From contig CAZJQP010000005.1 of NCBI GenBank assembly GCA_964548225.1, positions 20,453 to 84,452 of the forward strand: a stretch of 64,000 nucleotides of DNA, read 5' to 3'. Source of the DNA: an uncultured Blastocatellaceae bacterium. GTDB taxonomy: Bacteria; Acidobacteriota; Blastocatellia; Pyrinomonadales; Pyrinomonadaceae. The notes under the pieces are model-generated. The model made no database searches, was not told where the DNA came from, and saw only the letters and a program-made list of their open reading frames with translations. The position numbers and the translations under genes were made by a program. Below, piece after piece: positions 1 through 64,000 of the stretch. Position 1 is the first letter of the stretch, and the number at the start of each line of letters is the position of its first letter.

Positions 1-36
1 AAAGCTAAAAACGGAAAAACACAAAATTGGCAAAAA

Positions 37-2826
37 TTGAATGATTTTTTTGCCGAAGCGTCTGCGCTCGAAATATCGGCGCAGAGCGATTTTGTGCGAA
101 AAATTTCCGATAAAAACTTGCGCGGCGAACTCGAAGCAATGCTCAAAGCCGTCAAATGCGCCGACCAAAACGATTTTCTCAAAAAAGATGCTTTCTCCCT
201 CGGTGCTGATTTGCTGGTTAAAAATGAAATTCCGCAAACAAGGCAAATCGGCAAATATAAAATAATTAAAGAACTCGGACGCGGCGGAATGGGCGCGGTT
301 TTCTTGGCGGAACGCGAAGATTTCAAACAAAAAGTCGCCTTGAAACTCATCAAACGCGGAATGGACACGGACGAAATTATTCGGCGTTTTCGGCAGGAAA
401 GACAGGTTTTGGCGAAGCTCGAACATCCGAACATCGCGCATCTGCTCGACGGTGGAACGACGGACGACGGTTTGCCATTTTTCGTGATGGAATATGTCGA
501 AGGCGAAACGCTGACGAAATATTGCGAAAAAAATAACCTGAACATCGAAAAACGTCTCGCGCTGTTTCGCAAAGTCTGCGCGGCGGTGGCTTACGCGCAT
601 CAAAATCTAATCGTTCACCGCGACATCAAACCTTCAAATATCATCGTCAACAATGACGGCGAACCGAAACTGCTCGATTTCGGAATTTCGAAACTGCTTG
701 CGCCGAACGCTTTTGAAATGACGGTTGAAGAAACCAAAACGGGCGCAAAATTGATGACTCCCGAATACGCTTCGCCCGAACAAATCAAAGGCGAAACAAT
801 TACGACGGCAACCGATATTTATTCGCTCGGAGTTTTGCTTTACGAACTTTTGAGCGGTCATCGCCCGTTTGCCGCAAAAGATAAAAATTACGAAGATGTT
901 GTAAAAATTATTCTCACCGAAGAACCGCTTCGACCTTCGTCCGTTGTCAGCAGTCTATTATCCGTTGCTAAAGAAACTGACGAAAACAAAGAACGAAGGA
1001 CGAAGAACGAAGGAAAAAATCCAAAATCCAAAATCCAAAATCCAAAATCCTTAATAGGCGATTTGGACAATATCGTTTTGATGTCGCTTCGCAAAGAACC
1101 TTCGCGCCGATACAGTTCGGTTGAGCAATTCAGCGAAGATTTGCGCCGTCATCTTGTCGGCTTGCCGGTTTCGGCACGTCCGGCGACGCTCGGTTACAGA
1201 ACGGCAAAATTTATCGAAAGAAATCGAACAGCAGTTTCTTTTGCATCAATCGCGCTCATCGCTTTGCTCGCGGGTTTGTCAATCGCTATTTGGCAAGCTG
1301 CTGTTGCCAAACAAGAACGCGAGCGAGCCGAACGCCGTCTGACCGAAATCCGAAAATTGACCGCAAATCTTGTTTCGGGTTGGGACAAAAATATTCCCGA
1401 AACGCAAGTTACGGCAGAAGTTCGCGGACGAATTGCTGATATTTCGGCGGAATATCTCGAAGGTTTGGCAAACGAAATCAACGACCCGAAAATTTTGAAA
1501 GAATTGGCGGAAGCCTATCTCAAACTTGGACACGAATATTCGTGGGCGATTACGAATGCGGAAAAAGCGAAAACGAGTTTTCAAAAAGCCGAATCAATCG
1601 CCCGCCAACTTATCGAAGAAAACCCGCAAGATTTGGAAGCAAAAGACTTATTGATTCGCAGTTTGGAAAAATACGACGGTTATTTCGGCGAAAACGACCG
1701 TGAAGAATCTTTGCGGAATCATTTTGAAAGACTGCGTTTGAGCGAAGAAATTTACAACGCAAATCCGAATGACGCAAAAGCTCTCGGAAATCTTTCAAAC
1801 GCCGTTCATAATTGCGGCTGGATTCTAAATCTTCTCGGCAGACGCGAAGAATCTCTGCCTTACTATCGGCGTTCAAACGAACTTTACAAACAACGAATCG
1901 AATTGCTCGAACCAAAAGCGCAAACGTCCGAAGACCGCGTGAAATTAGTCTATTTTTACGGGCATATTGCGATGAATCAAGCCGAATTTTTAGACGAAAT
2001 TCCGAATGCGTTTGAAAATTTCCGCCGCGCTTCAAACCTCGCCGACGAAGTTTATCGTGAAAATCCCGAAGATGAAAACATCGTCATTGCCAAAGTTTCG
2101 GCACAGCGTAGTTTGGGTTTAATTCTGAAAAAAACAAAAGATTTTCGCGCTTCAAACGAAGCCTACCGCGTTGGTTTGGAAACGGTGCGAAATTATAATT
2201 CGCGTTTTCCGAACGGCTACTTTTTCCGTCAACAAACCGATATTTTGCTCGAATTGGCAGAAAATTTTAACGAACTAGGCGATGAAAAATCTGCATTAGA
2301 GTCTTTACACGAATCGCTTGCCGTTTGGAAAAAATATGAAGAACTGGAAACGCAAAAAAATTCGACGCGAAACGACGGATTTCACGCTTATCTATATTAT
2401 CTCGGCGGAAAATTGCTGACACGAATGAACAGATTTGACGAGGCAAACAAAATGTTTGAAGAAGCCGAAATTTACTACAAAAAGACTTCGGAAAACAAAA
2501 CGATTGACACCAACGGTAAGCGAAATTTCGCCAATCTTTATCTGACAATGGGTGATTTACAAACCGGCGCAGGCATTTGCAAATTTGCCGAATCGCCGTT
2601 CGGCGGCTTGGCAAATCAAAGCGTTTATTGCCCTTCGGAGATAAAAACCATTCCGACAAACGACCGCGAAAGAATCGCCAAAGCCAAAAAATATTACGAA
2701 AACGCCCTTGATATTTTGACCGAAATAGAAACAAAAAACCTTTCAATTTATCAAGACAAAGAAAATTTCCGCATCGCACGAGAAAAAATCTTGCTTTGCA
2801 ACGAAAAACTAAACAGCAAACCTTAA
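37..2826 (+). CDS. Hanks-type Ser/Thr protein kinase with one TM segment and C-terminal TPR-like repeats; TTG start in the track, and the reading frame is open to the window edge so the 5' end may lie upstream
   Basis: Kinase motifs GRGGMGAVF (Gly loop), VALK, HRDIKPSNI (catalytic loop), DFGIS, SPE. TM helix AVSFASIALIALLAGLSIAIW. Repeated A-x-x-Y/LG helical repeats in the C-terminal half. Confidence 0.85.
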   Translation: MNDFFAEASALEISAQSDFVRKISDKNLRGELEAMLKAVKCADQNDFLKKDAFSLGADLLVKNEIPQTRQIGKYKIIKELGRGGMGAVFLAEREDFKQKVALKLIKRGMDTDEIIRRFRQERQVLAKLEHPNIAHLLDGGTTDDGLPFFVMEYVEGETLTKYCEKNNLNIEKRLALFRKVCAAVAYAHQNLIVHRDIKPSNIIVNNDGEPKLLDFGISKLLAPNAFEMTVEETKTGAKLMTPEYASPEQIKGETITTATDIYSLGVLLYELLSGHRPFAAKDKNYEDVVKIILTEEPLRPSSVVSSLLSVAKETDENKERRTKNEGKNPKSKIQNPKSLIGDLDNIVLMSLRKEPSRRYSSVEQFSEDLRRHLVGLPVSARPATLGYRTAKFIERNRTAVSFASIALIALLAGLSIAIWQAAVAKQERERAERRLTEIRKLTANLVSGWDKNIPETQVTAEVRGRIADISAEYLEGLANEINDPKILKELAEAYLKLGHEYSWAITNAEKAKTSFQKAESIARQLIEENPQDLEAKDLLIRSLEKYDGYFGENDREESLRNHFERLRLSEEIYNANPNDAKALGNLSNAVHNCGWILNLLGRREESLPYYRRSNELYKQRIELLEPKAQTSEDRVKLVYFYGHIAMNQAEFLDEIPNAFENFRRASNLADEVYRENPEDENIVIAKVSAQRSLGLILKKTKDFRASNEAYRVGLETVRNYNSRFPNGYFFRQQTDILLELAENFNELGDEKSALESLHESLAVWKKYEELETQKNSTRNDGFHAYLYYLGGKLLTRMNRFDEANKMFEEAEIYYKKTSENKTIDTNGKRNFANLYLTMGDLQTGAGICKFAESPFGGLANQSVYCPSEIKTIPTNDRERIAKAKKYYENALDILTEIETKNLSIYQDKENFRIAREKILLCNEKLNSKP
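1014..1050 (+). repeat. (CCAAAAT)n heptanucleotide tandem repeat (about 4.5 units) inside the kinase linker, translated as KNPKSKIQNPKS
   Basis: Direct reading: aaaaatccaaaatccaaaatccaaaatccaaaatcc. Same family as 28196, 35165, 49304 and 63275. Confidence 0.9.
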
Positions 2827-2888
2827 CGAATCGGATCACGCTAAAAAATATCAAAAGGGGAAAACTCTTTAACAAATTCGCTTGGTTT

Positions 2889-4292
2889 TCATTTTATTCC
2901 GGTAAGTTTCCAAAGCTGTGCGGGGTCAGTGTCCGATGATTTGACCATTTCAACGACGTATCTGGAAAAAGTAACAGCTTCCAGAGATTTGCCGTCGCCG
3001 AGAGATTCGTTGGTCAAACGAAAATAATCTGCTCCGACCGGTGTCATTTTCCATCGTTGAGATGATGAAGCTCCCGATGCGGACATCATTACACGGTCTT
3101 TATTACTTGCATTGACATCTAACGCCTTGCCGTCTGCCGTCAGCGTATAAAAACCCGTTCCCAAATCGTTCAAATCCCATTGCCGATTGCCGGATTCACC
3201 CGATTTTACAATGAGCTTATCCTTGAATTCGCCGTCTTTGAGAGCCTGCAAAAATACTGTGTCGCCGTGTTGTTTATTGACGAGATAGAATCCCTGACCG
3301 GTTGGCGCGGAGATTTTTTTCCAAAGTTGTGCGTCGCCGTTTCCCGAATCTCTTATTCTCAAAAAATTATAATACTGCTTGGTGTATGAAAGCGATTTGC
3401 TATCACCGAGCCATTTATTGGTAATGCGGTAAAAATCGCCGCTGACATTCGTAATCGCCCAAAGTTGTCCGACATCTTTTGCCGATTGAGCCATTGAAAC
3501 GGACGAGTCCGAATTGTCGTCTATGACTTCGAGCGATTGGTTTTCGCCGAGTCCGCGATTAACGAAACGGTAAAAAGTTTTCTCGTTTGGATCGGGCGTA
3601 ATCTGCCATTTTTGAAAATTATTATCACTTGTTCCGACCATCAGAAAAGTTCTGTTTTGATTGTCGAACTCCAAAATGTTTTTCGAATCATTGGGTTTAT
3701 TGGTTAGAAAATAAGACTTGCTTGACTGCATCGGCGGGGCTAAAAAATAAACTGCAACGCCGCCGCCGATTAACAAAAGTAAAAGCAAAATTCCGCCGAT
3801 TTTGAAAACTTTCGATTTCTTTTTCGGTTCAATTTGTGCATTTGGCACGCTAAATATATCTTTCGGCGGATTATCGAATTTGGCGTTCGCCGGTTGATTT
3901 GAAGGTGGAACTATCGGCACAACGACTTGTGTTCGAGGTAAAGGAGTGTTTCCGCCGGTATTCGGCGCAGAGTAATGCTGTGTCGGCGGCACAGTTTTGT
4001 TTTCATTGGTATTCGGTGCAGAGTAATGTTGGGTCGGCGGCAAAGGTTTTTCCTGCGGGATATAAGCTGTTTGCGGCAATTCCGGTTGCGGTAATTCCGG
4101 CTTCGGCATTATCTGCGTCGGCTGTAATTCCGGTTTCGGCATCATTTGTGTCGCAAGTAATTCTTCGCGTTTCTTGATAACCGTTGCCACTTCATCAGAG
4201 TAATCATTAGAAGTTTCGGGAATTACAGTTCCGCATTCGGTGCAAAATGTATGTTTTGCATCATTTACAATGTTACAATTCGGACAAATCAT
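2889..4292 (-). CDS. Membrane protein: N-terminal zinc ribbon, Pro-rich repetitive linker, one TM helix, and a C-terminal region with five QxW motifs suggesting two ricin-B-like (beta-trefoil) lectin domains
   Basis: CPNC...CTEC zinc ribbon. TM GGILLLLLLIGGGVAVYF. QxW motifs QKWQIT, GQLWAIT, AQLWKKI, SQRWKMT, AQLWKLT. Confidence 0.6.
   Translation of the reverse strand: MICPNCNIVNDAKHTFCTECGTVIPETSNDYSDEVATVIKKREELLATQMMPKPELQPTQIMPKPELPQPELPQTAYIPQEKPLPPTQHYSAPNTNENKTVPPTQHYSAPNTGGNTPLPRTQVVVPIVPPSNQPANAKFDNPPKDIFSVPNAQIEPKKKSKVFKIGGILLLLLLIGGGVAVYFLAPPMQSSKSYFLTNKPNDSKNILEFDNQNRTFLMVGTSDNNFQKWQITPDPNEKTFYRFVNRGLGENQSLEVIDDNSDSSVSMAQSAKDVGQLWAITNVSGDFYRITNKWLGDSKSLSYTKQYYNFLRIRDSGNGDAQLWKKISAPTGQGFYLVNKQHGDTVFLQALKDGEFKDKLIVKSGESGNRQWDLNDLGTGFYTLTADGKALDVNASNKDRVMMSASGASSSQRWKMTPVGADYFRLTNESLGDGKSLEAVTFSRYVVEMVKSSDTDPAQLWKLTGIK
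3957..4059 (-). repeat. In-frame tandem duplication (about 51-bp unit x2) within the Pro-rich linker of the lectin-like protein (PPTQHYSAPNT x2). A second approximately 33-bp x2 repeat follows at about 4095-4160 (MPKPEL motif)
   Basis: ggtattcggcgcagagtaatgctgtgtcggcggcacag... repeated at a 51-bp offset with a few substitutions. Confidence 0.7.
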
Positions 4293-4309
4293 AATTTTCT
4301 AAATCTTTT

Positions 4310-4353
4310 GTTCAGAGTTACGCTTTTCTGTGTGTGAAACCGTAACTCTGAAC
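4310..4353. repeat. REP-like palindromic element, copy A: GTTCAGAGTTACG-N18-CGTAACTCTGAAC, a perfect 13-bp stem
   Basis: Perfect inverted repeat read directly. The same arms recur at 14691-14727 and 36110-36145. Confidence 0.7.
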
Positions 4354-4537
4354 ATTCTAAAGTTGGTCGGCTATCGTCTTATCTTTTTTAGGCGTGGGAT
4401 TTTTCTCCCAAGGTTCGCGTTGGTCGCCTGAGTAAGTGTCAGGATTGGTCAGATGCGCCGCCGTCTGACAACCTGATGTTAAGATTAAGAAGGTCAAAAC
4501 CAACATCAAACTTAGATTTTTCAGTGTCATATTTAAT

Positions 4538-5353
4538 TTATCTGCGATTCAAAAACAAATCGGATTCCGTTGGATCATTAAAATCAATCTGCAAGATTTT
4601 TTCATCATTCATAATTTTGTAAGTTCCTGACTTCTGACCGCTAGGCAATGTAATGATGACGTTTTCTTTGGAAGTAATCACATATTGCGCTAAAAAGTTT
4701 TGCGGTGCGCCGGTGCTGTCATAAAACTTCATTCCGCCGCCGTAACCTTTATCGTTTTTCTGCGCGGCATCGAATTCGACATAAGTATCGGATGCCAAAC
4801 CCATTTTTGTCGCCACAGCGGAATCCATATTCCATTGATGAGCAGAGATAATCCCGGCGGCTCTTTCCATTTCCGCGTTGCTCGTGCCCTTTCTCAAAAC
4901 CATCGGCTTATCGCCGCTGAGCGTAATCGTTTTGCCTTCGTCTGTGATTTTATAGTCGTAAGTTTTTGAAGAACCGGAACTCGCAGGTAAATCTTCTAAA
5001 GTTATCGTTTTTTCCGTGATAGTGTAATTATAAATATCCTGATTATTATTGCCGACATCAGTAACTTTTCCGGTGTATCCGTTGTCCTTTTTAGTTCCGT
5101 CGCTGAATTTCCAACGGACAAAACCGCCTGAAGAAGCCCGCGGGTCGTTTGTTTCCCATTCACCGGCAAAAGCCGCCGACGGATTGCTCGGTGTCGCCGT
5201 TGGTTTTTCCTCCGTCATCGTCGGCGTGCTTCTGCTGACTGTCTGATTATTATTATTGGAACTGCTTCTGCAAGCTGAAATAGCCGCCAAAAATGTGATT
5301 ACTAATAATAAATTTAATACTCTGTGCATTTTTACCATATTTTTTGTTGTCAT
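4538..5353 (-). CDS. Hypothetical lipoprotein (signal peptide plus ISAC lipobox). True start probably at an internal Met (MVKMHRV...)
   Basis: N-terminal hydrophobic segment followed by Cys. No recognisable catalytic motif. Confidence 0.55.
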   Translation of the reverse strand: MTTKNMVKMHRVLNLLLVITFLAAISACRSSSNNNNQTVSRSTPTMTEEKPTATPSNPSAAFAGEWETNDPRASSGGFVRWKFSDGTKKDNGYTGKVTDVGNNNQDIYNYTITEKTITLEDLPASSGSSKTYDYKITDEGKTITLSGDKPMVLRKGTSNAEMERAAGIISAHQWNMDSAVATKMGLASDTYVEFDAAQKNDKGYGGGMKFYDSTGAPQNFLAQYVITSKENVIITLPSGQKSGTYKIMNDEKILQIDFNDPTESDLFLNRR

Positions 5354-5397
5354 TATTTTTGCCTCTTACTTTTTTATGTTTGCCTTCGCACTTATTG

Positions 5398-6267
5398 TTA
5401 TTTCGTCTGAGTCATTTGAATCAGATTGTCGTCGTTAAGCGTTATGTTAATTTTTGAAGACGCATCTTTTATTTGAATTCCATTGGATATTTTGCCGTCT
5501 GTGCTTTCTTCTATACCTGCGACGACTGTTGTCATAACAGTCGTTGAAATTTTCCCTGCGCCATCCGGCTCAAGCATTCCGAGAAAACTGTGAACACCGC
5601 CGACCAATTCATAAATCAAAACGGTTTCATCGGTTTGATTGTAGAAATTAACTTGAACAATATCTTGGTTTTTGTCCAGAGCCTTGATTGAAGATATATT
5701 ATTATTTCCGATAAATGTGTCTTCCAAATTACCTTCATTTCCCAAGAGCGACTGACATTTGCCTTCATAATCATTATGTTCGCAAACCACGGCACGCACT
5801 TTACTACCGACTTTAATTGAAGAAATCGAGTCATTCGGAATTCCGAATTTGTCCATATTCGGTGATTGATAACCGATTTTATTTATCTTCACACAAGTTC
5901 CCGTGAAATTAGCGTCCGAATATACAAAAATTTCGGTTTCGGCAGGATTTCCCGAACAACTTCCGTCAGACGTTGTTTCGTTCGTTGTCTGATCGGTGTT
6001 TGTCGAAGTATTGCTATTTGCCGTTGTGTTTGGAGTGCGATTTTCAACGGGCGCGTTTTTTTCTTCCGTCAGTTTATCCGAATCAGGGTCAACCGTAATC
6101 TTCGCCGATTCATCGGACAGATTGGGTTTTTCCCGATTCACGGCTTTTAAATTCTTGTCCTCGCCCGGTTCCAGACTTTCGGACAAAGCTCGACAACCCG
6201 AAATTGTCGTCAAAAGCGCGAGAATAATAAAAACTTTTAATGTTTTTCGCTTATATTTTTTATTCAA
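5398..6267 (-). CDS. Lipoprotein with a low-complexity T/N/S-rich linker and a beta/gamma-crystallin-like (Greek key) domain
   Basis: ISGC lipobox. EIFVYSDANFTG...ISSIKVG...VCEHNDYEGKC resembles the betagamma-crystallin Y/FxxxxY/FxG...S signature. Confidence 0.5.
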   Translation of the reverse strand: MNKKYKRKTLKVFIILALLTTISGCRALSESLEPGEDKNLKAVNREKPNLSDESAKITVDPDSDKLTEEKNAPVENRTPNTTANSNTSTNTDQTTNETTSDGSCSGNPAETEIFVYSDANFTGTCVKINKIGYQSPNMDKFGIPNDSISSIKVGSKVRAVVCEHNDYEGKCQSLLGNEGNLEDTFIGNNNISSIKALDKNQDIVQVNFYNQTDETVLIYELVGGVHSFLGMLEPDGAGKISTTVMTTVVAGIEESTDGKISNGIQIKDASSKINITLNDDNLIQMTQTK

Positions 6268-6444
6268 TTTGATTTCTCCTATCGGCTCTAATTGGTTTGA
6301 GGTTGCCCCATTTTACTTCTTGCGACAAATTATAGTCAACCGTAATATTTAACTCGTGTCTTTTCAGAGAAGCGAGAAAAAGCGCGAGACGCTTTACGTT
6401 CTCGCGCCTTGAACCCGCTTGCAGTCAGAGATTTTCAATTAAGT

Positions 6445-6765
6445 TTATCCGCAACTGACATAATCAGTTGAAACATAACCGAAATGTCTGCCGAATTTAA
6501 TTTTAGTCCAATAATTTCCTTTTCTGTCCGAAACCGCGTTGTAAACCGGAATCTGGGTTCCGATTTTTAAACTTCCTATAATCTTCCCGCCCGGCGTTGC
6601 ACGAACGCGAAGTGGCAAATTATTATCTCCGATGATGACGCAATTATCTTGTGTCATCGGTGTCCATTCCATAAACATATTAGCTGATGCTGTGTGCGGC
6701 AAAATGATTATGCTGAAAAACATTGCTAAAATCAAAGTTGCTGTTATCGAAAGTTTCTTTTTCAT
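6445..6765 (-). CDS. Small secreted protein with a bacterial SH3-like (SH3b) domain
   Basis: Signal peptide. LPLRVRATPGGKIIGSLKIGTQIPV...GNYWTKIKFGRHFGYV resembles an SH3_3 domain. Confidence 0.5.
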   Translation of the reverse strand: MKKKLSITATLILAMFFSIIILPHTASANMFMEWTPMTQDNCVIIGDNNLPLRVRATPGGKIIGSLKIGTQIPVYNAVSDRKGNYWTKIKFGRHFGYVSTDYVSCG

Positions 6766-6852
6766 ATTTATATTTTCTTCGTTTTATTTTTAACTCACGT
6801 TACGCGGAGCGCAAATTTTCGATTTATCGCTTCCAACAACAAAAACCGGCAA

Positions 6853-7355
6853 ACTATCGGCAAAAAATATCCAACTATCGGCAAAAGTTGCTGAACTATC
6901 GGCAAAAACTGTGAAACTATCGGCAAAAACTGAGGAACTATCGGCAAAAGTTGCTGAATTATCGGCAAAGGTTGTCCAACTATTGGTAAAAGTTGCTGAA
7001 CTATCGCTGTAAGTTTGCTAACTGTCGCCTTAAGTTCACCAACTATCGCCGTAAATTCACTAACTTTCGCTATTAGTTCATCAACATTCGCCGTTAGTTT
7101 ATCAACTATCTCTGTAAGTTTCGGAACTTACAGCGATAGTTCACCAACTATCTCTGTAAGTTCACCAACTATCGCTGTAAGTTACTCAACTAACGCTGTA
7201 AGTTAATGAACTAACGCCGTAAGCTCATCAACATTCGCCGTTAGTTGGTGAACTATCGCTGTAAGTTGACGAACTATCGCTGTAAGTTGACGAATTAACG
7301 CTGTAAGTTGGTGAACTATCGCCGTTAGTTCACCAACTTACAGCGTTAATTTACT
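6853..7355. repeat. Non-coding array of about 24 tandem 21-bp repeats in two sub-families: about 7 units of CTATCGGCAAAAnnnnnnnAA, then about 17 units of CTATCGCTGTAAGTTnnnnAA, with one unit inverted
   Basis: Strict 21-bp periodicity counted directly. No spacers and no cas genes. The ORF-track peptides over it are repeat artefacts. Confidence 0.9.
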
Positions 7356-7592
7356 GCCGAACATTGAAAATAACTCAATAAACATAGGTATTTGACGAAC
7401 TTTCGCAAGTTTTAAGACCTTTTCCGCCCGACAACGCCGCAAATAATGCGAGATTTTACAGAAGAAACAGGAAAAAGAATAAAATACGCATCGCAAGCAA
7501 ATATTTTCGATTAACAAATTCGCAGAAATTCTCGTGAACTAAGCTAAAATTCCAAAATTGCGTAAGGTGAGTTTTAATTTAGTTTTCAAATA

Positions 7593-7643
7593 TTTTGAAT
7601 CTTGCCTTTAGACGGCTTTTCCGTATAAAGGCAAGATTCAAAA
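7593..7643 (-). terminator. Perfect 18-bp stem hairpin (TTTTGAATCTTGCCTTTA / TAAAGGCAAGATTCAAAA), 5 nt after the stop of the 7648-7953 gene
   Basis: Inverted repeat read directly. Weak U-tract only. Confidence 0.4.
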
Positions 7644-7647
7644 CATA

Positions 7648-7953
7648 TTAATTACAAGTTGTATCGTCAAGCAGAATTTCGCCTTGAACCCATTTTTTGC
7701 CGATTTTTGCTTTTACCAAGATAAGTCCTTGGTGCATATCTTTAATAGTCCACGAAAGCAAAGTTCCAGCCTTCAGCTTTATTGTTTTTTCAGTTGCCCG
7801 CACAAAAAAATTAGCATTATTTTTCTGAACTTTGCAGGTTTCAAAATTTCTTTCTGAAATCTCGTTGTTTTCTGCGCTCGTTATTTGAATAAAAACCATC
7901 GAAACCAAAATACAAACGGCTGTCGTTAGTCCGATAAAAAATTTATTTTTCAT
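7648..7953 (-). CDS. Small secreted hypothetical protein
   Basis: Signal peptide IGLTTAVCILVSMVFIQITSA. No known motif. Confidence 0.45.
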   Translation of the reverse strand: MKNKFFIGLTTAVCILVSMVFIQITSAENNEISERNFETCKVQKNNANFFVRATEKTIKLKAGTLLSWTIKDMHQGLILVKAKIGKKWVQGEILLDDTTCN

Positions 7954-8357
7954 TTTGTTTTCTCCTGTAGATTGGCGTAAAAGTCGCCTAAATCAAGGAA
8001 CAGACAAATTTGTCTCAACGGCAGTTATTTGTTTCCGTGATATTAATTTGCTTTGTTCACTACTTCATCCATCTAATCCTCATTGTTCTTTTAGATTTTC
8101 CTCCGCGAGAAATCTCAGCATCAGCTATTCTGTCTTCATTTTTATAAAAAACTACTTTTCTCGGCTTTCCATTTTTCTCCGGTTTTCGACGCTGTCCGCA
8201 TCTACTTCACTCCTCCATAAACTCGCTTCTTCCAAACTCGAATGCTTCTAAAAATCTCGCCAACGCATCAACGCGCCTGTTTCGATAATCTGCAAAATGC
8301 AGGATTGTTTGATACAAAGCAAATTGACGATTTGCTCTGCCGCCGTCACTCATATAA

Positions 8358-10223
8358 TTAGCGAATCGGTTCACGCAAAATAATTTCCGCCGTTTCACGC
8401 GCTAATTTTGCCGCCGCCGGATGCGTTTCGTTTAATTGCGCGACTTGTTTTAAGGCTTCGCCCGTGCGCGAGAGAAGCCGCACTAAATCACCTTCTTCCG
8501 CCTTTGTATAGAAAACCAAATCTTGCCAATCACCACCGCTCGCCCAAAATTCCGCCGCCGCCGCCGCCGAGAGATTTATTTCGTCCGCCGGAGCTACGCC
8601 CGCTTTGAATTCAACGCCGGAAACTTCGTAGATTATATTTTCAAATTCGGTCAGAATATCCAAAATTTTATCGGAAAGATGAAGTTCGCCGTAATTTCTA
8701 TCGGAATCGGCGGCAAGTGAAGCCATCAGTGCGGCAATATGTTTTGTTTCCAAATTTTCAAAAAGTCCGTGCCGCAGAGCTTCGCCGACAAGCAATGGTC
8801 GGTCAACGCGCACATCCGCGAGCCATTTGCCTTTTGCAGTAACTCTCTGCGCGGTAAAATCGAGATAACCGAAATGATTCAAAACCCGTGCGCGGCGTTC
8901 AAAAGGCAACCATATTTCGTTTCGTAAAATTTCTACATCACGCACCGTTTTTTCCAAAAATTCGGCATCTGAAACCGTTTCCCACAAAAGCTGATGTGCT
9001 TGTCTTTTGGCATCTTCGCTCAAATTTGCGGGTAGAAGTGTTTCAATTGCAGCAGTTAAAATCTCGACTGCTTCGTCCATATCGTCTTTGTTTGCAGAAA
9101 GTTTCGGTTCGCTCAAAGCCGGATTTTTGCCTTCGTGAATTTCGTCAAAAGCAAGGTCGAGCGAGCGTTCCTCCAAACGATATTCCTTTGCATAAACGCG
9201 CCCGATGTGCGGCAGAGAAAGCGTCGCGCCTTGTCCGTCTTCGCGCATTGCGACAACCTTTTCACCGAAAACATTCAGCACAAGAAAAAAGCGTTTCGAG
9301 TTGCGGCTTTTCGTAACGATTCTGCCGATTTGCACGTTTTCTCTGAGCCAATTCGTGCGAACTTCCGCCCGCGTATTCGGCAGTTTTTCCTGCAAACGTT
9401 GACGCGCATTTGCCAATCTCTCAAAACCTCGCACCGTGTCAATTGTCAAACCGAATTCGTTATTTTCGAGCTTCTTTACGATAGCTTTTCGACGCTTTTC
9501 TGTCTGCTTTTCAATCTGCGAAATTTGCTGCGCCGTTTCACGAAACGCAAAACTTTTTTCGGCGATTTCGCGCACCTGTGAGAAATTTCCGAAAGCGTCT
9601 AAAAGATTTAGCAAACTCGTGTAAGTTGCACGAAATTGACTGTTTAACGCATCGGGCGGCGATTTTAAAAGTTGTGCAATCTTTGGTGGATTTTGAAATT
9701 GTGCCGGAGCTAGAATAACAAAACCGACGTTATCTTTCCCACGCCGTCCGGCGCGTCCGGTCATTTGTTGCAATTCCGACGCTTGCAACGAACGCCAACC
9801 GTCATTTCCGCGTGTGTCGGCGTTTGAAATTACAACGGTTCGCGCCGGAAAATCAACTCCTGCCGCTACGGTCGAAGTCGCAAAAATCGCATTCAGCAAA
9901 CCTTTTGACATCATTTTTTCAATCAAAAGTTTCCAAGCCGGAATATGCCCTGCGTGATGCGCGGCAATTCCCGCACGAATCAGTATTTTCCGATGTTTAT
10001 GAGTTTTTATCTCAGGATTTTCCGCCAAATATTCTTCATAAATCTTCTGCCGTTCTTCCTGCTTGTCAATATCGGTTTTCTGTGATTTATCTGCGGCAAC
10101 TTCCGTCGCGGCTTCGTCGCACTTTCGGCGCGTCGGCATAAAAACAATCGCCGGCAAAAGGTTGAAATTTCTCAGCGCAGTAATTAATTTCGGCGGCGGA
10201 ATTTCGGGTAATTTGAATCTCAT
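8358..10223 (-). pseudogene. 5'-truncated Ski2-like / DEAD-DEAH superfamily-2 helicase: only RecA-like domain 2 and the C-terminal region are present; domain 1 with motifs I-III is absent
   Basis: Begins directly at the domain-2 linker (LLPAIVFMPTRRKCDE). Has motif V/VI-like TSTVAAGVDFP and QMTGRAGRRG but no GxGKT or DExH. Only 112 bp separate its start from the divergent sigma-factor gene. Confidence 0.5.
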
Positions 10224-10235
10224 CTAAAAATATTA

Positions 10236-10299
10236 AACCACGAAATAACGCGAAGAAACACTAAAAAAATCAATTTCTTTTCGTGCTAATTCGTGGTTT
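10236..10299. repeat. Hairpin repeat element E1 (AACCACGAAA...ACGCGAA...TTTTCGTG...TTCGTGGTTT), the left flank of the sigma/anti-sigma/CHAT module
   Basis: Homologous to 16214-16266 in the same orientation. It contains the inverted repeat AACCACGAA / TTCGTGGTT. Confidence 0.6.
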
Positions 10300-10335
10300 A
10301 ATATCTGATGTAAAATCTCTCGACCAAAAAAGGCG

Positions 10336-11166
10336 TTGATGCAAAAAACAAACACAGCGCAAGGCGTAACGGATACGGATTTGCTGAAGTTATTTCAAGA
10401 TAATCCGCAACACGCTTGGAGTTTGTTTTGCGATAAATATTCGGATTTTATTTATACAATTTTACGCCGTGCGGGGTTTGATTATGACGAGGCAATGGAG
10501 CGTTTCGTATATGTTTTTGAGAAACTGTGCGAACAAGATTTTCGCCGATTTAAGACGATAAAATATGTCGGAAACGACGGTGATTTAACACCTTGGTTGC
10601 GGCAGGTTCTGAAGAACTTATGCGTAAATTGGGCTTGGAGCGTGGACGGACGCAAACGGCTTTTCGGGTTTGTTGCGGAAATGCCGCCGCGTGAACAGAG
10701 AGTTTTCCAATTATATTTTTGGCAAGGAAACACGCCGTTTGAAATTTATGAAAATTTGCGGCTCGAACACGATAAAACGGTCGAAGTAGGCGATGTTTTT
10801 GATGCGTTGGAAACAATTTTTGCGCGTTTGAGTGAGAAAAAACTCTGGCGTTTGATGAGCAATTTGAATCGAATGCGAAAAACTCTTTCGCTCGATTTGG
10901 AAAACGAAGACAGCAATTTTTTTATCGAACCGATTGACGAAAACGCTCTTGACGCAGAAGAAAATTTGCTGAAAAAAGAATCTTTCGGGCAGTTAAAATT
11001 GGCGTTCGAAACGCTTTCGGCGCGGGAAAAACTAGTCGTTCAATTTCGCTATGAAGAAACGATGACGCTCGGCGAAATCGCCGAAATGCTCGGTTGGGAA
11101 GAGCGCGAAACAACGAACTTGCACAAATCGGCGATTTACAAATTGCGAAAATTTTTCGCCGTCTGA
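10336..11166 (+). CDS. ECF-type RNA polymerase sigma factor (sigma-70 family, regions 2 and 4) with an approximately 70-aa insert
   Basis: Region 2-like segment DTDLL...AWSLF...IYTILRR...DEAME. Region 4 HTH LSAREKLVVQFRYEETMTLGEIAEMLGWEERETTNLHKSAIYKLRK. Confidence 0.8.
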   Translation: MMQKTNTAQGVTDTDLLKLFQDNPQHAWSLFCDKYSDFIYTILRRAGFDYDEAMERFVYVFEKLCEQDFRRFKTIKYVGNDGDLTPWLRQVLKNLCVNWAWSVDGRKRLFGFVAEMPPREQRVFQLYFWQGNTPFEIYENLRLEHDKTVEVGDVFDALETIFARLSEKKLWRLMSNLNRMRKTLSLDLENEDSNFFIEPIDENALDAEENLLKKESFGQLKLAFETLSAREKLVVQFRYEETMTLGEIAEMLGWEERETTNLHKSAIYKLRKFFAV

Positions 11167-11224
11167 GTGGTTTTATATGTTTTGGAAAATTGGGTGAGGA
11201 AAGTAAAAGGTAAAAAGTAAAAAA

Positions 11225-11908
11225 ATGTCGGAAAAAAACTGTCCAACTCAAGATAATTTACGCGAATTTCTTGTGGGCGAAATGCCGCCGAGTGAAAAAG
11301 AAACGCTCGAACTGCATTTGGCGGATTGCGCGGATTGTCGGCAAAATTTGGTCGCGGTTTTTGTCGCAAAAGCGGAGGAAACCGAAACTTTCAAAACTCC
11401 GAAACCTTTGACCGAAACCATCAAAAATCTGCCTGCAAGCAAATCGAAAGCAAATTCCCTCTCTTTTTTTTCATTTGCGTGGCTCGGAAAATATCGTTTG
11501 CAGACGGCTTTTGCCGCCATTTTGCTTGTCTGTTTCGGGTTCGCCGGATTTTATTTTCTGCGAAATCAAACGACTTCAAATTCGGACGATGTTTTGCGAA
11601 ACGGCGCGGCAAACAAAGACTTAATTAAACTTCTTGCTCCTGAAGATAGTGTTGTTGTCAAAGGCTCTTTTGTTGAATTTGAATGGGAAAAAGTTTCGGA
11701 TGCAAGTTCTTACATTCTAATTATTTCCGATGAAAAAGGCGATATTATTTTTCAAGAGCAAACCAAACAAACCAAGTTCAATTTCGGACGGGCGTATCCA
11801 TCCAAAAGAGTAAATAAGCAAGACAAAAGTTTTTGGTATGTTCAGGCAAAACTTATTGACGGAAAAATTATAGAATCCACCCCGAGAAAGATTTTTTTTG
11901 AGTATTAA
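11225..11908 (+). CDS. Zinc-finger (ZAS / zf-HC2) anti-sigma factor with one TM helix and an extracytoplasmic C-terminal domain
   Basis: H-x3-C-x2-C motif (HLADCADCRQ) near the N-terminus. TM AFAAILLVCFGFAGFYFL. Lies immediately downstream of the ECF sigma gene. Confidence 0.75.
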   Translation: MSEKNCPTQDNLREFLVGEMPPSEKETLELHLADCADCRQNLVAVFVAKAEETETFKTPKPLTETIKNLPASKSKANSLSFFSFAWLGKYRLQTAFAAILLVCFGFAGFYFLRNQTTSNSDDVLRNGAANKDLIKLLAPEDSVVVKGSFVEFEWEKVSDASSYILIISDEKGDIIFQEQTKQTKFNFGRAYPSKRVNKQDKSFWYVQAKLIDGKIIESTPRKIFFEY

Positions 11909-11913
11909 AGTTA

Positions 11914-14688
11914 GTGAAAAACTCAGCCTCTAAATATTTTTGGCTGTTTTGTTGTTTAGCAACTTTAGCGGTGGCGGGATATTTTTCCGCCCCATTTATA
12001 GGTGAAAAACTCTATCAAAAAGGCTTACAAGCAAAAAAAGAGTGGCAATTGACATCTGCCATCAGCTATTTTTTGTGGGCGGAGAAATTAAATTCGGATA
12101 AAACAAAAGTCCGAATTGAAAAAGCCGTTTGTTTTCAGATGCTTGGGGAATTTATAAAATCTCAAACCGAATTTGAAAAACTTCTCGCCGAATCCGTCGT
12201 AAATCAAAAATTACATTCTCGAATTTTAAATGCCAACGGAGTCAATCTGTTCAGCCAAAATTTGCCTGACAAGGCTTTGGAAAGTCATCAGGAAGCCTTA
12301 AAAATTGCCCGTTTGATTGGCGATAAAAAACTCGAAGCGCAAATTTTAGTTAATTTAAGCCGTGTTCTTTATCACGCCAAAGGAAAATTTGATGAAGCCG
12401 AAAAACATCTCGAAAACGCTTTGCAAATCGGGCGTGAACTGAATGACGAACAAATTATTGCCGATTCAATGCGAAATCTCGGCGTGGTTTTGTGGTGGGG
12501 AAAAGGCGAATTAGACCGTCCGCTGAATGATTTTTACAAACCTGCGCTCGAACTTTACCGCAAAAATCAAGACAAACGCGGCGAAGCGACGATGCTCAGC
12601 AATATTAGCTTAATTTATTCGTTCAAAGGTGATTTTTACGAATATCTGAAACTGCAAAATGAAAGTCTGCAAATCCGTGAAAACATCAAAGACCAAGCCG
12701 GATTGAGCGAATCTTACAGGGCTTTCGGTGCGGCATATTTATCAGTCAGAAATATCAAAAAAGCGCGTGAATATCTGCAAAAATCGGTTGCGCTTTCGGA
12801 AAAAATCGGCTTTCGGCTGACGCAAAACGAAGCCGAAACTTATTTGGCAGGCGTTTATGCCGAACTCGGCGAACACGATGAAGCCATTGAACTTTTTCAA
12901 AAAATTTATGAGCGCGAGAAAAACAGTCCCGAACTTGCCAAAAACCGTTTAAGCTCAATCGGATATTGCTATTTACTCAAAGAGGAATTTGAAAATGCCC
13001 GCCAAATTTTTGAGCAAGTTTTGGAAATGGAACTCAAAAACGAGAGAAAAGATATTCGAACCTTGTTGGCGATTTATGTTTTTTTGGGCGAAACTTTTAT
13101 GCGTTTGGGGCAAACGGAAAAAGCAAAAGAGGTTTTGCAAAAAGCCGAAAATCTTTACAAAGAGCAACGAGGCGAAATAATTCAAGGGCTTTTGAGTTAT
13201 GCCGCAACACAAGCCGAATTTGCGTTTGAACAAAAAGATACGGAAAAATCACGCCGTTTTTTACGCGAAGCCGCCGAAAATGAATTGAGTCTTTTTGCCC
13301 TGAGCGGCACAAATTTGATTACTCATCCGCTTGCACGAGATTATGACCGAATTTTCTTACTTTTGCTTGAAAAATTGGATGATACGAAACTTGCTTTTCG
13401 TTTTTTGGAACAACGCCGGTATCGTTCATTCCGCAATTTTATTGTGCAATCGAGTAGTAAAAATAACACTTCCGCGCAAACGGGCAACGGCGAAAAAAAA
13501 GCTCTGGCGGAGATTGAAAAATTGAAAAACCATTCAAAAAATAACGACGGCGTAGAACTCAAAGAAAGACTCCAAAAGGCTTACGGCGATTATGAAAATG
13601 CGGTTTTGAAAGAGCAATTTTCCAAAGAAATTCAGAAAGCGATTACCACCGCGCAACCCGTTGACTTAAACACGGCGGGACAAAATCTGGACGAAAAAAC
13701 GGCTTTGATTGAATATGTTTTTGCGGGCGAAAAAGTTTTTGCGATAGTGTTGACAAAAAATGATTTACGGCATTTTTTATTACCTGTTTCGCGCTCGAAT
13801 TTGCGGAATAAAACACGACTTCTGAATGCTTCGATTTTTGCCAAAATCGAATCTGACGATTGGCAACCGATTGCCCGAAGTTTGCGCGAGAATTTGCTTG
13901 AACCGCTTGAAAAATCGGACGTTTTGAAAGATAAAAATCGTCTGGCGATTGTGCCTTTCGGCGTTTTGCACGATTTACCGTTTGCCGTCCTGATAAGCAA
14001 TGAAAATCGTTTTTTGATTGAAGATTACACTTTGTTTTTTCCGCTGTCGGCAACATTTCTGCAAAGAAAAAATTCCCATTCCGGGACAAAAAAAATGGTT
14101 AGTTTCGGCATCAATCACACGGAAAATTTGCCAGATTTGAAGTTTGCGGTTGAAGAATCAAAAGCGGTGGCAGAAATCTTCGCGGGCGAAGCAAAAGTTG
14201 AAACGCAAGCAACCGAAACCGAATTCAAAAACTCCATCTCAAAAACCACGCATCTGCATCTGGCAACCCACGCTGTTGCCGAAGCGGAAATGCCTCTTTT
14301 TTCAAGACTTCTCTTAAAATCCGCCGAAAAAGATGACGGAAATTTGATGGGGCGCGAGATTTTTGAAATTGGAATCGAGACGGATTTGGTAACTATTGCG
14401 GCTTGCGAAGGTGCGAAAAGTTTTTCCGCTGACTCGGAAGATTTAATCGAAATTGACCGCATCGGGCTAACCGAAGCCTTTCTCCACGCCGGTTCAAACA
14501 GTGTTTTAGCTAGTCTTGCACCAATCAGCGATGCCGCAACCGTTGAATTTATGAAGGATTTTTACATAAATCTCAAAGAAAAAGACAAAACCGAATCTCT
14601 TGCACAATCTCAACGAAAAATGCTTCACGGGAAATTCAAACATCCGCGTTTTTGGTCGCCGTTTATTTTGGTTGGCTCTGATAAGTAA
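11914..14688 (+). CDS. TPR-repeat plus CHAT-domain (caspase-like peptidase) protein with an N-terminal signal-anchor
   Basis: Many TPR units (e.g. ALESHQEALKIARLIGDKKLEAQILVNLSRVLYHAKGKFDEAEKHLENALQIGREL). C-terminal CHAT signature His (HLHLATHAV) and Cys (LVTIAACEGA). Its start is 6 nt after the anti-sigma stop. Confidence 0.8.
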   Translation: MKNSASKYFWLFCCLATLAVAGYFSAPFIGEKLYQKGLQAKKEWQLTSAISYFLWAEKLNSDKTKVRIEKAVCFQMLGEFIKSQTEFEKLLAESVVNQKLHSRILNANGVNLFSQNLPDKALESHQEALKIARLIGDKKLEAQILVNLSRVLYHAKGKFDEAEKHLENALQIGRELNDEQIIADSMRNLGVVLWWGKGELDRPLNDFYKPALELYRKNQDKRGEATMLSNISLIYSFKGDFYEYLKLQNESLQIRENIKDQAGLSESYRAFGAAYLSVRNIKKAREYLQKSVALSEKIGFRLTQNEAETYLAGVYAELGEHDEAIELFQKIYEREKNSPELAKNRLSSIGYCYLLKEEFENARQIFEQVLEMELKNERKDIRTLLAIYVFLGETFMRLGQTEKAKEVLQKAENLYKEQRGEIIQGLLSYAATQAEFAFEQKDTEKSRRFLREAAENELSLFALSGTNLITHPLARDYDRIFLLLLEKLDDTKLAFRFLEQRRYRSFRNFIVQSSSKNNTSAQTGNGEKKALAEIEKLKNHSKNNDGVELKERLQKAYGDYENAVLKEQFSKEIQKAITTAQPVDLNTAGQNLDEKTALIEYVFAGEKVFAIVLTKNDLRHFLLPVSRSNLRNKTRLLNASIFAKIESDDWQPIARSLRENLLEPLEKSDVLKDKNRLAIVPFGVLHDLPFAVLISNENRFLIEDYTLFFPLSATFLQRKNSHSGTKKMVSFGINHTENLPDLKFAVEESKAVAEIFAGEAKVETQATETEFKNSISKTTHLHLATHAVAEAEMPLFSRLLLKSAEKDDGNLMGREIFEIGIETDLVTIAACEGAKSFSADSEDLIEIDRIGLTEAFLHAGSNSVLASLAPISDAATVEFMKDFYINLKEKDKTESLAQSQRKMLHGKFKHPRFWSPFILVGSDK

Positions 14689-14690
14689 AG

Positions 14691-14727
14691 TTCAGATTTG
14701 CCTCTTTAGGCATAACTCTGAACTTTT
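14691..14727 (+). terminator. REP-like element copy B (GTTCAGAtTT...AACTCTGAAC) followed by TTTTTTT; likely terminator of the CHAT gene
   Basis: Imperfect member of the GTTCAGAGTT/AACTCTGAAC hairpin family. Followed by a T-run. Confidence 0.55.
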
Positions 14728-14788
14728 TTTCGTCAAATTCTCCAAACTTGAAAAATTGTCTGTTGGGTAAAATTCGGAGGAGAATTTT

Positions 14789-15145
14789 ATGAACAAAAAA
14801 TCTATCAGCATTGTTTTATTGGTTGGTCTGTTGGTTTTGGCGTTTACGCCCATCAATGTTTTGGCGGGAACGGCTTCGGCTTCGGCGACGGCAAAAGCGG
14901 GTGACGATTGCGGGGAAATCGAAAAACGCGAAGGGCAAAACACCGGCGCAATGAACATCGGAATGGTCAAGGTCAATGGCAAAGAGTTGAAAAAAGGAAT
15001 TGATTACACAGTTGAAAACGACGGCAGCACACGACCGAAAATTAAATTCAAAACGCCTTTGGCAAAAGATGATTCAGTAAGCGTTACGTTGTCAACCGTA
15101 AAAAGAGGCGATTTTACGGTAAATCTGACTTTGAGCAATTGTTGA
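14789..15145 (+). CDS. Small secreted hypothetical protein
   Basis: Signal peptide SIVLLVGLLVLAFTPINVLAG. RBS-like ggaggag upstream. Confidence 0.5.
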   Translation: MNKKSISIVLLVGLLVLAFTPINVLAGTASASATAKAGDDCGEIEKREGQNTGAMNIGMVKVNGKELKKGIDYTVENDGSTRPKIKFKTPLAKDDSVSVTLSTVKRGDFTVNLTLSNC

Positions 15146-15537
15146 TGGAGAACGCAAGAATGAAAAATTCTAGTTTTATGAAAAAAGTCTATGTTTTAAT
15201 AACGGCGTTTTCTTTTATCGTAGCTTTTTCGGCGTTTGATTTGCTCGCGCAAAAAAGCAATACGAAACGATATGTCCTGCTCAAACGAAACGAGCGGAAA
15301 AACAGTTACAAAACCGTTTCGGAAAATGGCGAAATCATTTTTGAAGCCGAGAATGTGGAAGACCCAAAAGATGGCGAACTTCTTCGCGGCAAGAAAAAAT
15401 TGGAATATCGCTGTGAACTAGGTCAAATTCCATTTATTAAAGAATTGCTTTTTTCAAACGGGCGTTCCACTCGGCAAAAAGTCGAGTGTCTGGTGCTGAT
15501 TACGCCGCGAATTATTATTCAGGAAGAGGAAAATTAA
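15139..15537 (+). CDS. Small secreted hypothetical protein (start may be an internal Met)
   Basis: Signal peptide VYVLITAFSFIVAFSAFDLLAQ. Overlaps the previous gene by 7 nt. Confidence 0.45.
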   Translation: MLMENARMKNSSFMKKVYVLITAFSFIVAFSAFDLLAQKSNTKRYVLLKRNERKNSYKTVSENGEIIFEAENVEDPKDGELLRGKKKLEYRCELGQIPFIKELLFSNGRSTRQKVECLVLITPRIIIQEEEN

Positions 15538-15550
15538 GGAGAAAACATTT

Positions 15551-16180
15551 ATGCCGAATGAAACATTTGAGGAACGGGTTCGCAATCGTATTAAGGAACT
15601 GACGGATTATTACATCCAAAATCAAGATTTGATTCGCGCTCCTTTGTTTCGCCGTTTTTGCAATCCTGTCCGATGGGAAACCGAGTGGCGCGAACTTTAT
15701 CGGGTAATTGAAGAATATGAAAAATATGACGGCGAGATGGGCAATCGTTTAATAAAAGTCGAAGGTTTTAATTATCAGCCTTTGCCTTGGACACCGTTTT
15801 TGCAACAATACGAAAAAAACGCGCTTGAAAAACTCATTTCCAAACGGTGCAATTCGCACGAACGGCAAATTATCGCCAACGACATCAAATACGAAATGAA
15901 TCGGCGAATAAATCGCGTTCCAAACGCCAAGCGCACCGCCGCTAATCTTCAAAAAGCCGGACAACGCGGCGAAGAAGAAGGACTTTTGAACGCCTTCGGT
16001 GTCGAGTATCGCGGCGAATATGATCTTGCGCTCACCGAAGCTGACCGCCAATGGCACAAAAGCGGAATCGAATATTTTGTCGAATTTGCAATTATCGAAT
16101 GCGGCATAATTGACGTTGACGCAATAAAAAGAGAAGAAACCCGCAAGGTTAAACCGAAACTTTCCGGTTGGGGAATGTAA
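15551..16180 (+). CDS. Hypothetical cytoplasmic protein
   Basis: Long ORF with an RBS (aggagaaaac). No recognised motif. Confidence 0.5.
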   Translation: MPNETFEERVRNRIKELTDYYIQNQDLIRAPLFRRFCNPVRWETEWRELYRVIEEYEKYDGEMGNRLIKVEGFNYQPLPWTPFLQQYEKNALEKLISKRCNSHERQIIANDIKYEMNRRINRVPNAKRTAANLQKAGQRGEEEGLLNAFGVEYRGEYDLALTEADRQWHKSGIEYFVEFAIIECGIIDVDAIKREETRKVKPKLSGWGM

Positions 16181-16213
16181 TCCGCGATTGCGTGAATAAA
16201 TACGGATAATTTT

Positions 16214-16266
16214 AACCACGAAAAGACGCGAAACGAATTGCTTCTTTTCGTGTCTTTTCGTGGTTT
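16214..16266. repeat. Hairpin repeat element E2 (AACCACGAAAAGACGCGAA...TTTTCGTGTCTTTTCGTGGTTT), the right flank of the module; a 17-bp stem with one mismatch
   Basis: Homologous to E1 at 10236-10299. Probable terminator of the 15551-16180 gene. Confidence 0.6.
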
Positions 16267-16282
16267 CTGGTATATTCAAACA

Positions 16283-16663
16283 ATGAATCAGACCCTTGTC
16301 CTTTGGCATCAATTTGTCGCATCGCCGAACGCCGAAATTCTGCACGAAATTCTCGCGGACGACGTGCAATTTCACTCGCCTTTTATCTGGAAACCGAAAG
16401 ACGGAAAAGCCGTAACGACGCATATTTTAATGACCGTTACGCAGGTTTTCGAGAACTTCCGCTATATCCGCGAAATCATTGAAGAAAATAATTTTTGCCT
16501 CGAATTTGAAGCCAGCATCGGCGATTTGACACTTCGCGGCGTTGATTTGATTTCGCTAAATGATGACGGAAAAATTATTGATTTTGAAGTAATGATTCGT
16601 CCCGCAAATGCTCTGCAAACGCTCGGAATAGAAATGGGCAAGCGTTTGAATTTACAAGGTTAA
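16283..16663 (+). CDS. NTF2/SnoaL-like small protein (start taken at MNQTL)
   Basis: About 125 aa with a pattern consistent with the alpha+beta cone fold. Weak call. Confidence 0.4.
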   Translation: MNQTLVLWHQFVASPNAEILHEILADDVQFHSPFIWKPKDGKAVTTHILMTVTQVFENFRYIREIIEENNFCLEFEASIGDLTLRGVDLISLNDDGKIIDFEVMIRPANALQTLGIEMGKRLNLQG

Positions 16664-16755
16664 GATTTTACGGCAATAAAATTTTTATCTTTTTGCATCT
16701 AAAGTTTGTAAATTAACGAATACAAACTTAACTAACCTACGAAACAGGAAAAATT

Positions 16756-17421
16756 ATGCTTAAAGATACAACGTCAGTTACAACAATTAATGCGTTTCCG
16801 TTTGCCGGAAGTTTTTCGACCGTCAAGTCTGTCGAAAAAGTTGCCGAAGCCCGTTTGCCAACCGAATTTGGCGAATTTCGTATTGCGGGTTACAAATCTC
16901 TAACAAGCGATGAAGAATTTGTCTGTGTTTTCAAAGGCGATTTGCACGAAAACGCCGCAATTCCCGTGCGTATTCATTCGCAATGTTTGACGGGCGACGT
17001 TTTTCACTCGACAAAATGCGATTGCGGAGCGCAACTGCAAAGCGCGATGGAAACCATCGAAAAAGAAGGTCGCGGCGTAATCGTCTATCAACATCAAGAA
17101 GGTCGCGGCATTGGAATCATTAACAAAATTCGTGCTTACGCCCTGCAAGATAAAGGCGCGGACACCATCGAAGCAAATCTGCGACTCGGACTCGATGTTG
17201 ATTTGCGCGAATACGACCAATGCGTCGAAATCCTGAAAGATTTGGGTGTGCGTAAAGTCAAAGCATTATCAAATAATCCCGACAAACTCCGCGCAATGCG
17301 AAACGGCGGTTTGGAAATCATCGAGCGCGTCCCGATTGAATTCGAACCATCAAAAGACACGCAAAAATATTTGAGTGTCAAGAAATTTCAGATGGGACAT
17401 CTTTTGAGTTTAGTGAATTAA
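16756..17421 (+). CDS. ribA: GTP cyclohydrolase II (riboflavin biosynthesis)
   Basis: [23 protein letters not shown] zinc-binding Cys motif and [27 protein letters not shown]. Confidence 0.9.
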
Positions 17422-17472
17422 ATTTTCCTCCTCAAAAAAACTAAAAGATGCGGTATTGATTTATCGCATCTT

Positions 17473-18876
17473 TTAGTTCTTTAAAGCATTCAAAATCTTC
17501 TCGTGAATACCGCCGAAACCGCCGTTTGACATTACGGCAACGACATCGTTTTCGCGCAATTCGGGTGCGAGATGGGCGACAATCGAATCGGCATCGGGCA
17601 AGCAGAAAGCCGTCTTTCCTTGCGCGTTGATTTGTTCGACTAACTCCTCGACATTCAAAACTTTGCCCAATTCCGATGCTTTTTGCGTGTTATAAACTCC
17701 GGCGATGATGACGTAATCGGCGTATTCAAAAGCGTTGCGGTAAGGTTCTTGAAAAACCGCCAGCCGCGACGACCACGAACGCGGCTCAAAAACCGCAATC
17801 AAACGCTTGCCCGCATATTTCATCCGCAGAGCTTTCAAAGTTTCTTCAACGGCGGTCGGATGATGCGCGAAATCGTCAATCACCGTAACGCCGCGTTCGA
17901 TTCCGCGAATTTCGACGCGCCTTTTCACCGATTTGAATGTATCAAACGCTTCTTGAATTTTGTCTTGAGAAATTCCCCAAGCGTCCGCCGCGATGATGAC
18001 GGCAAGACAATTTCGCACGTTAAATTCGCCGATTAAATCGGTTTCAAATTCGCCCCAAAATTCGTTTTCGCGGAAGATTTTAAATTTTGTTCTGCCCGAA
18101 AAATCAATCTCACGCGCTTGCCATTTTGCCTCGTCCGAAGTTCCGAAAGTTTCAATGTTTGTAAAAAGTTTGCCGCGCATTTCTTCCAAAACTTCTTTCG
18201 CAACAGGCGAATCAATGCCGACAATTAACGAGCCGTTTGACGGCACAAGATTCATCAGACGCGAAAACTGATATTTGATTTCCCAAAGGTCGCGGTAAAT
18301 GTCAGCGTGGTCAAATTCGACGTTATTGACAATCGCAATTTCGGGCAAATAGTGCATAAATTTCGGCTTTTTATCAAAATAAGCCGTGTCGTATTCGTCG
18401 CCTTCAATGACGAAATAATCGCTTTCCGCCACACGAAACGACGCGCCGAAATTCTGCACAATTCCCCCAACCAAAAACGACGGATTCAGCCCACCAACCT
18501 CGCAAACCCAACTCGCAATACTCGTCGTCGTCGTCTTCCCGTGCGTTCCCGCAACGACCAGCGAACGCCGTCCGCGAATAAATTCTTCCTTAACAATCTC
18601 CGCCTGCGAACGATACAAAAGTTTGCGATTCAAAACCTCTTCAAGCTCCGCATTTCCACGCGAAATCGCATTTCCGACAATCGTGCAATCCGCGCCGATG
18701 TCCGCATTTTCCGCTTTGTAACCGTTCAAAATCTCAATCCCAAGTTGTTCCAACTGCGTTGACATCGGCGGATAAACATTCTGGTCTGAACCCGTAACTT
18801 TGTGTCCGCGCGTCTGCAACATTCCCGCCAACGAAGCCATCGCCGTTCCGCAAATTCCGATTAAGTGATAGTGCAT
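17473..18876 (-). CDS. mpl: UDP-N-acetylmuramate:L-alanyl-gamma-D-glutamyl-meso-diaminopimelate ligase (Mpl, Mur ligase family)
   Basis: N-terminus HLIGICGTAMASLAGML...GHKVTGSDQNVYPPMSTQLE closely resembles E. coli Mpl. Mur ligase ATP-binding GTHGKTTTT. Confidence 0.8.
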   Translation of the reverse strand: MHYHLIGICGTAMASLAGMLQTRGHKVTGSDQNVYPPMSTQLEQLGIEILNGYKAENADIGADCTIVGNAISRGNAELEEVLNRKLLYRSQAEIVKEEFIRGRRSLVVAGTHGKTTTTSIASWVCEVGGLNPSFLVGGIVQNFGASFRVAESDYFVIEGDEYDTAYFDKKPKFMHYLPEIAIVNNVEFDHADIYRDLWEIKYQFSRLMNLVPSNGSLIVGIDSPVAKEVLEEMRGKLFTNIETFGTSDEAKWQAREIDFSGRTKFKIFRENEFWGEFETDLIGEFNVRNCLAVIIAADAWGISQDKIQEAFDTFKSVKRRVEIRGIERGVTVIDDFAHHPTAVEETLKALRMKYAGKRLIAVFEPRSWSSRLAVFQEPYRNAFEYADYVIIAGVYNTQKASELGKVLNVEELVEQINAQGKTAFCLPDADSIVAHLAPELRENDVVAVMSNGGFGGIHEKILNALKN

Positions 18877-18911
18877 AAAACAAATTTATTTGGATATGTA
18901 GACTTCACGAT

Positions 18912-19352
18912 TTATCGGAGGACTACCCAATAAAAAATCAATAATATTAATAATAAAATCGCTACAATAATAAACAGGCAAGACAGTAAAAGCATCCTCC
19001 CTTTTTTACGAGGCAACCAATCTTTATTTGCCTCATAACAATCTGCACACAAAGGAATTTGCACCTTCAGTTCTGAAAATGCTTTAGTTATTGATGTTCC
19101 GCCAGAGAGGTCATCATCACCACAATTCGGACAGAAGTTAATCGGCATTAAACCTTGGCTTTGCCATTGGTCCCAATCTGCCCCAAATGGTTCAATAAAC
19201 CATTTATCTCTAAACATACTCTCATCCCAAATTCCCCCGCTTGATTCAATTAACAATTTTTGAAAATCCTTAGCTCTTTGGATATTTTTTGACATTAGTT
19301 TTCTCCATGGACGGTTTGATTGCAACAAATTTAATATTGATGCCTTTACCAA
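18912..19352 (-). CDS. Hypothetical protein with a CxxC...CxxC zinc ribbon and a C-terminal TM anchor
   Basis: CPNCGDD...CADCYE. C-terminal hydrophobic stretch LLLSCLFIIVAILLLILLIFYWVVL. Confidence 0.45.
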   Translation of the reverse strand: MVKASILNLLQSNRPWRKLMSKNIQRAKDFQKLLIESSGGIWDESMFRDKWFIEPFGADWDQWQSQGLMPINFCPNCGDDDLSGGTSITKAFSELKVQIPLCADCYEANKDWLPRKKGRMLLLSCLFIIVAILLLILLIFYWVVLR

Positions 19353-19693
19353 CCTCCGAAAGGTAATTCTTTGGCTTTAACTCTTTCCATAAAAGGCGTT
19401 CCGATGCCTTTCGCTTTAGCTTTTTCATAGACGGATTTTGCGTCTTTTCCGTGTGCAATCAGTTTGTCGCCATCTAAAACAACCCATTGACCGTCAAATT
19501 CTTCCTTATGGTCTTCGATCCATTGCAAAGCGCGGCGAAATCGTTCGTTTTTTATTTCGAGTTCGATATTTTTCGCTTCTTTTTCCGATAGAACTTTCAA
19601 TTTTTCTTCTTCTACAAAATCAAAAATTTTTTGTTTTTCAGACAGTAGCAAAGCGCGGACATTTTCGATGATTTGTTCTGTGGTGTTCATCAC
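19346..19693 (-). CDS. Small hypothetical protein (DUF5678-like: WVVLDGDKLIAHGKD...VYEKAKAKG)
   Basis: Overlaps the downstream gene by 7 nt (operon). The family assignment is from memory only. Confidence 0.4.
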   Translation of the reverse strand: MMNTTEQIIENVRALLLSEKQKIFDFVEEEKLKVLSEKEAKNIELEIKNERFRRALQWIEDHKEEFDGQWVVLDGDKLIAHGKDAKSVYEKAKAKGIGTPFMERVKAKELPFGGW

Positions 19694-19723
19694 AAATTCA
19701 CCTCGAAACTCATTTTAGCAGAT

Positions 19724-20347
19724 TTATCTCTTTTGTCTTAACAACTTCGCAAAGGGCAACTTACTCACTTTTTTGAAATAATCCTTTCCATTGACAAAAT
19801 CCGTAGTTCCTTCGAGATATTCTTTCTCCGGTTTTGTCGGTTTTCCTGTCCGTAAATCTTTGTATTGAATCGTTTTGCGTAAGAGTCTGCCTTTTCCGTT
19901 GAAATAGAGCGTCTGCAAAACAATTAAATCTCCGTAAAACGTCCGCAGTTCGGATTTTACTTTGGCGAGCGTTCCGTCGGGGCGAAAATAGTGATGGACA
20001 TATTGCGCCCAATCGCCCGAAGGACTGAAAAGCGTAAAAGCTGAATGAATCAGTTTGCCATTCTTTCGCCAATTATAAGCGATTGTGTAAGTTTCGTTCC
20101 TTGTGCGGAATTTTTCCAGAGCCTTATCGGAAGCGAATTTGCGCCATTTCGATTTGGAATCATCGTTGTAGTCGGAAATATCGGCAAAAACCAGATGCGG
20201 GTTTTTGTTGCGTCTGACGAAGGTATCAATCGTTTTGCAATACGCTTCGATTCGGCGGATTTCCGTTCTTTTATTCGTCTGGGCAAAAGACAAATTTTGG
20301 AAACCGAGAAGCAGAAGAGCAATAATTAAAAGGCTGTATTTTTTCAT
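19724..20347 (-). CDS. Secreted hypothetical protein
   Basis: Signal peptide LLIIALLLLGFQNLSFAQ. Confidence 0.5.
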   Translation of the reverse strand: MKKYSLLIIALLLLGFQNLSFAQTNKRTEIRRIEAYCKTIDTFVRRNKNPHLVFADISDYNDDSKSKWRKFASDKALEKFRTRNETYTIAYNWRKNGKLIHSAFTLFSPSGDWAQYVHHYFRPDGTLAKVKSELRTFYGDLIVLQTLYFNGKGRLLRKTIQYKDLRTGKPTKPEKEYLEGTTDFVNGKDYFKKVSKLPFAKLLRQKR

Positions 20348-20351
20348 AAAT

Positions 20352-21287
20352 TTACCTCGGCAATTTCCCAGTGATTTCTAACAATCTATCGGGATAATCG
20401 GTCATAATGCCGTCAACATTCATTTCGATAAGTTGTTTCATCCTGTCCGTGTCGTTGATTGTCCAAACGTGAACTTTTAAGTTTAATTTATGCGCGGTTT
20501 CGACGAATTCTTTCGTTACGACTTCGAGCGAGCCGACTCTTTGCGGGATTTGCAAGGCTTGCATCGGCGGCGTGTAGTTTTCGCCGATTCCGGTTTTATA
20601 CATCAATAGAAATTGCGAAACTTCGCGCGGCGTGGCTGAGGTGGCAACTTCCGAACATTCGGCGCGAAATTCGTCAATCGCCGTTTGGCGAAATGAACCG
20701 ACAATGACTTTTGCGGTCATATTTCGGGCGCGAATCGCTTCGCACAGAGGTTTTATGACTGAAGGTTCGGCTTGTTTCGGTTCGACGTTGAAGGTTTGAT
20801 TCGGCAAAGCATCAAAAATCTCTTGAAGCGTTGGAATTGTAATTCCTTTGCCGCGAAAGGGAAAAGTATTTCCGCCATCAAGCGAAAAATTATATCCGGC
20901 ATCGAGTTTTTTTACTTCGGCGAGCGTTAATTTATTAATTTCGCCTTGTCCGTCGGTTGTGCGGTTGACGGTTTTGTCGTGCAGAACGACAAGTGCGCCG
21001 TCCGAAGTCGAATGAACGTCGAGTTCTAAAACGTCAACGCCAATTTGCGCCGAATATTGAAATGCGCCGAGCGTGTTTTCGGGGTAAAGTCCGCCCCCGC
21101 CGCGATGTGCGAATACCAAAAAGCGGGAATTTTCTTTCTTAAAAATTTCGCGTGCTTCTGCCGGTTTGCCCGTCTGCATTGCAAAATAAGTATAAATCCC
21201 TGCGAGAATCAAAAATATGCCAAGCAAAAAATATCCGAACCATTTGAAGATTTTGCTAAAAAACTTTTTCATCGTGATATGATGCAA
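20352..21287 (-). CDS. Membrane-anchored glycerophosphodiester phosphodiesterase (GDPD family)
   Basis: VFAHRGGGG...PENTLGAF...VDVLELDVHSTSDGALVVLHD catalytic His/Glu/Asp pattern. N-terminal TM. Confidence 0.85.
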   Translation of the reverse strand: MHHITMKKFFSKIFKWFGYFLLGIFLILAGIYTYFAMQTGKPAEAREIFKKENSRFLVFAHRGGGGLYPENTLGAFQYSAQIGVDVLELDVHSTSDGALVVLHDKTVNRTTDGQGEINKLTLAEVKKLDAGYNFSLDGGNTFPFRGKGITIPTLQEIFDALPNQTFNVEPKQAEPSVIKPLCEAIRARNMTAKVIVGSFRQTAIDEFRAECSEVATSATPREVSQFLLMYKTGIGENYTPPMQALQIPQRVGSLEVVTKEFVETAHKLNLKVHVWTINDTDRMKQLIEMNVDGIMTDYPDRLLEITGKLPR

Positions 21288-21459
21288 AATATTATAAAAT
21301 TGATTGCAACGAGTTGATTTTATTAAAAAATACGGAAACTCGCACGATTGTCGAAGGTGTTTATTCCAAAGTTGAGGATGCTAACTTTGAGTGCGTTTCT
21401 ACCTTCGTAAGCAACCGACGAACTGCATTTTGCAATCATATCTTGAATAGAGGAATTTT

Positions 21460-22377
21460 ATGAGTATCAAAAACTATTTTTTCGCGCTTTCGCTTTGTTT
21501 GATTTTTACCTGTGCAAGTTTCGCACAAACGATGCGAACTATTAATATTATAACCGAGCCGAATGCAGTGGTTTGGATAAATGATGTGCGTTTTGGTAAA
21601 ACGGACAAAAGCGGAAAATTGACTTTGAATGTTGCTTCAGGCGGCGTAAAAACAATTCGCGTTCGCGCTGAAGGCTTTAAGGAAACTAAGCAAAATCTTG
21701 CGGCAACGCAAAAAGGCGATGTTAAAATTGCGCTTGTAAAAACTACTGATGAAGCCGAAATTACTTTTCAAAAAGCCGAAAAAATGGCTTCTGTTGACGA
21801 AGAAAAAGCGATTGAATTATACCGCAAAGCAATCACTCTGCGTCCGAAATATGCCGAGGCATATGTTGAAATCGCCCGCATTTTAGGCGAAAACGGCGAA
21901 ACGGAAGATGCGCTCGAAGCTATCAAACAAGCCCGAAAAATTCGTCCGATTTACGCCGAAGCCTCTGCCGTTGAAGGCAGAATTTACAAAACTGCCACGG
22001 AAGAAGAAAACGCCATCGCTTCATTCAAAAAATCAATCGCCGAAGGCAAAGGCTTTCAGCCTGAAGCGCACACAGGTTTAGGAATGATTTATCGTGAAAA
22101 AGCCGAAAGTTTCGGCTCGACAGGCGATTTTGACAGCGAAAAAGAATATTATCTGCTTGCCGCCGGCGAACTCAAGAAAGCTGTCGCCCAGCTTGCCGGT
22201 GCGCCTGACGCAATTACGATCTATCAACTGCTCGGCGATTGCTACGAACGCGCCAAAATGTATAAGGAAGCAATTGCAGTTTATGAAGAATTTCTAAAAA
22301 TTTACCCGAATGCAAACGAAGCCGTTACCGTTCGCTCATTCATTACACAGATAAAAAAACAGATGTCGGAACAGTAA
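21460..22377 (+). CDS. Secreted TPR-repeat protein
   Basis: Signal peptide. TPR units (AIELYRKAITLRPKYAEAYVEIARILGENGETEDALEAIKQARKIRP...). Confidence 0.7.
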   Translation: MSIKNYFFALSLCLIFTCASFAQTMRTINIITEPNAVVWINDVRFGKTDKSGKLTLNVASGGVKTIRVRAEGFKETKQNLAATQKGDVKIALVKTTDEAEITFQKAEKMASVDEEKAIELYRKAITLRPKYAEAYVEIARILGENGETEDALEAIKQARKIRPIYAEASAVEGRIYKTATEEENAIASFKKSIAEGKGFQPEAHTGLGMIYREKAESFGSTGDFDSEKEYYLLAAGELKKAVAQLAGAPDAITIYQLLGDCYERAKMYKEAIAVYEEFLKIYPNANEAVTVRSFITQIKKQMSEQ

Positions 22378-22403
22378 AAATTAAGAAGTAAAAACGCAAA
22401 AAT

Positions 22404-22964
22404 TTAGGCGGCGGTCTTCCATTCGTTCTTTAAAAGTCCGTAGAAAAGAGCATCTTGGGTTTCGCCTTGGACAATCCACCGCTCACGCAGATAGCCTTCT
22501 TTTTGAAATCCGAACCGTTCAAGCAGACGAATCGAAGGCGTGTTTCGCGGGTCAACATCTGCTTCGATGCGATGCAAATTCAACTCCGTGAAAGCGTAAT
22601 TCAAAAGCGCGTTCACAGCTTCCGTAACTAAACCTTTGCCCCAAAATTCGCGGTTGAGAGCATAACCGATTTCGGCGCGGCAATTTTTTTCGTCAATGTG
22701 AAAAAGTGTTGTCGTGCCGATAATTTTATTGTCCGTTTTCAAGGAAATTCCCCATTGAAAAAGCGTGTTCTTTTCAAAATTTTTGTGAATATCGGCAAGA
22801 TAATTTACTGCATCGGCGCGTTCGGCAAACGGCACAATACCAAAAAAACGCATTGCTTCCGAATCGGAAAAAATATCGTAAAGCGAATCAATATCAGCAG
22901 TTTCGATATGACGCAGATTTACTCTCGAAGCCTCGATTACGGGAAGTTTTTCACCTTTAGTCAT
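22404..22964 (-). CDS. GNAT family N-acetyltransferase (RimJ/RimL-like)
   Basis: GNAT motif A (FWGKGLVTEAVNALLNYAF) and the ...RIEADVDPRNTPSIRLLERFGFQKEG tail. Confidence 0.8.
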   Translation of the reverse strand: MTKGEKLPVIEASRVNLRHIETADIDSLYDIFSDSEAMRFFGIVPFAERADAVNYLADIHKNFEKNTLFQWGISLKTDNKIIGTTTLFHIDEKNCRAEIGYALNREFWGKGLVTEAVNALLNYAFTELNLHRIEADVDPRNTPSIRLLERFGFQKEGYLRERWIVQGETQDALFYGLLKNEWKTAA

Positions 22965-23178
22965 AAAAATTATTTGCGTCGCAATTCCTTAATTCTTTTC
23001 CAAAGTTGCGGCAAGGCTTTGCTCGTTTGAAACATCGAAAGTTTCGATATGACGCAGATTTACTCTCGAAGCCTCGATTACGGGAAGTTTTTCACCTTTA
23101 GTCATAAAAATTATTTGCGTCGCAATTCCTTAATTCTTTTCCAAAGTTGCGGCAAGGCTTTGCTCGTTTGAAACATCG
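22899..23178. repeat. Perfect tandem duplication, 2 x 140 bp, spanning the junction of the GNAT gene start and the aldehyde dehydrogenase gene end
   Basis: 22899-23038 equals 23039-23178 base for base. Each copy carries the ALDH 3' end, 6 nt, and the GNAT 5' end. Confidence 0.9.
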
Positions 23179-24679
23179 AACCTGTCGCAAAATATTTGGC
23201 GAATTGTTTGAAAGTTTCGACCGCATTTGCCGAATAAGGCATCCACCAAGCATCGGGCAAAATTGCAATTTTATTAATGTGAATATGTTGCGGTTGAACG
23301 AGTTCCATCAAACCTTCAAGCCCGTGTGTTCTGCCATTTCCTGAATGTTTGAAACCACCCCAAGGCGTTTGTCCTATGCCGTGCGTGTATAAAACTTCGT
23401 TGACGCAAACCGTTCCAGCTTCAATTTTTTCGGCAATTCGTTTGCCTTTTGAAAGATTTTTTGTCCAAACGCTCGCTGTCAAACCGAATTCCGAATCGTT
23501 TGCAAGTTTGATTGCTTCTTGTTCCGTGCGAAAAGTTGCGATTGGCAAAGTCGGACCGAAAGTTTCTTCCTGCATTGCCCGCATCGAATTATTTGCGCCG
23601 GAAATCACGGTCGGTTCGAAAAATAAATCTTTTGATTTTCCACCTGTTAAGATTTTTGCGCCTTCTTTTTCAAAATCGGCAACGTGGTCTTTGACGATAT
23701 TTATCTGTCTTTCCGATGACATCGCACCGATTGAAATTGTTTCATCATTTCCCGCGCCTTGTTTTAATTTGCGCGTTTTTTCGACAATCAATTCGGTCAA
23801 TTTTTCGGCAACGGATTCTTCGACATAAAGCCTTTCGACCGACGAACAGGATTGCCCCGAATTGCAAAACGCGCCCCAAACCGCCGCGTCTGCCGCGAGT
23901 TCGAGATTTGCGTCGGCAAACACAATCATCGGGTCTTTGCCGCCGAGTTCCAAAACAACGGAAGTCAGATTTTTCGCCGCAGATTCAGCGATTTTTTTGC
24001 CCGTCGCAACGCTTCCGGTGAACATAATTTTGTCCGGCGCAGATTCGACAAGTGCCGCACCCGTTGCGCCTGCGCCCGAAACGATTTGCACAGCGTTTTC
24101 GGGAAATCCGGCTTTTTCAAAAATTTCGCCAATCTTAAGTCCAATAAACGGCGTGAGTTCCGAAGGTTTGATGATAACTGTATTGCCTGCCATCAAAGAC
24201 ATTACCGCTTCGCCCAAAGGAATCGAAAACGGATAATTCCACGCCGGAATGATTCCAACTACGCCGAGCGGTTGATAGATAATTTTTGATGAACGCCCAA
24301 GAAGTCCATAAAGCCCGATGCCGATTTTTCGCGGCTTCAAGAGTTTTTCGCTATTCTTGGCAAAATACTGCATTAAATCCAAAACCGGCGCAATCTCCAT
24401 CGAAAGAGATTCGGCGACGGGTTTGCCTGATTCATCGGAAATCAGTCGCGCAATGTCGTCCATTTCGGCTAAAATCACTTCACGCGCCCGCATCACGAGT
24501 TTTTTGCGCTCGGAAAAAGAAGTTTTGCGCCAAGTCTGAAATGCTTCACGCGAATTTTCAACAGCAATTTGCACTTCTTCCGCCGAAGTTTCATTTAAAC
24601 GTCCGAATTCTTCGCCCGTTGCCGGATTGTATGAAATTACCTCGTTTTTGTTTTGTATTTTAAGAACCGCGCTCATTTG
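23111..24679 (-). CDS. NAD(P)-dependent aldehyde dehydrogenase (start taken at MSAVLK with a gaggga RBS)
   Basis: Catalytic ELGGKDP (Glu) and FCNSGQSCSS (Cys) motifs. Rossmann GSVATG. Confidence 0.9.
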   Translation of the reverse strand, partial: QMSAVLKIQNKNEVISYNPATGEEFGRLNETSAEEVQIAVENSREAFQTWRKTSFSERKKLVMRAREVILAEMDDIARLISDESGKPVAESLSMEIAPVLDLMQYFAKNSEKLLKPRKIGIGLYGLLGRSSKIIYQPLGVVGIIPAWNYPFSIPLGEAVMSLMAGNTVIIKPSELTPFIGLKIGEIFEKAGFPENAVQIVSGAGATGAALVESAPDKIMFTGSVATGKKIAESAAKNLTSVVLELGGKDPMIVFADANLELAADAAVWGAFCNSGQSCSSVERLYVEESVAEKLTELIVEKTRKLKQGAGNDETISIGAMSSERQINIVKDHVADFEKEGAKILTGGKSKDLFFEPTVISGANNSMRAMQEETFGPTLPIATFRTEQEAIKLANDSEFGLTASVWTKNLSKGKRIAEKIEAGTVCVNEVLYTHGIGQTPWGGFKHSGNGRTHGLEGLMELVQPQHIHINKIAILPDAWWMPYSANAVETFKQFAKYFATGSMFQTSKALPQLWKRIKELRRK

Positions 24680-24716
24680 TTTTCCCTCAAAAGAATAGCT
24701 TACCCGATTTCTCAAA

Positions 24717-24789
24717 AAGGCAGAAACCCGTGTGTGAGCAAGAATGTTTAAGTGAAAGTTCTGCCTCCTTGCTCACACGCGAGTTTCTG
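24717..24789. promoter_or_regulatory. 23-bp-arm imperfect palindrome (GCAGAAACCCGTGTGTGAGCAAG / CTTGCTCACACGCGAGTTTCTGC) in the divergent ALDH-lrp promoter region; candidate operator
   Basis: Read directly; 2 mismatches in 23 bp. Centred between the two start codons. Confidence 0.4.
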
Positions 24790-24855
24790 CTTTACAAAAT
24801 TTTGCTTGACAAACCAATTACCGAATATTATTCTTTAAATAGTGAGGTTGACCGA

Positions 24856-25302
24856 ATGATTAACGACATTGACAAACAAATATTGAATATTCTTCAGAAA
24901 GATGCGCGAATTGCCAACGCGGAAATTGCCCGTCAGGTCGGATTAGCACCGTCGGCGGTTTTGGAGCGCGTCAGAAAATTGGAAGAACGCGGCGTGATAA
25001 AAGGTTACGAAACAAAGCTCGATGCGGCACAGGTTGAATACGGTTTGACAGCTTTTATCGCCGTGCGGACAAACGAGTGCTGTTATGAAACCGACAATTT
25101 TTTAGCGGAAATTCCCGAAGTTTTGGAAGTTCACGATGTAGCCGGCGAAGATTCTTATTTATTAAAAGTTCGTGTTAAAGACACCGAGCATTTATCCCGT
25201 TTGATGCGCGAACGTCTGAAAAACGTGCCGAATGTCGCTTCGACGCGGACGACTATCGTTTTGGGAACGATAAAAGAAACAAACGCTTTGCCGATAAAAT
25301 AG
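24856..25302 (+). CDS. Lrp/AsnC family transcriptional regulator (start at MINDID with a gaggt RBS)
   Basis: N-terminal HTH DKQILNILQKDARIANAEIARQVGLAPSAVLERVRKLEERGVIKGY plus a C-terminal RAM domain. Confidence 0.85.
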   Translation: MINDIDKQILNILQKDARIANAEIARQVGLAPSAVLERVRKLEERGVIKGYETKLDAAQVEYGLTAFIAVRTNECCYETDNFLAEIPEVLEVHDVAGEDSYLLKVRVKDTEHLSRLMRERLKNVPNVASTRTTIVLGTIKETNALPIK

Positions 25303-25454
25303 TTTAGATTCCACGCTTCAGCGTGCCGCAAATACGAGCGGAGCAATGTGTTTGCCATTCGTGGCAAACGAGAATTTTGAATGGAAACAAAAACCGCGTT
25401 GCTTCGCTCGCGGTTAGCCGACTAAAGGCGAGACTCAGAACGGAGGTAGCAGTA

Positions 25455-26456
25455 ATGAAAAAGCAAATTATAAATAATCGGAATTTGGCAATAATGATTG
25501 CCGCGTTTGCGGCGGTTTATCTGCTTTGGGGTTCGACGTATTTAGCAATTAAATACGCGATTGAGACATTACCCTCATTTTTGATGGCAGGTATAAGATT
25601 CGTTTTTGCGGGTGCGGTTTTGATGATTTGGGCGCGGTTTGCGAAAGACTACGAAAAACCGAAAGCGGCACATTGGAAAACGAGTTTTATTGTCGGAACT
25701 CTTTTGCTTTTGGGCGGAAACGGCGGCGTTGTTTTCGCGCAACACTATATTTCATCGAGTCTTGCCGCACTTCTCGTGGCAACCGAACCGTTTTGGATTG
25801 TCTTGTTAAGCTGGCTCTGGCTCGGCAAATCGCGTCCGACTTTGAAAACTGTTGCCGGAATCGCGTTGGGATTTTTCGGCGTATGGCTTTTGATTCAAGG
25901 GCAATCGAACGGTTTTGCGAGTTCCGGTTCAATGCAGTTTTTTGGAACTTTGGCAGTTATGGGCGCGGCTTTGAGTTGGGCGACAGGCTCAATTTACGGA
26001 CTTCGTGCGCCTGCGCCGAAATCTTCGATTTTAACGGCGGGAATGCAAATGTTTTCGGGCGGATTGGTTTTGCTCGTGGTCAGTTTGTTCGCGGGCGAAT
26101 GGTCTTCGTTTAATATTGCAGAAGTTTCGGCGCGTTCGTGGTTTGGCGTGATTTATTTGATAATCGCCGGTTCGCTTATCGGTTTCACGGCTTACAGTTG
26201 GTTGCTCAAAAACGCGAATCCGTCAATGGTTTCGACTTATGCCTATGTCAATCCGGTCGTTGCTGTATTCTTAGGCTGGCTCATTGCTGGCGAGAGTTTT
26301 ACGGGACAAATGCTCATTGGCGCAACGGTCATTGTCGGCTCGGTCGTGCTGATAACTTCGCACGACAAAAACGATAAAGATTCGGAGGAAAAACTCGAAA
26401 TTCACGAATCGAATATGCCGACGGGAACGCCGAAAACTTTATCGGCTTCAGCGTAA
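25455..26456 (+). CDS. EamA/DMT superfamily transporter (about 10 TM helices); start at MKKQII with a ggagg RBS
   Basis: Two duplicated EamA-like five-helix halves (...GSTYLAIKYAIE... and ...AYVNPVVAVFLGWLIAGE...). Confidence 0.8.
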   Translation: MKKQIINNRNLAIMIAAFAAVYLLWGSTYLAIKYAIETLPSFLMAGIRFVFAGAVLMIWARFAKDYEKPKAAHWKTSFIVGTLLLLGGNGGVVFAQHYISSSLAALLVATEPFWIVLLSWLWLGKSRPTLKTVAGIALGFFGVWLLIQGQSNGFASSGSMQFFGTLAVMGAALSWATGSIYGLRAPAPKSSILTAGMQMFSGGLVLLVVSLFAGEWSSFNIAEVSARSWFGVIYLIIAGSLIGFTAYSWLLKNANPSMVSTYAYVNPVVAVFLGWLIAGESFTGQMLIGATVIVGSVVLITSHDKNDKDSEEKLEIHESNMPTGTPKTLSASA

Positions 26457-26498
26457 TTCAAGCTAATCAAAATTAAAGGAAATGCTTTTATAAATTGC

Positions 26499-26518
26499 CT
26501 CCGGCTTTAGCCGGAGGT
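26499..26518 (+). terminator. Hairpin CCTCCGGC-TTTA-GCCGGAGG followed by a T-rich tract; terminator of the EamA gene
   Basis: Perfect 8-bp GC-rich stem followed by tttagattt. Confidence 0.6.
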
Positions 26519-26526
26519 TTAGATTT

Positions 26527-26658
26527 GGAAAGAAAAAGGCTTTAGCCAAACAGAAGAAAAATAAATAAAAATCCTTATCGCTTTAGCGCAAAAAAGGCTA
26601 AAGCCAAGCGGAATTTTTATTTTATTTCCTATTCGGCTAAAGCCTTTTTCTTTGCTTC
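26527..26658. repeat. Complex imperfect inverted-repeat element (arms about 45 bp: GGAAAGAAAAAGGCTTTAGCC...AAATAAAAA) with nested GGCTTTAGCC / GGCTAAAGCC hairpins; MITE-like or a structured RNA
   Basis: The arms are reverse complements with a few mismatches. The CCACTAGCTGAAGCTAGTGG hairpin follows at 26665-26684. Confidence 0.5.
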
Positions 26659-27091
26659 GCTGACCACTAGCTGAAGCTAGTGGCAATTTATGAAAGACTT
26701 CAAACGGCATTTGTTGTTTAGCCGAAAGTTTCAAATAATTCGCCTTCATCGAAGTATTCACCGACTTGAATTTTAATCCAAATGCCTTGTTTGGTTATTC
26801 GCTTGTCGGTAACAATCGCGCTGAAAGATTCTAAACGGTCATTCTATTTACCACCCTTTTCAAGATCAAGTATCCACATTTTCCCTTCAAAAATGATTTG
26901 ACGCGGCTTTCTGATTTTTGAAGTTAAGCCTGTTGCTCCGTCAAATGTTAGCGGACAATCAATCAAATTTTGAGCAATCGCTTCAAACAAAAAACTTAAA
27001 TCTTTCTCGTAAGCGTCTATTTTTTCACGATTAAGCAATCGTTCAAAAATTTCTAAAAATTGTTCGGCTAAATCATTGAAATTATTTTCTC

Positions 27092-29878
27092 CTAGCTCAA
27101 CATCTGCTCAACAACGCCGTAACTTGCTTCCAAAGCATCGTTTAATTTGGTTGCATCAGTTCCGCCGCCTTCAGCCATATCGGGTTTGCCGCCGCCGCGT
27201 CCGTTGACGATTGGCGCGATGTTTTTGACGATTTCGCCGGCTTTTACTTTCGCGGTCAAATCATCGGAAACACGGACAATAAACGAAACTTTATCATCTT
27301 CGGCGCGACCGAGAACGACTACGCCGGATTTGATTTTCGCCATCAAAGTATCGGACAGATGCCGCATTCCGCCTTTGTCCAAGCCTTCGACGATTTTGGC
27401 GATGACTTTTATGCCGTTGATGTCTTTCGCTTCGTCGCCATTCGATGAAGAATTTCCAATCGCGCCGGTGGCGATTTTCATTTTCAGTTCGTCGTTTTCT
27501 TTGCGGATTTTCTTTAATTCTTCCTGCAATTTTTCAATCGCGTTCGGCAAATTGTCGCGTTGTGCTTTGGCAATTTGGACGGCTTCGGCAATCAATTTTT
27601 CATCTTCACGAAATCTTTCAAACGCATCAAAGCCCGTAATTGCGCGGATTCGGCGCACGCCCGACGCGATTGCTTCATCGCTCGTGATTTTAAATGAGCC
27701 GATGTCACCCGTGGCGCGAACGTGCGTTCCGCCACACAATTCACGCGAAAACTCGCCGCCGCCGACCGATAAAACTCGCACATTTGAGCCGTATTTTTCG
27801 CCAAACAGCGCAACTGCGCCCGAACGCATCGCGTCTTCAATCGCCATCACGTCGGTATTTACCTTTTCGTTTTTCAAAATTTCACGATTGACCAAATCTT
27901 CAATTTCCTTCAATTCGCTTTCCGAAATCGGCTGATAATGCGTAAAATCAAACCGCAAATAATTCGGTGCAACGACCGAACCGGCTTGTTTGACGTGCGT
28001 TCCCAAAACTTCCTTCAAAGCCGCGTGAACCAGATGCGTCGCCGTATGATTCCGCCGCGTCGCATCGCGTTTTGCAACGTCAACTGTCGCCGTAACTTCA
28101 TCACCGACGCGAATTACGCCTTTTTCAACTTTAGATTTATGCAAAACTATTCCCGCAATCGGCGCAAAAGTATCGAGGACGCGAACCGACAACGGATTTT
28201 CCGAATCTTGAATCTTGAATCTTGAATTTTGAATTGCCCCAACATCGCCGACTTGTCCGCCCGCTTCGGCATAAAACGGCGTTTCGTCCAAAACAATCAA
28301 ACCTTCGTCGCCAACATCGAGCGCGTCAACCCGTTCATCATTTTTCACCAAAGCCAAAACCTTCGCGCCTTCGACTTCCGTTTTGTCGTAGCCGTGAAAA
28401 TTTGAGCGCACGGAAGTTCTTTCCAAAGCCGTGTAAATCGGATTGATTTTTTCTGCTTGTTTGGTTTTGCCAATTTCAGAGGTTTGTTGAAGTTTTTTCT
28501 TTTCAGCTTCAATGATTTCTTTGAACCCTTCTTCGCTTAAATCGCTAACATATCTTGAATTTAGAGTATTTTCATCAATTATTTCTTTATCCTGCAAAAC
28601 CACATACATTAAATCAATAGGAGTTCCATAAGTATCGTTTAAAATAGCAAGTTCCTTTGTAGAAACTTCAATTACTGGAAAGTCTGCTATTGTCCATTTG
28701 TTTTTACTTCCTTTTATCAGTTCATCCAATTTCTTCAATCCAACCGTCATCGTATTACTAAATCTTTCTTCCTCAAGCCGCACCATTTTGCCGATGAAAT
28801 CGCGTTGGGTTTCGAGTTCGGGAAAGGCATCTTTCATCAAATCAATGACGAAATCGCAGACTTTGTGAAAAAACAAAGTTTCAAAACCGAGATGTTCGCG
28901 CCCGTGATAGATGGCGCGGCGCATAATTTTCCGAAGGACGTAATTTCTGCCTTCGTTGCCGGGCAAAATTCCGTCGCAAATGGCAAACGCGGTCGAACGT
29001 GCGTGGTCGGCGACGACGCGCATTGCAAAACCGCTCTGCGTTTCGGCTTCGTAAAATCTTTCGGCGAGTTCGGCGGTTTTATTGATAATCGGCTTGATTA
29101 AATCCGTTTCGTAGTTGGTTGAAACGCCTTGCAAAACTGCCGCCATTCGTTCCAAACCTGCGCCCGTGTCAACCGACGGCGCGGGCAGAGGTGTGAGTTC
29201 AAAAACACCTTTTTCAACTTCATTTCGCTCGAATTGCATAAAGACGAGATTCCAGATTTCCATTGTCGTATCGCCTTCGCCGTTGACGTATTTCGGATGA
29301 TTTTTTTCCGCATTTTCGGGTTCATCGCCCATATAATAATGGATTTCCGAACACGGTCCGCACGGTCCGGTGTCGCCCATCTGCCAGAAATTATCTTTGC
29401 GTCCGAAAGGCAAAACACGGTCAGGTTTTGCGCCGACTTTAATCCATAAATCTCGCGCTTCTTCGTCTGCCGGAACTTCCGCGTCGCCGCCGAAATATGA
29501 AAACCAAAGGCGCGATTCTTCCAAACCAAGCTCATTGACGAGAAAATCCCACGCGAATTTTATGGCATCTTCCTTGAAATAATCGCCGAAACTGAAATTG
29601 CCGAGCATTTCAAAAAAAGTATGATGACGCGCCGTTTTGCCAACTTCGTCCAAATCGTTGTGTTTGCCGCCCGCACGGATACATTTTTGCGACGAAACGG
29701 CGCGTTTATAATCGCGTTTTTCCACGCCCGTGAAAACGTCTTTGAACTGATTCATTCCCGCGTTGGTGAACAAAAGCGTCGGGTCGTTTGCCGGTAAAAG
29801 TGGTGATGAATGGACTACTTTATGTCCGTTTTTCTCAAAATATTCTAAAAATTTCTGTCTAATTTCACTACCTTTCAT
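27092..29878 (-). CDS. alaS: Alanine--tRNA ligase (start taken at MKGSEIRQKF; a GTG at 29923 is possible)
   Basis: N-terminal FLEYFEKNGHKVVHSSPLLPANDPTLLFTNAGMNQFKD. Editing-domain HxxxH...CGGTH motifs. C-terminal DHHA1-like region. Confidence 0.9.
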   Translation of the reverse strand: MKGSEIRQKFLEYFEKNGHKVVHSSPLLPANDPTLLFTNAGMNQFKDVFTGVEKRDYKRAVSSQKCIRAGGKHNDLDEVGKTARHHTFFEMLGNFSFGDYFKEDAIKFAWDFLVNELGLEESRLWFSYFGGDAEVPADEEARDLWIKVGAKPDRVLPFGRKDNFWQMGDTGPCGPCSEIHYYMGDEPENAEKNHPKYVNGEGDTTMEIWNLVFMQFERNEVEKGVFELTPLPAPSVDTGAGLERMAAVLQGVSTNYETDLIKPIINKTAELAERFYEAETQSGFAMRVVADHARSTAFAICDGILPGNEGRNYVLRKIMRRAIYHGREHLGFETLFFHKVCDFVIDLMKDAFPELETQRDFIGKMVRLEEERFSNTMTVGLKKLDELIKGSKNKWTIADFPVIEVSTKELAILNDTYGTPIDLMYVVLQDKEIIDENTLNSRYVSDLSEEGFKEIIEAEKKKLQQTSEIGKTKQAEKINPIYTALERTSVRSNFHGYDKTEVEGAKVLALVKNDERVDALDVGDEGLIVLDETPFYAEAGGQVGDVGAIQNSRFKIQDSENPLSVRVLDTFAPIAGIVLHKSKVEKGVIRVGDEVTATVDVAKRDATRRNHTATHLVHAALKEVLGTHVKQAGSVVAPNYLRFDFTHYQPISESELKEIEDLVNREILKNEKVNTDVMAIEDAMRSGAVALFGEKYGSNVRVLSVGGGEFSRELCGGTHVRATGDIGSFKITSDEAIASGVRRIRAITGFDAFERFREDEKLIAEAVQIAKAQRDNLPNAIEKLQEELKKIRKENDELKMKIATGAIGNSSSNGDEAKDINGIKVIAKIVEGLDKGGMRHLSDTLMAKIKSGVVVLGRAEDDKVSFIVRVSDDLTAKVKAGEIVKNIAPIVNGRGGGKPDMAEGGGTDATKLNDALEASYGVVEQMLS
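28196..28236 (-). repeat. Heptanucleotide tandem repeat (ATTCAAG/ATTCAAA units, a variant of CCAAAAT) inside alaS, encoding IQNSRFKIQDS
   Basis: gaatcttgaatcttgaatcttgaattttgaatt on the + strand, that is (TTCAAGA)n on the coding strand. Confidence 0.8.
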
Positions 29879-29989
29879 ATAAGTTGAAAAATTCCCTATC
29901 AAATCAAAAAGTGATTTTATCACGAATGCGCGTGATTACCGAAATTTTCAAAAATGAGTTAAATTATCAATAAAAAAAGGAGAAAATTT

Positions 29990-30757
29990 ATGACACAGGC
30001 AAAAACGGCATCGGTTAAAGAAATGGTTTCGGCGGAAGAATGGCAAACTCGTGTCGAATTAGCGGCGGCTTATCGCTTAGTTGCGCTTTACGGTTGGGAC
30101 GACCTTGTTTTTACGCATATTTCGGCGCGTGTGCCGGGAACAAGCAACGAATTTTTGATAAATCCTTACGGATTTTTGTTTGACGAAATCACGGCTTCGA
30201 GTCTTGTCAAAATTGATTTGCAAGGAAATAAATTGCTCGAATCGCCGTATTTTATTAATCCCGCGGGTTTTACGATTCACAGCGCGATTCACGCCGCAAG
30301 GCACGATGTCGAATGCGTTTTTCATATTCATTCGCTTCACGGCGTTGCGGTTTCGGCGCAAGAGAACGGGCTTTTGCCGATTTCGCAACAATCAATTTTT
30401 CCGCTCTCAAATCTCGCCTATCACGATTACGAAGGCGTTGCGCTCAACGAAGACGAAAAACCGCGACTCGTGGCGGATTTAGGCACAAATAATTTTCTAA
30501 TCTTGCGAAATCACGGACTTTTGACCTGCGGAAGAAACGCGGCGGAAGCGTTTTTGTTTATGTATATTTTGGAAAGCGCGTGTCGGATTCAGATTTTGGC
30601 GCAGTCGGGCGGAAACGATTTAATTTCCGTTCCCGCGCCGATTATCGCCGGAGCAAAAGCGCAAGTCGAAGCCGTAACAAAAGGAATGAGCGCGGATTTG
30701 GTTTTTCCGGCACTGCTCAGGAAATTGGATAAAATTGACGATTCGTATAAAAATTGA
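29990..30757 (+). CDS. Class II aldolase/adducin family protein
   Basis: VFTHISARVP... and His-rich metal-site motifs IHSAIHAARHDVECVFHIHS. Confidence 0.75.
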   Translation: MTQAKTASVKEMVSAEEWQTRVELAAAYRLVALYGWDDLVFTHISARVPGTSNEFLINPYGFLFDEITASSLVKIDLQGNKLLESPYFINPAGFTIHSAIHAARHDVECVFHIHSLHGVAVSAQENGLLPISQQSIFPLSNLAYHDYEGVALNEDEKPRLVADLGTNNFLILRNHGLLTCGRNAAEAFLFMYILESACRIQILAQSGGNDLISVPAPIIAGAKAQVEAVTKGMSADLVFPALLRKLDKIDDSYKN

Positions 30758-30907
30758 CTGGATCGCAAGCGGCTCGATTGCAAGATTGCGAAGCGTTTCG
30801 CGTAGCAATGCTAAAGGCTTTGGCGTAGAAATTAACTTGATTTCTACGCCAACATTGCAACATGGCTGAAAAACGCGATTTTGCAATCAAGCCGATTGTG
30901 ATCCAGT
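30757..30907. repeat. Intergenic element bounded by about 35-bp imperfect terminal inverted repeats (GACTGGATCGCAAGCGG...GATTGCAAGATTGCG), with an inner perfect hairpin GGCGTAGAAAT-TAACTT-GATTTCTACGCC; it fills the whole space between the convergent aldolase and flotillin genes
   Basis: The arms abut the two stop codons. Inner 11-bp stem at 30822-30850. Confidence 0.5.
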
Positions 30908-30908
30908 C

Positions 30909-33092
30909 TTAGCTTTTATCGCCGTTATTGCCGTTCTTTATTTGTTCCTTAAACAAATTCAAAAGCAACAAAGTTCCAAGTCCGCCGCCGCCTTCGCCGT
31001 TGCCGCCGGTAGCGAGAATGTCGGGCGTGATGCGAACGCCTTTTTCGCCGATAACTTTTAAGGTTTCAACGATTGCCACGCCGTTTGAGCCGAGCGCGTT
31101 GACTTGTTCTTTGTATGCAACGCCTTGCGCTTCGCCGATGAGACGCATTTTTTCGGCTTCGGCTTTACCCGTCGAAGAAATGTAATACGCTTCGCCGTCC
31201 GCTTCGCGCTGGCGTTGCTCACTTCGTTTAGCAGAAATCTCCACACCGACGGTCGCTTCCATCAAATTCTTTTGATTATCGGCGTGTGCGCGAGTCTTTT
31301 CGAGTTCGATGCGTTTCGTTTCGGCTTCACGTTGTGCGTCAAACATAGATTGTTTCTGTTCTGCCAAGATTTTTTCCGTCTGCGTTTTCATCAATTCTTC
31401 AGGCAGATGAATGTGGCAAATCAAAACATTGACGACATCAACGTGATATTTCAAAAGGTGCATTCTGACTCTTGCTTCGGCGCGTTCCTGCTCTTCGTGC
31501 CGATTTTGCAGATAAGCCATCGCCGAACTTTCCGATGCTTGATTTCTAAAAATCGAGTCAATCAAAGGATGCATCACGTTTTGAATCAATTTTTCGGTGC
31601 TTCCGATTTTCGCCACCATAAACGGCGCGTCTTCGGGTTTGACGCGAAAGACAACGCGAACTTCGAGTTGCATCGTAAAACCGTCTTTGGAAATCACCGC
31701 AAACGGGTCGAACGATTTCGAGATATTTTCTGCTGTCCATTCGACAGTCATATTCGTCGTCGGAATAATAATCGGTGTGGTTGCCAAAGTGTTGACGTAA
31801 TATTTTCCCGGTCCGACGACTGATTCCTGAATGCCGCGATAACCTTCCGGCACAACGTAAGCCTCGTGCGCTCCTTGGTCAAGTCTTCTATCCGTCGGGT
31901 CGCCGTCGGCTTGAAGTTCGGCTTTGATTTCTTCAATCGAAGTTTCGTCGCCATCAACTTTATCAAGCTGTGTCGCGGCGCGGTGAATTTGTTCTTCTTC
32001 TTCGCGTTGAAGTTTTTCACGGATTTTTTGCGCCATCGCTTCGCGGATTTCCGCTGACGGGTCTTTGCCGACGTTGGAAACAATTACCGCAACTTCGCCG
32101 GGTTTTACTTCTTTCGCCGTGTCGGGAATGATTTTGAAAACCAACGGATTGATGTAATAAGTTCCGGGAAGAAGAATATCTTTTTGCGGTCCGCGCTGTC
32201 CGCCGTTTGAAATAAAGGTATTTGAATCTTGAAAATTATCGTGTCCTTCGACAGGTTGCGCGACATAATCTCGCGGATTAAGCGGCGCACCATCAAGAGC
32301 TTCGACCAAGCCGATTTGATTTTCCGTAATCATCGTCGCATCAAAAAGCCGCACGGTAAAAAGTCCGGGCTGAATGTCGTTCGCATTATCAATCCGATAA
32401 GACTGGGTGTGAATACGATAAGTTCCGGGCGTAATGATTTCGACTTGTGGACCTTTCTGACCGCCGTTGCCGATAAAAATTTCCGCGTCCTGAAAGTTTT
32501 TATGATTCATAATCGCCTTGCCGTGCAGACGACCTTGGTCAAGCGGCGCACCGTCCGCAGACGTAATAACGCCGACTTTTCCCGGCGGAATAACCGTCGC
32601 TTTGGCAATCGAAACATTGAACAAATAAGGATGAATCGCCCATTTTCCCGGCGGCAAAGTTCTTAACTGAATACCTTTCACGCCGCCTTGTTTGATGTAG
32701 GCAATCGGGTCTTGGAAATTATTATGCGCGTTTTGTGCGCGGTCGGGCGCGAAAATTCTGCCCGTCGGCATCGGTTCGCCGTCAATCGCTTCAATCACGC
32801 CGAGTTCATCCGCGCCGATTTCGACGAGCGGCACTTTTTGAATCACGCGCTCAATCGGATACATTACAAAATGCAGTCCGGGTTTTAGCACGTCGGCTTG
32901 AACCCCGACTTCGCCATCTGTTGCAACCACACGACCTTGCGCCATTCTGCGCCCGAAATAGCGGCGTTCTTTTATGCCGACTTCCTTCGCGCCAATGTTC
33001 ACCAAAAAGCGCGTAACAATATACCAAACAACGCCTAAACCAATCAGCGTAATCAGACCAACAATGACCAAAGCAAATAAATTCTGTTCCAT
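30909..33092 (-). CDS. Flotillin-like SPFH/band-7 protein with an N-terminal TM helix, three internal repeat modules of about 95 aa, an SPFH domain and a flotillin coiled-coil tail
   Basis: TM LFALVIVGLITLIGLGVVWYIV. Three copies of ...H(D/K)NFQD...FI(S/G)NGGQ(R/K)GPQ...PGTY.I.P. C-terminal flotillin-type EA-rich repeats and GGGLGTLLLLNLF. Confidence 0.75.
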   Translation of the reverse strand: MEQNLFALVIVGLITLIGLGVVWYIVTRFLVNIGAKEVGIKERRYFGRRMAQGRVVATDGEVGVQADVLKPGLHFVMYPIERVIQKVPLVEIGADELGVIEAIDGEPMPTGRIFAPDRAQNAHNNFQDPIAYIKQGGVKGIQLRTLPPGKWAIHPYLFNVSIAKATVIPPGKVGVITSADGAPLDQGRLHGKAIMNHKNFQDAEIFIGNGGQKGPQVEIITPGTYRIHTQSYRIDNANDIQPGLFTVRLFDATMITENQIGLVEALDGAPLNPRDYVAQPVEGHDNFQDSNTFISNGGQRGPQKDILLPGTYYINPLVFKIIPDTAKEVKPGEVAVIVSNVGKDPSAEIREAMAQKIREKLQREEEEQIHRAATQLDKVDGDETSIEEIKAELQADGDPTDRRLDQGAHEAYVVPEGYRGIQESVVGPGKYYVNTLATTPIIIPTTNMTVEWTAENISKSFDPFAVISKDGFTMQLEVRVVFRVKPEDAPFMVAKIGSTEKLIQNVMHPLIDSIFRNQASESSAMAYLQNRHEEQERAEARVRMHLLKYHVDVVNVLICHIHLPEELMKTQTEKILAEQKQSMFDAQREAETKRIELEKTRAHADNQKNLMEATVGVEISAKRSEQRQREADGEAYYISSTGKAEAEKMRLIGEAQGVAYKEQVNALGSNGVAIVETLKVIGEKGVRITPDILATGGNGEGGGGLGTLLLLNLFKEQIKNGNNGDKS

Positions 33093-33116
33093 TTTTTTTC
33101 CTCAAATGCGTGCAGA

Positions 33117-33686
33117 TTATTTTTTGTTTGAAGACTTTCGGCGCAAATCTGCAATCTCTTGGCGCAAACCAAAAGAAACGCCCCAAGTCCTTTGTTCACT
33201 TGGAAGAAGCCAAAAATGGCTTTCCAGAACGTCCGCCAAATCATCAGCGGATAAATCGTTGATTTTTTTCGCTCTCCAAAATTCCAAAATCCGGCTTGTA
33301 ATCCGAAAATAGATTTCTCCGCATTCGCTTTGCGATGCTAAGTAAAGAAGCTCAATCGTATTTTTTCGACTTGGCGAGTTTTGCCAAACCGCTAAAAATT
33401 GATTTACTTTTTCCTCTTTTTCCGTTGCAATTTGTTTCAGATTTTCGCGTTTTTCAGCTTCGAGTCGGGCGCGTTCAAACGCACGAATTTCCGCTTCGTC
33501 GGCTTCAAAAAGCGAACGATAGACAGGCGATTCGAGTTTTTCGGGATAATTTGTAGAAAGATTGCGGCGGTTTTTCGAGACTTTCAGCAAAACCGCGATA
33601 GAAACAGCAGCCGCAAAAACGACTAAAACTGCAAGAAGGAAGAGCATTTTGCCCAAGCAACCGCTTCGGACTTTCAAATAAAACAC
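33117..33686 (-). CDS. Membrane-anchored hypothetical protein, co-oriented downstream of the flotillin gene
   Basis: N-terminal TM MLFLLAVLVVFAAAVSIAVLL followed by a charged coiled-coil-like region. Confidence 0.5.
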   Translation of the reverse strand: MFYLKVRSGCLGKMLFLLAVLVVFAAAVSIAVLLKVSKNRRNLSTNYPEKLESPVYRSLFEADEAEIRAFERARLEAEKRENLKQIATEKEEKVNQFLAVWQNSPSRKNTIELLYLASQSECGEIYFRITSRILEFWRAKKINDLSADDLADVLESHFWLLPSEQRTWGVSFGLRQEIADLRRKSSNKK

Positions 33687-33739
33687 CTTCCGAGCGTTGC
33701 CCTCGTAAAAAATAATACGCTCAAAATATAATCCAAGTT

Positions 33740-34084
33740 CTAAATTTCTTCAACTATCGAAATTCCTTTTGAAAAATCCTTGCAAGTCCATTTCCATTTC
33801 TCGTGCAGAAGAATTTTTCCGTTCGGTAAAACTTCCGGTATTGAAGAACATTGTCCGGTCATCAATTCGCCTTGCAAATTCAAATGCTGATAGCAAAATT
33901 CGAGCGAATCATCATCTAAGACTTTCCCGACAATCTGTCCGAAAACAATCGCGCCACCTTTATATTCTGCCCAAACGAGCGCGTCTTTCTGATGATAAAA
34001 AAAGCGCGTTTCGTCCGAAACTTCGCCGGTTTCCGAGTTTGAAACGGATTTGAAAATGCGTTTGTCGTAGTTGATTTTAGTCAT
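33740..34084 (-). CDS. Small hypothetical protein
   Basis: 4-nt overlap (ATGA) with the upstream SUKH-like gene. No motif recognised. Confidence 0.45.
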   Translation of the reverse strand: MTKINYDKRIFKSVSNSETGEVSDETRFFYHQKDALVWAEYKGGAIVFGQIVGKVLDDDSLEFCYQHLNLQGELMTGQCSSIPEVLPNGKILLHEKWKWTCKDFSKGISIVEEI

Positions 34085-34617
34085 TTAATGTTTGATATAA
34101 TTTCGGCTAATCCTTTCATATCGTTTAATACAAATTCCGTAAAAGTGCCGACAATTTTCGGCGGTTCTGTTTCGCTTGATTCCGCAAAAAGCCAAACGGA
34201 CGGATTTTCGCTTTCTTTCGGAAGTTCAAACCAAGCCGCGACATAGCCTTGATGTGAAAAAAACACGAGATAATTTTGTGGCAAAGCGAAATCAATTTCG
34301 TTTTCTGCAAGCAATTCGGGAAGATATTTTGTGTTTTCGACGGCATCATCAATAAAATACTCGCTTCCCACAAAAATTCCGGCATAATCTTTGCCCATAA
34401 ATCTCAAATATTCTTTGTATGCAAGCGGAAGTTCAAAACCGAAACGATTTTCCAAATCTTCAATTTCAGATTCACGACAACCGCGCGGTTTTCCTTTATA
34501 CGGACGCACGAATTCTTCATAAAACCCAAGTATTTCAGTTAAATATTTGAATTCTAAATTATTCTCCGTCGTAATTTCCTGAAGCAATTTCGCGCATTTT
34601 GTTACTAACCAAATCAT
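34081..34617 (-). CDS. SMI1/KNR4 (SUKH-1) family protein, a family generally acting as polymorphic-toxin immunity proteins; start probably downstream of the annotated Met
   Basis: SEIEDLENRFGFELPLAYKEYLRFMG matches the SUKH-1 signature (sEi..lE..lg..LP.dYk.FL). The annotated start overlaps the recX 3' end by 59 nt. Confidence 0.55.
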   Translation of the reverse strand: MIWLVTKCAKLLQEITTENNLEFKYLTEILGFYEEFVRPYKGKPRGCRESEIEDLENRFGFELPLAYKEYLRFMGKDYAGIFVGSEYFIDDAVENTKYLPELLAENEIDFALPQNYLVFFSHQGYVAAWFELPKESENPSVWLFAESSETEPPKIVGTFTEFVLNDMKGLAEIISNIK

Positions 34618-35119
34618 AAGAAAAACCTTGTCTTAATAAATAATCGTAAAATTTTTTCGCGTCTTCGCGTGTTTCGGGTTTGCCTTTCAAACGCAATCTT
34701 TTCGTGATTGCGCGTTCGATAATTTCTTCTTCGGGGGTTTCTTCCAAAACTTTTTCCAAGGCTTCGGCAACGGTTTCTTTGTCGAGTTTTTTCATCGCTA
34801 ATTTCTGCTTCAAAACGCGCTTGCCGATTGGTTTTTGACGAATCTGCGACGCGGCGAAACTCTTGGCAAATGAAGCGTCGTTCAGATAATTATATTCCTT
34901 TAATTTCTCCAAAACCGCATCCACAATTTCGGGCGTTGTCCAATCTTTTTCGAGCAATCGTGTCCGCAATTCGTTAATCGAACGCGGTTTATATGTCAAT
35001 AAATTCACGGCACGGTCGAAAGTTTTTTGTCTGGCTTTTTCGGGATTTATTTCGCGCTTCGGCTTTTCGTCCGAATCTTCCCTTTGAGGTTTAACGCGCC
35101 AATTTCGTTTTTTGAACAT
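34559..35119 (-). CDS. recX: RecX family regulatory protein (start at MFKKRNW; the MDFGFWILDL extension in the track is a translation of the heptamer repeat)
   Basis: Three-helix repeat pattern ...RAVNLLTYKPRSINELRTRLLEK... typical of RecX. Confidence 0.65.
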   Translation of the reverse strand: MFKKRNWRVKPQREDSDEKPKREINPEKARQKTFDRAVNLLTYKPRSINELRTRLLEKDWTTPEIVDAVLEKLKEYNYLNDASFAKSFAASQIRQKPIGKRVLKQKLAMKKLDKETVAEALEKVLEETPEEEIIERAITKRLRLKGKPETREDAKKFYDYLLRQGFSYDLVSNKMREIASGNYDGE

Positions 35120-35164
35120 AGAGAGATTTTCCCGCAAAGAGGCAAAGAACGCAAAGCGGACTTG

Positions 35165-35197
35165 CAAATCCAAAATCCAAAATCCAAAATCCAAAAT
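35165..35197 (+). repeat. (CCAAAAT)n heptanucleotide tandem repeat (about 4.5 units) in the recX/truB divergent region, ending exactly at the truB ATG
   Basis: aaatccaaaatccaaaatccaaaatccaaaatATG. There is no separate SD sequence. Confidence 0.9.
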
Positions 35198-36106
35198 ATG
35201 TTTGACGGAATTCTAATTATTGATAAACCCGAAGGAATTACCTCACACGATGTTGTTGCAAAATGTCGGCGAATTTTGCGGACAAAAAAAATCGGACACA
35301 CGGGAACGCTCGACCCGTTTGCGACAGGCGTGGTCGTGATTTTAGTCGGAAAAGCGACAAGACTTGCACAATTTTTAGATAAAGACGTGAAAGAATATCT
35401 CGCAACGGTAAAATTAGGTTTTGAAACCGATACGGGCGACCGAACGGGCGTGAAGAAAGAAGGGGAAAAAGAGGGAAAGGGAGAAAAGGAGACTTTTTCG
35501 GTTGATGAGATTGAAAAAGTTTTGAAAGATTTTCGCGGCGAAATCTGGCAAACGCCACCGATGTATTCAGCGAAAAAGGTTAACGGAAAAAAACTTTACG
35601 AACTTGCTCGAAAGGGAATTGAAATCGAACGAAAGCCTATAAAAATCAATATTTACGAACTTGAATTAAAAGAATCATTCAACATTCAGCATTCAACATT
35701 CAGCATTCGCGTTTCATGTTCTGCCGGAACTTATATTCGTGTTTTGGCGGAAGACATTGGGCGAAAATTAAAAATCGGCGCACATCTTGCTGAATTGAGA
35801 CGAATTTGCGCCGGAAAATTTACAATCGAAAACGCCCTGACTTTGGAAGAACTTGAACAAAAAGTTACGGGAAACAAGCTCGAAAATCACATTGTTTCGA
35901 TGAGCAAAGCAATTTCGCATCTTACGGAAATCAAATTAACGCCCGAAGAAATTACCAAAATCAAAAATGGTATAAAGCTCCGAAAAGAATTAAATCAAAC
36001 AAACACTGGCGATTTTTTGCGTCTGACGGACGGCAAAAATCTTTTGGCAATCGGTTTTTATGACGAAGCCGAAAAAACTGTTCAACCGAAGCACGTTTTG
36101 GTGTAG
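35198..36106 (+). CDS. truB: tRNA pseudouridine(55) synthase
   Basis: ILIIDKPEGITSHDVV...KIGHTGTLDPFATGVVVILVGKATR (catalytic Asp) and a PUA-like C-terminus. Also contains a 14-bp x2 tandem repeat (ttcaacattcagca) at about 35684-35711. Confidence 0.9.
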   Translation: MFDGILIIDKPEGITSHDVVAKCRRILRTKKIGHTGTLDPFATGVVVILVGKATRLAQFLDKDVKEYLATVKLGFETDTGDRTGVKKEGEKEGKGEKETFSVDEIEKVLKDFRGEIWQTPPMYSAKKVNGKKLYELARKGIEIERKPIKINIYELELKESFNIQHSTFSIRVSCSAGTYIRVLAEDIGRKLKIGAHLAELRRICAGKFTIENALTLEELEQKVTGNKLENHIVSMSKAISHLTEIKLTPEEITKIKNGIKLRKELNQTNTGDFLRLTDGKNLLAIGFYDEAEKTVQPKHVLV

Positions 36107-36109
36107 AAT

Positions 36110-36145
36110 GTTCAGAGTTACGCATAAATGCAGAACTCTGAACGG
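36110..36145. repeat. REP-like element copy C (GTTCAGAGTTACGC-ATAAATGCA-GAACTCTGAAC) between truB and the downstream hydrolase gene
   Basis: Left arm identical to copy A; right arm AACTCTGAAC. Confidence 0.65.
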
Positions 36146-36150
36146 GAATT

Positions 36151-37149
36151 ATGAAAAAGAAACATTTAGCTTTAGGAGTTGGCGGCGCGATTGGCGCGAT
36201 TGTGGCTTGGAAATTTTTGACTCGTGCCGGCGGCGTGAGTTGGGACGATGTTGCCGATAAAATTCATCACGCAGAACATTCAAAATTTACCGAAATTGAC
36301 GGCGCGACCGTTCATTTTCAAGAATTCGGCGATAGAAACAATCCAACGCTTTTGCTGATTCACGGTTACACGGCTTCGACTTACGTTTGGCATTCGGTTG
36401 CGCCGACGTTTGCCGAAAATGGTTTTCACGTCATCGCGGTTGATTTAATTGGTTTCGGTTATTCAGATAAACCTGCGTGGTTTGACTACAAAATCACTTC
36501 GCAAGCACGGATGGTTTCGCGTTTGATGGACAGACTCGGCATCGGCACGGCGACGATTGTCGGCAGTTCTTACGGCGGCGCGGTTTCGGCAACTTTGGCT
36601 TTGGATTATCCCGAACGAGTCGAAAAATTGATTTTGGTTGATGCGGCTTGCAACGATGAACCGTTAAATCATCCGATCTTAAAACTCGCCGCGTTGCCCG
36701 GCATTGGTGAATTAGCCACACCTTTTCTTGTTGATTCCAAAGCGTTTTTGAAATTTCGTATGAAAGGCACACTTGCGGAAGCGAATCATCATTTGATTAC
36801 GAAAGAGCGCATAGAATCGGTGATTCGCCCGTTATCTGCGGCAGACGCGCATCATTCGGTTTTGGAAACTTCGCGCAATTGGGACGCAAACCGCATTGAA
36901 GAAGACGCATATTTGATAAATCATCCAACACTAATAATCTGGGGCGAAAACGACACCGTGATCCCGATTCACAACGGCGAAACTCTCTACAATTCAATCA
37001 TCCATTCGCGCTTCGTCGTCCTAAAAAACTGCGGACACGTCCCGCAAGAAGAAAAACCCGAACTTTTCGCCGAAATCGTTACCGAATTCTGCCGCGACAA
37101 AAAAAGCAGAGTCGAAAACGAAAGCGAAGAGATTTTGGAAAATAGATGA
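36151..37149 (+). CDS. Alpha/beta-hydrolase fold protein with an N-terminal TM anchor
   Basis: LLLIHGYTAS (HG oxyanion), nucleophile elbow VGSSYGG, C-terminal catalytic His (NCGHVPQEE). Confidence 0.75.
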   Translation: MKKKHLALGVGGAIGAIVAWKFLTRAGGVSWDDVADKIHHAEHSKFTEIDGATVHFQEFGDRNNPTLLLIHGYTASTYVWHSVAPTFAENGFHVIAVDLIGFGYSDKPAWFDYKITSQARMVSRLMDRLGIGTATIVGSSYGGAVSATLALDYPERVEKLILVDAACNDEPLNHPILKLAALPGIGELATPFLVDSKAFLKFRMKGTLAEANHHLITKERIESVIRPLSAADAHHSVLETSRNWDANRIEEDAYLINHPTLIIWGENDTVIPIHNGETLYNSIIHSRFVVLKNCGHVPQEEKPELFAEIVTEFCRDKKSRVENESEEILENR

Positions 37150-37625
37150 ATTATATCCAAATCTTAAACTATATTTCTTTCGGATTTGCATTTATTGTTG
37201 GAGGAATTGCATTTGCTAGTTCTGATTATTTGTGGAAAAAATCTTTCTTTAGCAAATGTCTTATAGCTTCAATTATTTCGGGAGTTTTTGGGTTAATTTT
37301 TGAGTTTACTAATCTATTTCAATTCAAGACAGGCTTAACTGCCGTTGTTATGTTAAGCCCTTTGATTGAATTGGGATATTTTCAATTTTTTCGATGGATT
37401 TTTAAGAAATGGAATGGGACTGAACCTTACATCACTTCAGTTTCAAGCGTAGTTGGCGCAATTCCACTTGATATAGATGATAAAGACGGAAAAAAAAGAA
37501 AATATCCGAAAGACAGAAAGATTATGGCTTCGGATTTTGCATTTACTTTTCTTTATGGGTTAGGGGCAATTTTCACAATTCTCTTTCTTCTCTTTTTTGT
37601 ATTTGAAGTTCAAAACAAACCTTAA
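37146..37625 (+). CDS. Small polytopic membrane protein, hypothetical; markedly AT-rich relative to its flanks
   Basis: 3-4 predicted TM helices. GC appears to be about one third by eye. Confidence 0.45.
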   Translation: MNYIQILNYISFGFAFIVGGIAFASSDYLWKKSFFSKCLIASIISGVFGLIFEFTNLFQFKTGLTAVVMLSPLIELGYFQFFRWIFKKWNGTEPYITSVSSVVGAIPLDIDDKDGKKRKYPKDRKIMASDFAFTFLYGLGAIFTILFLLFFVFEVQNKP

Positions 37626-38269
37626 AAATAACGATAATGTCCAAGTATTTTCCATTCAAATAGTCGGTCTTCTTCGTTTGTTCCGCCGCCGATATTGTGG
37701 ATAATTGAGAATCTTTTTGTTTTTTCGTTCCATTGGTTTGAAACAATGCCGATGTGCGTCATTCCTTTGCCATTCAAATCCCAAGCGACGATGTCGCCGG
37801 GTTTGTAATCTTTGGCTTTTTCGGTGATTGGCAGAGATTTTCCTTTGCGCGTGAAGAAAGTTTGCAGATTTAAGACGCGGCGATGGTCAATGTTCGGGTC
37901 GGTTTTGTCCATTCCCCATTTTGTCGGGTAGAGCGCAAAGTTTGCCTTCATATCTTCATGAACTTCTTTTTGTAAATCAATTCCAACATTGCGAAAAGCA
38001 CGGATTATTACGTCTGTGCAAGCTCCGGTTTCGATTGGCACGTCGCCGTTCGGATACGGAATTACGAAATAATCTTGCGTGTAATTTCTCGTAACTTTTA
38101 TCTGCTCATTTGCGCTTTCAAGAAGTTTTTTTATTTCCGGCGAAATATTTTCAGGCAGTTTTGTATTTTTTTCGGTCTCTGTGTGTCTTATTTGATTAAG
38201 AACTGACGCATTTGATTGACAACCGAAAGCCAAAAACGAAATTGTGATTAAAAGAGAGGCGAATTTCAT
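37622..38269 (-). CDS. Lipoprotein, DUF1287-like
   Basis: AFGC lipobox. GACTDVIIRAFRNVG...PGDIVAWDL...HIGIVSN resembles DUF1287. Confidence 0.5.
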   Translation of the reverse strand: MKFASLLITISFLAFGCQSNASVLNQIRHTETEKNTKLPENISPEIKKLLESANEQIKVTRNYTQDYFVIPYPNGDVPIETGACTDVIIRAFRNVGIDLQKEVHEDMKANFALYPTKWGMDKTDPNIDHRRVLNLQTFFTRKGKSLPITEKAKDYKPGDIVAWDLNGKGMTHIGIVSNQWNEKTKRFSIIHNIGGGTNEEDRLFEWKILGHYRYF

Positions 38270-38669
38270 ACATCAATAGACGGCGATTCCTTTGTTTTGT
38301 TGCAAAAGTTGGCAAATTTTTCAATCAATAAAGAGTTTTTTGATAACGAAAAGTTCTTTTTGCTATATGTTCGGTTGACGTTTTTGTGAAAAAACCTGTA
38401 TTTTAGTAACACATCTGAAGGCTTTTCGCCTGTTACAAGGATTAAATCATAAATCGCATAAATTTTCGTTAATTTCAAAACTTTTTTTTGATGACCTTTT
38501 TTTGCACCAAATATCGTTTATCAAAATGAGAACGAATATTTCGGCAGAAAAGACTGCATTCGGCACACGAAAAAGTGTGGTAATAAAACGATTCTTCAGT
38601 CGGTTCAAATATATTTATACGTTTTCCTAAATAAAAATTAATTTCTAAAGAAGGAGCTTTTACCGAAAA

Positions 38670-39590
38670 ATGAAAAAATTTCTGATTTTAACCGCAATCG
38701 CCACAGTTTCGGCGTTTGCATTTTTGACAGTTCAACACACGACCGAAGCGGAAGTCATAATTTCCGACGCTGAAGAAATGAACAGCCGTGTAACGATTTC
38801 CAAAGGCGAAAGAATGTGCGGAACAGACCACAACGGACAACGCATCGAATCGGCTGAACGCGATTTTCAATACCGTCTGAAAACCGCCGACGGCACAACA
38901 ACTTCGAGTGTTACGGGCGGCACCATTAACGTCTATTTCCACGTTATCCGCAGCGGCACAAGCGCATCGCAAGGTAATCTTTCAAGCACCGCAATCGCCA
39001 ATCAAATGACCGTTTTGCGTAATGCTTTTTCACCTTGGGGATGGAATTTCAACCTTGTTTCAACCGATTATACAACCAATTCAACTTGGTATAACGGTTG
39101 TTATGGTTCGAGCGAAACCACAATGAAAAATGCTTTGCGGCAAGGCACGGCAGATGATTTGAATATTTACACCTGCAATCCTTCGGGCGGAATTTTAGGT
39201 TATGCGACGTTTCCGTCGAGTTATACGAGCGCACCGAAAAAAGACGGCGTAGTTTTGCTTTATTCAAGTCTGCCGGGCGGAACAGCCGCGCCTTATAATC
39301 TTGGCGACACAGGCACGCACGAAGTCGGACATTGGATGGGCTTGTATCACACATTCCAGGGCGGATGCGCGGCAAGCACAACGAACGGCGGCGATTATGT
39401 TGCCGATACACCGGCGGAAAAATCAGCTGCTTTCGGTTGCCCGACCGGACGCAACACTTGCTCTTCAGCTGGCAACGACCCGATTACAAACTTTATGGAT
39501 TACACGGACGATTCTTGTATGTTCCAATTTACAACCGGACAAGATACGAGAATGGATTCGCAATTTACTACTTATCGTTATAATCGCTAA
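38670..39590 (+). CDS. Secreted zinc metalloprotease, peptidase family M43 (pappalysin/ulilysin-like metzincin)
   Basis: Signal peptide. [13 protein letters not shown] (HExxHxxGxxH) metzincin motif typical of M43. Confidence 0.85.
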
Positions 39591-39598
39591 CGCAATTT

Positions 39599-39673
39599 GA
39601 TGGACAAAGAATAAGGGACGAGTGAGTAAAAGACAAATTTTACTTATCCCTCGTCCCTTATTTCTTGTCCATC
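39599..39673. terminator. Long hairpin (about 24-bp stem TGATGGACAAAGAATAAGGGACGAG / CTCGTCCCTTATTTCTTGTCCATCA) between the convergent M43 protease and esterase genes
   Basis: Read directly. The loop holds a nested GTAAAAG/CTTTTAC hairpin. Confidence 0.55.
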
Positions 39674-39682
39674 ATCCCTTAA

Positions 39683-40351
39683 TCACCTTCCGCCAAACCA
39701 AACTTTTATATCTTCGCGCATTTCTTCAGTAATTTCGTGCTTTGCTTCATAGCCTTTTGAAGTGAAAATATTCAGACGCTTCTTCAGTTTTTCCTTAAAC
39801 ATTTCGTATTTTTCGAGCGGATAAAATTCGTCGTCCGTCGAATAAAGATAAAAAACATCGGCGGGAAGATGTTTATAGATTTCGTTTGTTTCCAAATCTC
39901 CCGGAATTCCACCGCAAACACCGATAATGCCGCGCAAAAGCGATGGAAACGTAAAAGCAAAACGAAAGTTCAAAGCGCAGGCTTGCGAAAATCCGAAAAG
40001 ATAAAGTCTTTCCATATCAATCACATTTTCGCTTCGCAAATTTTCAATGATTTCCAAAATAAAATTGTGGTGCAAGGGAATTGATTCGTCCGGTTTGTAA
40101 TCGGTCAGCCAGCCGAAACCGATTTTATAACCGCTGTCTGTCGGGCGAAAATGCTGATGCGGAGCTTGAATTGAAACAACAACGAAATTTTCAGGCGCAA
40201 CCGCTCGCGCTTCGCGCATCATATAGCGTTTATGTGCGCCATAACCGTGAACGGCAATTAAAAGCGGCGCAGGTTTTTCTAAATTTTCAGGAATGTATAA
40301 GTCGTAGTAAAGTTTTATTTCGGCTTTCAAAAATAAATCAGTTTGCAACAT
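39683..40351 (-). CDS. Phospholipase/carboxylesterase-type alpha/beta hydrolase
   Basis: PLLIAVHGYGAH, nucleophile elbow GFSQAC (GxSxG), Asp and His later. Confidence 0.7.
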   Translation of the reverse strand: MLQTDLFLKAEIKLYYDLYIPENLEKPAPLLIAVHGYGAHKRYMMREARAVAPENFVVVSIQAPHQHFRPTDSGYKIGFGWLTDYKPDESIPLHHNFILEIIENLRSENVIDMERLYLFGFSQACALNFRFAFTFPSLLRGIIGVCGGIPGDLETNEIYKHLPADVFYLYSTDDEFYPLEKYEMFKEKLKKRLNIFTSKGYEAKHEITEEMREDIKVWFGGR

Positions 40352-40524
40352 AAATCTAAGAGAACTTAACCAAGATTATTGTAAAGTAAATTCGTAAATT
40401 TTACATTTTTCCAGCCTTTTTTAGTTTTACTGCTTCCGAAATCAGAACAAAGAGCCGTAACGAATTGTCTGGTGCGGGGCATTTCCCAATTCGCTACTGT
40501 TCTTTGTTCCGATTTTCTTCAGCT

Positions 40525-41316
40525 TTAAATATCGCTGGTCAAAATAAAATTCCAATCCTTCGGTTTCATTCGATGCGATAAAATCGCGGCAGTAGAGGAA
40601 ACCGGAAAATGATTTTTGAGTAATTTGTCCAAGTCAGTTTCGGCTTCGGCACAAATCATATAAGTTCCTTTTTCTAAAGGCTTTTCCGCACCGTTCGCCG
40701 CCATTGCGCCGTGTTGAATATGAAAAAGCGGCAGACGTTCGCCCGTGCTTTTCATAATCAAATCTTTTTTGCCTTCGAGCGAAAGATAAGAAATTTTTCC
40801 GAGATGTGTTTGTAAATTTTCGTGAATTTGTGTGGCTTGAATTTCGTCAAAACTATAAAAATTAATTTGTCCGGCATAGTCAATCGGAACTTGCGGCAGA
40901 CGCTGTATCAACTTTACGACCGCGTTTTTACCGTTTGTCGGATTCATCGAAATCGCATAACCACGCGAACATTTCAGATAATTTCGCGCCAGATTTTTCA
41001 TAAAAAGTTTGACAGTAATGTGTTGACCTTGAAATTCGGGATGAATTTTCAAATCGCACAGATACCAAACTTTAAAAATTTCGTTGCCAACGCGCAAAGT
41101 CCGTAAAATTCCCGCCGCGCAAGCAACAACCCGATTGTCTTCCATTGCAACGTGAAAAACAGGCAAACCTAACCGCTCGAAAAATGCGAAATAATTCGCA
41201 CCGTGATTTAATTTAAAAAAATCGTCGCCGTAAGGATATTCCGTTGCGCCTTCAAGTTCTTGAAGGCGTGCGCTGAATTCTTTAAAGTCTTTTGTTCTTA
41301 ACGGTTTAATTTCCAT
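40525..41316 (-). CDS. Hypothetical protein, possibly a GNAT-fold acyltransferase
   Basis: VVACAAG...YLCDLKIHPEFQGQ resembles a GNAT core. Weak. Confidence 0.4.
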   Translation of the reverse strand: MEIKPLRTKDFKEFSARLQELEGATEYPYGDDFFKLNHGANYFAFFERLGLPVFHVAMEDNRVVACAAGILRTLRVGNEIFKVWYLCDLKIHPEFQGQHITVKLFMKNLARNYLKCSRGYAISMNPTNGKNAVVKLIQRLPQVPIDYAGQINFYSFDEIQATQIHENLQTHLGKISYLSLEGKKDLIMKSTGERLPLFHIQHGAMAANGAEKPLEKGTYMICAEAETDLDKLLKNHFPVSSTAAILSHRMKPKDWNFILTSDI

Positions 41317-41359
41317 TTACGGAATATAATCTGTGGCTTGCCGATTTTTTATTTTTTTA

Positions 41360-41426
41360 CCTGCGAAACACGAGAAAGACGCTAAAAAATTCAATAAATT
41401 TTCGCGTCTTTCTCGTGTTTCGCAGG
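41360..41426. terminator. Perfect 23-bp stem hairpin (CCTGCGAAACACGAGAAAGACGC-21 nt loop-GCGTCTTTCTCGTGTTTCGCAGG) flanked by T/A runs, between the S46 peptidase gene and the next gene
   Basis: Read directly. Plus-strand T-run after the stem. Its role as the minus-strand terminator is ambiguous. Confidence 0.45.
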
Positions 41427-41434
41427 CATTTTTT

Positions 41435-43504
41435 TTATTTTCCGGTTAATTCTTTCGTCAAATCGCCTGCGTCGTAGAGTTTTCGCAAGGCTTCAAGAAT
41501 TCCCGCGCTGTGAACGCCGATTGCCCGCGAGCCTTCGTTTTCTTCGATATACCAATAGCGATTAGAAAGTTTTTGAATGTTGCTGTCGAAATTGATGCCG
41601 ACAAATTCGGCTTTGCGGTTGACTATTGGCGAGCCGCTCATTCCGCCGATAGTGTCTGCCGAATACGGAAAATTAAAGGGCGTTGCCAAATTTAATTTAT
41701 TTCTTCCGTCGCGCCAGCGGGCAGGCAAATCGAACGGCGATTTTTCACCGAAACTTTCGGCACGGTCATACAAACCGTAAAACGTCGTTTTATATGGCAC
41801 AAGCGTCGTATCTTCTTCATAGCCGTGAACTTTCCCGAAAGCCATCCGCAGATTGAAATTCGCGTCCGGCGAAATTGTTCTGCCATAGACGGCAAAACGT
41901 GCATTAGCAATTTTCGCGCCTGCGCTCGTTTCAACCGAAACGATTTTTTCTTCGTTCCAAGCACGAAGTTCGCGGATTATCGGTTCGACTCTTTTGGCAA
42001 GCAAAATCATCGGGTCGTTTGATTTTGCAATTGCGTCCGCGCCGCCATCAAGCAGCAATTTTCTTTCTGCAACGTCCTTCAATTTTGTTTCATTTATAGC
42101 ACGTTTAACGACTTCCGCAGGTTCAGCATCGCCAATTGCGGCTTTGATAAACGGATCGTTTGCGCCAAGAGTTTTACGAGCTTCTTCAAGCCAGGCGGTC
42201 AACAAAACTTCTTCCATTTCCGCGTAAATCGGTGCGGGCGAAAGCAAATTTGCCTTAAAACCTTCAAGCCGTGCATCACTGAATTCGGGATAACGCTCTC
42301 CGCTCGGTTTTTTGATTTCTTCACTGTAACGCACAAGCAATGAAGCAATTGAAGCCATACGCGACGGCGAAAGCGTCGAAAAAGAACGACGTTTTGCCAT
42401 CATTGGCAAATCTGCGTAAATTTTTTCGATTTGCGCCCAAGCCGGCAAATATTCTTTCTCAAGCGCGGGATTTTTCGCTAATCCTTGTTTCAAATCTTGC
42501 TCTTCTTTTTCCTTACGCGCAAACATTCGCGGGTTGGTCAAACCTTCTTGTTGTCCTGTCAAACGCTTGAGCGAATTGTTCAGCGAACGAATCGCGCCGT
42601 TTGATTGACGGTCTTGTTCTGCGCCGCGTTTTGCATAATTTTGAAGCGCGAAAAGTTGTGTTTCCCAAATCTTTTTCTGCAAAGGATTTCCTGTGTCGCG
42701 CTGATATTTGAGTTGTGCGACGGTCAGAAGCCGCGCCGTCGAGCCGGGATTTCCCGAAGCGATAACAAATTCACCGTCCATCGGTCCGGTTTCCGACCAT
42801 TTCAAGAAGTTCGGTGTTTTCGCCGGAACGCCGTTTTCGTAAGCGCGAAGAAAAGTTATGTCCAAGTTATAACGCGGATAGGTGAAATTATCGTAATCGC
42901 CGCCAAAAAAAGCGATTTGCTCTTCGGGCGCAAAAACGAGTCGAATGTCCGTGTATTTTTTGAAACGATAAAGCCAATATTCGCCGCCGTTATAAAGCGA
43001 AATAACATCGCTTTTCAAACCTGTTTTTTCGATTGATTCTTTTTCAATCGCCGAAATTGCGGCGCGGCGTTGCGTGTTTGCGTCTTTATCGCTTGCACCC
43101 GATTTGACGGCTGATTGCACACGCTCGGTAACATTTTCAAACGACATCAAAATATTCGCTTCCATATCGGGCGTTTTCAATTCTTCCGCCTGAGTTTTTG
43201 CATAAAAGCCGTCTTTTATCAAGTCACGCTCTTTTGTCGAAAGTTTCGCAATCTGCCCGCTGGCAACGTGATGATTGGTGATAATCAAACCGTCCGCCGA
43301 AACAAAGCTACCCGAACCACCTTCAAGCCGCACGGACGCAAGCCGCAGTCGGTCAAGCCATTCTTGTGACGGCTCAAAATTGTAACGCTCTTTCCATTGT
43401 TTCAAAGGCGGATTATCAAATGTCCACATTCCTTCGTCTGCAAGCGTCGGAAAAGCGTTAATTAAAAAACTTAAAATCAATAAAAAGACAGATATTTTTT
43501 TCAT
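41435..43504 (-). CDS. Secreted S46 family serine peptidase (dipeptidyl-peptidase 7/11-like)
   Basis: Signal peptide. DEGMWTFDNPP, catalytic His region GLIITNHHVA, catalytic Ser GGMSGSPIVN. Confidence 0.85.
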   Translation of the reverse strand: MKKISVFLLILSFLINAFPTLADEGMWTFDNPPLKQWKERYNFEPSQEWLDRLRLASVRLEGGSGSFVSADGLIITNHHVASGQIAKLSTKERDLIKDGFYAKTQAEELKTPDMEANILMSFENVTERVQSAVKSGASDKDANTQRRAAISAIEKESIEKTGLKSDVISLYNGGEYWLYRFKKYTDIRLVFAPEEQIAFFGGDYDNFTYPRYNLDITFLRAYENGVPAKTPNFLKWSETGPMDGEFVIASGNPGSTARLLTVAQLKYQRDTGNPLQKKIWETQLFALQNYAKRGAEQDRQSNGAIRSLNNSLKRLTGQQEGLTNPRMFARKEKEEQDLKQGLAKNPALEKEYLPAWAQIEKIYADLPMMAKRRSFSTLSPSRMASIASLLVRYSEEIKKPSGERYPEFSDARLEGFKANLLSPAPIYAEMEEVLLTAWLEEARKTLGANDPFIKAAIGDAEPAEVVKRAINETKLKDVAERKLLLDGGADAIAKSNDPMILLAKRVEPIIRELRAWNEEKIVSVETSAGAKIANARFAVYGRTISPDANFNLRMAFGKVHGYEEDTTLVPYKTTFYGLYDRAESFGEKSPFDLPARWRDGRNKLNLATPFNFPYSADTIGGMSGSPIVNRKAEFVGINFDSNIQKLSNRYWYIEENEGSRAIGVHSAGILEALRKLYDAGDLTKELTGK

Positions 43505-43507
43505 AAT

Positions 43508-44668
43508 TTATTTCAAAACTCCTTTGATTTTTTCCATCGCGCCTTCTAAAATCTCGTCTTCGCGGGCGATGCAGATTCGCATAAATGCGTCCCAATCGTC
43601 CGAATCGGCAAACGCACTGCCGGGTGTTGCGCCGACTCCGGCTTTTTCCATCAGCATTTCGTTAAATTTCAGTGCATCGTCAAATTCTTCGGGAATTCGC
43701 GCCCAGATATAAAATGCCGAGCCGGAATCATAAATTTTAAATCCCAAATCTTTGAGATTTTCGCTGACAAAACGGCGTTTTCCTTCAAATTTTTCGCGCA
43801 GATTTCCGTAATAATTATCGTCCGCCATCAAGACTTTTGATAACGCCGCTTGCAAAGGAGTTGCCGGACAAACATTAACGATATTTGCAACCGTGTTTAT
43901 CGGCGCAACGAGATTTCCTGCGCCGTAAGCATAACCCAACCGCCAGCCCGAAATGTTCCAAGATTTTGAAAACGAATTGACCGTTACGGTGCGTTCCCAC
44001 ATATCAGGCAAAGACGCAATCGGAATATGCGGATTTTCTCCATAGACATAATGTTCATAAACTTCGTCGGATATGACCATCAAATCCAATTCTTTCGCTA
44101 CGTCCGCAATCGCTTCGAGTTCGGTTTGCGTCATCACTTTGCCGGACGGATTCGCGGGCGTGCAAACGATAATTGCTTTAAGCGGAAATTCAGCACGGTC
44201 TTTTAATTTTTTGCATTTTTGAAATAGCGCATCTTTTTCAAACGTCAATCCAGCGTCCAATTCAAAAGTCTCAGTTTTACTGCCGAATTCTTCCAAAATC
44301 TTGCGATGATACGGATAATAAGGCTCGAAAACTAATGCGGATTTGCCGCGTAAAAAAGAATGCGCGATGCCGACGAGTGCGCCCGTTCCGCCGTTTGTAA
44401 TCATTATTTCAAGCGGATTTGCTTCGACATCAACCTCAATTGAGTTATACTTTTTAATCTTTTCCGCAACGGCTTTCCGCAAATTTGCATCGCCCTCAGA
44501 ACCGCCGTAATGATTCTGACTGGCGGCGATAATTTCAGCCGCGTGGCGAGCCAATTCAGGATTTATCGGAAGTTCCGATTGACCTTGCACAAGATTGCCG
44601 CTTGGCGGCACAAGGCGCGTAATCGCGCGTATATCAGGTTTGATTTTTTTCGGTTTTGCTTCTGTCAT
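43508..44668 (-). CDS. Class I/II PLP-dependent aminotransferase
   Basis: NPSGKV motif, SFSKSWNISGWRLGYA (PLP-lysine region), overall aminotransferase I/II layout. Confidence 0.85.
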   Translation of the reverse strand: MTEAKPKKIKPDIRAITRLVPPSGNLVQGQSELPINPELARHAAEIIAASQNHYGGSEGDANLRKAVAEKIKKYNSIEVDVEANPLEIMITNGGTGALVGIAHSFLRGKSALVFEPYYPYHRKILEEFGSKTETFELDAGLTFEKDALFQKCKKLKDRAEFPLKAIIVCTPANPSGKVMTQTELEAIADVAKELDLMVISDEVYEHYVYGENPHIPIASLPDMWERTVTVNSFSKSWNISGWRLGYAYGAGNLVAPINTVANIVNVCPATPLQAALSKVLMADDNYYGNLREKFEGKRRFVSENLKDLGFKIYDSGSAFYIWARIPEEFDDALKFNEMLMEKAGVGATPGSAFADSDDWDAFMRICIAREDEILEGAMEKIKGVLK

Positions 44669-44754
44669 AAATTATAAAAATAGCAGTTTTGCGGGAAAAT
44701 TTAAACGCAAAGACGCATTTGGTTTCAGTGGAGTTTAACAAAAGGAGCTTAACC

Positions 44755-44843
44755 TATCACTTTTCACCTATCACCTATCACTTATTCCGAAAAGTAAAGC
44801 AATTTCTTCCGAAATAAGTGATAGGTGATAGGTGAAAAGTGAT
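44755..44843. promoter_or_regulatory. Perfect 32-bp-arm inverted repeat (TATCACTTTTCACCTATCACCTATCACTTATT ... AATAAGTGATAGGTGATAGGTGAAAAGTGATA) with a 25-nt loop in the divergent aminotransferase/P450 intergenic region
   Basis: Read directly. The arm itself is built from CTATCAC/TTTTCAC sub-repeats. Confidence 0.55.
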
Positions 44844-44873
44844 ATTTGCGCGTTTCGAGAAACGCGCAAATAT
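44842..44873. promoter_or_regulatory. Second perfect palindrome ATATTTGCGCGTTTC-GAG-AAACGCGCAAATAT immediately adjacent to the large inverted repeat
   Basis: Read directly. 14-bp stem. Confidence 0.5.
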
Positions 44874-44914
44874 TTCTGAAGACTTTGCGTAAAAAAATCT
44901 GCTAAAATTGCTTT

Positions 44915-46258
44915 ATGAAACCGCAACCGCAAAATTCACCGCCGACAATTCCGACTGATTGGATTGGCGGGCATTTTCGTTCATTCCGCAAAGCTCCAAC
45001 CGAATTCTTGACAAAAATGTCGAAACTCGGCGATGTTTCGACATTTCGAATCGGTAAAATTCCCGTTTTTTTGATAAATCATCCCGATTTAATCCGCGAT
45101 TTGTTGGTTACAAATCACAGCAAATTTGTTAAAGGTCGCGCTCTGCAACGCGCTAAATCTTTGCTTGGCGAAGGGCTTTTGACGAGCGAAAAAGAGTTTC
45201 ACCTGCGCCAAAGACGAATGATTCAGCCCGCGTTTCACCGCGCAAGAATCAACGAATACGCCAAAGCGATGATTGAGTTCGGAGAAAAAATGTCGGGCGA
45301 ATGGCGTGATGGCGATACGCGGGATATTGATAAAGAAATGATGCGCCTGACGCTTTGGATTGTCGGCAAAACCTTGTTCAGCGCAAACGTCGAAGACGAA
45401 GCGGACGAAGTTGGCACGGCGATGACAACGATTGTTTCGGCGTTTAATTTCATACTTTTACCGTTTTCCGAATACTTGGAAAAATTACCGCTTCCGCCGC
45501 TTAGAAAACTTCAAAAAGCGCGTCAGACACTTGATGAAGTGATTTATAAAATCATTAATGAACGCCGAAAATCGAGTGAGGACAAAGGTGATTTGCTTTC
45601 GATGCTTTTGCTCGCACAAGACGAAGAAACCGGCAATGCGATGACCGACAAACAAGTCCGTGATGAAGCCTTGACGCTATTTTTAGCCGGACACGAAACA
45701 ACTGCAAACGCTTTGGCTTGGACGTTTTATCTGCTTTCTCAAAATCCCGAAGCTGAAAAGAAATTTCACGCCGAACTTGATGAAATTTTAGGCGATAAAC
45801 CAATCACGCCCGAAGATTACGGCAAACTGAAATTCACCGAATCGGTCTTGGCAGAATCATTGCGTCTTTTTCCTCCTGCGTGGACGGTTGGGCGGCTGGC
45901 AACCGAAGAACACGAATTTAACGGCTATAAAATCGCACCGAAATCGCTCGTTCTTGCTTCACAATTCGTGATTCACCACGATTCAAGATTTTGGGAAAAT
46001 CCCGAAAGTTTTCAACCCGAAAGATGGGAAAAACTCTCCATCAAAGAAGCCGGTAACAAGTTTATTTATTTTCCGTTCAGCAAAGGCATTCGCAACTGCA
46101 TTGGTGAAAATTTCGCGTGGATGGAAGGCGTTTTATTGTTGGCAATTTTGGGCAGAAATTGGCGATTAAACTTAATGCCCGAACAAAAAATCGCGCTTCA
46201 ACCAATGATTACTTTGCGCCCGAAATATGGAATGAAGATGCGGATTGAAAAAAGATAA
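44915..46258 (+). CDS. Cytochrome P450
   Basis: Heme-binding FPFSKGIRNCIGENFA (FxxGxRxCxG), ESLR (ExxR), AGHETT I-helix motif. Confidence 0.9.
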   Translation: MKPQPQNSPPTIPTDWIGGHFRSFRKAPTEFLTKMSKLGDVSTFRIGKIPVFLINHPDLIRDLLVTNHSKFVKGRALQRAKSLLGEGLLTSEKEFHLRQRRMIQPAFHRARINEYAKAMIEFGEKMSGEWRDGDTRDIDKEMMRLTLWIVGKTLFSANVEDEADEVGTAMTTIVSAFNFILLPFSEYLEKLPLPPLRKLQKARQTLDEVIYKIINERRKSSEDKGDLLSMLLLAQDEETGNAMTDKQVRDEALTLFLAGHETTANALAWTFYLLSQNPEAEKKFHAELDEILGDKPITPEDYGKLKFTESVLAESLRLFPPAWTVGRLATEEHEFNGYKIAPKSLVLASQFVIHHDSRFWENPESFQPERWEKLSIKEAGNKFIYFPFSKGIRNCIGENFAWMEGVLLLAILGRNWRLNLMPEQKIALQPMITLRPKYGMKMRIEKR

Positions 46259-46382
46259 TTGAACCGTCAGGCAAAATTTTCTTTGAACCAATTTGAAATT
46301 TTCGGCGTATTATGTTTTTGTAAGTAATGTAGTCGTTCAAGAAGAACGGCGAAAATTTAGAACACGGAGAGTGTTGAGAAAA

Positions 46383-47426
46383 ATGAATAAAAAATATGAT
46401 TTCGGAATCGTCATCGGACGGTTTCAGCCATTCCATTTAGCACATCAAAATTTAATCAAACATAGTTTAGCTTTAGCCGAAAAAGTCATTGTCATACTTG
46501 GCTCGGCGCGAAGTGCATCCGACGTGAAAAATCCGTTTACGCCCGCAATGCGCGAAGAAATTATCCGCGCTTGTTTTCCTAACGAGGCGGACAGATTGAT
46601 TTTTCGTTCGGTGCGAGATTATCCATATAACGACCACGTTTGGACGGCGGAAGTTCAAAATATCGTCGCCGAAGTTGCTGAAGAAAAGGAATCGGCGAAA
46701 ATTGCGATTGTCGGATTTTTCAAAGACCGCAGTTCATATTATTTGAATCTTTTTCCGCAATGGAATTTTGAAGAGTTTTACTGCACGGATAAAAAACTTT
46801 TGAACTTAAACGCATCGCAAATCCGCGAAAAATATTTTACGGAAAGCGTTGATTGGAAAGAGTTTCTGCCATCGCAGGTTTCCGTCGCGCTCGATGTTTT
46901 CAAGCAAACGGAAGATTTTCCGAATCTCCAAAAAGAATTTGAATACTTGCAAAAATACAAAGCCGACACGCGCTTCGTCGGTGTTCCTTATGAACCTGTA
47001 TTTTTAACAACAGACGCGGTTGTTGTCCAGAGCGGACATATTCTTGTCATTCGGCGCGGACACCAACCCGGCAAAGGTTTGCTCGCGCTTCCGGGCGGGT
47101 TTTTGGCTGGCAACCTGACGCTTGAAGACAACGCCATCAAAGAATTAAAAGAAGAAACGCAAATCAAAGTTCCCGCGCAAGTCCTTCGCGGAAGCATCAA
47201 ATCATCGCACGTTTTCGATTATCCCGAACGCTCACAGCGCGGACGAACCGTAACTTTCGCCTATTTCATCGAACTCGAATCAAACTTAAAAGACGGTTTG
47301 CCCCGCGTCAAAGGCGGCGACGACGCGGCAAAAGCCTTCTGGCTTCCGCTTTCGGCTTTGGGCGAAAAGGAAGACGAATTTTTTGAAGATCATCTGCATA
47401 TTTTGCGTTATTTTTTAGGTTTGTAA
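46383..47426 (+). CDS. nadM: Bifunctional NMN adenylyltransferase / Nudix (ADP-ribose) hydrolase, NadM-Nudix type
   Basis: N-terminal GRFQPFHLAH (nucleotidyltransferase HxGH). C-terminal Nudix box GGFLAGNLTLEDNAIKELKEETQI. Confidence 0.8.
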   Translation: MNKKYDFGIVIGRFQPFHLAHQNLIKHSLALAEKVIVILGSARSASDVKNPFTPAMREEIIRACFPNEADRLIFRSVRDYPYNDHVWTAEVQNIVAEVAEEKESAKIAIVGFFKDRSSYYLNLFPQWNFEEFYCTDKKLLNLNASQIREKYFTESVDWKEFLPSQVSVALDVFKQTEDFPNLQKEFEYLQKYKADTRFVGVPYEPVFLTTDAVVVQSGHILVIRRGHQPGKGLLALPGGFLAGNLTLEDNAIKELKEETQIKVPAQVLRGSIKSSHVFDYPERSQRGRTVTFAYFIELESNLKDGLPRVKGGDDAAKAFWLPLSALGEKEDEFFEDHLHILRYFLGL

Positions 47427-47523
47427 ATAAATTTCGGCGCGAACAAACTCAGGTAACATAAAGCGAATCAAACGATTATCTGTCTTGTTCTAATTAAACA
47501 AATCTTAAAATGGGAGAATATCT

Positions 47524-48822
47524 ATGATTTTTTTACGAAGCAATAATTTTACTTTAGCGTTAGTTTTTCTGTTAATTTTCGCGGCTTTTGCTAACGCTCA
47601 AACTGCGGTTGAAATGCGCGAGAGCGTGAAATTTGAACGTCAAGCCGTCGAATTTTATAAGGCGAAAGATTACGCGAAATTTCTTGAAAACATTAAGCAA
47701 GCAAGCGATTTAAGACCGAATCACGCGAGGCTTCTTTATAATTTGGCGGTTGCTTACACGCTGAACGGCAAAGCGGACGAGGCTTTGACGGTTTTGGAAA
47801 GGCTTGCCGCAATGGACTTGTTTTTTGTTGTCGAAAAAACGGAAGATTTCAAATCCTTGTTCGATTTGGAACGGTTTAAGACGATTCAAAATGAATTCAC
47901 GCTCAACGGAAAAGCTGTTAACGCAAGCGAAAAGGCTTTTACAATTCCAAACAAAGACTTGATTACCGAAGGAATTGCTTACGATTCTGCAACAAAACGA
48001 TTTTTTGTGAGCAGTATTCATCGGCGCAAAATTATTTCGATTGATGAAAACGGCAAAGTTTCGGATTTTTCTTTGGAAACCGATGGTTTGTGGAGCGTTT
48101 CGGGAATGCGCGTTGATGAAAAACGCAAAATTCTTTGGGTTACGACGACCGCGTTTCCGCAGATGCAAGGTTTTCAGAAATCGGATGACGGCAAATCGGG
48201 CGTTTTCAAATACGATTTGCGAAGCGGAAAACTTGTTCAAAAATATCTTTTGTCGAACGAAACGGCAAAACACGCGCTCGGCGATCTGATAATTGCGAAA
48301 AACGGCGATGTTTTCGCATCCGACAGCGTTTCGCCGAATATTTATCGAATTTCAAACGGCAAAGATGAACTCGAAATTTTCCTGACGAGCGATAATTTCG
48401 CGTCTTTGCAAGGTTTGGCGTTTTCGCCGGACGAAAAAACGCTTTTCGTTGCCGATTATTCAAAAGGCGTTTTCAAAATTTCGATGACGGACAAAAAAGT
48501 TTCGCAAATCTCGGTTGATAAAAACACAAATCCAATCGGCATTGACGGAATTTATTTTCACAAAGGCAATCTGATTGCGATTCAAAACGGTTTTCGCCCG
48601 CATCGTGTCGCCAGATTTTTTCTGAACAAAGATTTCAGCGCAATCACGAAAAGCGAAACACTCGAAGCCAATCACGCCGATTTTAACGAACCAACCTTGG
48701 GCGTAAAAGTCGGCAACGATTTTTACTACATCGCCAACAGCCAATGGGCTTTGGTTGGAGAAGACGGCAAATTAGCTGAAGATAAACTAAAAGAACCCGT
48801 AATTTTACGGTTGAAATTATAA
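47524..48822 (+). CDS. Secreted protein: N-terminal TPR-like segment plus an SMP-30/gluconolactonase/LRE-like beta-propeller region
   Basis: Signal peptide. Repeated ...GLAFSPDEKTLFVADYSKGVFKI...-type blades. Weak family call. Confidence 0.45.
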   Translation: MIFLRSNNFTLALVFLLIFAAFANAQTAVEMRESVKFERQAVEFYKAKDYAKFLENIKQASDLRPNHARLLYNLAVAYTLNGKADEALTVLERLAAMDLFFVVEKTEDFKSLFDLERFKTIQNEFTLNGKAVNASEKAFTIPNKDLITEGIAYDSATKRFFVSSIHRRKIISIDENGKVSDFSLETDGLWSVSGMRVDEKRKILWVTTTAFPQMQGFQKSDDGKSGVFKYDLRSGKLVQKYLLSNETAKHALGDLIIAKNGDVFASDSVSPNIYRISNGKDELEIFLTSDNFASLQGLAFSPDEKTLFVADYSKGVFKISMTDKKVSQISVDKNTNPIGIDGIYFHKGNLIAIQNGFRPHRVARFFLNKDFSAITKSETLEANHADFNEPTLGVKVGNDFYYIANSQWALVGEDGKLAEDKLKEPVILRLKL

Positions 48823-48827
48823 AAAAT

Positions 48828-49280
48828 ATGAGCGAGAGAAAAGTAATCAATTTTTATTTAACGAATGGCGAATACGGATGTTTTTCAAATTTTTCGCGCC
48901 ATCATATTTTCTTGAAAGATAAGGTTTGGAAAACGAGCGAACATTATTTTCAGGCGCAAAAATTTGAAGGAACTAAGTTTGAAGAACAAGTCAGACTCGC
49001 GCCAACACCAAAGGAAGCGGCAAATCTTGGCAGAAATCGCAAATTTCCGTTTCGGAAAGATTGGGAAGAAGTGAAAGACGACATTATGCGCGAAGCTCTG
49101 CGGGCAAAATTTACTCAAAACAAAGATTTGAAGCAAATTTTGCTCGAAACGGGCGATGCTGAATTAGTTGAACATACCGCCAACGACAATTATTGGGGCG
49201 ACGGCGGCGACGGAAGCGGAAAAAATATGCTCGGAAAACTTTTAATGGAAGTTCGGGAAGAACTAAAAAAAGAGGAATAA
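48828..49280 (+). CDS. NADAR / YbiA family protein (DUF1768; N-glycosidase and ADP-ribose-related domain)
   Basis: Near-collinear match to the YbiA pattern: INFY...YG.FSNFS...W.TSEHYFQAQKF...LVEHT.ND.YWGDGGDG.GKN.LGKLLMEVREEL. Confidence 0.8.
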   Translation: MSERKVINFYLTNGEYGCFSNFSRHHIFLKDKVWKTSEHYFQAQKFEGTKFEEQVRLAPTPKEAANLGRNRKFPFRKDWEEVKDDIMREALRAKFTQNKDLKQILLETGDAELVEHTANDNYWGDGGDGSGKNMLGKLLMEVREELKKEE

Positions 49281-49303
49281 TTGAAATTTTGGAATAAAGA
49301 AAA

Positions 49304-49337
49304 CAAATCCAAAATCCAAAATCTAAAATCCAAAATC
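49304..49337 (+). repeat. (CCAAAAT)n heptanucleotide tandem repeat (4 units, one CTAAAAT) 48 nt upstream of nadV
   Basis: aaatccaaaatccaaaatctaaaatccaaaatcg. Confidence 0.9.
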
Positions 49338-49384
49338 GAATTAGGTTTTCAGGGAGAAAGCCGAAAATAGGAGAATAAAATAAA

Positions 49385-50776
49385 ATGTTTGAAATAAATA
49401 GAATAATTGACACGGATTCGTATAAAGCGAGTCATTTTCTGCAATATCCGCCGAAGACGGAGTTTGTGCATTCGTATCTCGAATCGCGTGGTAGCGAACG
49501 GGATTGGAAACATACCGTTTTTTTCGGGTTGCAGTATCTTTTGAAGCGTTATTTTTTAGAAAATTTTACGCAAACGATGGTCGAAGAAGCGCGTGAAATA
49601 ATCACCGCTCACGGCTTGCCTTTTAATTATGAGGGTTGGACAAGTCTTATCAAAAAACACGGCGGAAAAATGCCTCTGCGGGTTCGTGCGGTGGCAGAAG
49701 GTTCGGTTGTGCCGTTGCGAAATGTGATGATGACCGTTGAAAACACGGACGCGGAATTTTATTGGCTGACGAGTTGGTTTGAATCGCAACTGATGCGGAT
49801 TTGGTATCCTTGCACGGTGGCGACGCAAAGCTGGCACATCAAACGTGATGTTTATAAATTTTTGCAAGAAACGGCGGACGATGCCGATGCGGAAATTGCT
49901 TTTAAGGTTCACGACTTCGGCAGTCGCGGCGTTTCTTCGCAGGAAACGGCGGCGATTGGCGGCGCGGCGCATCTCGTTAATTTTATGGGAACGGATACGA
50001 TGTCCGCGCTTTTGATTCACCGCGAATTTTATAATTCACCGATGGCTGGTTTTTCGATTCCGGCGGCTGAACATTCGACAATTACGAGTTGGGGACGCGA
50101 AAACGAGGCAGAAGCGTATCGCAATATGTTGAAACAATTTGCGAAGCCAAACTCTTTAGTTGCAGTAGTTTCGGATTCGTGGAATATTTACGAAGCGGTC
50201 GAAAAAATCTGGGGTGAGCAATTAAAACAGGAAGTCATTGATTCGGGCGCAACGATTGTCATTCGTCCCGATTCGGGCGAACCGATTGAAGTTGTTTCAA
50301 AAGTCGCGCAGATTTTGGGCGAAAAATTCGGCACGACAACGAATTCAAAAGGCTATAAAGTCTTAAAAAACGTCCGCATCATCCAAGGCGACGGCGTGAA
50401 CGAGCAATCAATACATCAGATTTTAGAAAAATTAAAATCGCAAGGCTTCAGCGCGTCAAACATCGCTTTCGGCATCGGCGGCGCGTTGCTGCAAAAGATT
50501 GACCGCGACACTTTGAAATTCGCCTACAAATGCTCGGCAATCGTCGCCGACGGCAAACTTATCGAAGTTTATAAACAACCGATCACCGACAGCGGCAAAA
50601 ACAGCAAAAAAGGACGGCTCGATTTAATCAAAGACGACGCTGGCGAATATCAAACCGTCAAACTCGAATCCGCCGACCAACGCAAAGCCGAAAATTCCCA
50701 AATGCGAACCATTTTTGAAAACGGCGAAATGCTCATTGACGATAATCTGGAAGAAATTCGAAGTAGGGCAATTTAA
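49385..50776 (+). CDS. nadV: Nicotinamide phosphoribosyltransferase (NadV/NAMPT-type)
   Basis: N-terminal DTDSYKASHFLQYPP. Type II PRTase layout of about 460 aa. RBS aggaga. Confidence 0.85.
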   Translation: MFEINRIIDTDSYKASHFLQYPPKTEFVHSYLESRGSERDWKHTVFFGLQYLLKRYFLENFTQTMVEEAREIITAHGLPFNYEGWTSLIKKHGGKMPLRVRAVAEGSVVPLRNVMMTVENTDAEFYWLTSWFESQLMRIWYPCTVATQSWHIKRDVYKFLQETADDADAEIAFKVHDFGSRGVSSQETAAIGGAAHLVNFMGTDTMSALLIHREFYNSPMAGFSIPAAEHSTITSWGRENEAEAYRNMLKQFAKPNSLVAVVSDSWNIYEAVEKIWGEQLKQEVIDSGATIVIRPDSGEPIEVVSKVAQILGEKFGTTTNSKGYKVLKNVRIIQGDGVNEQSIHQILEKLKSQGFSASNIAFGIGGALLQKIDRDTLKFAYKCSAIVADGKLIEVYKQPITDSGKNSKKGRLDLIKDDAGEYQTVKLESADQRKAENSQMRTIFENGEMLIDDNLEEIRSRAI

Positions 50777-50804
50777 TCTAAATTTATTAAATTGCAATTT
50801 GAGG

Positions 50805-50841
50805 AAAAAATGTCATCCATTATTTTTGGATGACATTTTTT
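50805..50841. terminator. Bidirectional rho-independent terminator (15-bp stem AAAAAATGTCATCCA/TGGATGACATTTTTT, 7-nt loop) between convergent nadV and dnaN
   Basis: Perfect stem with A-run before and T-run after. Confidence 0.7.
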
Positions 50842-50890
50842 TCTTATCAAATGTCCTACAATTATATTAACTACCTATTTTCTTTATTAT

Positions 50891-51088
50891 TCATACAGTT
50901 ATGTTTTGTTGCACGAAAAATGGGGATTTCTGATTTCGATTGAAGAGTAGTAAGAATTTTCTTTTCCTACTGTTTCTCCAAAGGTAAATTCTATCTTCCG
51001 TAAACCTATGCTCCTTAATGATATAACCGAAAATTTTTGGCAAATTTATGATAAGAAGGACTAAGAAAATTATCACAAAATATTCCAT
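50891..51088 (-). CDS. Candidate small membrane protein (65 aa) immediately downstream of dnaN in an AT-rich spacer
   Basis: Strong SD (aaggagga) 9 nt upstream of the ATG. N-terminal hydrophobic helix FVIIFLVLLIINLPKIFGYII. No homology evidence. Confidence 0.3.
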   Translation of the reverse strand: MEYFVIIFLVLLIINLPKIFGYIIKEHRFTEDRIYLWRNSRKRKFLLLFNRNQKSPFFVQQNITV

Positions 51089-51109
51089 TTTCTTTCCTCC
51101 TTTTTTTCG

Positions 51110-52291
51110 TCATATTCTTAACGGCATGACGATATATTTGTAGTTGTAATTCGTGTCGCCGGCGATGTTCATCATCGTTTGGGCGTTGCCGTTTTTGAAC
51201 TCGAAGGCGATGCGTTGACGGTTTGATGATTCTTTGACTTTGACTTTTTCGCCATCAGTTTCGTTTTCGGTTACGGATTCGGCTTCTTTTGCAGTAACGA
51301 CGCTCAAAAATTCTTGCAAATACTGCGAATTGAAACCAACTTGGACTTCTTCGCCCGTGTAATCCGCGACGACTGATTCGTTTGCTTCGCCTTCTTCCGA
51401 ACTTTGTGCGCCGATTTCGATTTCGCCGGATTTGATGGTTAATTTTACCGAGCGTGTGCGTTCATCAGCCATTAATGAAACGCGGCGAATCGCCGATTTC
51501 ATTTCTTCTAAATCGAAAGTCGCAACTTTGTCGTTGTCTTTCGGAATAACCATTTCGTAATTCGGAAAATTTCCTGAAAGTTTGCGTGTGATAAGAAGTC
51601 GCCCGTCAACTTCAAAATAGATGTGATTCGGGTCTTCGCCGAAACTGACATCGCTTTTTGCGTCGCGCGAGATTTTTACGAGTTCCATCAGAGCTTTTTT
51701 CGGAATCAGTGCGTCCATCGTTTCCGCCGGCGCGTTTTCGCCTAAATTTCTATCAATATAAGCCAAACGATGTCCGTCGGTCGTAACCATTTTCGCCATT
51801 CCGCCGTCAACGATAAACTTTGCGCCCGAAAGCGTAAAGCGCGATTGCTCATTCGTTATTGCAAAAGCTGTGTGTTGAATAAAATGATTGAAGATTTCCG
51901 CCGAGAGTTTCATTGGCGCAGATTTGAAAGAGGGAACTTCAGGGAAATTATCTTTTGAAACGCCTGCCAAACGAAATTTCGATTTGCCGCAGGTCATTTT
52001 TACCCAATCGTTTTCTTCCTTCGTAAAATGCACGTCGCCGTTTTCCAACAACCGAACAATGTCGAAAAGTTTCCGTGCCTGTATGCACATCGCGCCCGAT
52101 TGTTTGATGTCCGCTTCCGCTTCGCAACGAATCGTTACGTCTAAATCCGTCCCGACAATCCGAATCGTGTTTTCACCAACCGATTCAATTAAAATATTCG
52201 ACAAAACGGGAATAGTTGATTTCTTTTCAACAATCCCTTGCACAAATCCGAGTTCATCTTTTAATGTGCCTTGCTTAATTACAAATTCCAT
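51110..52291 (-). CDS. dnaN: DNA polymerase III beta subunit (sliding clamp)
   Basis: About 390 aa, three-domain clamp pattern. N-terminus MEFVIKQGTLKDELGFVQGIVEKKSTIPVLSNILIE. Downstream of dnaA on the same strand. Confidence 0.9.
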   Translation of the reverse strand: MEFVIKQGTLKDELGFVQGIVEKKSTIPVLSNILIESVGENTIRIVGTDLDVTIRCEAEADIKQSGAMCIQARKLFDIVRLLENGDVHFTKEENDWVKMTCGKSKFRLAGVSKDNFPEVPSFKSAPMKLSAEIFNHFIQHTAFAITNEQSRFTLSGAKFIVDGGMAKMVTTDGHRLAYIDRNLGENAPAETMDALIPKKALMELVKISRDAKSDVSFGEDPNHIYFEVDGRLLITRKLSGNFPNYEMVIPKDNDKVATFDLEEMKSAIRRVSLMADERTRSVKLTIKSGEIEIGAQSSEEGEANESVVADYTGEEVQVGFNSQYLQEFLSVVTAKEAESVTENETDGEKVKVKESSNRQRIAFEFKNGNAQTMMNIAGDTNYNYKYIVMPLRI

Positions 52292-52404
52292 TCTATTGCT
52301 CCTAATTGTTTGATACGAGTATGTTTTTTATTTTAGGCGGTATTTTCTTTTTAGACAATTTCGATTTTTCAATTTTTCTCCGTCGCTGAAAGCGATATAA
52401 AAAC

Positions 52405-52818
52405 TCAAAACTTCTTATCCATTAGTTGCCAATTTCCGTCTTCGCCTTTTTTAAATACAAAACCATAACCTTTTCCTTCTCTATAAAAACCGCTTCCTTC
52501 AAAATGCGAAGCGCGAATAATTCCAAATGTGTTTTTTTCTCTTTCTACGTCATAACGAAAAGTTTCCCAAATTTCTCTTACTTCCTTTTTAAGTTCTTCC
52601 AAATTTTCAATGGAAATATCTGTTTCGTAATTCATAACCAAAGCAGTTTCTCCGTTTTGAAAATTCATTCCGCCGATGTTGTTAATTTTAATTTCTTTTC
52701 CCGAGGGCAATTTCGTTTTTTGAGAAGACTTGATTTCGTTTGAATTATTATTTTTGCTCTCGGAACAGCCGAAACAAATTAAAGACAAAATGAATATTAT
52801 TGCGAGTTTCGTTTTCAT
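52405..52818 (-). CDS. Small lipoprotein, hypothetical, located between the dnaA-dnaN DnaA-box cluster and dnaN
   Basis: CFGC lipobox after a signal peptide. Confidence 0.5.
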   Translation of the reverse strand: MKTKLAIIFILSLICFGCSESKNNNSNEIKSSQKTKLPSGKEIKINNIGGMNFQNGETALVMNYETDISIENLEELKKEVREIWETFRYDVEREKNTFGIIRASHFEGSGFYREGKGYGFVFKKGEDGNWQLMDKKF

Positions 52819-52925
52819 CTTTTCTATGAATTATACCTCAAGTTTTACTTTCAAAATTCGCCGCTTTTTACTTCTTCTATTTATTTTAAAAACAGTATAT
52901 TTAAATAGTATTAGTAGTAGTGCCT

Positions 52926-53171
52926 GTGGAAAAGTGGAAAAGCCACTTTATTGAAGAAATAGTTAAACTTACACGCCCACAGTCGCTGTGGAAAACTTGT
53001 GGAAAACTTGCTTGTCTGTGGAAAAAATTGACAACACGACACCTTTTTCCACAGTTTCCACAGGCACATTTTTCCTCAGCCTGTGGAAAAGTGGAAAACT
53101 TTGTTTAAGTATTGTATCTAAACAGAATACTTAAATTTTATAATCCGTTATATGTGGAAACTTTCCACTGA
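52926..53171. other. oriC element: cluster of at least 10 DnaA boxes (TGTGGAAAA / TTTTCCACA variants, both orientations) downstream of dnaA, with an adjacent AT-rich candidate DNA-unwinding element at about 52840-52920
   Basis: Boxes read at 52926, 52935, 52987, 52999, 53017, 53044(rc), 53054(rc), 53082, 53091, 53153 and 53163(rc). AT-rich tract tttattttaaaaacagtatatttaaatagtattagtag. Confidence 0.75.
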
Positions 53172-53193
53172 AACTTTTCGTGAAATTTCCTAA

Positions 53194-54642
53194 CTAACTG
53201 CAAAGATTATCAATTAGCTCGCTGACAATCCTGTGGAAATTTCTATCGTCTTTAATTACCGATTCAATCTTTTCAACCGAGTGCATCACGGTCGTGTGAT
53301 GTTTGCCGCCAAACTCGCGTCCGATTTCGGGAAAGCTGTGTTTTGTTAACCTTTTGCACAAATACATTGCCACTTGTCGCGGCACGGCAATTTGGCGCGA
53401 ATTGTTTTTCGATTTGATTTCTTCAATCGTCAATTTGTAATGCGACGCGACCATTTTCGCAATGCGTTCCATCGTCAGATTTTCCGGTTGGTCGCTGTCA
53501 ACGATATTTTTCATCGCGTCTTGCGCCAACATTTTTGAAATCGGAATGCCTCGTAAACTGGAAATCGCCACAAGCCGCACGAGCGAACCTTCGAGTTCGC
53601 GGATGTTACTGCGAACTTTACTCGCAATAAAAAACGCAATTTCGTCGGGTAAATTTACGCCGTCCAAATCCGCTTTTCTTTTTAAAATCGCAACTTTTGT
53701 TTCCAAATCCGGCGGTTCGATGTCAGCAATCAAGCCCCATTCAAAGCGCGAATGCAATCTTTCTTCTAATGTTGGAATTTCACGCGGCGGACAATCCGAA
53801 GTAATCACGATTTGCTTTTGGTCATTATGAAGCGCGTTAAATGTATGGAAAAATTCTTCCTGCGTCCGCTCTTTTCCAGCCATAAATTGCACGTCGTCCA
53901 TCAGTAAAACGTCAATCGAACGATATTTGTCGCGGAAAGTCTGCGTTTTATCGTAACGAATCGCGTTAATCAATTCGTTCATAAATTTTTCGGCAGAAAT
54001 ATATGCAACTCTTAAATGACGATTTCTTTCCTTAATCGCGTGTCCGGCGGCGTGCATCAGATGCGTTTTGCCAAGCCCGACACCGCCGTAAATATACATT
54101 GGGTTATAAGTTTTGCCCGGCGATTCGGCAACGGCAAGCGCGGCGGCGTGAGCAAATTGATTGCACGAACCGACAACAAATGTGCCGAATGTGTATTTCG
54201 GATTAAGCGAATTTTCAATCGGTTCGATGTCAACAAAGTTTGTCGGATTCGTTTTTGCGGGAATTTCGGTTTTCGGTTTATCGGCAAAGTTCACGCCGTT
54301 TGTTGGGAACGGGTTCGGATTGATACGATTTTTCTCGAACAAAAATTCGACTTCTTCGTCGAAGTCTTCGTCGCTTAAATCGGTTTCTTCAATCTCCCAA
54401 TCGAGTCGGTAATTTGAAAGATTCAACTCTTTCAAAGTTTGTGTAATGACTTCGGAATAATATGTATTTACCCAATCTTTATTTACCTGACTGGCGCGAA
54501 GATGCAGAATTTTGTCCTGTTCATCGCAACCGTCAAATTGAATCGAGCGAAACCACGCATCGAAAATTTGTTTATTCAGACGCTTTTCTACCGATTGCAA
54601 AATATTATTCCAAACCGTTCTATTTTCCGACGAAACTTCCAT
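53194..54642 (-). CDS. dnaA: Chromosomal replication initiator DnaA (start at [12 protein letters not shown]; the ORF-track N-terminal extension is probably not coding)
   Basis: AAA+ Walker [14 protein letters not shown], Walker B LLMDDVQF, sensor/arginine finger, C-terminal DNA-binding HTH (...[32 protein letters not shown]...). Confidence 0.95.
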
Positions 54643-54808
54643 TTGTTTCTCTCCCGACCGAAATTTTGTTAAATCTTTAATAAAACTTTTAAGCAAAAAT
54701 CTATGTTTTCGTAATTTATAAAAATACCTCCGAAATTCGTTTAGCAATTTCCGACAAGTCTTTCTATTTTGGTTACTTTAGCGAGTTTTGCGTGTCCTTG
54801 AAATAAAG

Positions 54809-54964
54809 TTTTCCACAAAGTTTTCCACAGGCTTGTGGAAAGTTGCTTAAAAGTTAATGTAAAACTTTAAGTCTAATATTATCAATAACTTACAAGAAAT
54901 TATATTAAGGAAACGGTTCACAGAGTAACAAAAAAAAAGCCGAATTGCAAGCAAATATCCACAG
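54809..54964. other. oriC element: second DnaA-box cluster upstream of dnaA (TTTTCCACA x2, TGTGGAAAG, and a near-consensus aTATCCACA at 54956) with an AT-rich tract at 54848-54915
   Basis: Boxes read directly. Bipartite arrangement flanking dnaA. Confidence 0.65.
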
Positions 54965-55082
54965 ATGAGGAAAATTTTTTCACGAAGTATGTAAAGTCTT
55001 TTTTTGACAGCTATTTGGCAGAATTTACGAAAGTGTTTTATAGTCAAAACAGCTTGATTCAAGCACGTTATATCAAAGGAAA

Positions 55083-55526
55083 ATGCCAAAAAAAAGAAAA
55101 AAGAAAAAAAATATTATTGCCGAACTGCCAAAGATGAATTTATTTGCCGAAAAGATTAAAGAACTTTCCGCAGGTTTATTTTACATCAGTGAAACGGACG
55201 CGGAGATTTTGCCTTTTGAAGGCACACAGGCGGAAAAGGTTACACGGGAAAATATTTTGATTCAAACAAACAATTTGTCTGACGCGCCGGTCGAGGAAAG
55301 AGATTTTGCAGAAATCTTTGCGCGTCTGACCACCATTCAAGAATGGTTCGGCGAAGAAGAAAAAGCGATTGCTGAAAAGTTTTCTGCACTTCAAACGTTT
55401 TTACAGGAGAATTTAAGAGATATAAAAGTTTTCAAGATCGGCAAAATCCAAATAGACATCTACTTCGTTGGACTCGATTCGGAAAATTATCTGAAAGGAA
55501 TCAAAACCAAAGCCGTCGAAACTTAA
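55083..55526 (+). CDS. Hypothetical protein (poly-Lys N-terminus from an A-tract; real start may be MNLFAEK at 55134)
   Basis: ORF only. Confidence 0.4.
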   Translation: MPKKRKKKKNIIAELPKMNLFAEKIKELSAGLFYISETDAEILPFEGTQAEKVTRENILIQTNNLSDAPVEERDFAEIFARLTTIQEWFGEEEKAIAEKFSALQTFLQENLRDIKVFKIGKIQIDIYFVGLDSENYLKGIKTKAVET

Positions 55527-55745
55527 AAAATTTATTGTGCCTTTTTGATTGTCGCTCTCAAACTGTCGGACGAATATCCATCAATTTCAAGGTGATTTGG
55601 ATTTTGTCGTGGCGTAAGGTTTGACAAGAATTATAAATGACTGAAATTTTCTCTACCTTTTCCAATCCTTCGATTGATTTGAAAAAACATTTGGCTTTTT
55701 TAGAAAATCAATTTACGCCCGAAATCATCTTCAAAATATAATTAT

Positions 55746-56492
55746 TTAATTTTTATAAAAAACTTTCTCCAAAAAAAGACCGGAAGGCGGTGCGGTAAAT
55801 TTGGCAGGCGCATTTGAAGGAAATTTCAGAAGTCTTGCAAAACCGTCGTAAGATAAATTGCCGCGCCCGACTTCAGCAAGCATTCCGACAATTCGGCGAA
55901 CCATTTTCCATAAAAAATGGCTGGCTTTGACGCGAAATAAAATTAAATCATTCTGCGTGAAAATCTCTGACGATTCTATTTTGACGATGCTTGATGTTTT
56001 TTTCTCGCCGTCTTTTTCGCAAAAAGATGTGAAATCGTGTCGTCCGACAAGCATTTCGGCGGCAATTTGCATTGCGCGTGCGTCCAAGTTGTCTTTTATC
56101 CACCAAACCTGATTTTTCGCAAAAGCTGTGCGGCGCGTCGAAATTTGATAAAGATATTGCCGCGCAATCGCGTCTTTGCGGGCGTGAAAATTTTCCGCCG
56201 CGTTTGAAACTTTGATAATGTTTATGTCGTGCGGCAAAAGATCGTTAAAACCGTGCTGAATCTGTCGCGGCGTGATATTCGCCGTCAGTTCGGGAACTTT
56301 CAGATGGGCGATTTGTGCGAGTGCGTGAACGCCTGCGTCGGTTCGTCCCGCACCGAAAATTTCGACTCTTGACGAAAAAAGTTGCCGCGCCACGTCCATC
56401 AATTCGCCCTGAATCGTCTTCGCATTATGCTGAATCTGCCAACCGCGATAGCGCGTTCCTTCGTATTCGATTTCTAGTTTCCAAGTGTGCAT
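55746..56492 (-). CDS. truA: tRNA pseudouridine(38-40) synthase
   Basis: LEIEYEGTRYRGWQIQ...IFGAGRTDAGVHALAQIAH (catalytic Asp). Confidence 0.9.
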   Translation of the reverse strand: MHTWKLEIEYEGTRYRGWQIQHNAKTIQGELMDVARQLFSSRVEIFGAGRTDAGVHALAQIAHLKVPELTANITPRQIQHGFNDLLPHDINIIKVSNAAENFHARKDAIARQYLYQISTRRTAFAKNQVWWIKDNLDARAMQIAAEMLVGRHDFTSFCEKDGEKKTSSIVKIESSEIFTQNDLILFRVKASHFLWKMVRRIVGMLAEVGRGNLSYDGFARLLKFPSNAPAKFTAPPSGLFLEKVFYKN

Positions 56493-56499
56493 GTTTAAC

Positions 56500-57222
56500 T
56501 TAAAAGGGATCTATTATATTTTGTGGATGATAATGATTGATAATTTGAGTAGAAGGCAATGTATTGTAAATCGGAAAACCAAAGTTTAAATTTTCTTTTT
56601 GGGGCGAATTATTCCTATTTTCACTGCAAATTTTTCTAATTAAACATTGTGCCAACTCTTTCTTTGTGCCTTCAGAAATTAATTCAATTGGAATGTTACA
56701 AATAAAAATTGTTGGTTGCCCAATATTCAATAAATGCTCTCTAAAAGACTTTCTTGTTTTAGATTCTATTGTTGCAAACACGCTCAAGATATATTCACTT
56801 CCATAGAGTAAATAATGTCCACATTCACTAATTAAAAATTTGTCATCAAGAACAAAATAAACTCGATTTTCCCTTATATTTAGTTCATTACTCATCTCAT
56901 CAATTGACTGAATTATGATTTTATTTTCCACTTCAGGAAATTTCTCAGAAAAAAACGATTTAATCCATTTATTGGCATTCCTAAAACAAAGTGGAGTAAT
57001 TCCTTTGTCGTAATATGAATCAACATTTATGGGGCAACAGCCGTGAAAACCGCGCATATATCTAAATTGGCTTAAGAAACTGTCAACAACTAATTTATCA
57101 AATTCAAAATAATTGCCATCTTCAATTTCTGAAATATGACCTCCAAGTAAAGTTTTAATGTTAGGCATCCAAAACTCATAATTAAGATACTTAAAAACTT
57201 TCATACCATTTATCATTAACAC
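56500..57222 (-). CDS. Hypothetical protein, strongly AT-rich relative to neighbours (possible horizontally acquired gene)
   Basis: ORF of 240 aa with I/N/K/F-rich composition. No motif recognised. Confidence 0.5.
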   Translation of the reverse strand: MLMINGMKVFKYLNYEFWMPNIKTLLGGHISEIEDGNYFEFDKLVVDSFLSQFRYMRGFHGCCPINVDSYYDKGITPLCFRNANKWIKSFFSEKFPEVENKIIIQSIDEMSNELNIRENRVYFVLDDKFLISECGHYLLYGSEYILSVFATIESKTRKSFREHLLNIGQPTIFICNIPIELISEGTKKELAQCLIRKICSENRNNSPQKENLNFGFPIYNTLPSTQIINHYHPQNIIDPF

Positions 57223-57627
57223 TTATTTCCCGATTTTCACCTTTTCGCGGTATTGATTAACAGCGACATAAACGACTTCGGCTTCGGTTACGCGGACGAT
57301 TTGCCCGTGTGAGCCGAAGCGTTCGGCTTCGACGATGACTTTGATGGTGATTGAAGTGTTGCCGACTTTTGTTGTCGTCGCATAAAAACTAACCAAATCA
57401 CCGACGAAAACGGGTTCGTGAAAAATAACCTCTTTCATCGCCACGGTTACAAATCTGTCGTGTCCGGTTTGGCGCACGGCTTCGACACCACCGGCAACGT
57501 CAATATAGCTCAAAATTATGCCGCCGAAAATTGTTCCGTGCGCGTTTGTGTCGCGTGGCATCATCGTCAAACGAATTGCGGCGTTTCGTAATTTTTCAGG
57601 TTGTTGGTTTTCTGTTTGTTCCGACAT
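57223..57627 (-). CDS. Hotdog-fold acyl-CoA thioesterase (YciA/4HBT-like)
   Basis: NAHGTIFGGIILSYIDVAGG... and the hotdog central-helix pattern. Confidence 0.75.
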   Translation of the reverse strand: MSEQTENQQPEKLRNAAIRLTMMPRDTNAHGTIFGGIILSYIDVAGGVEAVRQTGHDRFVTVAMKEVIFHEPVFVGDLVSFYATTTKVGNTSITIKVIVEAERFGSHGQIVRVTEAEVVYVAVNQYREKVKIGK

Positions 57628-57636
57628 TTTATTGGT

Positions 57637-57966
57637 TTATTGACTAACTTCGTGGTCAATCACGATTTCTTTATTTTCTAAATCTTGCGCGTCATATTGC
57701 GCTCTGCTCATTTTCAAAATGCTGTAAAATGTTTCTTCCGCGCCTTTGCCGAAAGTCCTATCGAAACTTCCATTGCCTTGATATTCAATCAGACGATGAA
57801 ATTTTTCGCTTTTAGCTTCTTCAAAATCAAAGGTTTCCGAGTTTCCGCCGCCGCCCATCGGATGATTGAAATAGTAATCTACGGTAAATTTTCGATTTTC
57901 AAAATCAATCTTTAATTCAATGCAATTTTCAAAATTTCTTTTTCCTGTTTTCCACAACCATTTCAT
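57637..57966 (-). CDS. Small hypothetical protein
   Basis: ORF only. Start codon adjoins the thioesterase gene. Confidence 0.4.
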   Translation of the reverse strand: MKWLWKTGKRNFENCIELKIDFENRKFTVDYYFNHPMGGGGNSETFDFEEAKSEKFHRLIEYQGNGSFDRTFGKGAEETFYSILKMSRAQYDAQDLENKEIVIDHEVSQ

Positions 57967-58644
57967 TTATTTTTTCTCGATTTGCGATTGCGTCCAATTT
58001 TTCACGGCTTCGCGCAGTTCGTTTAAATGATTGTCGAAAAAATGTCCGCAATTTTCAAAATAAACCAATTCGGCGGTTGGAATTTTATCAGCTAAATTTT
58101 TCACGTTTTCGAGTGCGCCGAACTCGTCGCGGTCGCCGTGAATGAAAAGAATCGGTTTGCGAAGATTCTCCAAATAATCGAAATCATTGTATTTATCAAC
58201 CGGTGTTCCGATGCTGATTAGACGAACAACGCGGTCGTCATTTATCGCAACTTCGCTTCCCATTCTTGAGCCAAACGAAAATCCTGCCAGCGTAATTTCC
58301 AAATTTGGATAATTTTCCGTGAGATAATCCAAACAATCGCGCACGTCCTGCACTTCCGCTTTGCCGTTGTGTTCACCGTCGGACGCGCCAACGCCGCGAA
58401 AATTAAACCGCAAAGTAATCAAACCCGCATCAACAAGCCCGGCGGCGGCGCGAAAAACGACTTTGTTGTGCATCGTTCCGCCGCCCAATGGATGCGGATG
58501 ACACACGAGCGCAACGCCTTTTGCTTCGCCTTGCGGCTCTTTCAAAATCGCTTCAAGTTGCCCGACGAGAGCGGGAATAAACAGATTGCCTTTAGGATAC
58601 ATAATCAAATTTTTGATTTTAAATTTTAGATTTTCGATTAGCAA
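57967..58644 (-). CDS. Alpha/beta hydrolase (dienelactone hydrolase-like)
   Basis: VALVCHPHPLGGG..., nucleophile elbow AGFSFGS, later Asp/His (HGDRDE...GHFF). Confidence 0.7.
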   Translation of the reverse strand: MLIENLKFKIKNLIMYPKGNLFIPALVGQLEAILKEPQGEAKGVALVCHPHPLGGGTMHNKVVFRAAAGLVDAGLITLRFNFRGVGASDGEHNGKAEVQDVRDCLDYLTENYPNLEITLAGFSFGSRMGSEVAINDDRVVRLISIGTPVDKYNDFDYLENLRKPILFIHGDRDEFGALENVKNLADKIPTAELVYFENCGHFFDNHLNELREAVKNWTQSQIEKK

Positions 58645-58659
58645 ATGCGCTTGTCCGAT

Positions 58660-58880
58660 AGCTGAATTTTATTGTTCGACGAGGCTGAATATTCTATCGA
58701 AGATTTCAAATATTCGGCAGAAAAATCAGATTTGTCGAGCGAAGATTTCAAATATTCTATCGAAGAAAGTGTTTCTTCGATAGAATATTTGCTTTCGGCG
58801 AGCGACTATTTTGATTTGGCGGCAGACAATTTGCGTTCTTCGACCGAAGATTTTCAAATTTTGCCCTTCTTTATTAGAAG
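58660..58880. promoter_or_regulatory. Divergent promoter region containing direct and inverted copies of an approximately 25-bp motif GAAGATTTCAAATATTCTATCGAAG
   Basis: tattctatcgaagatttcaaatattc / gaagatttcaaatattctatcgaagaa / cttcgatagaatatttg (inverted) / cgaagattttcaaatttt. Confidence 0.5.
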
Positions 58881-58941
58881 TCTTGCGCGATTTCGTGTTA
58901 TTTTTTCTTATTCGACTTAACTTTCCGAATAGTTAATAAAA

Positions 58942-60762
58942 ATGGAAGAATTACAAACGGAAACGCCTGTTATCACGGAAGAAAAGCAACCTCCGCAGGC
59001 GGCAAAACAGACTTGGACACAGTGGTTCGGCACGGAAGAAGCCGTGCGTTGGGTTTATCTCATCTTCGGCTTTTTCGCAATTTTTATGTTGATGACACTG
59101 CTTCAGTTTTCGACAAATGCGGTTTGCTGCGGCGATTGGGACGGTTATTATCACATCCGTTGGAGCGCGGAACTTTGGAACAGTTTTAAAGCGGGACATT
59201 GGCTTCCCGAATTCAAATGGCTGCCGCTAACTGTTTTGAATCCAAAAGATTACGCCGATCATCATTTTCTTTTCCACGTTTTGCAGATTCCTTTTTTGTG
59301 GTTTTTCAATGAAGTGATGGCAGCAAAACTTGCGGCGGTTTTTTATGGAAGTCTGGCGATTTTTTCGATTTATTGGCTTCTCTTTAAATACAAAGTTGAT
59401 TATCTTCTGCTGTGGTTTTTTGCGATTTTGACGTGCGCCAATCCTTTTTATTATCGAATGAATATGGCGAAAGCTCCGCCGCTCACGATTATTTTCTCGG
59501 TTCTCGGAATTTATCTGCTTTTCGAGCGAAAATACGTTTGGCTTTTGCCAGTAATGTTTGCGTTTGTATGGACTTACAGCCTTTTTCCGCTTCTCTGGAT
59601 TGCGGCGTTTATTTGGACTTTGATTATTCTTTGGAACGAACAAAGATTTGAATGGCGACCGCTGACATACACAACGGGCGGAATGATTTTAGGCAATTTA
59701 ATCAATCCGTATTTTCCGCAAAATCTCGGATTGTTTTGGGAACATTTTGTTACGAAAATCAAAATCGGTTCTGATTTTGCTGTTCCCGTCGGCGGCGAAT
59801 GGTATCCGTATTCGGGGCAACAACTTTTGACGCATTTTCCGATTGCGATGTTGGCGATGCTTGCCGGTTATATTTTGTTTCGTCCACATCTGAAAAAACT
59901 TCCTGAAAAAGCGACCTTCTTTTTATGCTTTGTAACAATTTTGCTGATGTCGCAATTTCGTTCGATACGTTTTGCCGAATATTTTCCGCCTTTTGCGATT
60001 CTTTTTGCCGCGTTTGCGTGGCAAGCGTTTCTTGTAACCGACAAGCCGGAATTACCCGATGAATTTAAACGCGACATCGAACCGCTTTTGGATAAAGATA
60101 AACAAACCGCAAAAACTGATTATTTAGGAATTGCTAAACAAGTTGCTGTTTGGTTTATCGGGATCGTGTTGGTTGTGATGATGTATTACAATTTTCGGGG
60201 CATTAAAATCGGCAGTATCGAGCAAGAAGGAATGATCACTTCGATTAAAAATAACGAAGATGATTCGCGCTACAAAGCCGCGACCGATTGGATGAAAGCT
60301 AACATTCCCGAAGGCGAACGAATTTTTAACTGCAACTGGGACGATTTTCCGAAATTGTTTTTCTTTAACACAAAGCACTCTTACGTTTATGGTCTTGACC
60401 CGAATTATTTATATTCGGAAAATCCCGATCTTTACAAACTTCTTGGCGACATAACCGCCGGTAAAACCGAAGATGCCGCGCCCGTCATCCGCGAAAAATT
60501 CGGTTCGAGATTTATTTTTGCCGATGCTCGTGAAAACGAAGATATGTTCGCCAAATTGCTCGAAAGCGGTTGGGTTGAAATGGCTTATGAAGATTCGGAA
60601 GCGAAAATTTTGAAAATCCGCGACGAAAAAGGCGAACCGCCAAAGGAATCAACTGAAGCACCGGAAACAGACGATGAAAAGAAAATTCTCGACGAGATGG
60701 AAAAAAATAATACGGTGAATTTGAACGTATTAGATGAGGAATTGGAAGAAGATGCAAAATGA
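58942..60762 (+). CDS. Large polytopic membrane protein with an acidic C-terminal tail, possibly a GT-C-fold glycosyl/oligosaccharyl-transferase-like enzyme
   Basis: At least 10 predicted TM helices. First-loop DWDGYYHIRW motif reminiscent of the D-x-Y-x-H-x-R loop of STT3/AglB/PMT-type GT-C enzymes. Function uncertain. Confidence 0.45.
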   Translation: MEELQTETPVITEEKQPPQAAKQTWTQWFGTEEAVRWVYLIFGFFAIFMLMTLLQFSTNAVCCGDWDGYYHIRWSAELWNSFKAGHWLPEFKWLPLTVLNPKDYADHHFLFHVLQIPFLWFFNEVMAAKLAAVFYGSLAIFSIYWLLFKYKVDYLLLWFFAILTCANPFYYRMNMAKAPPLTIIFSVLGIYLLFERKYVWLLPVMFAFVWTYSLFPLLWIAAFIWTLIILWNEQRFEWRPLTYTTGGMILGNLINPYFPQNLGLFWEHFVTKIKIGSDFAVPVGGEWYPYSGQQLLTHFPIAMLAMLAGYILFRPHLKKLPEKATFFLCFVTILLMSQFRSIRFAEYFPPFAILFAAFAWQAFLVTDKPELPDEFKRDIEPLLDKDKQTAKTDYLGIAKQVAVWFIGIVLVVMMYYNFRGIKIGSIEQEGMITSIKNNEDDSRYKAATDWMKANIPEGERIFNCNWDDFPKLFFFNTKHSYVYGLDPNYLYSENPDLYKLLGDITAGKTEDAAPVIREKFGSRFIFADARENEDMFAKLLESGWVEMAYEDSEAKILKIRDEKGEPPKESTEAPETDDEKKILDEMEKNNTVNLNVLDEELEEDAK

Positions 60763-60781
60763 ATTTTATGACAACACGAAG

Positions 60782-61246
60782 ATGCGACGGAGCAACAGCG
60801 GGAAACTCGCCTTGTCGCATCGTCGTTTTGTCATATCGTTCTTGTTTTTATCCGTTTTCATATTTTGTTCCGCCTGCGGCAGAATTACGTTTTCGCCCGA
60901 AAACACAAATTCCGAGCCTGTTGAAACGGCAGAAAAATTGACAGATTTACAGCGTGAAATCCGCGATATGCAAACCGCGGATTTTAAGTTTATTTACGTT
61001 ATCAAACGCAAAGACGGCGGGGAATTCGACAAAGCCGACCGCGACTTTCTCCGTGAAAACCGCACGCCTGAAATCAATCGTTTTAGCGCGACCGACGATA
61101 AAAAAGCCTTTGTCGTTGGCTCAAATTATCCTTTTTTACCTGAGCATTGGAAAAATTTGCAGAAGCGTTTTGCGATTGAAGATTATTCAAAACCTTTGGA
61201 AGTAGTAACCGTTGAAATGAATTCGAATAAAGAAGTAAATAAATGA
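60782..61246 (+). CDS. Hypothetical lipoprotein (start taken at MRRSNSG)
   Basis: Signal peptide with CSAC lipobox. Confidence 0.5.
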   Translation: MRRSNSGKLALSHRRFVISFLFLSVFIFCSACGRITFSPENTNSEPVETAEKLTDLQREIRDMQTADFKFIYVIKRKDGGEFDKADRDFLRENRTPEINRFSATDDKKAFVVGSNYPFLPEHWKNLQKRFAIEDYSKPLEVVTVEMNSNKEVNK

Positions 61247-61262
61247 CATAGGAGAAATAAAA

Positions 61263-62447
61263 GTGGCAGAAAAAGAAATCCGCGAACGAAAACCAACCGC
61301 CCGAAGAATTTTTCTCGACCAGTCAACGCCTTCGAGTTGGGCTGTCGTGCGAATTGTTTTTATAGCTTTTATCGTCTGGAACGGTGCGGATTTCGTTCGG
61401 GCAAAATTTTCTTCGCTGACGAGTCTTTTGTTTATGCTGGTGCTTTCGATTTTCTTTGCGTATTTGATTGATCCGCTCGTAAAAATCATCCGCCAGCCGT
61501 TCAAAGAACGTCAACTCGAAAAAGTTATGCCGCGACCTTTGGCGATTCTTATTGCATATGCGTTGGTTTTCACGATTCTCGGCGTAGCAATTTCGAATCT
61601 CGCGCCGAAAGCTGCCACTCAAGCCCGAGAATTTGCCGAGAATTTGCCGAATTATGCTTCAAATTTTCAAGAACGACTGAATGAGTTTAATAAACGCTTT
61701 GAGAATTTTCAGATACCTGAGAATGTCCAAAAGCAAATAAACGAAAAAATAACCGCGAAAATCGGTGAACTCGGAACGGCAATCACGGAATTTCTCGGTT
61801 CATTGGCATTCAGCATCGGAACTTACCTGCCGTGGCTTTTTTTAATTCCTATTTTGTCATTTTTCTTTTTGAAAGACGTAAATATGTTTCGCCTTTCAAT
61901 TTTGCGAATTTTTCCTTCGGGGCGTTGGCGGGCGCGGGCGGAAGCAGTTTTGCAAGACGTAAATTTCACACTCGCCGCATACACGCGGGCGCAGCTTATT
62001 TCCTGCATTTTAATCGGTTTAGTGTGTATGCTCGGATTTTATCTGATCGGAATGAAATACACGATCTTACTCGGCATTATGGCAGGGGTTTTAGAGTTTA
62101 TTCCGCTTATCGGTCCACTCGTTTTAGCAATTACGGCAACGCTTATTGCGCTGTTTTCAGATGATCCTTGGAAAGCTCTTTATGTGATTATTTTTCTCGT
62201 TGTTTTACGGATTATTCACGACTATGTTACCTACCCGCGTATTATTCGCGGCGGGATTCATCTGCATCCTTTGGCAATTATTCTATCGGTTCTTGCAGGA
62301 GAACAAATCGCCGGAATCGCCGGTGTTTTTCTCTCAATTCCGATTGTTGCGCTCCTTACCGTTTTCTACAAACACATTCTTGAACACACCGGAAAACGCG
62401 GTCTCTTTGCCGGATTCTTGGAAGAAGGGGAGAAAGCGAGAAAGTGA
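61263..62447 (+). CDS. AI-2E family (PerM/YhhT, UPF0118) membrane transporter
   Basis: About 390 aa, 8 TM helices, characteristic ...GIMAGVLEFIPLIGPLVLAITATLIALF... segment. Confidence 0.7.
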   Translation: MAEKEIRERKPTARRIFLDQSTPSSWAVVRIVFIAFIVWNGADFVRAKFSSLTSLLFMLVLSIFFAYLIDPLVKIIRQPFKERQLEKVMPRPLAILIAYALVFTILGVAISNLAPKAATQAREFAENLPNYASNFQERLNEFNKRFENFQIPENVQKQINEKITAKIGELGTAITEFLGSLAFSIGTYLPWLFLIPILSFFFLKDVNMFRLSILRIFPSGRWRARAEAVLQDVNFTLAAYTRAQLISCILIGLVCMLGFYLIGMKYTILLGIMAGVLEFIPLIGPLVLAITATLIALFSDDPWKALYVIIFLVVLRIIHDYVTYPRIIRGGIHLHPLAIILSVLAGEQIAGIAGVFLSIPIVALLTVFYKHILEHTGKRGLFAGFLEEGEKARK

Positions 62448-62543
62448 GAAGGGGAGAAATTTTTGTTGATAAACTTGAAAGTAAAAATAACACTCAAGTT
62501 TATTAACAAAAAAAAATCTCCCCTTCTCACTTTCCCGCTTTCT
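62431..62543. terminator. Large near-perfect inverted repeat (about 30-bp arms AGAAAGCGAGAAAGTGAGAAGGGGAGAAATTTT / AAAAATCTCCCCTTCTCACTTTCCCGCTTTCT) with a nested hairpin in the loop, between convergent genes; the left arm overlaps the last codons of the AI-2E gene
   Basis: Read directly. A/T runs at the stem ends in both directions. Confidence 0.6.
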
Positions 62544-62552
62544 GTCTCTTCC

Positions 62553-63272
62553 TCAGATGGCTTCTGCACCGGCGGCGCGGTTGTAATCGTAATAAAGAGC
62601 GTTAAAATCGCGTAAGGCTCGATTTAGAATTAACGGAATTTGCGGAATGTCGTTTGAATTGATGATTAAATTCAAATTTCTGAGAAAAGCGTCGTGTGCG
62701 TTCATCGTCGCGCCTGTTTCTTCGACGGAAACGAAAAACAGACGGCGGCGTTCTGATGCGGGCATCGAATTAACTTTTTGTTGCAAAATTGCCGTTCCTC
62801 CGAATTCTGAGGCAAAATCAGGCGAGAAAAGCAAAATTTCCGTTTTGCCTTCGCGCAAGCGTTCATTTGCCTGCGCCGGAGTTTGTGCGAGATAAACTTT
62901 GTAACCGGATTCGACCAAAGTTTTGGCTAAAATATCACGCTTTGCGCCCATACAAAGCAACACCCGGCGTGGTTTTTCGCTTTTTTCATCGTCCGCATCC
63001 ATAACCGTGTTTTCGGTTTTCAAAGCTGAAAGCAGGGAACGAAGCGCATTATTTATCTGAAATTCATTTTCCTTAGCCGAAAAATCTTGTGTGTTTTCTT
63101 GCACCGCAGGCGCGGCGGCGTTTTCTTTTAATTGCTGAACGGTTGATTTCGCGCCCGGCGAAACGCGAATTAAATTTTGACAGCGCGGACACCGAACAGT
63201 AAAATTCCCGCTTGGAATTTTCGATTCATCAAGTTGCAGAGAAACAGAGCAATTATCACAGCGTATTATCAT
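62553..63272 (-). CDS. N-terminal zinc-ribbon (CxxC...CxxC) protein with a C-terminal degenerate receiver-like (pseudo-REC) domain
   Basis: CDNCSVSL...CPRCQNL. The region ...RVLLCMGAKRDILAKTLVESGYKVYLAQTPAQANERLREGKTEILLFSPDF has a CheY-like alternation but lacks the DD acidic pair. Confidence 0.5.
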   Translation of the reverse strand: MIIRCDNCSVSLQLDESKIPSGNFTVRCPRCQNLIRVSPGAKSTVQQLKENAAAPAVQENTQDFSAKENEFQINNALRSLLSALKTENTVMDADDEKSEKPRRVLLCMGAKRDILAKTLVESGYKVYLAQTPAQANERLREGKTEILLFSPDFASEFGGTAILQQKVNSMPASERRRLFFVSVEETGATMNAHDAFLRNLNLIINSNDIPQIPLILNRALRDFNALYYDYNRAAGAEAI

Positions 63273-63274
63273 AA

Positions 63275-63321
63275 TTTTGGTTTTTGGTTTTTAGTTTTTG
63301 GTCTTTGGTCTTTGGTTTTTG
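63275..63321 (-). repeat. Heptanucleotide tandem repeat, variant unit (AACCAAA/GACCAAA)n, ending 2 nt before the start codon of the zinc-ribbon/pseudo-REC gene
   Basis: + strand ttttggtttttggtttttagtttttggtctttggtctttggtttttg. Followed by the inverted partial copy gcgaaaaaccaag, which can pair with it. Confidence 0.85.
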
Positions 63322-63352
63322 CGAAAAACCAAGCCCAAAAACCAAAAGCTGA

Positions 63353-64000
63353 TTACTCGATCATATCGAGAACAGAATTTGGATTGCGCGGCGTAGGAGG
63401 CGGCATTATTATTTGAGGTTGCGATTGATGTGCGTTGGCGTAATCTTCGGTTGATGACAATCCTTTGAGTTGGAGAAGCAGATTGTTTTGATTTGTCGCA
63501 AAAGAAAGTCCGTCTTCGAGATTTATTGTGCCTTGTTCAATCATTTTGCGGATGACGGTATCGAAATCCTGCATTCCGTCAATTTCACCGTCTTTCATCG
63601 CATCGAGCAGAGTTTTGCCTTCGGATTCACCTTTTTCGATATATTCACGGGTGCGCGGATTCGATTTCAAAATTTCGACCGCGGCGACTCGCCCTTTGCC
63701 GTCCGATTTTGGAATCAAGCGTTGCGAAACGATGTAACGGAAAGTTTGTGCAAGGCGTGTGCGAATAATTTTTTCTTCGTTTTTCGGATATAAACCGATA
63801 ATGCGGTCAACGGTTTTTGCCGCATCAATCGTGTGCAGAGTTGATAAAACCAAGTGTCCGGTTTCGGCGGCTTCGAGGGCGATTTCCGCCGTTTCCAAAT
63901 CACGCATTTCGCCGACAAGAATAACTTTTGGGGCTTGCCGCAAAGCCGCACGAAGCGCAGACGAAAAATCCTTCGTATCTGCACCGACTTCACGCTGATT
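63353..64000 (-). CDS. pilT: Type IV pilus retraction ATPase PilT/PilU family, C-terminal part (5' end lies beyond the window)
   Basis: ...[58 protein letters not shown]... matches the PilT His-box region. The frame is open to the window edge. Confidence 0.85.

Follow-up and report, generated by a model that had tools for sequence, protein, structure and literature searches.

Heptanucleotide repeat arrays resembling cyanobacterial STRR sequences at gene boundaries and in variable protein segments of an acidobacterial contig

The DNA analyzed here is a stretch of 64,000 nucleotides (the window) from the metagenome-assembled genome of a soil acidobacterium whose nearest named relatives are Pyrinomonadaceae (Acidobacteriota). 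Its genes include a Ser/Thr kinase gene (37-2826), a zf-HC2 anti-sigma gene (11225-11908), alaS (27092-29923, minus strand), the divergent pair recX (34559-35119, minus strand) and truB (ATG at 35198), divergent aminotransferase and P450 genes, nadV (ATG at 49385) downstream of a NADAR gene (stop at 49280), dnaA, an alpha/beta-hydrolase gene (57967-58602, minus strand), and a zinc-ribbon gene (ATG at 63272) that follows a PilT-like ATPase gene and converges with an AI-2E transporter gene. Within and between these genes lie the following repeats, detected with TRF unless described as a hairpin element.

980-1012, plus strand: (ACGAAGA)4.9 in the kinase gene, 4 nt before the CCAAAAT array, encoding ENKERRTKNEG
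1016-1050, plus strand: perfect (AAAATCC)5.0 in the kinase gene, encoding NPKSKIQNPKS
11200-11223, plus strand: (AAAGTAA)3.4 before the anti-sigma gene, ending 1 nt before its ATG
28203-28235, minus strand: (TTCAAGA)4.6 in alaS, reading GAATCTT on the plus strand
35133-35156, plus strand: CGCAAAG-type repeat, imperfect, between the divergent recX and truB genes
35166-35197, plus strand: perfect (CCAAAAT)4.6 ending at the base before the truB ATG
35676-35708, plus strand: (CATTCAA/CATTCAG)4.7 inside the truB coding region, encoding FNIQHSTFSIR
44752-44844, no strand assigned: inverted pair (CACCTAT)n ... (ATAGGTG)n in the intergenic space where the aminotransferase and P450 genes diverge, with a stem of about 32-45 bp
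49305-49337, plus strand: (CCAAAAT)4.7 with one CTAAAAT unit, between the NADAR stop and the nadV ATG
54264-54284, minus strand (the sense strand): (ACCGAAA)2.9 in the N-terminal variable region of dnaA
58609-58639, minus strand: (CTAAAAT-like)4.4 before the hydrolase gene, 6 nt from its ATG
62430-62545, no strand assigned: period-8 (GAGAAAGC) repeats as an inverted pair, lying where the AI-2E transporter and zinc-ribbon genes converge
63273-63352, minus strand: hairpin element from the PilT-like ATPase stop to the zinc-ribbon ATG, made of a GT-rich arm, a loop, and a CA-rich array

In total, TRF found about 13 arrays in the 64 kb, built from at least eight unrelated units, with about half of the unpaired ones falling within coding sequence. 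At a threshold of three copies, the window holds 11 arrays of period 7 versus 0.2 in 30 dinucleotide shuffles; at the same threshold periods 4-6 and 9-12 show no excess, and period 8 yields two arrays only. Exact runs of at least three copies were confined to period 7 (three arrays) in a count that also covered periods 5, 6, and 8-15. We extended the period census to 922 kb of other genomes and 213 kb of related sequence, and the 922 kb contained 346 period-7 arrays, of many different units, versus 14-21 at periods 6 and 8.

An earlier note on this sequence had described a CCAAAAT family of five arrays (in the kinase gene and alaS, and upstream of truB, nadV, and the zinc-ribbon gene). All five are present where it placed them and were correctly assigned as coding or intergenic. 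Overlooked were the arrays at 980-1012, 11200-11223, 35676-35708, 44752-44785 with 44814-44844, 54264-54284, and 58609-58639, as well as the inverted partner arm of the zinc-ribbon element at about 63322-63347. Although CCAAAAT is the commonest unit in the window, found at 3-4 loci in the 64 kb, a family defined by it is too narrow: ACGAAGA, AAAGTAA, CATTCAA, and CACCTAT units behave alike, and orthologous sites in sister species bear other units, so the relevant class is period-7 arrays generally. The possibility that the arrays are assembly artifacts can be dismissed, since the zinc-ribbon array is base-for-base identical in eight independent metagenome contigs and the truB array recurs in other assemblies. 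Short-read contigs do break at perfect arrays.

Where arrays are translated, the segments they encode are loops or insertions, namely, the kinase loop, an AlaS insertion, the DnaA N-terminal variable region, and a segment of TruB. The perfect kinase array, earlier placed in a linker, lies within the kinase domain itself, in a hypervariable loop immediately preceding the DLDNI motif, and not in a linker between domains. This loop ranges from 7 to 61 aa across 85 orthologues and frequently contains decayed heptamer-coded peptides; two loci (L089 and L098) have the same array at the same site, and orthologues bear a different heptamer array at the position of 980-1012. The alaS array encodes IQNSRFKIQDS and is located where the protein has 9 residues inserted compared with solved AlaS structures, and the internal truB segment differs in the orthologue L222. 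That in-gene copies are kept in frame is true, but it is trivial for any intact gene; the informative observation is that the kinase array amounts to an ancestral NPKS motif plus exactly 21 bp. The sense strand of CCAAAAT coding arrays is A-rich and encodes the hydrophilic peptide NPKSKIQ, and the reverse strand would encode the hydrophobic ILDFGFW. NPKSKIQ-type peptides are probably disordered.

The proposal that arrays always lie on the sense strand survives in part. It holds for the five arrays originally reported and for the unpaired extras: in 10/10 unpaired arrays, the gene that contains the array, or the nearest one downstream, has the A-rich strand as sense (units read off TRF; 48% background, p ~6e-4). 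It breaks, however, at the inverted pairs 63273-63352 and 44752-44844, which place both orientations on one transcript, and at the truB array, which is antisense to divergent recX. A cross-phylum orientation test, which rests on crude ORF calls, placed sense CCAAAAT arrays in 43 distinct ORFs (46 occurrences, with 105 Pfam families matched between them) and scored 21 occurrences as antisense ORFs; among 10 candidate antisense ORFs, only 1 matched a Pfam family, and it is a membrane protein; near gene starts it counted 30 sense-only versus 6 antisense-only arrays (p=7e-5).

Boundary arrays present an A/C-rich, G-poor strand to the downstream gene, often 0-7 nt from the ATG and without a Shine-Dalgarno sequence. 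The gaps to the ATG in the window are 0 nt for truB, 1 nt for the anti-sigma gene, 2 nt for the zinc-ribbon gene, and 6 nt for the hydrolase gene; among cross-phylum CCAAAAT arrays, 8 of 29 end no more than 6 nt from the first start codon, and arrays in several other phyla end 3-6 nt before the ATG. Direct arrays, that at truB included, are unstructured as RNA when folded (z -0.8 to +0.9). The 40 nt upstream of gene starts in the window are 42% A and 15% G, and a Shine-Dalgarno-like 4-mer occurs there in only 16 of 43 genes.

L222 (78% aa identity) has the truB array unaltered. In L221 (85% aa identity), its length is unchanged and its units are mutated; the sole CAAAAT kept is the one at the -10 position, the other three units having changed, a retention seen in this one species and expected by chance alone 1 time in 4. 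Array length is identical across the three species, and the 78-nt recX-truB spacer is ~92% conserved and invariant in length, although the TruB proteins differ by 15-22%. The CGCAAAG-type repeat in the spacer is conserved in both L221 and L222. Upstream of truB the geometry is TTGCAA-17 nt-CAAAAT-7 nt-ATG, a promoter match at 8/12 positions that is below the scanner's threshold; on the recX side, GAAAAT-N6-ATG is kept and N6 is variable. This geometry suggests that the truB array would have been co-opted as a promoter element for a leaderless or near-leaderless transcript. In its conservation of length and position, truB differs from the zinc-ribbon site, where the unit is swapped.

The zinc-ribbon element consists of a TTTTGGT-type arm (~63322-63347), a 3-nt loop, and (ACCAAAA)6.7 at 63275-63321, which reads TTTTGGT on the plus strand and ACCAAAA on the sense strand. 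It folds at -24.7 kcal/mol (z -4.8). A period-7 array lies beside the zinc-ribbon ATG in 39 of 72 distinct orthologous intergenic sequences, with 25 different units, among them TAACTGA arrays in the acidobacterial metagenome loci L144, L150, L151, and L167. The usual layout is stop, GT-rich array, loop, CA-rich array, about 6 nt (the median gap), and ATG; the left arm begins 0-10 nt past the stop codon in 31/35, and the reverse complement of the left unit matches the right unit with at most two mismatches in 26/29. Hairpins with z < -4 occur in 28 of 39 orthologues with an array versus 3 of 24 without one, and the right arm averages 38% A, 32% C, 21% T, and 9% G. In 27 of 31 cases, the sense RNA forms a weaker hairpin than the antisense RNA does (mean difference 4.2 kcal/mol, p=4e-5), a result that simple selection for a sense-RNA stem does not predict. 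Variant units in one arm do not correspond in position to those in the other (13/23, p=0.9). In 24 of 63 orthologous intergenic regions of at least 40 nt, no array lies beside the ATG, and the gene persists.

Turnover of the unit is seen at other boundaries. The nadV array ends 47 nt before the ATG and is accompanied by one inverted unit, ATTTTGG, at ~49288-49294; sister species L136 and L137 carry an ACATAGA/TCTATGT inverted pair at this site, and in strain L003 similarity to the window starts just 3' of the array. The hydrolase array, which overlaps a weak promoter-like match (TTGCTA-17-TAAAAT), is replaced by (TGTAATC)4 at the same place in sister species L135. Sister species with 79-90% nucleotide identity have other units at the same three intergenic sites (zinc-ribbon, hydrolase, and nadV), with architecture conserved and unit sequence not, which makes a CCAAAAT-specific regulator unlikely. 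The 44752-44844 pair folds at -53.6 kcal/mol on one strand and at -60.1 kcal/mol on the other (z -11.8 and -13.2, respectively) and differs by one SNP in strain contigs L138 and L139, both of which end at the array. The period-8 pair at 62430-62545, a self-inverted blast match, is a related kind of repeat-built hairpin, and orthologous 3' regions carry period-7 inverted pairs. The arms of the three window hairpins are unrelated to one another (ACCAAAA, CACCTAT, and GAGAAAGC).

A comparison of copy number, suggested earlier as a way to detect slipped-strand variation, gave no difference for the zinc-ribbon array among eight same-species contigs from different samples and none in the length of the truB array. 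This implies that slippage is rare or that array length is strongly selected. The suggested search of other taxa for the same unit was productive, with (CCAAAAT)n found in Cyanobacteria, Chloroflexota, Acidobacteriota, Planctomycetota, and Verrucomicrobiota. CCAAAAT is no commoner than composition-matched heptamers in viral contigs (24 arrays versus 6, 18, and 36 for the controls), and the unit is not special.

The reading we favor, with somewhat better than even confidence, is that these are STRR-like heptanucleotide simple-sequence arrays that are born by slippage, filtered by translation, and in some cases co-opted as leader, promoter, or hairpin elements. They could instead be a neutral by-product of period-7-biased slippage, with selection purging only harmful arrays and the survivors, hairpins included, lacking function. 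Such neutrality would fit the many unrelated units per genome, the rapid turnover of units with arrays gained and lost between sister species, the array-free zinc-ribbon regions, sense RNA stems that are not optimized and whose unit order is unmatched between arms, and control heptamers as common as CCAAAAT in viral contigs. Neutrality is harder to reconcile with the conservation of the truB array and its spacer in species whose TruB proteins have diverged, with a stop-arm-loop-arm-ATG layout and polarity that return in 29-39 distinct orthologous sequences even though the unit is completely replaced, and with the clustering of arrays within a few nucleotides of start codons; we regard it as doubtful, though worth serious consideration. 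A promoter function for the arrays in general, with the CAAAAT of each unit serving as a -10-like hexamer, an ATG-abutting array giving a leaderless or very short-leader transcript, and array length setting the -35/-10/start spacing, would draw on the truB geometry and the CAAAAT retained in L221, on the GAAAAT of recX, on the hydrolase match, and on the arrays of other phyla that end 3-6 nt before the ATG. The subthreshold truB match, however, depends on a consensus that may not apply to Acidobacteriota, and CCAATTA, TGTAATC, CTACTGA, and CGAACAA occupy equivalent positions without a -10-like hexamer. A promoter role also leaves the coding-region arrays and intercistronic hairpins unexplained, and we consider it improbable.

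The recurrence of one unit at 3-4 loci in 64 kb, its forward orientation next to start codons, and its identity across phyla could point to sites for a sequence-specific protein, either an RNA-binding translational regulator, as hypothesized for TAACTGA (PMC4679880), or a DNA repressor that, like omega, binds one heptad per dimer, and the array genes would then form a regulon. Those genes (truB, alaS, dnaA, nadV, the kinase gene, and the hydrolase gene) share no function, however, and the different units at orthologous sites of sister species, the at least eight unrelated units in the window, and the ordinary frequency of CCAAAAT in viral contigs make this account very unlikely. Least credible is that the arrays are contingency loci whose hypermutable copy number switches adjacent genes, as do the 7-bp repeats upstream of hmw1A in Haemophilus. 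Perfect repeats do lie between promoter-like elements and start codons, and copy number varies among related species in TAACTGA-type and other arrays, but the constant lengths at the zinc-ribbon and truB sites, the housekeeping rather than surface or virulence character of the genes, and the frameshift that any single-unit change would cause in a coding array all argue against it.

If the arrays are indeed slippage-born and translation-filtered, slipped-strand mispairing would amplify local 7-nt motifs, and the arms of inverted arrays would remain complementary in their consensus unit, maybe via hairpin-templated strand switching. Selection at the level of translation probably sets which arrays survive and in which orientation. 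Coding arrays persist only in variable loops and with the A/C-rich strand as sense. As a leader, the A/C-rich strand would be unstructured and could not hold a spurious start codon or Shine-Dalgarno sequence, which would suit this genome because most of its genes lack a Shine-Dalgarno sequence and its leaders are A-rich. Inverted pairs would form stop-to-start stem-loops that could keep the leader hidden pending translation of the upstream gene (translational coupling) or, alternatively, could stabilize the mRNA. A bolder idea, which we hold to be quite unlikely, is that the arrays, together with their inverted partners, make up a class of cis element that renews itself, its architecture lasting for long periods as the unit is replaced in both arms together. 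If true, this would need a systematic mechanism, either slippage combined with hairpin-templated strand switching or even a dedicated activity that makes repeats and has spread horizontally. A mechanism of this sort would explain the patchy occurrence of identical units in Cyanobacteria, Chloroflexota, Acidobacteriota, Planctomycetota, Verrucomicrobiota, Beggiatoaceae, and Bacteroidetes, and would give STRR-type repeats a function in the structural control of translation initiation or coupling.

STRR-like period-7 repeats are already known, and the acidobacterial case adds to that known kind. The likeness to cyanobacterial STRR repeats that was pointed out earlier is apt. Like STRR sequences, the arrays are tandem 7-bp units amplified beyond expectation (11 versus 0.2), and their inverted arrays form intergenic hairpins (63273-63352 and 44752-44844; z -4.8 to -13). 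STRR repeats come in many copies and several unit types per genome, dispersed mostly at gene boundaries and mainly non-coding; the arrays here may be dispersed likewise, with at least eight units in the 64 kb and about half of the unpaired arrays in coding regions. The host is a Pyrinomonadaceae-like acidobacterium and not a heterocystous or filamentous cyanobacterium. Mazel et al. reportedly gave CCCCAGT, TTGGTCA, and CAACAGT as the canonical STRR units in 1990. The statement that the unit differs from STRR is half true: TRF found no arrays of these three units in the window, but CCAAAAT arrays are shared with Nostoc, Calothrix, Fischerella, Oscillatoria, and other cyanobacteria. GTGGTCA-like and CAGTCAA-like units occur in the related loci L098, L154, and L144. 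In 1995, Jackman and Mulligan reportedly characterized the nif intergenic regions of Anabaena as 'highly variable but structured', which matches the unit turnover with retained hairpins of the acidobacterial arrays. REP/BIME-type dispersed palindromes, which place the same palindrome at many loci, were ruled out by the unrelated arms of the three window hairpins. The omega ribbon-helix-helix heptad operators of pSM19035 are WATCACW units in promoter regions, accompanied by a gene for the cognate RHH repressor. The CCAAAAT-type units depart from WATCACW, and only the 44752-44844 pair (CTATCAC) resembles it. For the STRR hairpins of cyanobacteria, transcript stabilization or translational coupling has been proposed (PMC2670836).

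TAACTGA repeats are known from marine Beggiatoaceae and some Cyanobacteria and Bacteroidetes (MacGregor 2015, PMC4679880), where 2-6 forward copies precede, by a few nucleotides, start codons without a Shine-Dalgarno sequence, the downstream genes have no functional theme, copies occasionally fall in ORFs, and contigs break at arrays (PMC4679880). The forward arrays described here likewise stand a few nucleotides before the start codon in place of a Shine-Dalgarno sequence. One unit dominates in that system, with related heptamers rarely repeated, whereas many units coexist in the window, in which TRF found no TAACTGA array. That study favors a repeat-binding regulator for TAACTGA (PMC4679880); unit turnover at the acidobacterial sites argues against one. 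The GGGAATC/GGGGAYT heptamers of Xanthomonas and Nostoc are intergenic, sometimes form inverted pairs, and vary in length and sequence between the same genes of related species (Rehm et al. 2015, PMC4692102); they are G-rich and can form G-quadruplexes, which the window arrays, G-poor on the sense strand, cannot. The 7-bp SSRs of hmw1A/hmw2A in Haemophilus influenzae have copy numbers that are hypervariable within populations and control adhesins (PMC8262952, PMC12721329), unlike the acidobacterial arrays, which adjoin housekeeping genes and had no observed copy-number polymorphism. Finally, the census of long simple sequence repeats (LSSR) by Mrazek, Guo, and Shah (2007), as summarized in later papers (PMC4679880, PMC4692102), found long SSRs in statistical excess and phylogenetically scattered, with 7-nt units as the most abundant class, and proposed polymerase slippage as their origin; Acidobacteriota are not among the LSSR-rich genomes named in those summaries. 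Like heptanucleotide LSSR, the acidobacterial tracts exceed the length expected from composition, with 7 nt predominant (dinucleotide shuffles; 922-kb and 213-kb census). Start-codon abutment, sense-strand bias, inverted pairs, and turnover of the unit at orthologous sites set them apart from the LSSR census as those summaries present it.

The five heptamer arrays that an earlier note had placed in or before the genes for a kinase, AlaS, TruB, NadV and a zinc-ribbon protein are all present in the sequence, and in each of the five cases the A-rich array strand is the sense strand of the gene. This part of the earlier interpretation stands, but the claim of a single CCAAAAT family does not, since the window also holds period-7 arrays with unrelated units.

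Heptamer arrays in the window and the genes at which they lie (genes by Pfam; TRF, array listed by that program)
37-2826, + strand: Ser/Thr kinase gene with TPR repeats
980-1012: ACGAAGA array in the kinase gene, 4 nt 5' of the CCAAAAT array (TRF)
1016-1050: perfect (AAAATCC)5 in the kinase gene
11200-11223: AAAGTAA array, stopping 1 nt short of the anti-sigma gene ATG (TRF)
27092-29923, minus strand: alaS
28203-28234: GAATCTT as read on the + strand, 4.6 copies, in alaS
35166-35197: perfect array of 4.6 copies at truB
35198-36106, + strand: truB
35676-35708: CATTCAA/G array within truB (TRF)
44752-44785 and 44814-44844: inverted pair of (CACCTAT)n and (ATAGGTG)n (TRF)
49305-49337: array of 4.7 copies, one unit CTAAAAT, upstream of nadV
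49385-50776, + strand: nadV (NAMPT)
54264-54284: ACCGAAA (sense strand) array in the N-terminal variable region of dnaA, 5' of the ATPase domain (TRF)
58609-58639: CTAAAAT-like (sense strand) array, stopping 6 nt short of the ATG of an alpha/beta-hydrolase gene (TRF)
62553-63272, minus strand: zinc-ribbon protein gene
63275-63321: TTTTGGT as read on the + strand, 6.7 copies, upstream of the zinc-ribbon gene

Among exact runs of at least three copies, three have period 7, and periods 5, 6 and 8-15 are empty. With TRF, the window contains 11 period-7 arrays of at least three copies, against an average of 0.2 over 30 dinucleotide shuffles, and the other periods from 4 to 12 are represented by two period-8 arrays only. 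The object under study is a general population of period-7 arrays, not a CCAAAAT family. The zinc-ribbon array has an inverted partner arm, and the spacer reads, on the sense strand of the gene, TAA-TCAGC-TTTTGGTTTTTGGGCTTGGTTTTT-CGC-AAAAACCAAAGACCAAAGACCAAAAAC...CCAAAATT-ATG. As RNA, the inverted pairs form long stems (z -4.8 for 63270-63352; for 44745-44850, z -11.8 on one strand and -13.2 on the other), and the direct arrays 5' of truB, of nadV and of the hydrolase gene stay unpaired (z -0.8 to +0.9). The window gave no match in scans with Rfam, at gathering thresholds, or for tRNAs.

Other repeats were seen in the same stretch. Directly after the CACCTAT/ATAGGTG inverted pair, about 40 nt 5' of a P450 gene, lies a perfect palindrome (44845-44876, ATATTTGCGCGTTTC|GAGAAACGCGCAAATAT) that could be an operator. 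Between an SH3-domain gene and a small ORF, positions 6840-7338 hold a tandem repeat of a 21-bp unit (3 x 7), present about 24 times, whose core AACTATCGCTGTAAGTT is quasi-palindromic; some of the units are inverted, no ORF of at least 100 aa overlaps them, and they look like an array of putative protein-binding sites. A perfect 141-bp tandem duplication at 22899-23180 (2.0 copies, 100% identity) covers the beginning of a GNAT acetyltransferase gene and the end of an aldehyde dehydrogenase gene; it could have arisen recently in the genome or during assembly. The replication-origin neighbourhood (51110-55000; dnaN at 51110-52291 and dnaA at 53194-54747, both on the minus strand) carries clusters of DnaA-box-like TGTGGAAAA/TTTTCCACA repeats at 52926-53098 and 54805-54829.

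That the arrays are artefacts of assembly is unlikely. Short-read (Logan) contigs L001, L134, L138/L139 and L220 do stop inside arrays (nadV, kinase, aminotransferase, truB), as is expected where a repeat exceeds the assembly k-mer in length. The contigs retrieved with nadV, the kinase neighbour and the aminotransferase ended at arrays, and truB and the gene downstream of it, looked up as exact proteins, gave no contig. The zinc-ribbon spacer, however, is identical base for base in eight contigs from several sequencing runs, so the arrays are real, and this spacer together with the truB array in other assemblies rules out the artefact. Phase variation is likewise an unlikely explanation: the comparison of copy number between assemblies that the earlier note had proposed covers, within the species, the imperfect zinc-ribbon array, contigs breaking at the perfect ones, and none of the eight contigs differed there. 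A practical consequence is that the arrays fragment short-read assemblies and mislead gene callers about starts: with no stop codon in any of the six frames, they lengthen ORFs 5' of the true starts (e.g., ORF 35027-36106 across truB). At nadV, a contig from another strain (L003, 1-545) encodes an identical NadV protein with 99.7% nucleotide identity downstream and wholly different DNA and a different gene upstream; its similarity to the window starts where the array ends on its 3' side, to within about 3 nt (49337-49340), and either recombination at the array or a chimeric contig could account for this.

A scan for (CCAAAAT)3CC, using one genome per species, returned at least 120 loci, and the search of related taxa that the earlier note had suggested places the unit in Cyanobacteria, Chloroflexota, Acidobacteriota, Planctomycetota and Verrucomicrobiota. 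Among the matches listed, tallied by record title, about 54 are cyanobacterial (including the finished genomes of Calothrix NIES-22 and Sphaerospermopsis NIES-73), about 20 are from Chloroflexota, about 27 from Acidobacteriota, 5 from Planctomycetota, 4 from Verrucomicrobiota and 10 from others. The 922 kb made up of the listed loci and the window contain 346 arrays of period 7 versus 14-21 at periods 6 and 8, and about 200 of the 346, those other than the CCAAAAT matches themselves, comprise dozens of units.

Sister-species contigs (79-90% identity to the window in coding DNA) carry arrays at three shared intergenic positions with the units changed. Upstream of the zinc-ribbon gene, a GGTAATC...CCAATTA inverted pair corresponds to TTTTGGT...ACCAAAA in the window; upstream of the hydrolase gene, (TGTAATC)4 corresponds to (AAAATCT)4; and upstream of nadV, a 26-bp ACATAGA/TCTATGT hairpin takes the place of the direct CCAAAAT array. 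Because arrays persist at orthologous sites with different units, the architecture is conserved while the sequence turns over. The divergent spacer between the hydrolase gene and a gene encoding 606 aa also holds two blocks of imperfect 21-nt-period repeats (AATATTCGATCGAAGATTTCA-like, 58688-58838), which are missing from the shorter spacer of sister species L135.

The most interesting product of this work is the orthologous series for the zinc-ribbon spacer. A metagenome scan with the zinc-ribbon protein yielded 80 orthologous loci (67-95% aa identity), whose spacers, taken from the stop codon of the PilT-like ATPase gene (product ending ...LDMIE) to the ATG, comprise 72 distinct sequences, 63 of at least 40 nt. 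A period-7 array occupies the ATG-side half in 39 of the 72, the stop-side half in 35 and both in 29. The 39 ATG-side arrays include 25 canonical units, among them TAACTGA, CCAAAAT, CGAACAA, CTACTGA, CCACTGA and CCCTAAT, yet their placement is regular: the arrays end a median of 6 nt, and in 31/39 at most 9 nt, from the ATG, and the left arm starts 0-10 nt past the stop codon in 31/35. In 15 of the 29 pairs the right unit is the exact reverse complement of the left one, and in 26 there are at most two mismatches. Hairpins with z below -4 occur in 28/39 spacers with arrays versus 3/24 without. Polarity is constant, with 38% A, 32% C, 21% T and 9% G in the ATG-side arm and 29% G, 32% T, 27% A and 12% C in the stop-side arm. 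Architecture, polarity and proximity to the start codon are therefore conserved over 25 units; what is constrained is period 7, placement, the G-poor sense strand and arm complementarity, and what is unconstrained is the sequence. Period-7 inverted pairs have a second hot spot in the 3' spacer of the zinc-ribbon gene, where the window has a period-8 pair. Individual orthologues with acidobacterial-type sequence (L144, L150, L151, L167) have 3.5-5.5 copies of the very TAACTGA heptamer known from marine Beggiatoaceae, with a complementary CAGTTAT arm, and another (L158) has telomere-like CCCTAAT/CCCTAAC arrays.

Simple selection for a maximally stable sense-RNA stem does not fit these hairpins. 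The sense RNA folds more weakly than the antisense in 27/31 (mean 4.2 kcal/mol, p=4e-5), and both arms are skewed to A and C, with mismatches on the sense strand of the A·C type. A count of G·U versus A·C wobbles had favored an RNA stem, but was contradicted by this fairer folding comparison. Variant units were not matched by position between arms in a unit-order permutation test (13/23, p=0.9). Upkeep of arm complementarity at the DNA level fits better; slippage inside each arm and strand switching between arms would be the likely processes, with A/C pressure on the sense strand superimposed. Still, a moderate, meltable stop-to-leader hairpin has the geometry expected for translational coupling, a putative role that has also been suggested for the hupS-hupL STRR hairpins (PMC2670836).

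The strand bias asserted in the earlier note extends beyond the window. Among the 120 loci listed, arrays adjoining the 5' end of a gene are sense-only in 30 cases versus antisense-only in 6 (p=7e-5), and the first in-frame start codon lies at most 6 nt from the array end in 8/29. Deep in long ORFs, sense-oriented CCAAAAT arrays occur 46 times in 43 distinct ORFs, and whichever of the three frames is read, the peptide is of the NPKSKIQ type. The ORFs are genuine genes, with matches to 105 Pfam families between them, NRPS, MnmE, xanthine dehydrogenase, CobN and kinases among these. Only 2 of the 43 are kinases, which, with so wide a spread of families, rules out the idea that many such arrays lie in kinases at a fixed position. 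Counting by ORF only gives 21 antisense occurrences in the same loci, but only one of 10 distinct antisense candidate ORFs has a Pfam match, and that one is a membrane protein, as would be expected if ILDFGFW, the antisense reading, were tolerated only in hydrophobic surroundings. In the window, A exceeds T on the sense strand in 10/10 unpaired arrays, counted by eye from the units listed by TRF, against 48% of background sense-strand heptamers (p about 6e-4). Leaders there are A-rich (over the 40 nt preceding a start, 42% A and 15% G), and a Shine-Dalgarno-like 4-mer is found in only 16/43 genes. A G-poor array can hold no ATG, GTG, TTG or Shine-Dalgarno and cannot fold on itself, which gives its orientation a simple selective reason.

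Arrays within coding regions occupy tolerant loops. That of the kinase sits between conserved P..PS and LRG-DLDNI motifs, in a loop of 7 to 61 residues across 85 orthologues where decayed heptamer-coded peptides (NPQSAIR, PKSEIRNPKS, NSRFEIRDS) are frequent. In many orthologues the loop closes with N-P-K-S-L-R-G, encoded by AATCCAAAATCC, a proto-repeat of 1.7 units, and NPKSKIQNPKS in the window kinase amounts to the N-P-K-S motif with exactly 21 bp added. At this site two acidobacterial MAGs (L089, L098) carry a perfect (CCAAAAT)4, a perfection that reflects their selection by exact-pattern scan, preceded by a second array whose unit differs from one MAG to the other (AGTTCAA, GTGGTCA-like). 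The alaS array falls within a 9-residue insertion relative to solved AlaS structures, and the array inside truB lies in a segment that varies among orthologues. Also in truB, a period-8 AGAAAGGG repeat (35458-35492) encodes KKEGEKEGKGEKE, an insertion that differs among orthologues L220, L221 and L222.

Unlike the zinc-ribbon element, the truB array keeps its length and position. At the recX-truB spacer, orthologues were sampled by protein homology and so were not selected for array sequence. The 78-nt spacer is about 92% conserved overall. In L222 and L223, from a species at 78% aa identity, an identical (CCAAAAT)4.6 abuts the truB ATG, and in L221 (85%) the array length is unchanged with the units mutated to ATCCGCA ATCTGCA ATCCAAA ATCCGAA. 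The sole CAAAAT left in L221 has a conserved TTGCAA 17 nt to its 5' side and the ATG 7 nt to its 3' side. On these sequences the truB array points to a fixed-length promoter, possibly with leaderless transcripts; the promoter match covers 8/12 positions, uncalled by scan, and the retention argument comes from one divergent species (L221). Sigma-70 scans called no promoter at truB, nadV or the zinc-ribbon gene and gave one weak match at the hydrolase gene. On the recX side, GAAAAT-N6-ATG keeps the hexamer while N6 varies. The apparent recX start is the ATG at 35119-35117 (minus strand), preceded by conserved GGGAAAAT and six non-conserved nt (35117-35160; L221, L222), and GGGAAAAT-N6-ATG would have the geometry expected for a -10 element with a leaderless transcript. 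Upstream of nadV (49344-49384; L136 3699-3740), a small hairpin, GGUUUUC-AGGGA-GAAAGCC, precedes an AGGAG Shine-Dalgarno. It is kept in the sister species, where a single G-to-A change makes a U·G pair U-A, and has no Rfam match; the GGA of the loop and that of the Shine-Dalgarno resemble a CsrA-type site pair.

We consider it probable that these are slippage-born, STRR-like heptamer arrays: they would arise by slippage and then be filtered by translation-level selection, with some co-opted, as a leader/promoter spacer at truB and as a stop-to-start hairpin at the zinc-ribbon gene. A regulator specific to CCAAAAT is unlikely. In a viral contig collection, 24 stretches carry a CCAAAAT array and composition-matched controls give 18 (CACATAA), 6 (CAAATCA) and 36 (ACAACTA), which rules out a privileged unit; because the controls are similarly frequent, CCAAAAT is one of many amplifiable A/C-rich heptamers. 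The 72-sequence series likewise argues against putative repeat-specific binding factors. The main rival, that the arrays are neutral by-products, we consider doubtful. Two loci offer concrete tests: the truB/recX spacer for a role as promoter or in leaderless transcription, and the ATPase-zinc-ribbon spacer for translational coupling.

To our knowledge, in the 35 years since heptamer tandem repeats (STRR, TAACTGA, GGGAATC) became known, neither a function nor an origin has gained acceptance for them, and the orthologous series brings the long-standing question of what STRR repeats do within reach of experiment. Literature searches for CCAAAAT arrays in any rotation returned incidental sequence matches only and no study, and a search for heptamer repeats in Acidobacteria found no paper. 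Heptamers are the most abundant class of long simple sequence repeats in many bacteria, and a slippage origin has been proposed (Mrazek et al. 2007, as summarised in PMC4679880 and PMC4692102). The known relatives include the STRR repeats of cyanobacteria (PMC2670836). TAACTGA repeats of Beggiatoaceae, Cyanobacteria and Bacteroidetes abut start codons without Shine-Dalgarno (PMC4679880), and Xanthomonas GGGAATC repeats lie between the same genes in relatives with variable sequence (PMC4692102). The window arrays fall within the structural definitions of STRR and LSSR, but differ from STRR in the strict sense in host and canonical unit, and from the TAACTGA system in not having a single unit. 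What is new here is the host phylum, Acidobacteriota, and the dominant unit; the kind of repeat is already known, and the phenomenon, even with identical units, reaches the Acidobacteriota.

Follow-up and report, generated by a model that had tools for sequence, protein, structure and literature searches.

For anti-sigma factors, classical regulated intramembrane proteolysis (RIP) is represented by RseA, with DegS and RseP, and by RsiW, with PrsW and RasP. In Myxococcus xanthus, the ECF sigma factor DdvS is paired with DdvA, a transmembrane ZAS anti-sigma factor with a periplasmic TPR-CHAT region (PMC11506125, PMC6061681), for which PDB structures are available (8rot, 8rw5, 8rlz). In the published model, the CHAT domain acts as the site-1 protease and is followed by RseP, the cleavage being proposed; the bulky TPR-CHAT region blocks RseP, dyad mutants have no phenotype in unperturbed cells, and DdvA-like proteins were encountered by the same authors in Myxococcota and one Comamonas only (PMC11506125). 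In craspase, which comprises the type III-E Cas7-11 and the TPR-CHAT protein Csx29, cleavage of Csx30 releases an RpoE-type sigma factor (PMC10028731). Here we describe a locus, within a 64,000-nucleotide stretch of DNA (hereafter the window), in which a sigma factor, an anti-sigma factor and a TPR-CHAT protein are encoded side by side. A role in regulated-proteolysis signalling, proposed in a first-pass annotation of this DNA, is supported as the best reading of the module.

Organization of the locus

The block lies on the plus strand and is made up of a sigma-70-family alternative sigma gene (10339–11166; 275 aa; Pfam Sigma70_r4, TIGR02937), the gene for a zf-HC2 single-pass zinc-binding anti-sigma factor (11225–11908; 227 aa), the gene for a TPR-CHAT caspase-like protein (11914–14688; 924 aa), and three small genes, encoding the secreted proteins S118 (14789–15145; 118 aa) and S125 (15160–15537; about 125 aa) and a 209-aa protein (15551–16180). 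This co-directional arrangement is the one first described, every gene being where it had been placed, and the anti-sigma and CHAT genes are indeed closely spaced, with a gap of 5 nt. The block is flanked by a minus-strand gene for a Ski2/HelY-like helicase half (RecA2 and DSHCT; 8358–10223; 621 aa, intact ORF) and by a plus-strand SnoaL-like gene (16283–16663; 126 aa), which is ancestrally the helicase's divergent neighbour. Hairpin E1 (10236–10299) occupies the divergent helicase/sigma spacer, and hairpin E2 (16214–16266) separates the 209-aa gene from the SnoaL-like gene.

A further hairpin (14687–14732, plus strand), directly 3′ of the CHAT stop codon, folds at −17.3 kcal/mol (z −6.2) and is followed by TTTTTTT; its equivalent is present in L126. 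Given this terminator-like hairpin after the CHAT gene and a conserved promoter-like motif 5′ of the 118-aa gene, the block does not read as one operon by sequence.

The sigma and anti-sigma factors

The sigma factor had been annotated as ECF. It passes the superfamily-level model TIGR02937 (71.7 bits), with the best subfamily similarity to FliA/WhiG, and only that model was passed, each matching ECF subfamily model staying under its cut-off; Pfam Sigma70_r2 has no match in the protein. WhiG (6pfj) is the top PDB sequence match. The AF2 model (pLDDT 77) has helices at residues 12–103, 110–183 and 206–274, corresponding to sigma2, a sigma3-like helical middle domain (residues 110–183) and sigma4, and Foldseek places SigB, FliA, SigA and WhiG on top and RpoE at rank 26. 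Its family is a distinct one, comprising 93 clusters of 270–315 aa. ECF (group 4) factors consist of sigma2 and sigma4 only, in about 170–200 aa, and that identity was rejected for a protein of 275 aa with an extra helical domain. By its best sequence and fold matches, the protein belongs with the three-domain FliA/WhiG/SigB-like sigma factors and not with the canonical ECF factors.

The zinc-finger anti-sigma factor expected after the sigma gene is borne out by a zf-HC2 match (Pfam), a CHCC motif composed of C6 and H31xxxC35xxC38, and a single TM segment (91–114), followed by a C-terminal domain (140–227). In an 18-sequence alignment of orthologs, C6, H31, C35 and C38 are kept, and Arg125, within the predicted periplasmic juxtamembrane segment D-V-L-R125-N, is invariant. 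The N-terminal domain of DdvA is the best match in the PDB (8rlz_A, E=0.0035; also 8rot_B), and RsiW is the third. This single-pass, CHCC-type zinc protein presumably holds the sigma factor at the membrane.

The TPR-CHAT protein

The description of the third product as a 924-aa TPR+CHAT caspase-like protein stands, with a CHAT match (PF12770) at E=2.5e-54 and additional TPR matches (Pfam); an N-terminal TM segment at residues 8–30 anchors it. His786 and Cys831 are invariant in two alignments, of 12 and of 25 CHAT orthologs, and the dyad and the surrounding motifs are unchanged over 36–94% identity, an invariance that argues for catalysis. On the strength of the domain and the dyad, we assign the protein to clan CD as caspase-like, with a predicted protease activity.

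The AF2 model (pLDDT 85.8, pTM 0.81) is matched by Foldseek to DdvA (8rot_A, 1.5e-14) in the first place, and then to craspase Csx29 (7y8t_B, 7y9x_B) and separase; sequence identity to the two DdvA entries is very low, at 12–13% over the Foldseek alignments. In a search of the PDB with a CHAT profile, DdvA is the only CHAT-domain match. Since zf-HC2 is found in 0 of the 24 orthologous CHAT clusters, the split between anti-sigma factor and CHAT protein is constant.

Downstream genes and candidate promoters

The 118-aa and ~125-aa products, first noted as secreted proteins, carry N-terminal hydrophobic signal-like segments, and the 209-aa product, described as cytoplasmic, contains no TM segment. 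The S118 protein has orthologs in L004 (83%), L126 (60%) and L127, but no family match above threshold (Pfam, NCBIfam). The S125 ORF opens at 15139, and its start was placed at 15160 from the RBS and a deletion junction; orthologs are present in the same three loci, and the C-terminus weakly resembles the end of a secretin (E=1e-4, below the family cut-off). The 209-aa protein is a lineage-specific passenger, found in the window and in L004 (83%) only and absent from other module loci, with no match in Pfam, NCBIfam or PADLOC. The outputs encoded at other loci with the module are secreted proteins of the beta-propeller-like or reprolysin/FG-GAP type. Signal-like N-termini occur in the products of the downstream genes inspected, and profile searches (Pfam, NCBIfam, PADLOC) gave no recognisable function for the output proteins.

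The first gene 3′ of P2 (14739–14765, plus strand; TCTCC-N15-GTCTGTTG), a candidate sigma-dependent promoter, is that of S118. P2 occurs once in the window, against a chance expectation of 0; L004, L126 and L127 likewise have a single copy each, always 5′ of the 118-aa gene. The family motif, TGTCTGTTG, is found 3′ of the CHAT gene in L128, L132, L133, L136, L137 and L140, as well as in L144 and L145, there in the variant form TGTCTGTTC; in L149 and L150, it precedes the sigma gene by about 60 nt. In nine more distant loci, the exact TGTCTGTT(G) is located 7–27 nt before the anti-sigma start, whereas the close group of the window has TATCTGTTT or TATATGTTT instead; the copy in the sigma/anti-sigma spacer of the window, TATATGTTTTGG (11174–11185, plus strand), is degenerate. 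For comparison, unrelated loci totalling 898 kb contain 12 matches to the 8-mer. The candidate promoters lack a sharply defined −35 element. The motif co-travels with the sigma factor across rearranged contexts, standing before anti-sigma, sigma or downstream secreted-protein genes; because it does so and precedes module genes, TGTCTGTTG is likely the cognate promoter of the sigma factor.

Conservation of the triad

The triad of sigma factor, anti-sigma factor and TM-anchored TPR-CHAT protein recurs at about 20 other loci, in other neighbourhoods and other genomes. The order sigma, anti-sigma, TPR-CHAT holds at all loci with enough flank except L142; in L150 it is permuted to CHAT, sigma, anti-sigma, so that the anti-sigma and CHAT genes are not adjacent. 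Conservation concerns the three triad genes and no particular output gene, and we lean towards regarding the block as a family-level, conserved signalling module of Pyrinomonadaceae (Acidobacteriota), that is, of soil Acidobacteria.

Divergence falls on the presumed sensor parts. Between the window and L004, the sigma factors are 86% identical, the S118 proteins 83% and the helicases 88%, while the anti-sigma C-terminal domains share 38% and the TPR regions 45%. The latter two co-diverge, and the trees of the CHAT and sigma proteins are incongruent.

A model for signalling and its alternatives

In the regulated-proteolysis model, a signal would be sensed by the fast-diverging surfaces, i.e., the periplasmic C-terminal domain of the anti-sigma factor and the TPR superhelix, and would activate the His786/Cys831 dyad. 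The CHAT domain would then cut the anti-sigma factor in its periplasmic juxtamembrane segment, with the conserved L-R125 as the candidate site, and the remainder would be removed by a site-2 protease and cytoplasmic proteases. The freed sigma factor would transcribe from TGTCTGTTG-containing promoters, one of which may serve feedback on the anti-sigma and CHAT genes and another the downstream secreted-protein genes. We note that the motif before the anti-sigma gene is degenerate in the window's own lineage, which counts against this model, as do the lack of a sharply defined −35 element and the absence of a recognisable function in the output proteins.

The TPR-CHAT protein might instead not be the protease of the anti-sigma factor, but a co-sensor or shield bound to the periplasmic domain of the anti-sigma factor, with another site-1 protease making the cut, or a processor of other substrates, for example the secreted proteins encoded with it. 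TPR domains are protein-binding scaffolds, the co-divergence of the TPR region with the anti-sigma C-terminal domain suits such a part, secreted proteins are encoded next door, and in DdvA the TPR-CHAT region blocks RseP and dyad mutants are silent in unperturbed cells (PMC11506125). However, the invariance of the dyad and the CHAT motifs points to catalysis, and it is the triad, not any output gene, that is retained, which together make this role unlikely in our judgement, although it is the alternative that we take most seriously.

A second possibility is that the module senses viruses or competitors and turns on a set of defence genes, to whose output the local secreted proteins would contribute only a part. 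It draws on the relation to DdvA, as DdvS/DdvA acts in this way on CBASS and CRISPR, on the recurrence of protease/anti-sigma/sigma triads in CRISPR-linked signalling, and on the mosaic, fast divergence of the sensor segment between close relatives and the accessory status of the module at this site, which we take to be patterns frequent among immune sensors. Yet PADLOC returns no defence match for the module proteins beyond a generic TPR model, the surrounding genes, housekeeping or unrelated (MurC, GTP cyclohydrolase II, GDPD, kinase), include neither CBASS nor CRISPR, and the outputs elsewhere are of the beta-propeller-like or reprolysin/FG-GAP kind. A defence role seems decidedly improbable.

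With regard to location, the membrane-anchored TPR-CHAT protease is probably periplasmic. The positive-inside rule gives a tie for the window protein, with equal K/R after and before the TM segment, and the next structural relatives, craspase and separase, are cytoplasmic, as would suit a protein tethered in the cytoplasm by its N-terminal helix and making a craspase-like cut in the cytoplasmic linker of the anti-sigma factor or in the sigma factor. Across the family, however, the net charge is about +52 for the N-flanks versus +23 for the C-flanks, which favours N-in/C-out, DdvA as the closest relative is periplasmic, and the co-diverging anti-sigma domain is the extracytoplasmic one, leaving little room for a cytoplasmic protease.

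The module site and its flanks

In L005 and L001, where the helicases are 78–85% identical, the SnoaL-like gene is located directly upstream of the helicase, with 106–192 nt between them, whereas in the window and in L004 the module lies exactly between these two genes. The SnoaL-like gene of the window is 68% identical to the helicase neighbour in L001; it adjoins the helicase in L005 too, and in L004 it is present beyond the module. Accessory at this site, the block forms a discrete module, and to this extent the proposal of a discrete cassette holds; its other two elements, hairpins as the ends and the loss of half a helicase, do not. Module-free relatives do exist, in L005 and L001, but their helicases are not of an intact two-domain form.

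The helicase ORF contains Helicase_C and DSHCT only, with no DEAD/RecA1 domain by Pfam, and the absence of ATPase domain 1 was thus correctly observed. The homologs, in more than 120 Pyrinomonadaceae clusters at 72–100% identity, are nearly all exactly 621 aa long (593–653 aa among the best 120 clusters), and this form is conserved with or without the module, which speaks against a 5′ half lost to it. A separate 293-aa DEAD/ResIII gene, for domain 1, lies close by in L001 and L002; the DEAD half was not found in the 64-kb window. A helicase pseudogene was considered and rejected, given the 621-aa length conserved in relatives and the separate DEAD gene in L001. The helicase is a normally split, intact gene and is uninformative on the origin of the module.

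The hairpins E1 and E2 have the positions and sequences first reported and fold far better than shuffles (z −7.6 to −8.7, either strand), so that the block is bracketed as described; nothing, however, sets the pair apart, since a hairpin of z ≤ −4 is present in 14 of the window's 33 intergenic gaps with a length of 45 nt or more, be the flanking genes convergent, divergent or in tandem. Their ‘direct orientation’ is meaningless for near-perfect palindromes, and the G·U asymmetry of E1 is reversed in its ortholog; each arm of the E2 ortholog in L004 is built of three units. Similar hairpins are present at L004 1276–1329, L005 9345–9421, L001 344–408 and window 41360–41426; they also occur in no fewer than 120 stretches from many phyla. 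Recurrence of this kind is what the first-pass annotation had named as speaking against cassette boundaries. In the module-free L001 and L005, a hairpin stands 11 nt before the helicase ATG, and E1 is positionally equivalent to it.

E1 and E2 resemble REP/BIME-type palindromes, and the CACGAAT inverted repeats bordering TIGR04256 GxxExxY genes, in being intergenic, palindromic and made up of sub-repeats that recur about every 10 nt, and they share the AACCACGAA terminus with elements from many phyla. Unlike in those settings, a search of the window found no RAYT-like or GxxExxY gene. The Pyrinomonadaceae copies consist of CACGAAA units and evolve fast at orthologous sites. E1 is a resident intergenic hairpin and E2 a generic CACGAAA-type hairpin, neither being a cassette end; such flanking hairpins are ordinary features of these genomes and are uninformative on the origin of the module.

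The notion that the module entered by insertion or recombination between the two repeats, destroying the 5′ half of the helicase, had some appeal, as the left arms of E1 and E2 agree at 17/19 bases, the 64 kb contain no exact AACCACGAAA site besides these two hairpins, L005 and L001 have no module at the exact site but a single hairpin filling or sitting in the spacer, and E1 and E2 each abut a flanking gene like the single hairpin in L001. It is scarcely credible against the conserved 621-aa helicase, the many hairpin-bearing gaps, the same hairpin type at unrelated sites (a third AAACCACGAAA copy in L004 and sites in many phyla among them), the pre-existing hairpin orthologous in position to E1, the absence of such hairpins from the module borders of L126–L128, the absence of recombinase, transposase or integrase domains from the module (Pfam, NCBIfam), and an empty-site comparison showing no target-site duplication apart from the hairpins themselves.

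Comparison with known systems

With RseA and RsiW, the module shares a single-pass anti-sigma factor in which the sigma-binding domain is cytoplasmic and loss of the extracytoplasmic domain would license site-2 cleavage. The candidate site-1 enzyme here is a clan-CD CHAT protease of the same operon, whereas those of RseA and RsiW are serine or metalloproteases encoded elsewhere. Craspase, the second-best structural match, likewise ties a TPR-CHAT protease functionally to sigma release, but is cytoplasmic, RNA-guided and CRISPR-associated, in contrast to the membrane-anchored protein of the window, with no Cas7-11 or CRISPR at its locus.

The closest parallel is DdvS/DdvA, DdvA being the best PDB match for the anti-sigma factor and the CHAT protein alike. 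Both systems have an N-terminal zinc (CHCC/HxxxCxxC) sigma-binding module with a single TM segment, a TPR superhelix with a CHAT domain (about 900 aa, with a His/Cys dyad and the DdvA/separase/craspase fold), a sigma gene immediately upstream, and genes of unknown function or for secreted proteins downstream. The parallel is incomplete, in that the sigma factor here is three-domain and FliA/WhiG/SigB-like where DdvS is ECF, the host belongs to Acidobacteriota, and no CBASS or CRISPR lies in or near the module. In addition, the anti-sigma factor (227 aa, with a small periplasmic domain of its own) and the TPR-CHAT protein (924 aa, with a TM anchor of its own) are separate polypeptides, split in all 24 ortholog clusters. 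In sum, the module is probably a naturally split version of DdvS/DdvA, with the anti-sigma factor matching one end, and the CHAT protein the other, of what in Myxococcus is a single protein, DdvA.

Gene block and triad proteins

In agreement with the first-pass annotation, the ORF map and domain scans place a co-directional block of sigma, anti-sigma, TPR-CHAT and three small genes at 10339–16180(+). The sigma-70-family gene (10339–11166(+)), of which Pfam recognizes region 4 only, is followed by the zf-HC2 anti-sigma gene (11225–11908(+)) and, starting 5 nt past it, by the gene for a 924-aa TPR+CHAT protein (11914–14688(+)). Further along in the same direction are ORFs of 118 aa (S118, 14789–15145) and ~125 aa, both of which begin with a hydrophobic, signal-like segment, and an ORF of 209 aa without a TM segment.

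The sigma factor belongs to a small and distinct family (93 clusters of 270–315 aa, 35–100% identity). Its AF2 model (pLDDT 77) comprises a sigma2-like bundle (residues 12–103), a helical middle domain (110–183) and a sigma4 domain (206–274). The full-length fold matches are the three-domain sigmas SigB, FliA, SigA and WhiG, with RpoE ranking 26th, and the sequence matches agree with them. Because fold and sequence both point to three-domain sigmas, the protein is not a canonical ECF sigma, although it had been called an ECF. The anti-sigma carries C6 and the H31xxxC35xxC38 pattern, a TM helix (91–114), a juxtamembrane D-V-L-R-N motif whose Arg is invariant in the alignment, and a conserved C-terminal domain of ~85 aa.

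The sigma, anti-sigma and CHAT genes are adjacent wherever the contig allows (20 metagenomic loci and, among others, L126–L128, where the module lies elsewhere in the genome), with locus L142 the sole exception. In L150, whose sigma is 43% identical, the order is permuted to CHAT, sigma, anti-sigma. The linkage thus outlasts gene rearrangement, which argues that the three proteins work together. We note that L150 (5123–9625; GCA_029263395.1, JAJCXO010000095.1) holds the most distant sigma relative with context, and that a divergent gene for a 1040-aa FG-GAP/SdrD_B/CarboxypepD_reg protein lies upstream of it.

Promoter-like motif and output genes

Upstream of the 118-aa gene, at 14739–14765, lies the element TCTCC-N15-GTCTGTTG, which is unique in the window, where none is expected by chance, and which recurs once each, in the same place, in L126, L127 and L004 (the locus with the module at the same site). 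The core TGTCTGTTG, always on the coding strand, also follows the CHAT gene in L128, L132, L133, L136, L137, L140, L144 and L145 (the last two with the variant TGTCTGTTC), although the gene after it differs. Nine loci have it between the sigma and anti-sigma genes, and in L149 and L150 it precedes the sigma gene by ~60 nt, falling in L150 within the 3′-terminal part of the CHAT gene. As a control, 898 kb of unrelated loci contain just 12 copies of the 8-mer TGTCTGTTG. Most simply, TGTCTGTTG would be the −10-like element of the sigma's own promoters, from which we infer feedback on the anti-sigma and CHAT genes and drive of the output genes. Travelling with the module, it offers a ready reporter for sigma activity. 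Since a terminator-like hairpin with a T-run parts the CHAT gene from the motif in the window, the block probably comprises at least two transcription units. A near-copy of the motif, TTTGTCTGTTC, is located on the other side of the helicase gene at 7998–8009(−), ~45 nt upstream of an ORF (7648–7953(−)) encoding 101 aa with a signal-like N-terminus; it may be a further sigma target or a chance match, about one 8-mer match being expected per 64 kb.

The genes past the motif encode the 118-aa protein, a ~480–506-aa repeat protein with faint SBBP similarity and a ~125-aa protein with weak similarity to the end of secretins; L128 and L140 have a gene for a ~950-aa reprolysin/FG-GAP protein instead. 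The output-gene starts inspected are signal-like. The window lacks the ~480-aa gene, a deletion having joined its start (MKN) to the 125-aa gene. The junction lies at 15142–15183, and the L004 counterpart (3683–5162) encodes a 478-aa secreted repeat protein with faint SBBP beta-propeller matches. This gene is kept in L004, L126 and L127; in the window lineage it was cleanly deleted, leaving its ribosome-binding site and first codons attached to the small gene that follows. Among module loci, the 209-aa gene is confined to the window and L004. The three small proteins gave no significant family in PADLOC, Pfam or NCBIfam.

Mosaic divergence between close relatives

Comparison of the window with L004 reveals an uneven pattern of protein identity. 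The helicase (88%), sigma (86%), S118 (83%) and 209-aa protein (83%) are similar, and the values are 55% for anti-sigma residues 1–125, 38% for the anti-sigma C-domain, 45% for the TPR region and 63% for the CHAT domain. At the nucleotide level, similarity collapses between 11645 and 13857. The window CHAT is closer to that of L127 (58%) than to that of L004 (49%), whereas the sigma shows the opposite (66% versus 86%), and the CHAT phylogeny is at odds with the sigma phylogeny. These comparisons suggest that the sensor segment (11645–13857) underwent allele replacement by recombination, or has evolved much faster than its flanks, or under diversifying selection. In either case, the TPR and the periplasmic part of the anti-sigma vary in step, as fits a mutual interaction or a common variable ligand.

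Proposed mechanism

Tentatively, and with the balance leaning somewhat against it, we propose that the stand-alone, membrane-anchored TPR-CHAT protein could lie in the periplasm and serve there as both sensor and dedicated, trans-acting site-1 protease of a zinc anti-sigma, which in turn would hold a three-domain, non-ECF sigma; the sensing surfaces (anti-sigma C-domain and TPR) would be swapped or fast-evolving between close relatives. A receptor that recognizes a variable biotic ligand, such as a phage, a competitor or prey, would be expected to have surfaces of this kind. In the mechanism that we consider the best, a signal would act on the periplasmic anti-sigma domain and the TPR and thereby activate CHAT, which would cut the anti-sigma near L-R125; proteolysis of the anti-sigma would then continue in the membrane and the cytoplasm, and the sigma set free would transcribe from the TGTCTGTTG promoters.

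Several alternatives bear on this proposal. The TPR-CHAT protein could serve as a scaffold and not as a protease, a reading to be weighed against the invariance of H786 and C831 in its orthologs. The module could instead be a defence regulator; defence-system models gave no match to it, and its neighbours are housekeeping or unrelated genes. The protease could also face the cytoplasm: by the positive-inside rule the window protein gives a tie, and the family-wide net charge favours a periplasmic domain, behind the N-terminal TM helix that is present in all orthologs examined, N-terminally truncated ones excepted.

The insertion site and the split helicase

The ORF to the left of the block (8358–10223(−)) contains Helicase_C and DSHCT only, without a RecA1/DEAD domain, by domain scan, so the first reading that it lacks ATPase domain 1 holds. 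That the module had decapitated it does not. Among 5.8 billion proteins searched, more than 120 clusters matched (72–100% identity), nearly all exactly 621 aa and all of the same Helicase_C+DSHCT layout, with named sources in Pyrinomonadaceae or Acidobacteria. Synteny gave the same answer: where the module is absent, the helicase is still short, at 621 aa in L005 (85%), 621 aa in L001 (78%) and 628 aa in L003 (72%). L001 and L002 carry the ResIII/DEAD part as a gene of its own (293 aa) shortly upstream of the 621-aa gene, with an opposite-strand 125-aa SnoaL-like gene between them (RecA1 gene at 8571–9452 and RecA2+DSHCT gene at 10001–11866 in L001). With the short form common to these clusters and to module-free relatives, and the DEAD half separate in L001 and L002, the Ski2/HelY-like helicase of Pyrinomonadaceae is a stably split gene. 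The DEAD half is absent from the window and from the L003–L005 flanks; outside the genomes with the SnoaL-like spacer arrangement, the RecA1 (ResIII/DEAD) gene is not adjacent to the RecA2+DSHCT gene. Assignment as a Hachiman-type defence helicase was rejected, the HamB matches reflecting generic SF2 similarity and the neighbours being housekeeping or unrelated, here and in relatives.

The 125-aa SnoaL-like gene is the ancestral divergent neighbour of the helicase, from which it is spaced by 106 nt in L001 and 192 nt in L005. In the window, ~6 kb of module sits exactly between the start codons of the helicase and the SnoaL-like ortholog (16283–16663, 68% identity), and L004 (helicase 88%) carries this insertion too, with one gene more. 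In other genomes the triad adjoins kptA (L126 and L127) or follows a two-component pair (L128). The module is thus accessory at this site, and the initial suggestion of a discrete unit is borne out by L001 and L005, which lack it and in which the SnoaL-like gene stands directly beside the helicase. The surrounding region, too, is prone to indels. In the window and L004, but not in L005, a GTP cyclohydrolase II gene stands between murC and the SnoaL-like gene. This spacer is a second indel site (window 16756–17421 and 17435–17482; L004 490–2053; L005 9323–9430), holds a 250-aa gene as well in L004, and again has hairpins at its junctions.

Intergenic hairpins

The flanking hairpins E1 (10236–10299) and E2 (16214–16266) exist as first described, with the sequences quoted for them, and fold strongly (20–25 bp, z −7.6 to −8.7 on either strand). 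They had been taken for cassette boundaries, a reading that fails because like hairpins stand at many unrelated sites. In the window, 14 of the 33 intergenic gaps of at least 45 nt hold a hairpin with z ≤ −4, whether the flanking genes are convergent, divergent or tandem. CACGAAA-type hairpins occur at unrelated spacers (window 41360–41426; L004 1276–1329, beginning AAACCACGAAA; L005 9345–9421; L001 344–408), and none was found at the module borders in L126–L128. Module-free relatives have a resident hairpin in the position of E1, with its end 11 nt from the helicase ATG. The flanking hairpins are generic and ordinary in these genomes, and a role of hairpin recombination in the module's arrival at this site is improbable. 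Rfam gave no family at gathering thresholds across the whole window, and permissive thresholds yielded only meaningless miRNA-like matches for E1.

The very stable long hairpins in nearly half of the window's gaps include those at 7585–7651, 17435–17482, 24717–24793, 39598–39674, 40439–40515, 41360–41426, 44755–44844 and 62431–62543, and some lie between divergent promoters, where no terminator would be called for. A number of arms seem to consist of sub-repeats of a few nucleotides (for example CACCTAT, GAGAAAG, CGNGAAA), each hairpin with its own unit. A non-coding tandem array at 6840–7338, in an 882-nt gap without a long ORF, has ~24 copies of a 21-nt, AACTATCGCTGTAAGTTCACC-like unit, whose internal inversions create several long hairpins.

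In 185,579 species genomes scanned, AACCACGAAWNNRCRCGAA matched at least 120 stretches (L006–L125); by our estimate, chance alone would give a few hundred matches. The matches listed fall in Verrucomicrobiota, Planctomycetota, Lentisphaerae, Acidobacteriota, Proteobacteria and other phyla; among them, 102 of the 147 that could be scored (69%) run on into a third 10-nt unit beyond the pattern (consensus of the three-unit arm, AACCACGAATGGACACGAATnGACACGAAT), about one third have an inverted partner within 140 nt, and long ORFs are depleted of matches. The AACCACGAATGGACACGAATnGACACGAAT repeats (for example at L027 314–747, L106 1123–1590, L076 39–617, L025 ~2838–3412 and L056 ~3648–4087) form bare hairpins or MITE-like pairs 50–415 nt apart. 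Among the matches listed, they flank a gene for a ~127-aa TIGR04256 'GxxExxY' (PD-(D/E)XK-like) protein, whose N-terminus PRMDTNxHE is encoded by the repeat arm, in five loci of five different lineages; in a search for mobility genes near these hairpins, only the GxxExxY genes recurred, and no transposase did. Literature and plasmid searches with the CACGAAT consensus returned nothing useful, and a full-text literature search found 'GxxExxY' in just three papers, in none of them in title or abstract. Repeats and gene could be an undescribed selfish element.

Kinship with DdvA

The finding is of moderate interest, and the paired hairpins and headless helicase that prompted it are ordinary here; for sequence scanning, the lesson is that in these genomes long intergenic hairpins and a headless helicase are not to be taken for insertion scars. 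TPR-CHAT proteases are plentiful in bacteria. To our knowledge, an understanding of them is limited to craspase and, at the level of structure, to DdvA, whose signal and cleavage step are still proposals. The AF2 model of the TPR-CHAT protein (pLDDT 85.8, pTM 0.81) has as its best structural match the cryo-EM structure of DdvA (8rot_A, E=1.5e-14), followed by craspase Csx29 and separase. DdvA is likewise the best PDB match of the anti-sigma and the only CHAT-domain PDB match of the CHAT profile, and a zinc-finger domain is found in none of the 24 orthologous CHAT clusters. Since both proteins match DdvA best and all 24 clusters lack the zinc finger, the module is real and conserved, a split variant, not described before, of the DdvA system, itself characterised recently. 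The term 'CHAT' does not occur in the main text of the ECF classification paper.

In Myxococcus xanthus, DdvA is a single protein comprising a ZAS domain, a TM helix and a periplasmic TPR-CHAT, which sequesters the ECF sigma DdvS; its authors proposed signal-induced CHAT autoproteolysis followed by RseP cleavage, and, outside Myxococcota, found a DdvA-like protein in one Comamonas only (PMC11506125). Unlike DdvA, which joins zinc anti-sigma and TPR-CHAT on one polypeptide, the module described here divides them between two proteins, in another phylum, and with a predicted three-domain, non-ECF sigma in place of DdvS. This widens the known range of caspase-like transcription control and provides a simpler two-protein system. 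With protease and substrate on separate polypeptides, the split family would, if our proposal is true, make the site-1 protease role suggested for the CHAT domain of DdvA directly testable.

Follow-up and report, generated by a model that had tools for sequence, protein, structure and literature searches.

A sigma factor/anti-sigma factor/TPR-CHAT unit in a Blastocatellaceae genome and a candidate site for cleavage of the anti-sigma factor

Three genes on the forward strand of the window (the whole 64-kb stretch of DNA analysed here) form a unit encoding a sigma-70-family factor, an anti-sigma factor and a TPR-CHAT protein, and two genes for small secreted proteins lie downstream. The features are listed with coordinates, strand and the evidence used for each assignment.

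10336-14688, + strand: sigma/anti-sigma/TPR-CHAT unit (three genes)
10336-11166, + strand: sigma-70-family factor, 276 aa (Pfam Sigma70_r4, TIGR02937)
11195-12115, + strand: hypervariable cassette, anti-sigma gene plus the first ~67 TPR-CHAT codons (comparison with sister strain L077)
11225-11908, + strand: single-pass anti-sigma factor, 227 aa (zf-HC2, AF2 model, gene position)
11240-11341, + strand: predicted cytoplasmic zinc-binding anti-sigma domain (Cys6 plus His31-x3-Cys35-x2-Cys38)
11495-11563, + strand: predicted anti-sigma transmembrane helix, residues 91-113 (KD19, AF2)
11582-11602, + strand: motif S120-D-D-V-L-R125/N126, candidate cleavage site, slash marking the putative cut (conservation, low pLDDT)
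11615-11899, + strand: predicted extracytoplasmic Ig/FN3-like beta-sandwich, anti-sigma residues 131-225 (AF2, Foldseek)
11914-14688, + strand: TPR-CHAT protein, 924 aa, GTG start (Pfam, AF2, Foldseek)
11932-11994, + strand: predicted N-terminal signal-anchor, possibly a cleavable signal peptide, residues 7-27 (KD19, conservation)
11995-13683, + strand: TPR-like alpha-solenoid of ~13 helical hairpins, residues 28-590 (Pfam, model)
13864-14679, + strand: CHAT domain (caspase-like, clan CD), residues 651-922 (PF12770)
14269-14271, 14404-14406 and 14530-14532, + strand: CHAT key residues His786, Cys831 and Asp873 (codons verified)
14789-15537, + strand: small secreted proteins orf4 (118 aa) and orf5 (132 aa) (N-terminal hydrophobic segments)

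The likely true start of the sigma gene is the ATG at 10339. Its product matched Pfam Sigma70_r4 over residues 223-272 (E=3.8e-14) and TIGR02937 over residues 175-272, and no Pfam match to Sigma70_r2 was found in it, even at E<=10. The protein starts with a sigma2-like part and ends with sigma4, and an internal insert at residues 105-147 is sigma4-like; this duplication was detected with hhalign (residues 105-147 versus 216-258, probability 96%). ECF sigma2 structures in the PDB gave only a weak match (E=0.22), and the C-terminal half was matched best by WhiG and FliA. By the criterion for ECF (group 4) factors, i.e. sigma2 and sigma4 domains only and a length of about 170-220 aa, the sequence indicates an atypical factor and no canonical ECF: with 276 aa, no Pfam Sigma70_r2 match and a duplicated sigma4-like part, it bears the ECF label of the original prediction only in a loose sense.

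The anti-sigma factor matched Pfam zf-HC2 (PF13490) at residues 9-39 (E=2.7e-6, 27.8 bits, cut-off 22.2), and the putative zinc ligands H31, C35 and C38, whose codons were verified, are invariant among 28 sequences. From what is known of the zinc-binding class I anti-sigma factors, with which its profile match and motif agree, we infer that it binds and inhibits the sigma factor. It contains a single hydrophobic segment (residues 94-112, KD19 = 2.16), which coincides with a helix at residues 91-113 in the AF2 model (mean pLDDT 71.6 for the whole model) and is preceded by K/R and followed by acidic residues. The predicted arrangement is thus a cytoplasmic zinc-binding (ZAS) domain, one transmembrane helix and 114 aa outside, in line with the zf-HC2 N-terminus, single helix and extracytoplasmic part of about 110 aa proposed earlier. 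The outer part is modeled as a beta-sandwich (pLDDT 84-93), for which Foldseek returned CopC, Fn3 and Ig domains. Giant proteins contain the same domain in tandem, repeated 6-27 times, and P0181, the sole giant repeat protein inspected, starts with a lipoprotein-type signal.

Between helix and beta-sandwich lies a short motif of the form [D/E]-x-hydrophobic-Arg. Among 37 anti-sigma orthologs, R125 and a hydrophobic residue at P2 were each present in 37/37 and an acidic P4 in 30/37; among 34 representatives drawn independently from the library, the full motif was found in 32 and hydrophobic-Arg in all 34. Besides the zinc ligands and the core of the beta-sandwich, R125 is the sole invariant residue of the protein, and among the orthologs the motif is placed 10-19 residues beyond the helix, with the Arg 12-19 residues past the membrane. 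Residues 114-128, which house it, have pLDDT values below 50 in the AF2 model; low pLDDT is no proof of disorder, and the tether around R125 (~17 residues) is predicted by the model to be disordered and flexible. By its sequence the motif looks like a candidate cleavage site for CHAT, and the invariant arginine could alternatively be a docking or pseudosubstrate residue or be packed on the beta-sandwich.

The TPR-CHAT gene is a separate open reading frame in a different frame, 5 nt downstream of the anti-sigma gene, and its start codon is backed by amino acid conservation of the entire N-terminus in the orthologs P0003 and P0007. Pfam TPR families (TPR_12, TPR_MalT and related) matched residues ~120-455, and solenoid helices extend from H7 to H591 in the AF2 model (pLDDT 85.8, pTM 0.81). 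The CHAT domain matched PF12770 with E=2.5e-54 (185.1 bits, cut-off 24), profile positions 1-289 of 289 being covered. Both dyad motifs named in the original prediction are present (HLHLATH786AV and IAAC831EGA), and H786 and C831 are invariant among 25 orthologs as well as among 22 sequences across several phyla; in the latter alignment Asp873 (Cys+42) is also invariant. Because the dyad is invariant and the profile fully covered, CHAT is predicted to be an active enzyme. The top Foldseek matches were DdvA, Csx29 and human separase (E 1e-14 to 1e-12), i.e. the modeled fold is of the separase/craspase type.

The N-terminus of TPR-CHAT (MKNSASKYFWLFCCLATLAVAGYF, KD19 = 1.89) carries a hydrophobic segment whose position is conserved in nearly every ortholog. 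The net charge of its N-flank is +2 to +5; the C-flank tends to be acidic or less positive, and K/R counts of the two flanks are sometimes similar. More distant relatives carry lipoprotein-type signals in place of the segment (LAAAC, GAAAC, ILSC). Since the anchor is conserved, its N-flank is positive, relatives carry lipoprotein signals and the TPR-CHAT part of DdvA, the nearest solved structure, is periplasmic (PMC11506125), the location of TPR-CHAT outside the cytoplasm, as originally proposed from a positive-inside anchor, is well supported at the level of prediction. The lipoprotein-type signal of P0181 likewise argues that TPR-CHAT shares its compartment with the outside part of the anti-sigma factor.

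Sigma, anti-sigma and TPR-CHAT genes occur in identical order and strand in 20 loci from Pyrinomonadaceae, Blastocatellia, Chloracidobacterium, Chitinophagales, Rhodothermales, Ignavibacteria and other Bacteroidota, with the sigma ortholog directly upstream of the anti-sigma gene. Acidobacteriota, Bacteroidota, Rhodothermales and Ignavibacteria all have the triad, which makes four named lineages at the least, and it is present on unclassified metagenome contigs of high GC content as well. Exceptions are one locus with a divergent gene arrangement and the L006 ortholog, which lacks an adjacent sigma/anti-sigma pair. When the search was started from the anti-sigma side, L030, L031 and L035, which are all the full-length relatives with enough downstream sequence, were each followed by a TPR or TPR-CHAT gene. 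The anti-sigma factor and TPR-CHAT stay split in all related loci. Homologs of orf4/orf5 were found downstream of CHAT in L002, L003, L004, L005, L009, L014, L018, L022 and L023, and other downstream genes vary among lineages; orf4 and orf5 are probable regulon members. PADLOC returned no defence matches in the module and the downstream ORFs except a generic TPR match.

Comparison with the sister strain L077 delineated a hypervariable cassette. Its flanks are 98.6-98.9% identical at the nucleotide level, the anti-sigma factor inside it is 45% identical at the amino acid level, the first two 30-aa windows of TPR-CHAT residues 1-67 are 20% and 53% identical, and beyond the cassette TPR-CHAT returns to ~98% identity. 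This pattern indicates that the cassette has been exchanged as one block relative to L077. The Arg motif is unchanged within this swapped stretch of otherwise 31-53% identity.

The idea that a CHAT protease could act as site-1 protease on an anti-sigma factor, regarded as undescribed in the original prediction, was explicitly proposed for DdvA/DdvS in 2024, with CHAT acting before RseP (PMC11506125). DdvA of Myxococcus was the top Foldseek match of TPR-CHAT (E=1.5e-14, ~13% identity over the alignment) and the sole CHAT chain found by single-sequence phmmer (E about 1e-3). Both systems have an N-terminal ZAS domain, one transmembrane helix, a flexible linker next to the membrane and a periplasmic (here predicted) TPR-CHAT part of the separase/craspase type with a His-Cys dyad; LATH, AACEG and an Asp after the Cys-proximal strand are shared, and H786, C831 and D873 align with DdvA H862, C907 and D943. 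In DdvA, however, ZAS, helix and TPR-CHAT reside in one chain, whereas here they are divided between two membrane proteins and the anti-sigma factor owns an Ig/FN3-like outside domain; the sigma factor here is also longer and atypical, and DdvA is without the three-helix motif. Control of an antiviral defence island (CBASS and CRISPR) characterizes the DdvA type, and no CBASS or CRISPR genes lie nearby here. Fused DdvA-like proteins have been reported only from Myxococcota and one Comamonas species, DdvA deprived of TPR-CHAT becomes an RseP substrate, and no autoproteolysis of DdvA was seen under the conditions tested (PMC11506125).

In Craspase, Cas7-11 acts with the TPR-CHAT protein Csx29, and cleavage of Csx30 frees the ECF sigma factor RpoE (PMC10028731). 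The proposed principle is alike, i.e. a TPR-CHAT protease controls sigma by cutting a sigma-sequestering protein, and Csx29 resembles TPR-CHAT (Foldseek E about 4e-14, hmmsearch E about 2e-14). Craspase is cytoplasmic, RNA-activated and CRISPR-associated, whereas the proteins here are membrane-bound; the window contains no cas genes, and no Cas7-11/gRAMP or Csx30/Csx31 neighbours were found in the window or the related loci. Craspase cuts after Leu or Met (PMC11506125) and has a Ser aligned with the invariant Asp873. The DdvA and Craspase precedents thus both differ from the split two-protein periplasmic arrangement.

Human separase shares the combination of TPR-like solenoid and caspase-like domain (Foldseek E about 2e-13), with no homology to TPR-CHAT detectable by HMM; it is eukaryotic, nuclear or cytoplasmic, and regulated by securin and CDK. 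We take its catalytic residue to be Cys2029, which would place the S1 Asp at Cys+41. An invariant Asp of separase (D2070 in human, D2151 in C. thermophilum) binds the P1 Arg of (S/D/E)xExxR (PMC10317155). The candidate S-D-D-V-L-R conforms to this pattern, its P1 being Arg and its P4 acidic. It is plausible, by spacing and the DdvA alignment rather than by residue-level superposition, that Asp873 occupies the position of the separase Arg-binding Asp. CHAT domains in general often contain a W/P-x-x-D motif, which is therefore not peculiar to the TPR-CHAT proteins here.

As far as is known, the site-1 cut is made either by a serine protease (DegS, PrsW-type, signal peptidase) or by an autoproteolytic domain. 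Systems of classical regulated intramembrane proteolysis (RseA with DegS/RseP; RsiV, RsiW, RsgI) also rely on a single-pass anti-sigma factor with its N-terminus inside, and here too a near-membrane extracytoplasmic cut would license a site-2 protease, which the predicted folded domain outside would otherwise block; unlike in those systems, the enzyme proposed for site 1 is a cysteine protease from the caspase clan that is dedicated to the task and encoded in the same unit. In the ECF54 group, CHAT, subtilase and carboxypeptidase genes are found near the sigma gene (PMC8999054). There too, a CHAT protein is conserved beside an alternative sigma factor and control by proteolysis has been put forward (PMC8999054), but ECF54 is actinobacterial and without an anti-sigma factor, whereas here a ZAS anti-sigma gene lies between the sigma and CHAT genes.

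We give a probability of roughly 45% to a three-component transmembrane signalling module in which CHAT is the site-1 protease of the anti-sigma factor, and infer protein location, cleavage and its site, site-2 processing, signal and regulon as follows. The cytoplasmic zinc-binding domain would hold the sigma factor at the membrane, and the anti-sigma factor would expose the ~17-residue flexible tether followed by the beta-sandwich on the outside. TPR-CHAT, presumably co-transcribed, would be exported and remain attached to the membrane through its N-terminal anchor, with a lipid serving instead in other lineages, so that solenoid and CHAT would share a compartment with the tether. An extracytoplasmic signal, probably a protein ligand on the TPR solenoid or the beta-sandwich, would activate CHAT, which would cut after Arg125, in a [D/E]xxR site resembling that of separase and recognized through Asp873. 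The leftover stub of ~12 residues would become the substrate of a site-2 intramembrane protease, and the freed sigma factor would switch on its own operon and the neighbouring small-secreted-protein genes. The R125 motif, the invariant Asp873 and the gene linkage across phyla make the role plausible on circumstantial grounds. DdvA supports it as a Rosetta-stone fusion of anti-sigma factor and TPR-CHAT; the retention of R125 in a low-pLDDT juxtamembrane segment within the swapped cassette supports a candidate substrate site, and the alignment of Asp873 with DdvA Asp943 and the separase Arg-binding Asp supports a matching Arg specificity. Against the model count L006 without its adjacent pair, the absence of a site-2 protease gene from the 64-kb window, and the fact that the DdvA precedent is itself hypothetical (PMC11506125).

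A somewhat unlikely alternative is that TPR-CHAT is a periplasmic partner that does not cut the anti-sigma factor, the [D/E]xΦR tether being a securin-like pseudosubstrate or docking motif that keeps CHAT inactive or reports its occupancy to the cytoplasm. The real substrates would then be other extracytoplasmic proteins, for instance the small secreted proteins encoded nearby or foreign proteins entering from outside, and sigma would be freed through a conformational change or by another site-1 protease. The linkage and shared-compartment evidence serves this explanation and site-1 cleavage equally, a pseudosubstrate does hold separase inactive (PMC10317155), the secreted orf4/orf5 families recur downstream, and the joint swapping of the anti-sigma gene and the CHAT N-terminus suggests a stable complex. 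The DdvA mutants H862A and C907A, moreover, have no phenotype and repress normally (PMC11506125). Securin-type pseudosubstrates, however, carry a hydrophobic P1, and Arg at P1 converts securin into a substrate (PMC10317155); the Arg here is invariant, and the motif occupies the very place at which site-1 cleavage has to fall if a short stub is to be left.

We consider it improbable that TPR-CHAT is a mere output, transcribed under the sigma factor together with the secreted proteins and exerting no control over the anti-sigma factor. Targets of ECF-type sigma factors often adjoin the sigma/anti-sigma pair, and synteny alone cannot separate regulators from targets (PMC7826278); L006 lacks the pair, and scans for promoter or terminator signals separating the genes found none and are uninformative. 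Yet across the named lineages and high-GC contigs TPR-CHAT is invariably the gene that remains adjacent while other downstream genes vary, DdvA naturally fuses both functions (PMC11506125), and a mere output leaves the invariant tether motif and the two-gene cassette unexplained. A cytoplasmic CHAT, with the N-terminal stretch as an N-out anchor or no membrane segment at all and with Craspase-like action, is highly improbable: TPR-CHAT proteins of the separase and Craspase type do reside in the cytoplasm (PMC11506125) and the flanks are sometimes similar in K/R, but the N-tail bears 2-5 K/R plus a free amino terminus, the lipobox signals of relatives only make sense if the protein is exported, DdvA as closest structural relative is periplasmic, and the invariant candidate site lies on the outer side of the anti-sigma transmembrane helix. 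With site-1 cleavage of an anti-sigma factor by CHAT already proposed for DdvA, the novelty here lies in the division into two proteins, the broad range of lineages that carry this form, and a specific candidate for the cleavage site.

The sigma factor, the single-pass anti-sigma factor and the TPR-CHAT protein, whose CHAT domain is caspase-like with a His786/Cys831 dyad, are encoded in a tight gene run on the + strand (window 10336-16180):

10336-11166, + strand, sigma factor (276 aa)
11225-11908, + strand, anti-sigma factor (227 aa)
11914-14688, + strand, TPR-CHAT protein (924 aa), GTG start, 5 nt past the anti-sigma stop
14789-15145, + strand, small ORF 3' of the TPR-CHAT gene
15139-15537, + strand, small ORF 3' of the TPR-CHAT gene
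15551-16180, + strand, small ORF 3' of the TPR-CHAT gene

Profile searches (Pfam/NCBIfam) matched the sigma factor to Sigma70_r4 and anti-sigma residues 9-39 to zf-HC2. In the TPR-CHAT protein, residues 651-922 matched the full CHAT profile (Pfam, E=2.5e-54) and many TPR families matched residues ~120-455 (Pfam). Hydropathy analysis indicated a single TM segment at residues 94-112 of the anti-sigma, a single N-terminal hydrophobic segment in the TPR-CHAT protein (residues 11-29, KD19 = 1.89) and signal-like N-termini in the small ORFs orf4 and orf5. The features on which the original prediction was built, a zf-HC2 anti-sigma with one TM helix and a TPR-CHAT protein with a hydrophobic N-terminus, were thus all found. 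Scans for promoter and terminator consensus sites between 10100 and 16800 returned sites no more often than in shuffled sequence, so the operon structure is deduced from spacing and synteny only. No autoregulatory promoter motif was seen by eye upstream of the sigma genes, where the regions are too divergent, and a six-frame motif search of the window yielded no M50 site-2 protease; the gene for one may lie elsewhere.

Synteny was determined by tblastn of the window proteins against related loci. In 20 loci, the sigma, anti-sigma and TPR-CHAT genes follow one another in this order and share a strand; among these loci, CHAT identities are 38-62% in Pyrinomonadaceae, Blastocatellia and Chloracidobacterium and 25-28% in Chitinophagales, Rhodothermales, Ignavibacteria and another Bacteroidota. 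In one locus (L020) the sigma/anti-sigma pair is divergently oriented. A metagenome scan from the anti-sigma side (alignment A2) returned mostly matches to the generic HLAxCxxC zinc motif alone, which were disregarded; each full-length anti-sigma relative with enough downstream sequence (contigs L030, L031 and L035) has a TPR or TPR-CHAT gene behind it. Together, the 20 loci and these three contigs identify the triad as a conserved unit, and the TPR-CHAT protein is very probably a functional partner of the sigma/anti-sigma pair. That it is a mere member of the regulon is improbable. In one Pyrinomonadaceae locus (L006, 3740-8865), a TPR-CHAT ortholog of 42% identity that retains anchor and dyad stands without a neighbouring sigma/anti-sigma pair. 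Divergently oriented beside it is the gene for a membrane protein that combines FHA and trypsin-like protease domains. The metagenome-assembled genome BC1.216 carries two paralogous sigma/anti-sigma/TPR-CHAT modules on separate contigs (L003 and L013).

The original prediction had placed the CHAT domain outside the cytoplasm, and the orthologs (24 full-length TPR-CHAT proteins, 36-94% identity; 27 genomic loci) bear this out at the level of prediction. Their N-terminal hydrophobic stretch is kept in position and not in sequence, with a hydropathy of 2.0-3.4 over 17 residues, which is how a targeting or anchor segment would behave. Its N-flank has a net charge of +2 to +5, to which the free amino terminus adds, and its C-flank is less positive or acidic. 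Distant relatives carry a lipoprotein-type signal in place of the hydrophobic segment:

L025, from 5761, Bacteroidota locus, ILSC
L030, from 2090, high-GC metagenome contig, GAAAC
L031, from 2333, high-GC metagenome contig, LAAAC
L035, from 864, high-GC metagenome contig, SSTC-type

The GTG start is backed by amino acid conservation across the entire N-terminus in two orthologs (P0003 and P0007). We regard an extracytoplasmic TPR-CHAT protein as a strong prediction from these sequence features. That the family has drawn independently on two types of export signal fits poorly with a cytoplasmic CHAT domain, which we consider very improbable. As an alternative to a stable anchor, cleavage by signal peptidase is possible at AVA|G (residues 19-21). 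The AF2 model of the protein (pLDDT 85.8, pTM 0.81) comprises a long first helix bearing the anchor, ~13 TPR-like hairpins and the CHAT alpha/beta domain. The PDB entries closest to the model are DdvA of Myxococcus (8ROT, 8RW5), the Craspase TPR-CHAT protein Csx29 and human separase. A single-sequence phmmer search recovered DdvA as the sole CHAT chain, with H786, C831 and D873 aligned to DdvA H862, C907 and D943.

For its zinc-binding anti-sigma (ZAS) domain to reach the sigma factor, the anti-sigma factor must have its N-terminus inside, an orientation with which the charges on either side of its TM helix agree. Its AF2 model is divided as follows:

Residues 9-52, three-helix ZAS bundle
Residues 91-113, TM helix
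Residues 114-128, low-confidence tether (pLDDT below 50)
Residues 131-225 (window 11615-11899), beta-sandwich (pLDDT 84-93)

The beta-sandwich is an FN3/Ig-type repeat module. Foldseek placed it as generic Ig/FN3-like, with matches to CopC and Fn3 modules, and a profile search against a library of 1.84 billion representatives gave 6480 matches at E<=1e-3. Many of these are giant proteins (1000-6000 aa) with 6-27 tandem copies, whose Pfam labels scatter over Ig/FN3-type models, the domain having no dedicated Pfam family. The N-terminus of the single repeat protein inspected has a lipoprotein-type signal.

When 28 anti-sigma sequences from the different phyla were aligned (mean column identity 34%), only eight columns proved invariant. 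Seven are zinc ligands (H31, C35, C38) and residues of the beta-sandwich core (P139, F152, Y163, W204); the eighth is R125, which sits in the low-confidence tether. Arg occupies this position in 37/37 orthologs, preceded in all 37 by L, F, V, M or W, and P4 is D or E in 30/37. Among 34 independent full-length cluster representatives, hydrophobic-Arg is present in 34 and [DE]-x-[LFVMWI]-R in 32, always 12-19 residues past the TM helix and directly ahead of the beta-sandwich. With its acidic P4 and Arg at P1, the window sequence S-D-D-V-L-R|N fits the separase consensus (S/D/E)xExxR (PMC11506125; PMC10317155). In separase an invariant Asp (D2070 in the human enzyme) binds the P1 Arg (PMC10317155). 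The CHAT domains compared (22/22) share an invariant Asp873 at Cys+42. We take the Arg-binding Asp of human separase to lie at Cys+41, counting from the catalytic Cys2029. DdvA retains Asp at the position aligned with Asp873; in the Scalindua Craspase, whose cleavage sites have Leu or Met at P1, this position is Ser. Cleavage after R125 would shorten the outside part to a stub of ~12 residues, compatible with entry into a site-2 protease. We give slightly less than an even chance to the TPR-CHAT protein making the site-1 cut at R125. Its main rival, a non-cleaving or pseudosubstrate partnership with the anti-sigma, is in our view less probable than this cut, yet more probable than mere membership of the regulon or a cytoplasmic location.

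The idea of a CHAT site-1 protease for an anti-sigma factor, which the original prediction called undescribed, had been proposed for DdvA in 2024 (PMC11506125). DdvA was solved as a fused ZAS-TM-TPR-CHAT anti-sigma (Bernal-Bernal et al. 2024, PMC11506125); without its TPR-CHAT part it becomes an RseP substrate, the proposed site-1 step is CHAT-mediated trans-autoproteolysis, catalytic mutants have no phenotype, and such fusions were found only in Myxococcota and one Comamonas species (PMC11506125). Craspase is a cytoplasmic TPR-CHAT protein that cuts Csx30 and thereby frees an ECF sigma factor (PMC10028731), and ECF54 has CHAT genes in its context and no anti-sigma (PMC8999054). A split anti-sigma/TPR-CHAT module did not turn up in our literature searches. 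The assignment as a DdvA-like defence regulator was dropped, as a PADLOC scan gave no defence-system signature in the module. Whereas DdvA joins ZAS, TM, TPR and CHAT in a single polypeptide, the anti-sigma and TPR-CHAT proteins of the window are separate; with two polypeptides and no defence-island context, the module is a variant of the DdvA kind and not a DdvA member. New here are the division into two proteins, the broad taxonomic range and a conserved candidate cleavage site.

The sigma factor had been described as ECF. It is atypical, with a length of 276 aa, no Pfam Sigma70_r2 match and an internal sigma4-like duplication between the sigma2-like N-terminus and the true sigma4, so the term applies in a loose sense only. 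The duplicated segments (residues 105-147, window 10648-10776, and 216-258, window 10981-11109) align with an hhalign probability of 96%, and both the duplication and a length of ~256-285 aa are kept in all sigma orthologs. The best PDB matches of the C-terminal half are WhiG and FliA.

The sister contig L077, from another strain, shares 98.6-98.9% nucleotide identity with window 8012-11194 and 12116-18000. Between these flanks, a different allele extends over 920 bp (window 11195-12115 versus L077 3183-4202) and replaces the anti-sigma gene and the first ~67 codons of the TPR-CHAT gene, encoding the anchor and first helices.

Amino acid identity between the window and L077
Sigma factor: 99.3%
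Anti-sigma, whole protein: 45%
Anti-sigma ZAS domain: 67%
Anti-sigma TM helix: 48%
Anti-sigma beta-sandwich: 31%
CHAT residues 1-60, first two 30-aa segments: 20% and 53%
CHAT, remainder of the protein: about 98%

Despite the swapped cassette, the tether motif SDDVLRN is identical in both. Because the nearest outgroup ortholog (P0002) has the L077-type N-terminus, the window appears from these comparisons to be the recombinant. One interpretation consistent with this pattern is a single sensor unit, co-adapted and evolving fast, made up of the anti-sigma together with the anchor and first helices of the TPR-CHAT protein. The breakpoints, however, may mark no more than the places where conservation resumes.

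Genes beyond the triad vary downstream, but orf4-like and orf5-like secreted proteins recur, as two families of small proteins 3' of the module (window 14789-15537; L002 8900-11895; L009; L014), and are possibly the regulon. The orf5 type ends in a secretin-like motif, ECLVLITPRIIIQEE, with a weak Pfam Secretin match (E=1e-4), and its module also forms the C-terminus of secreted proteins several hundred residues long (L009, L014). Upstream, a 621-aa ORF (window 8358-10223, - strand) matches only C-terminal parts of Ski2-like helicases (Helicase_C, DSHCT), with PADLOC HamB-like matches over residues 25-280. The ORF lies directly against the sigma gene, which leaves no space for an N-terminal ATPase core. 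L077 has the same layout, and either gene truncation or the scar of an insertion may account for it.

The most far-reaching reading, to which we assign a probability of about 0.35, is that a dedicated separase-like cysteine protease, periplasmic and tethered to the membrane, acts as the site-1 protease of the co-encoded anti-sigma and cuts it at the invariant [D/E]-x-hydrophobic-Arg site, ~12-19 residues outside the membrane, and that the sensor, namely the anti-sigma beta-sandwich with the CHAT N-terminus, is a hypervariable cassette exchanged between strains. Such exchange is as expected of an arms-race sensor, for example against phage or competitor proteins. The proposed system would be widespread and previously unrecognised in Acidobacteriota, Bacteroidota, Rhodothermales, Ignavibacteria and high-GC lineages. 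If this reading is true, the caspase clan would have its first site-1 protease in regulated intramembrane proteolysis, and the unproven DdvA model an experimentally tractable two-protein counterpart. The 2024 work had no means of testing the idea on DdvA, in which protease and substrate share a single chain, for which no signal is known and whose family looked restricted to Myxococcota. Here enzyme and substrate are separate proteins, which makes in vitro trans-cleavage assays straightforward, and the module offers a precise, falsifiable candidate site (R125|N126) and a candidate specificity residue (D873). The module adds at least four named bacterial lineages, and unclassified high-GC metagenome contigs, to the range of CHAT-linked sigma control. 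The results would give a function to part of the very large, mostly uncharacterised bacterial TPR-CHAT pool, and they point to strain-level cassette exchange of the sensor. A long-standing question, the role of bacterial CHAT proteases as drivers of regulated intramembrane proteolysis, now becomes directly testable.
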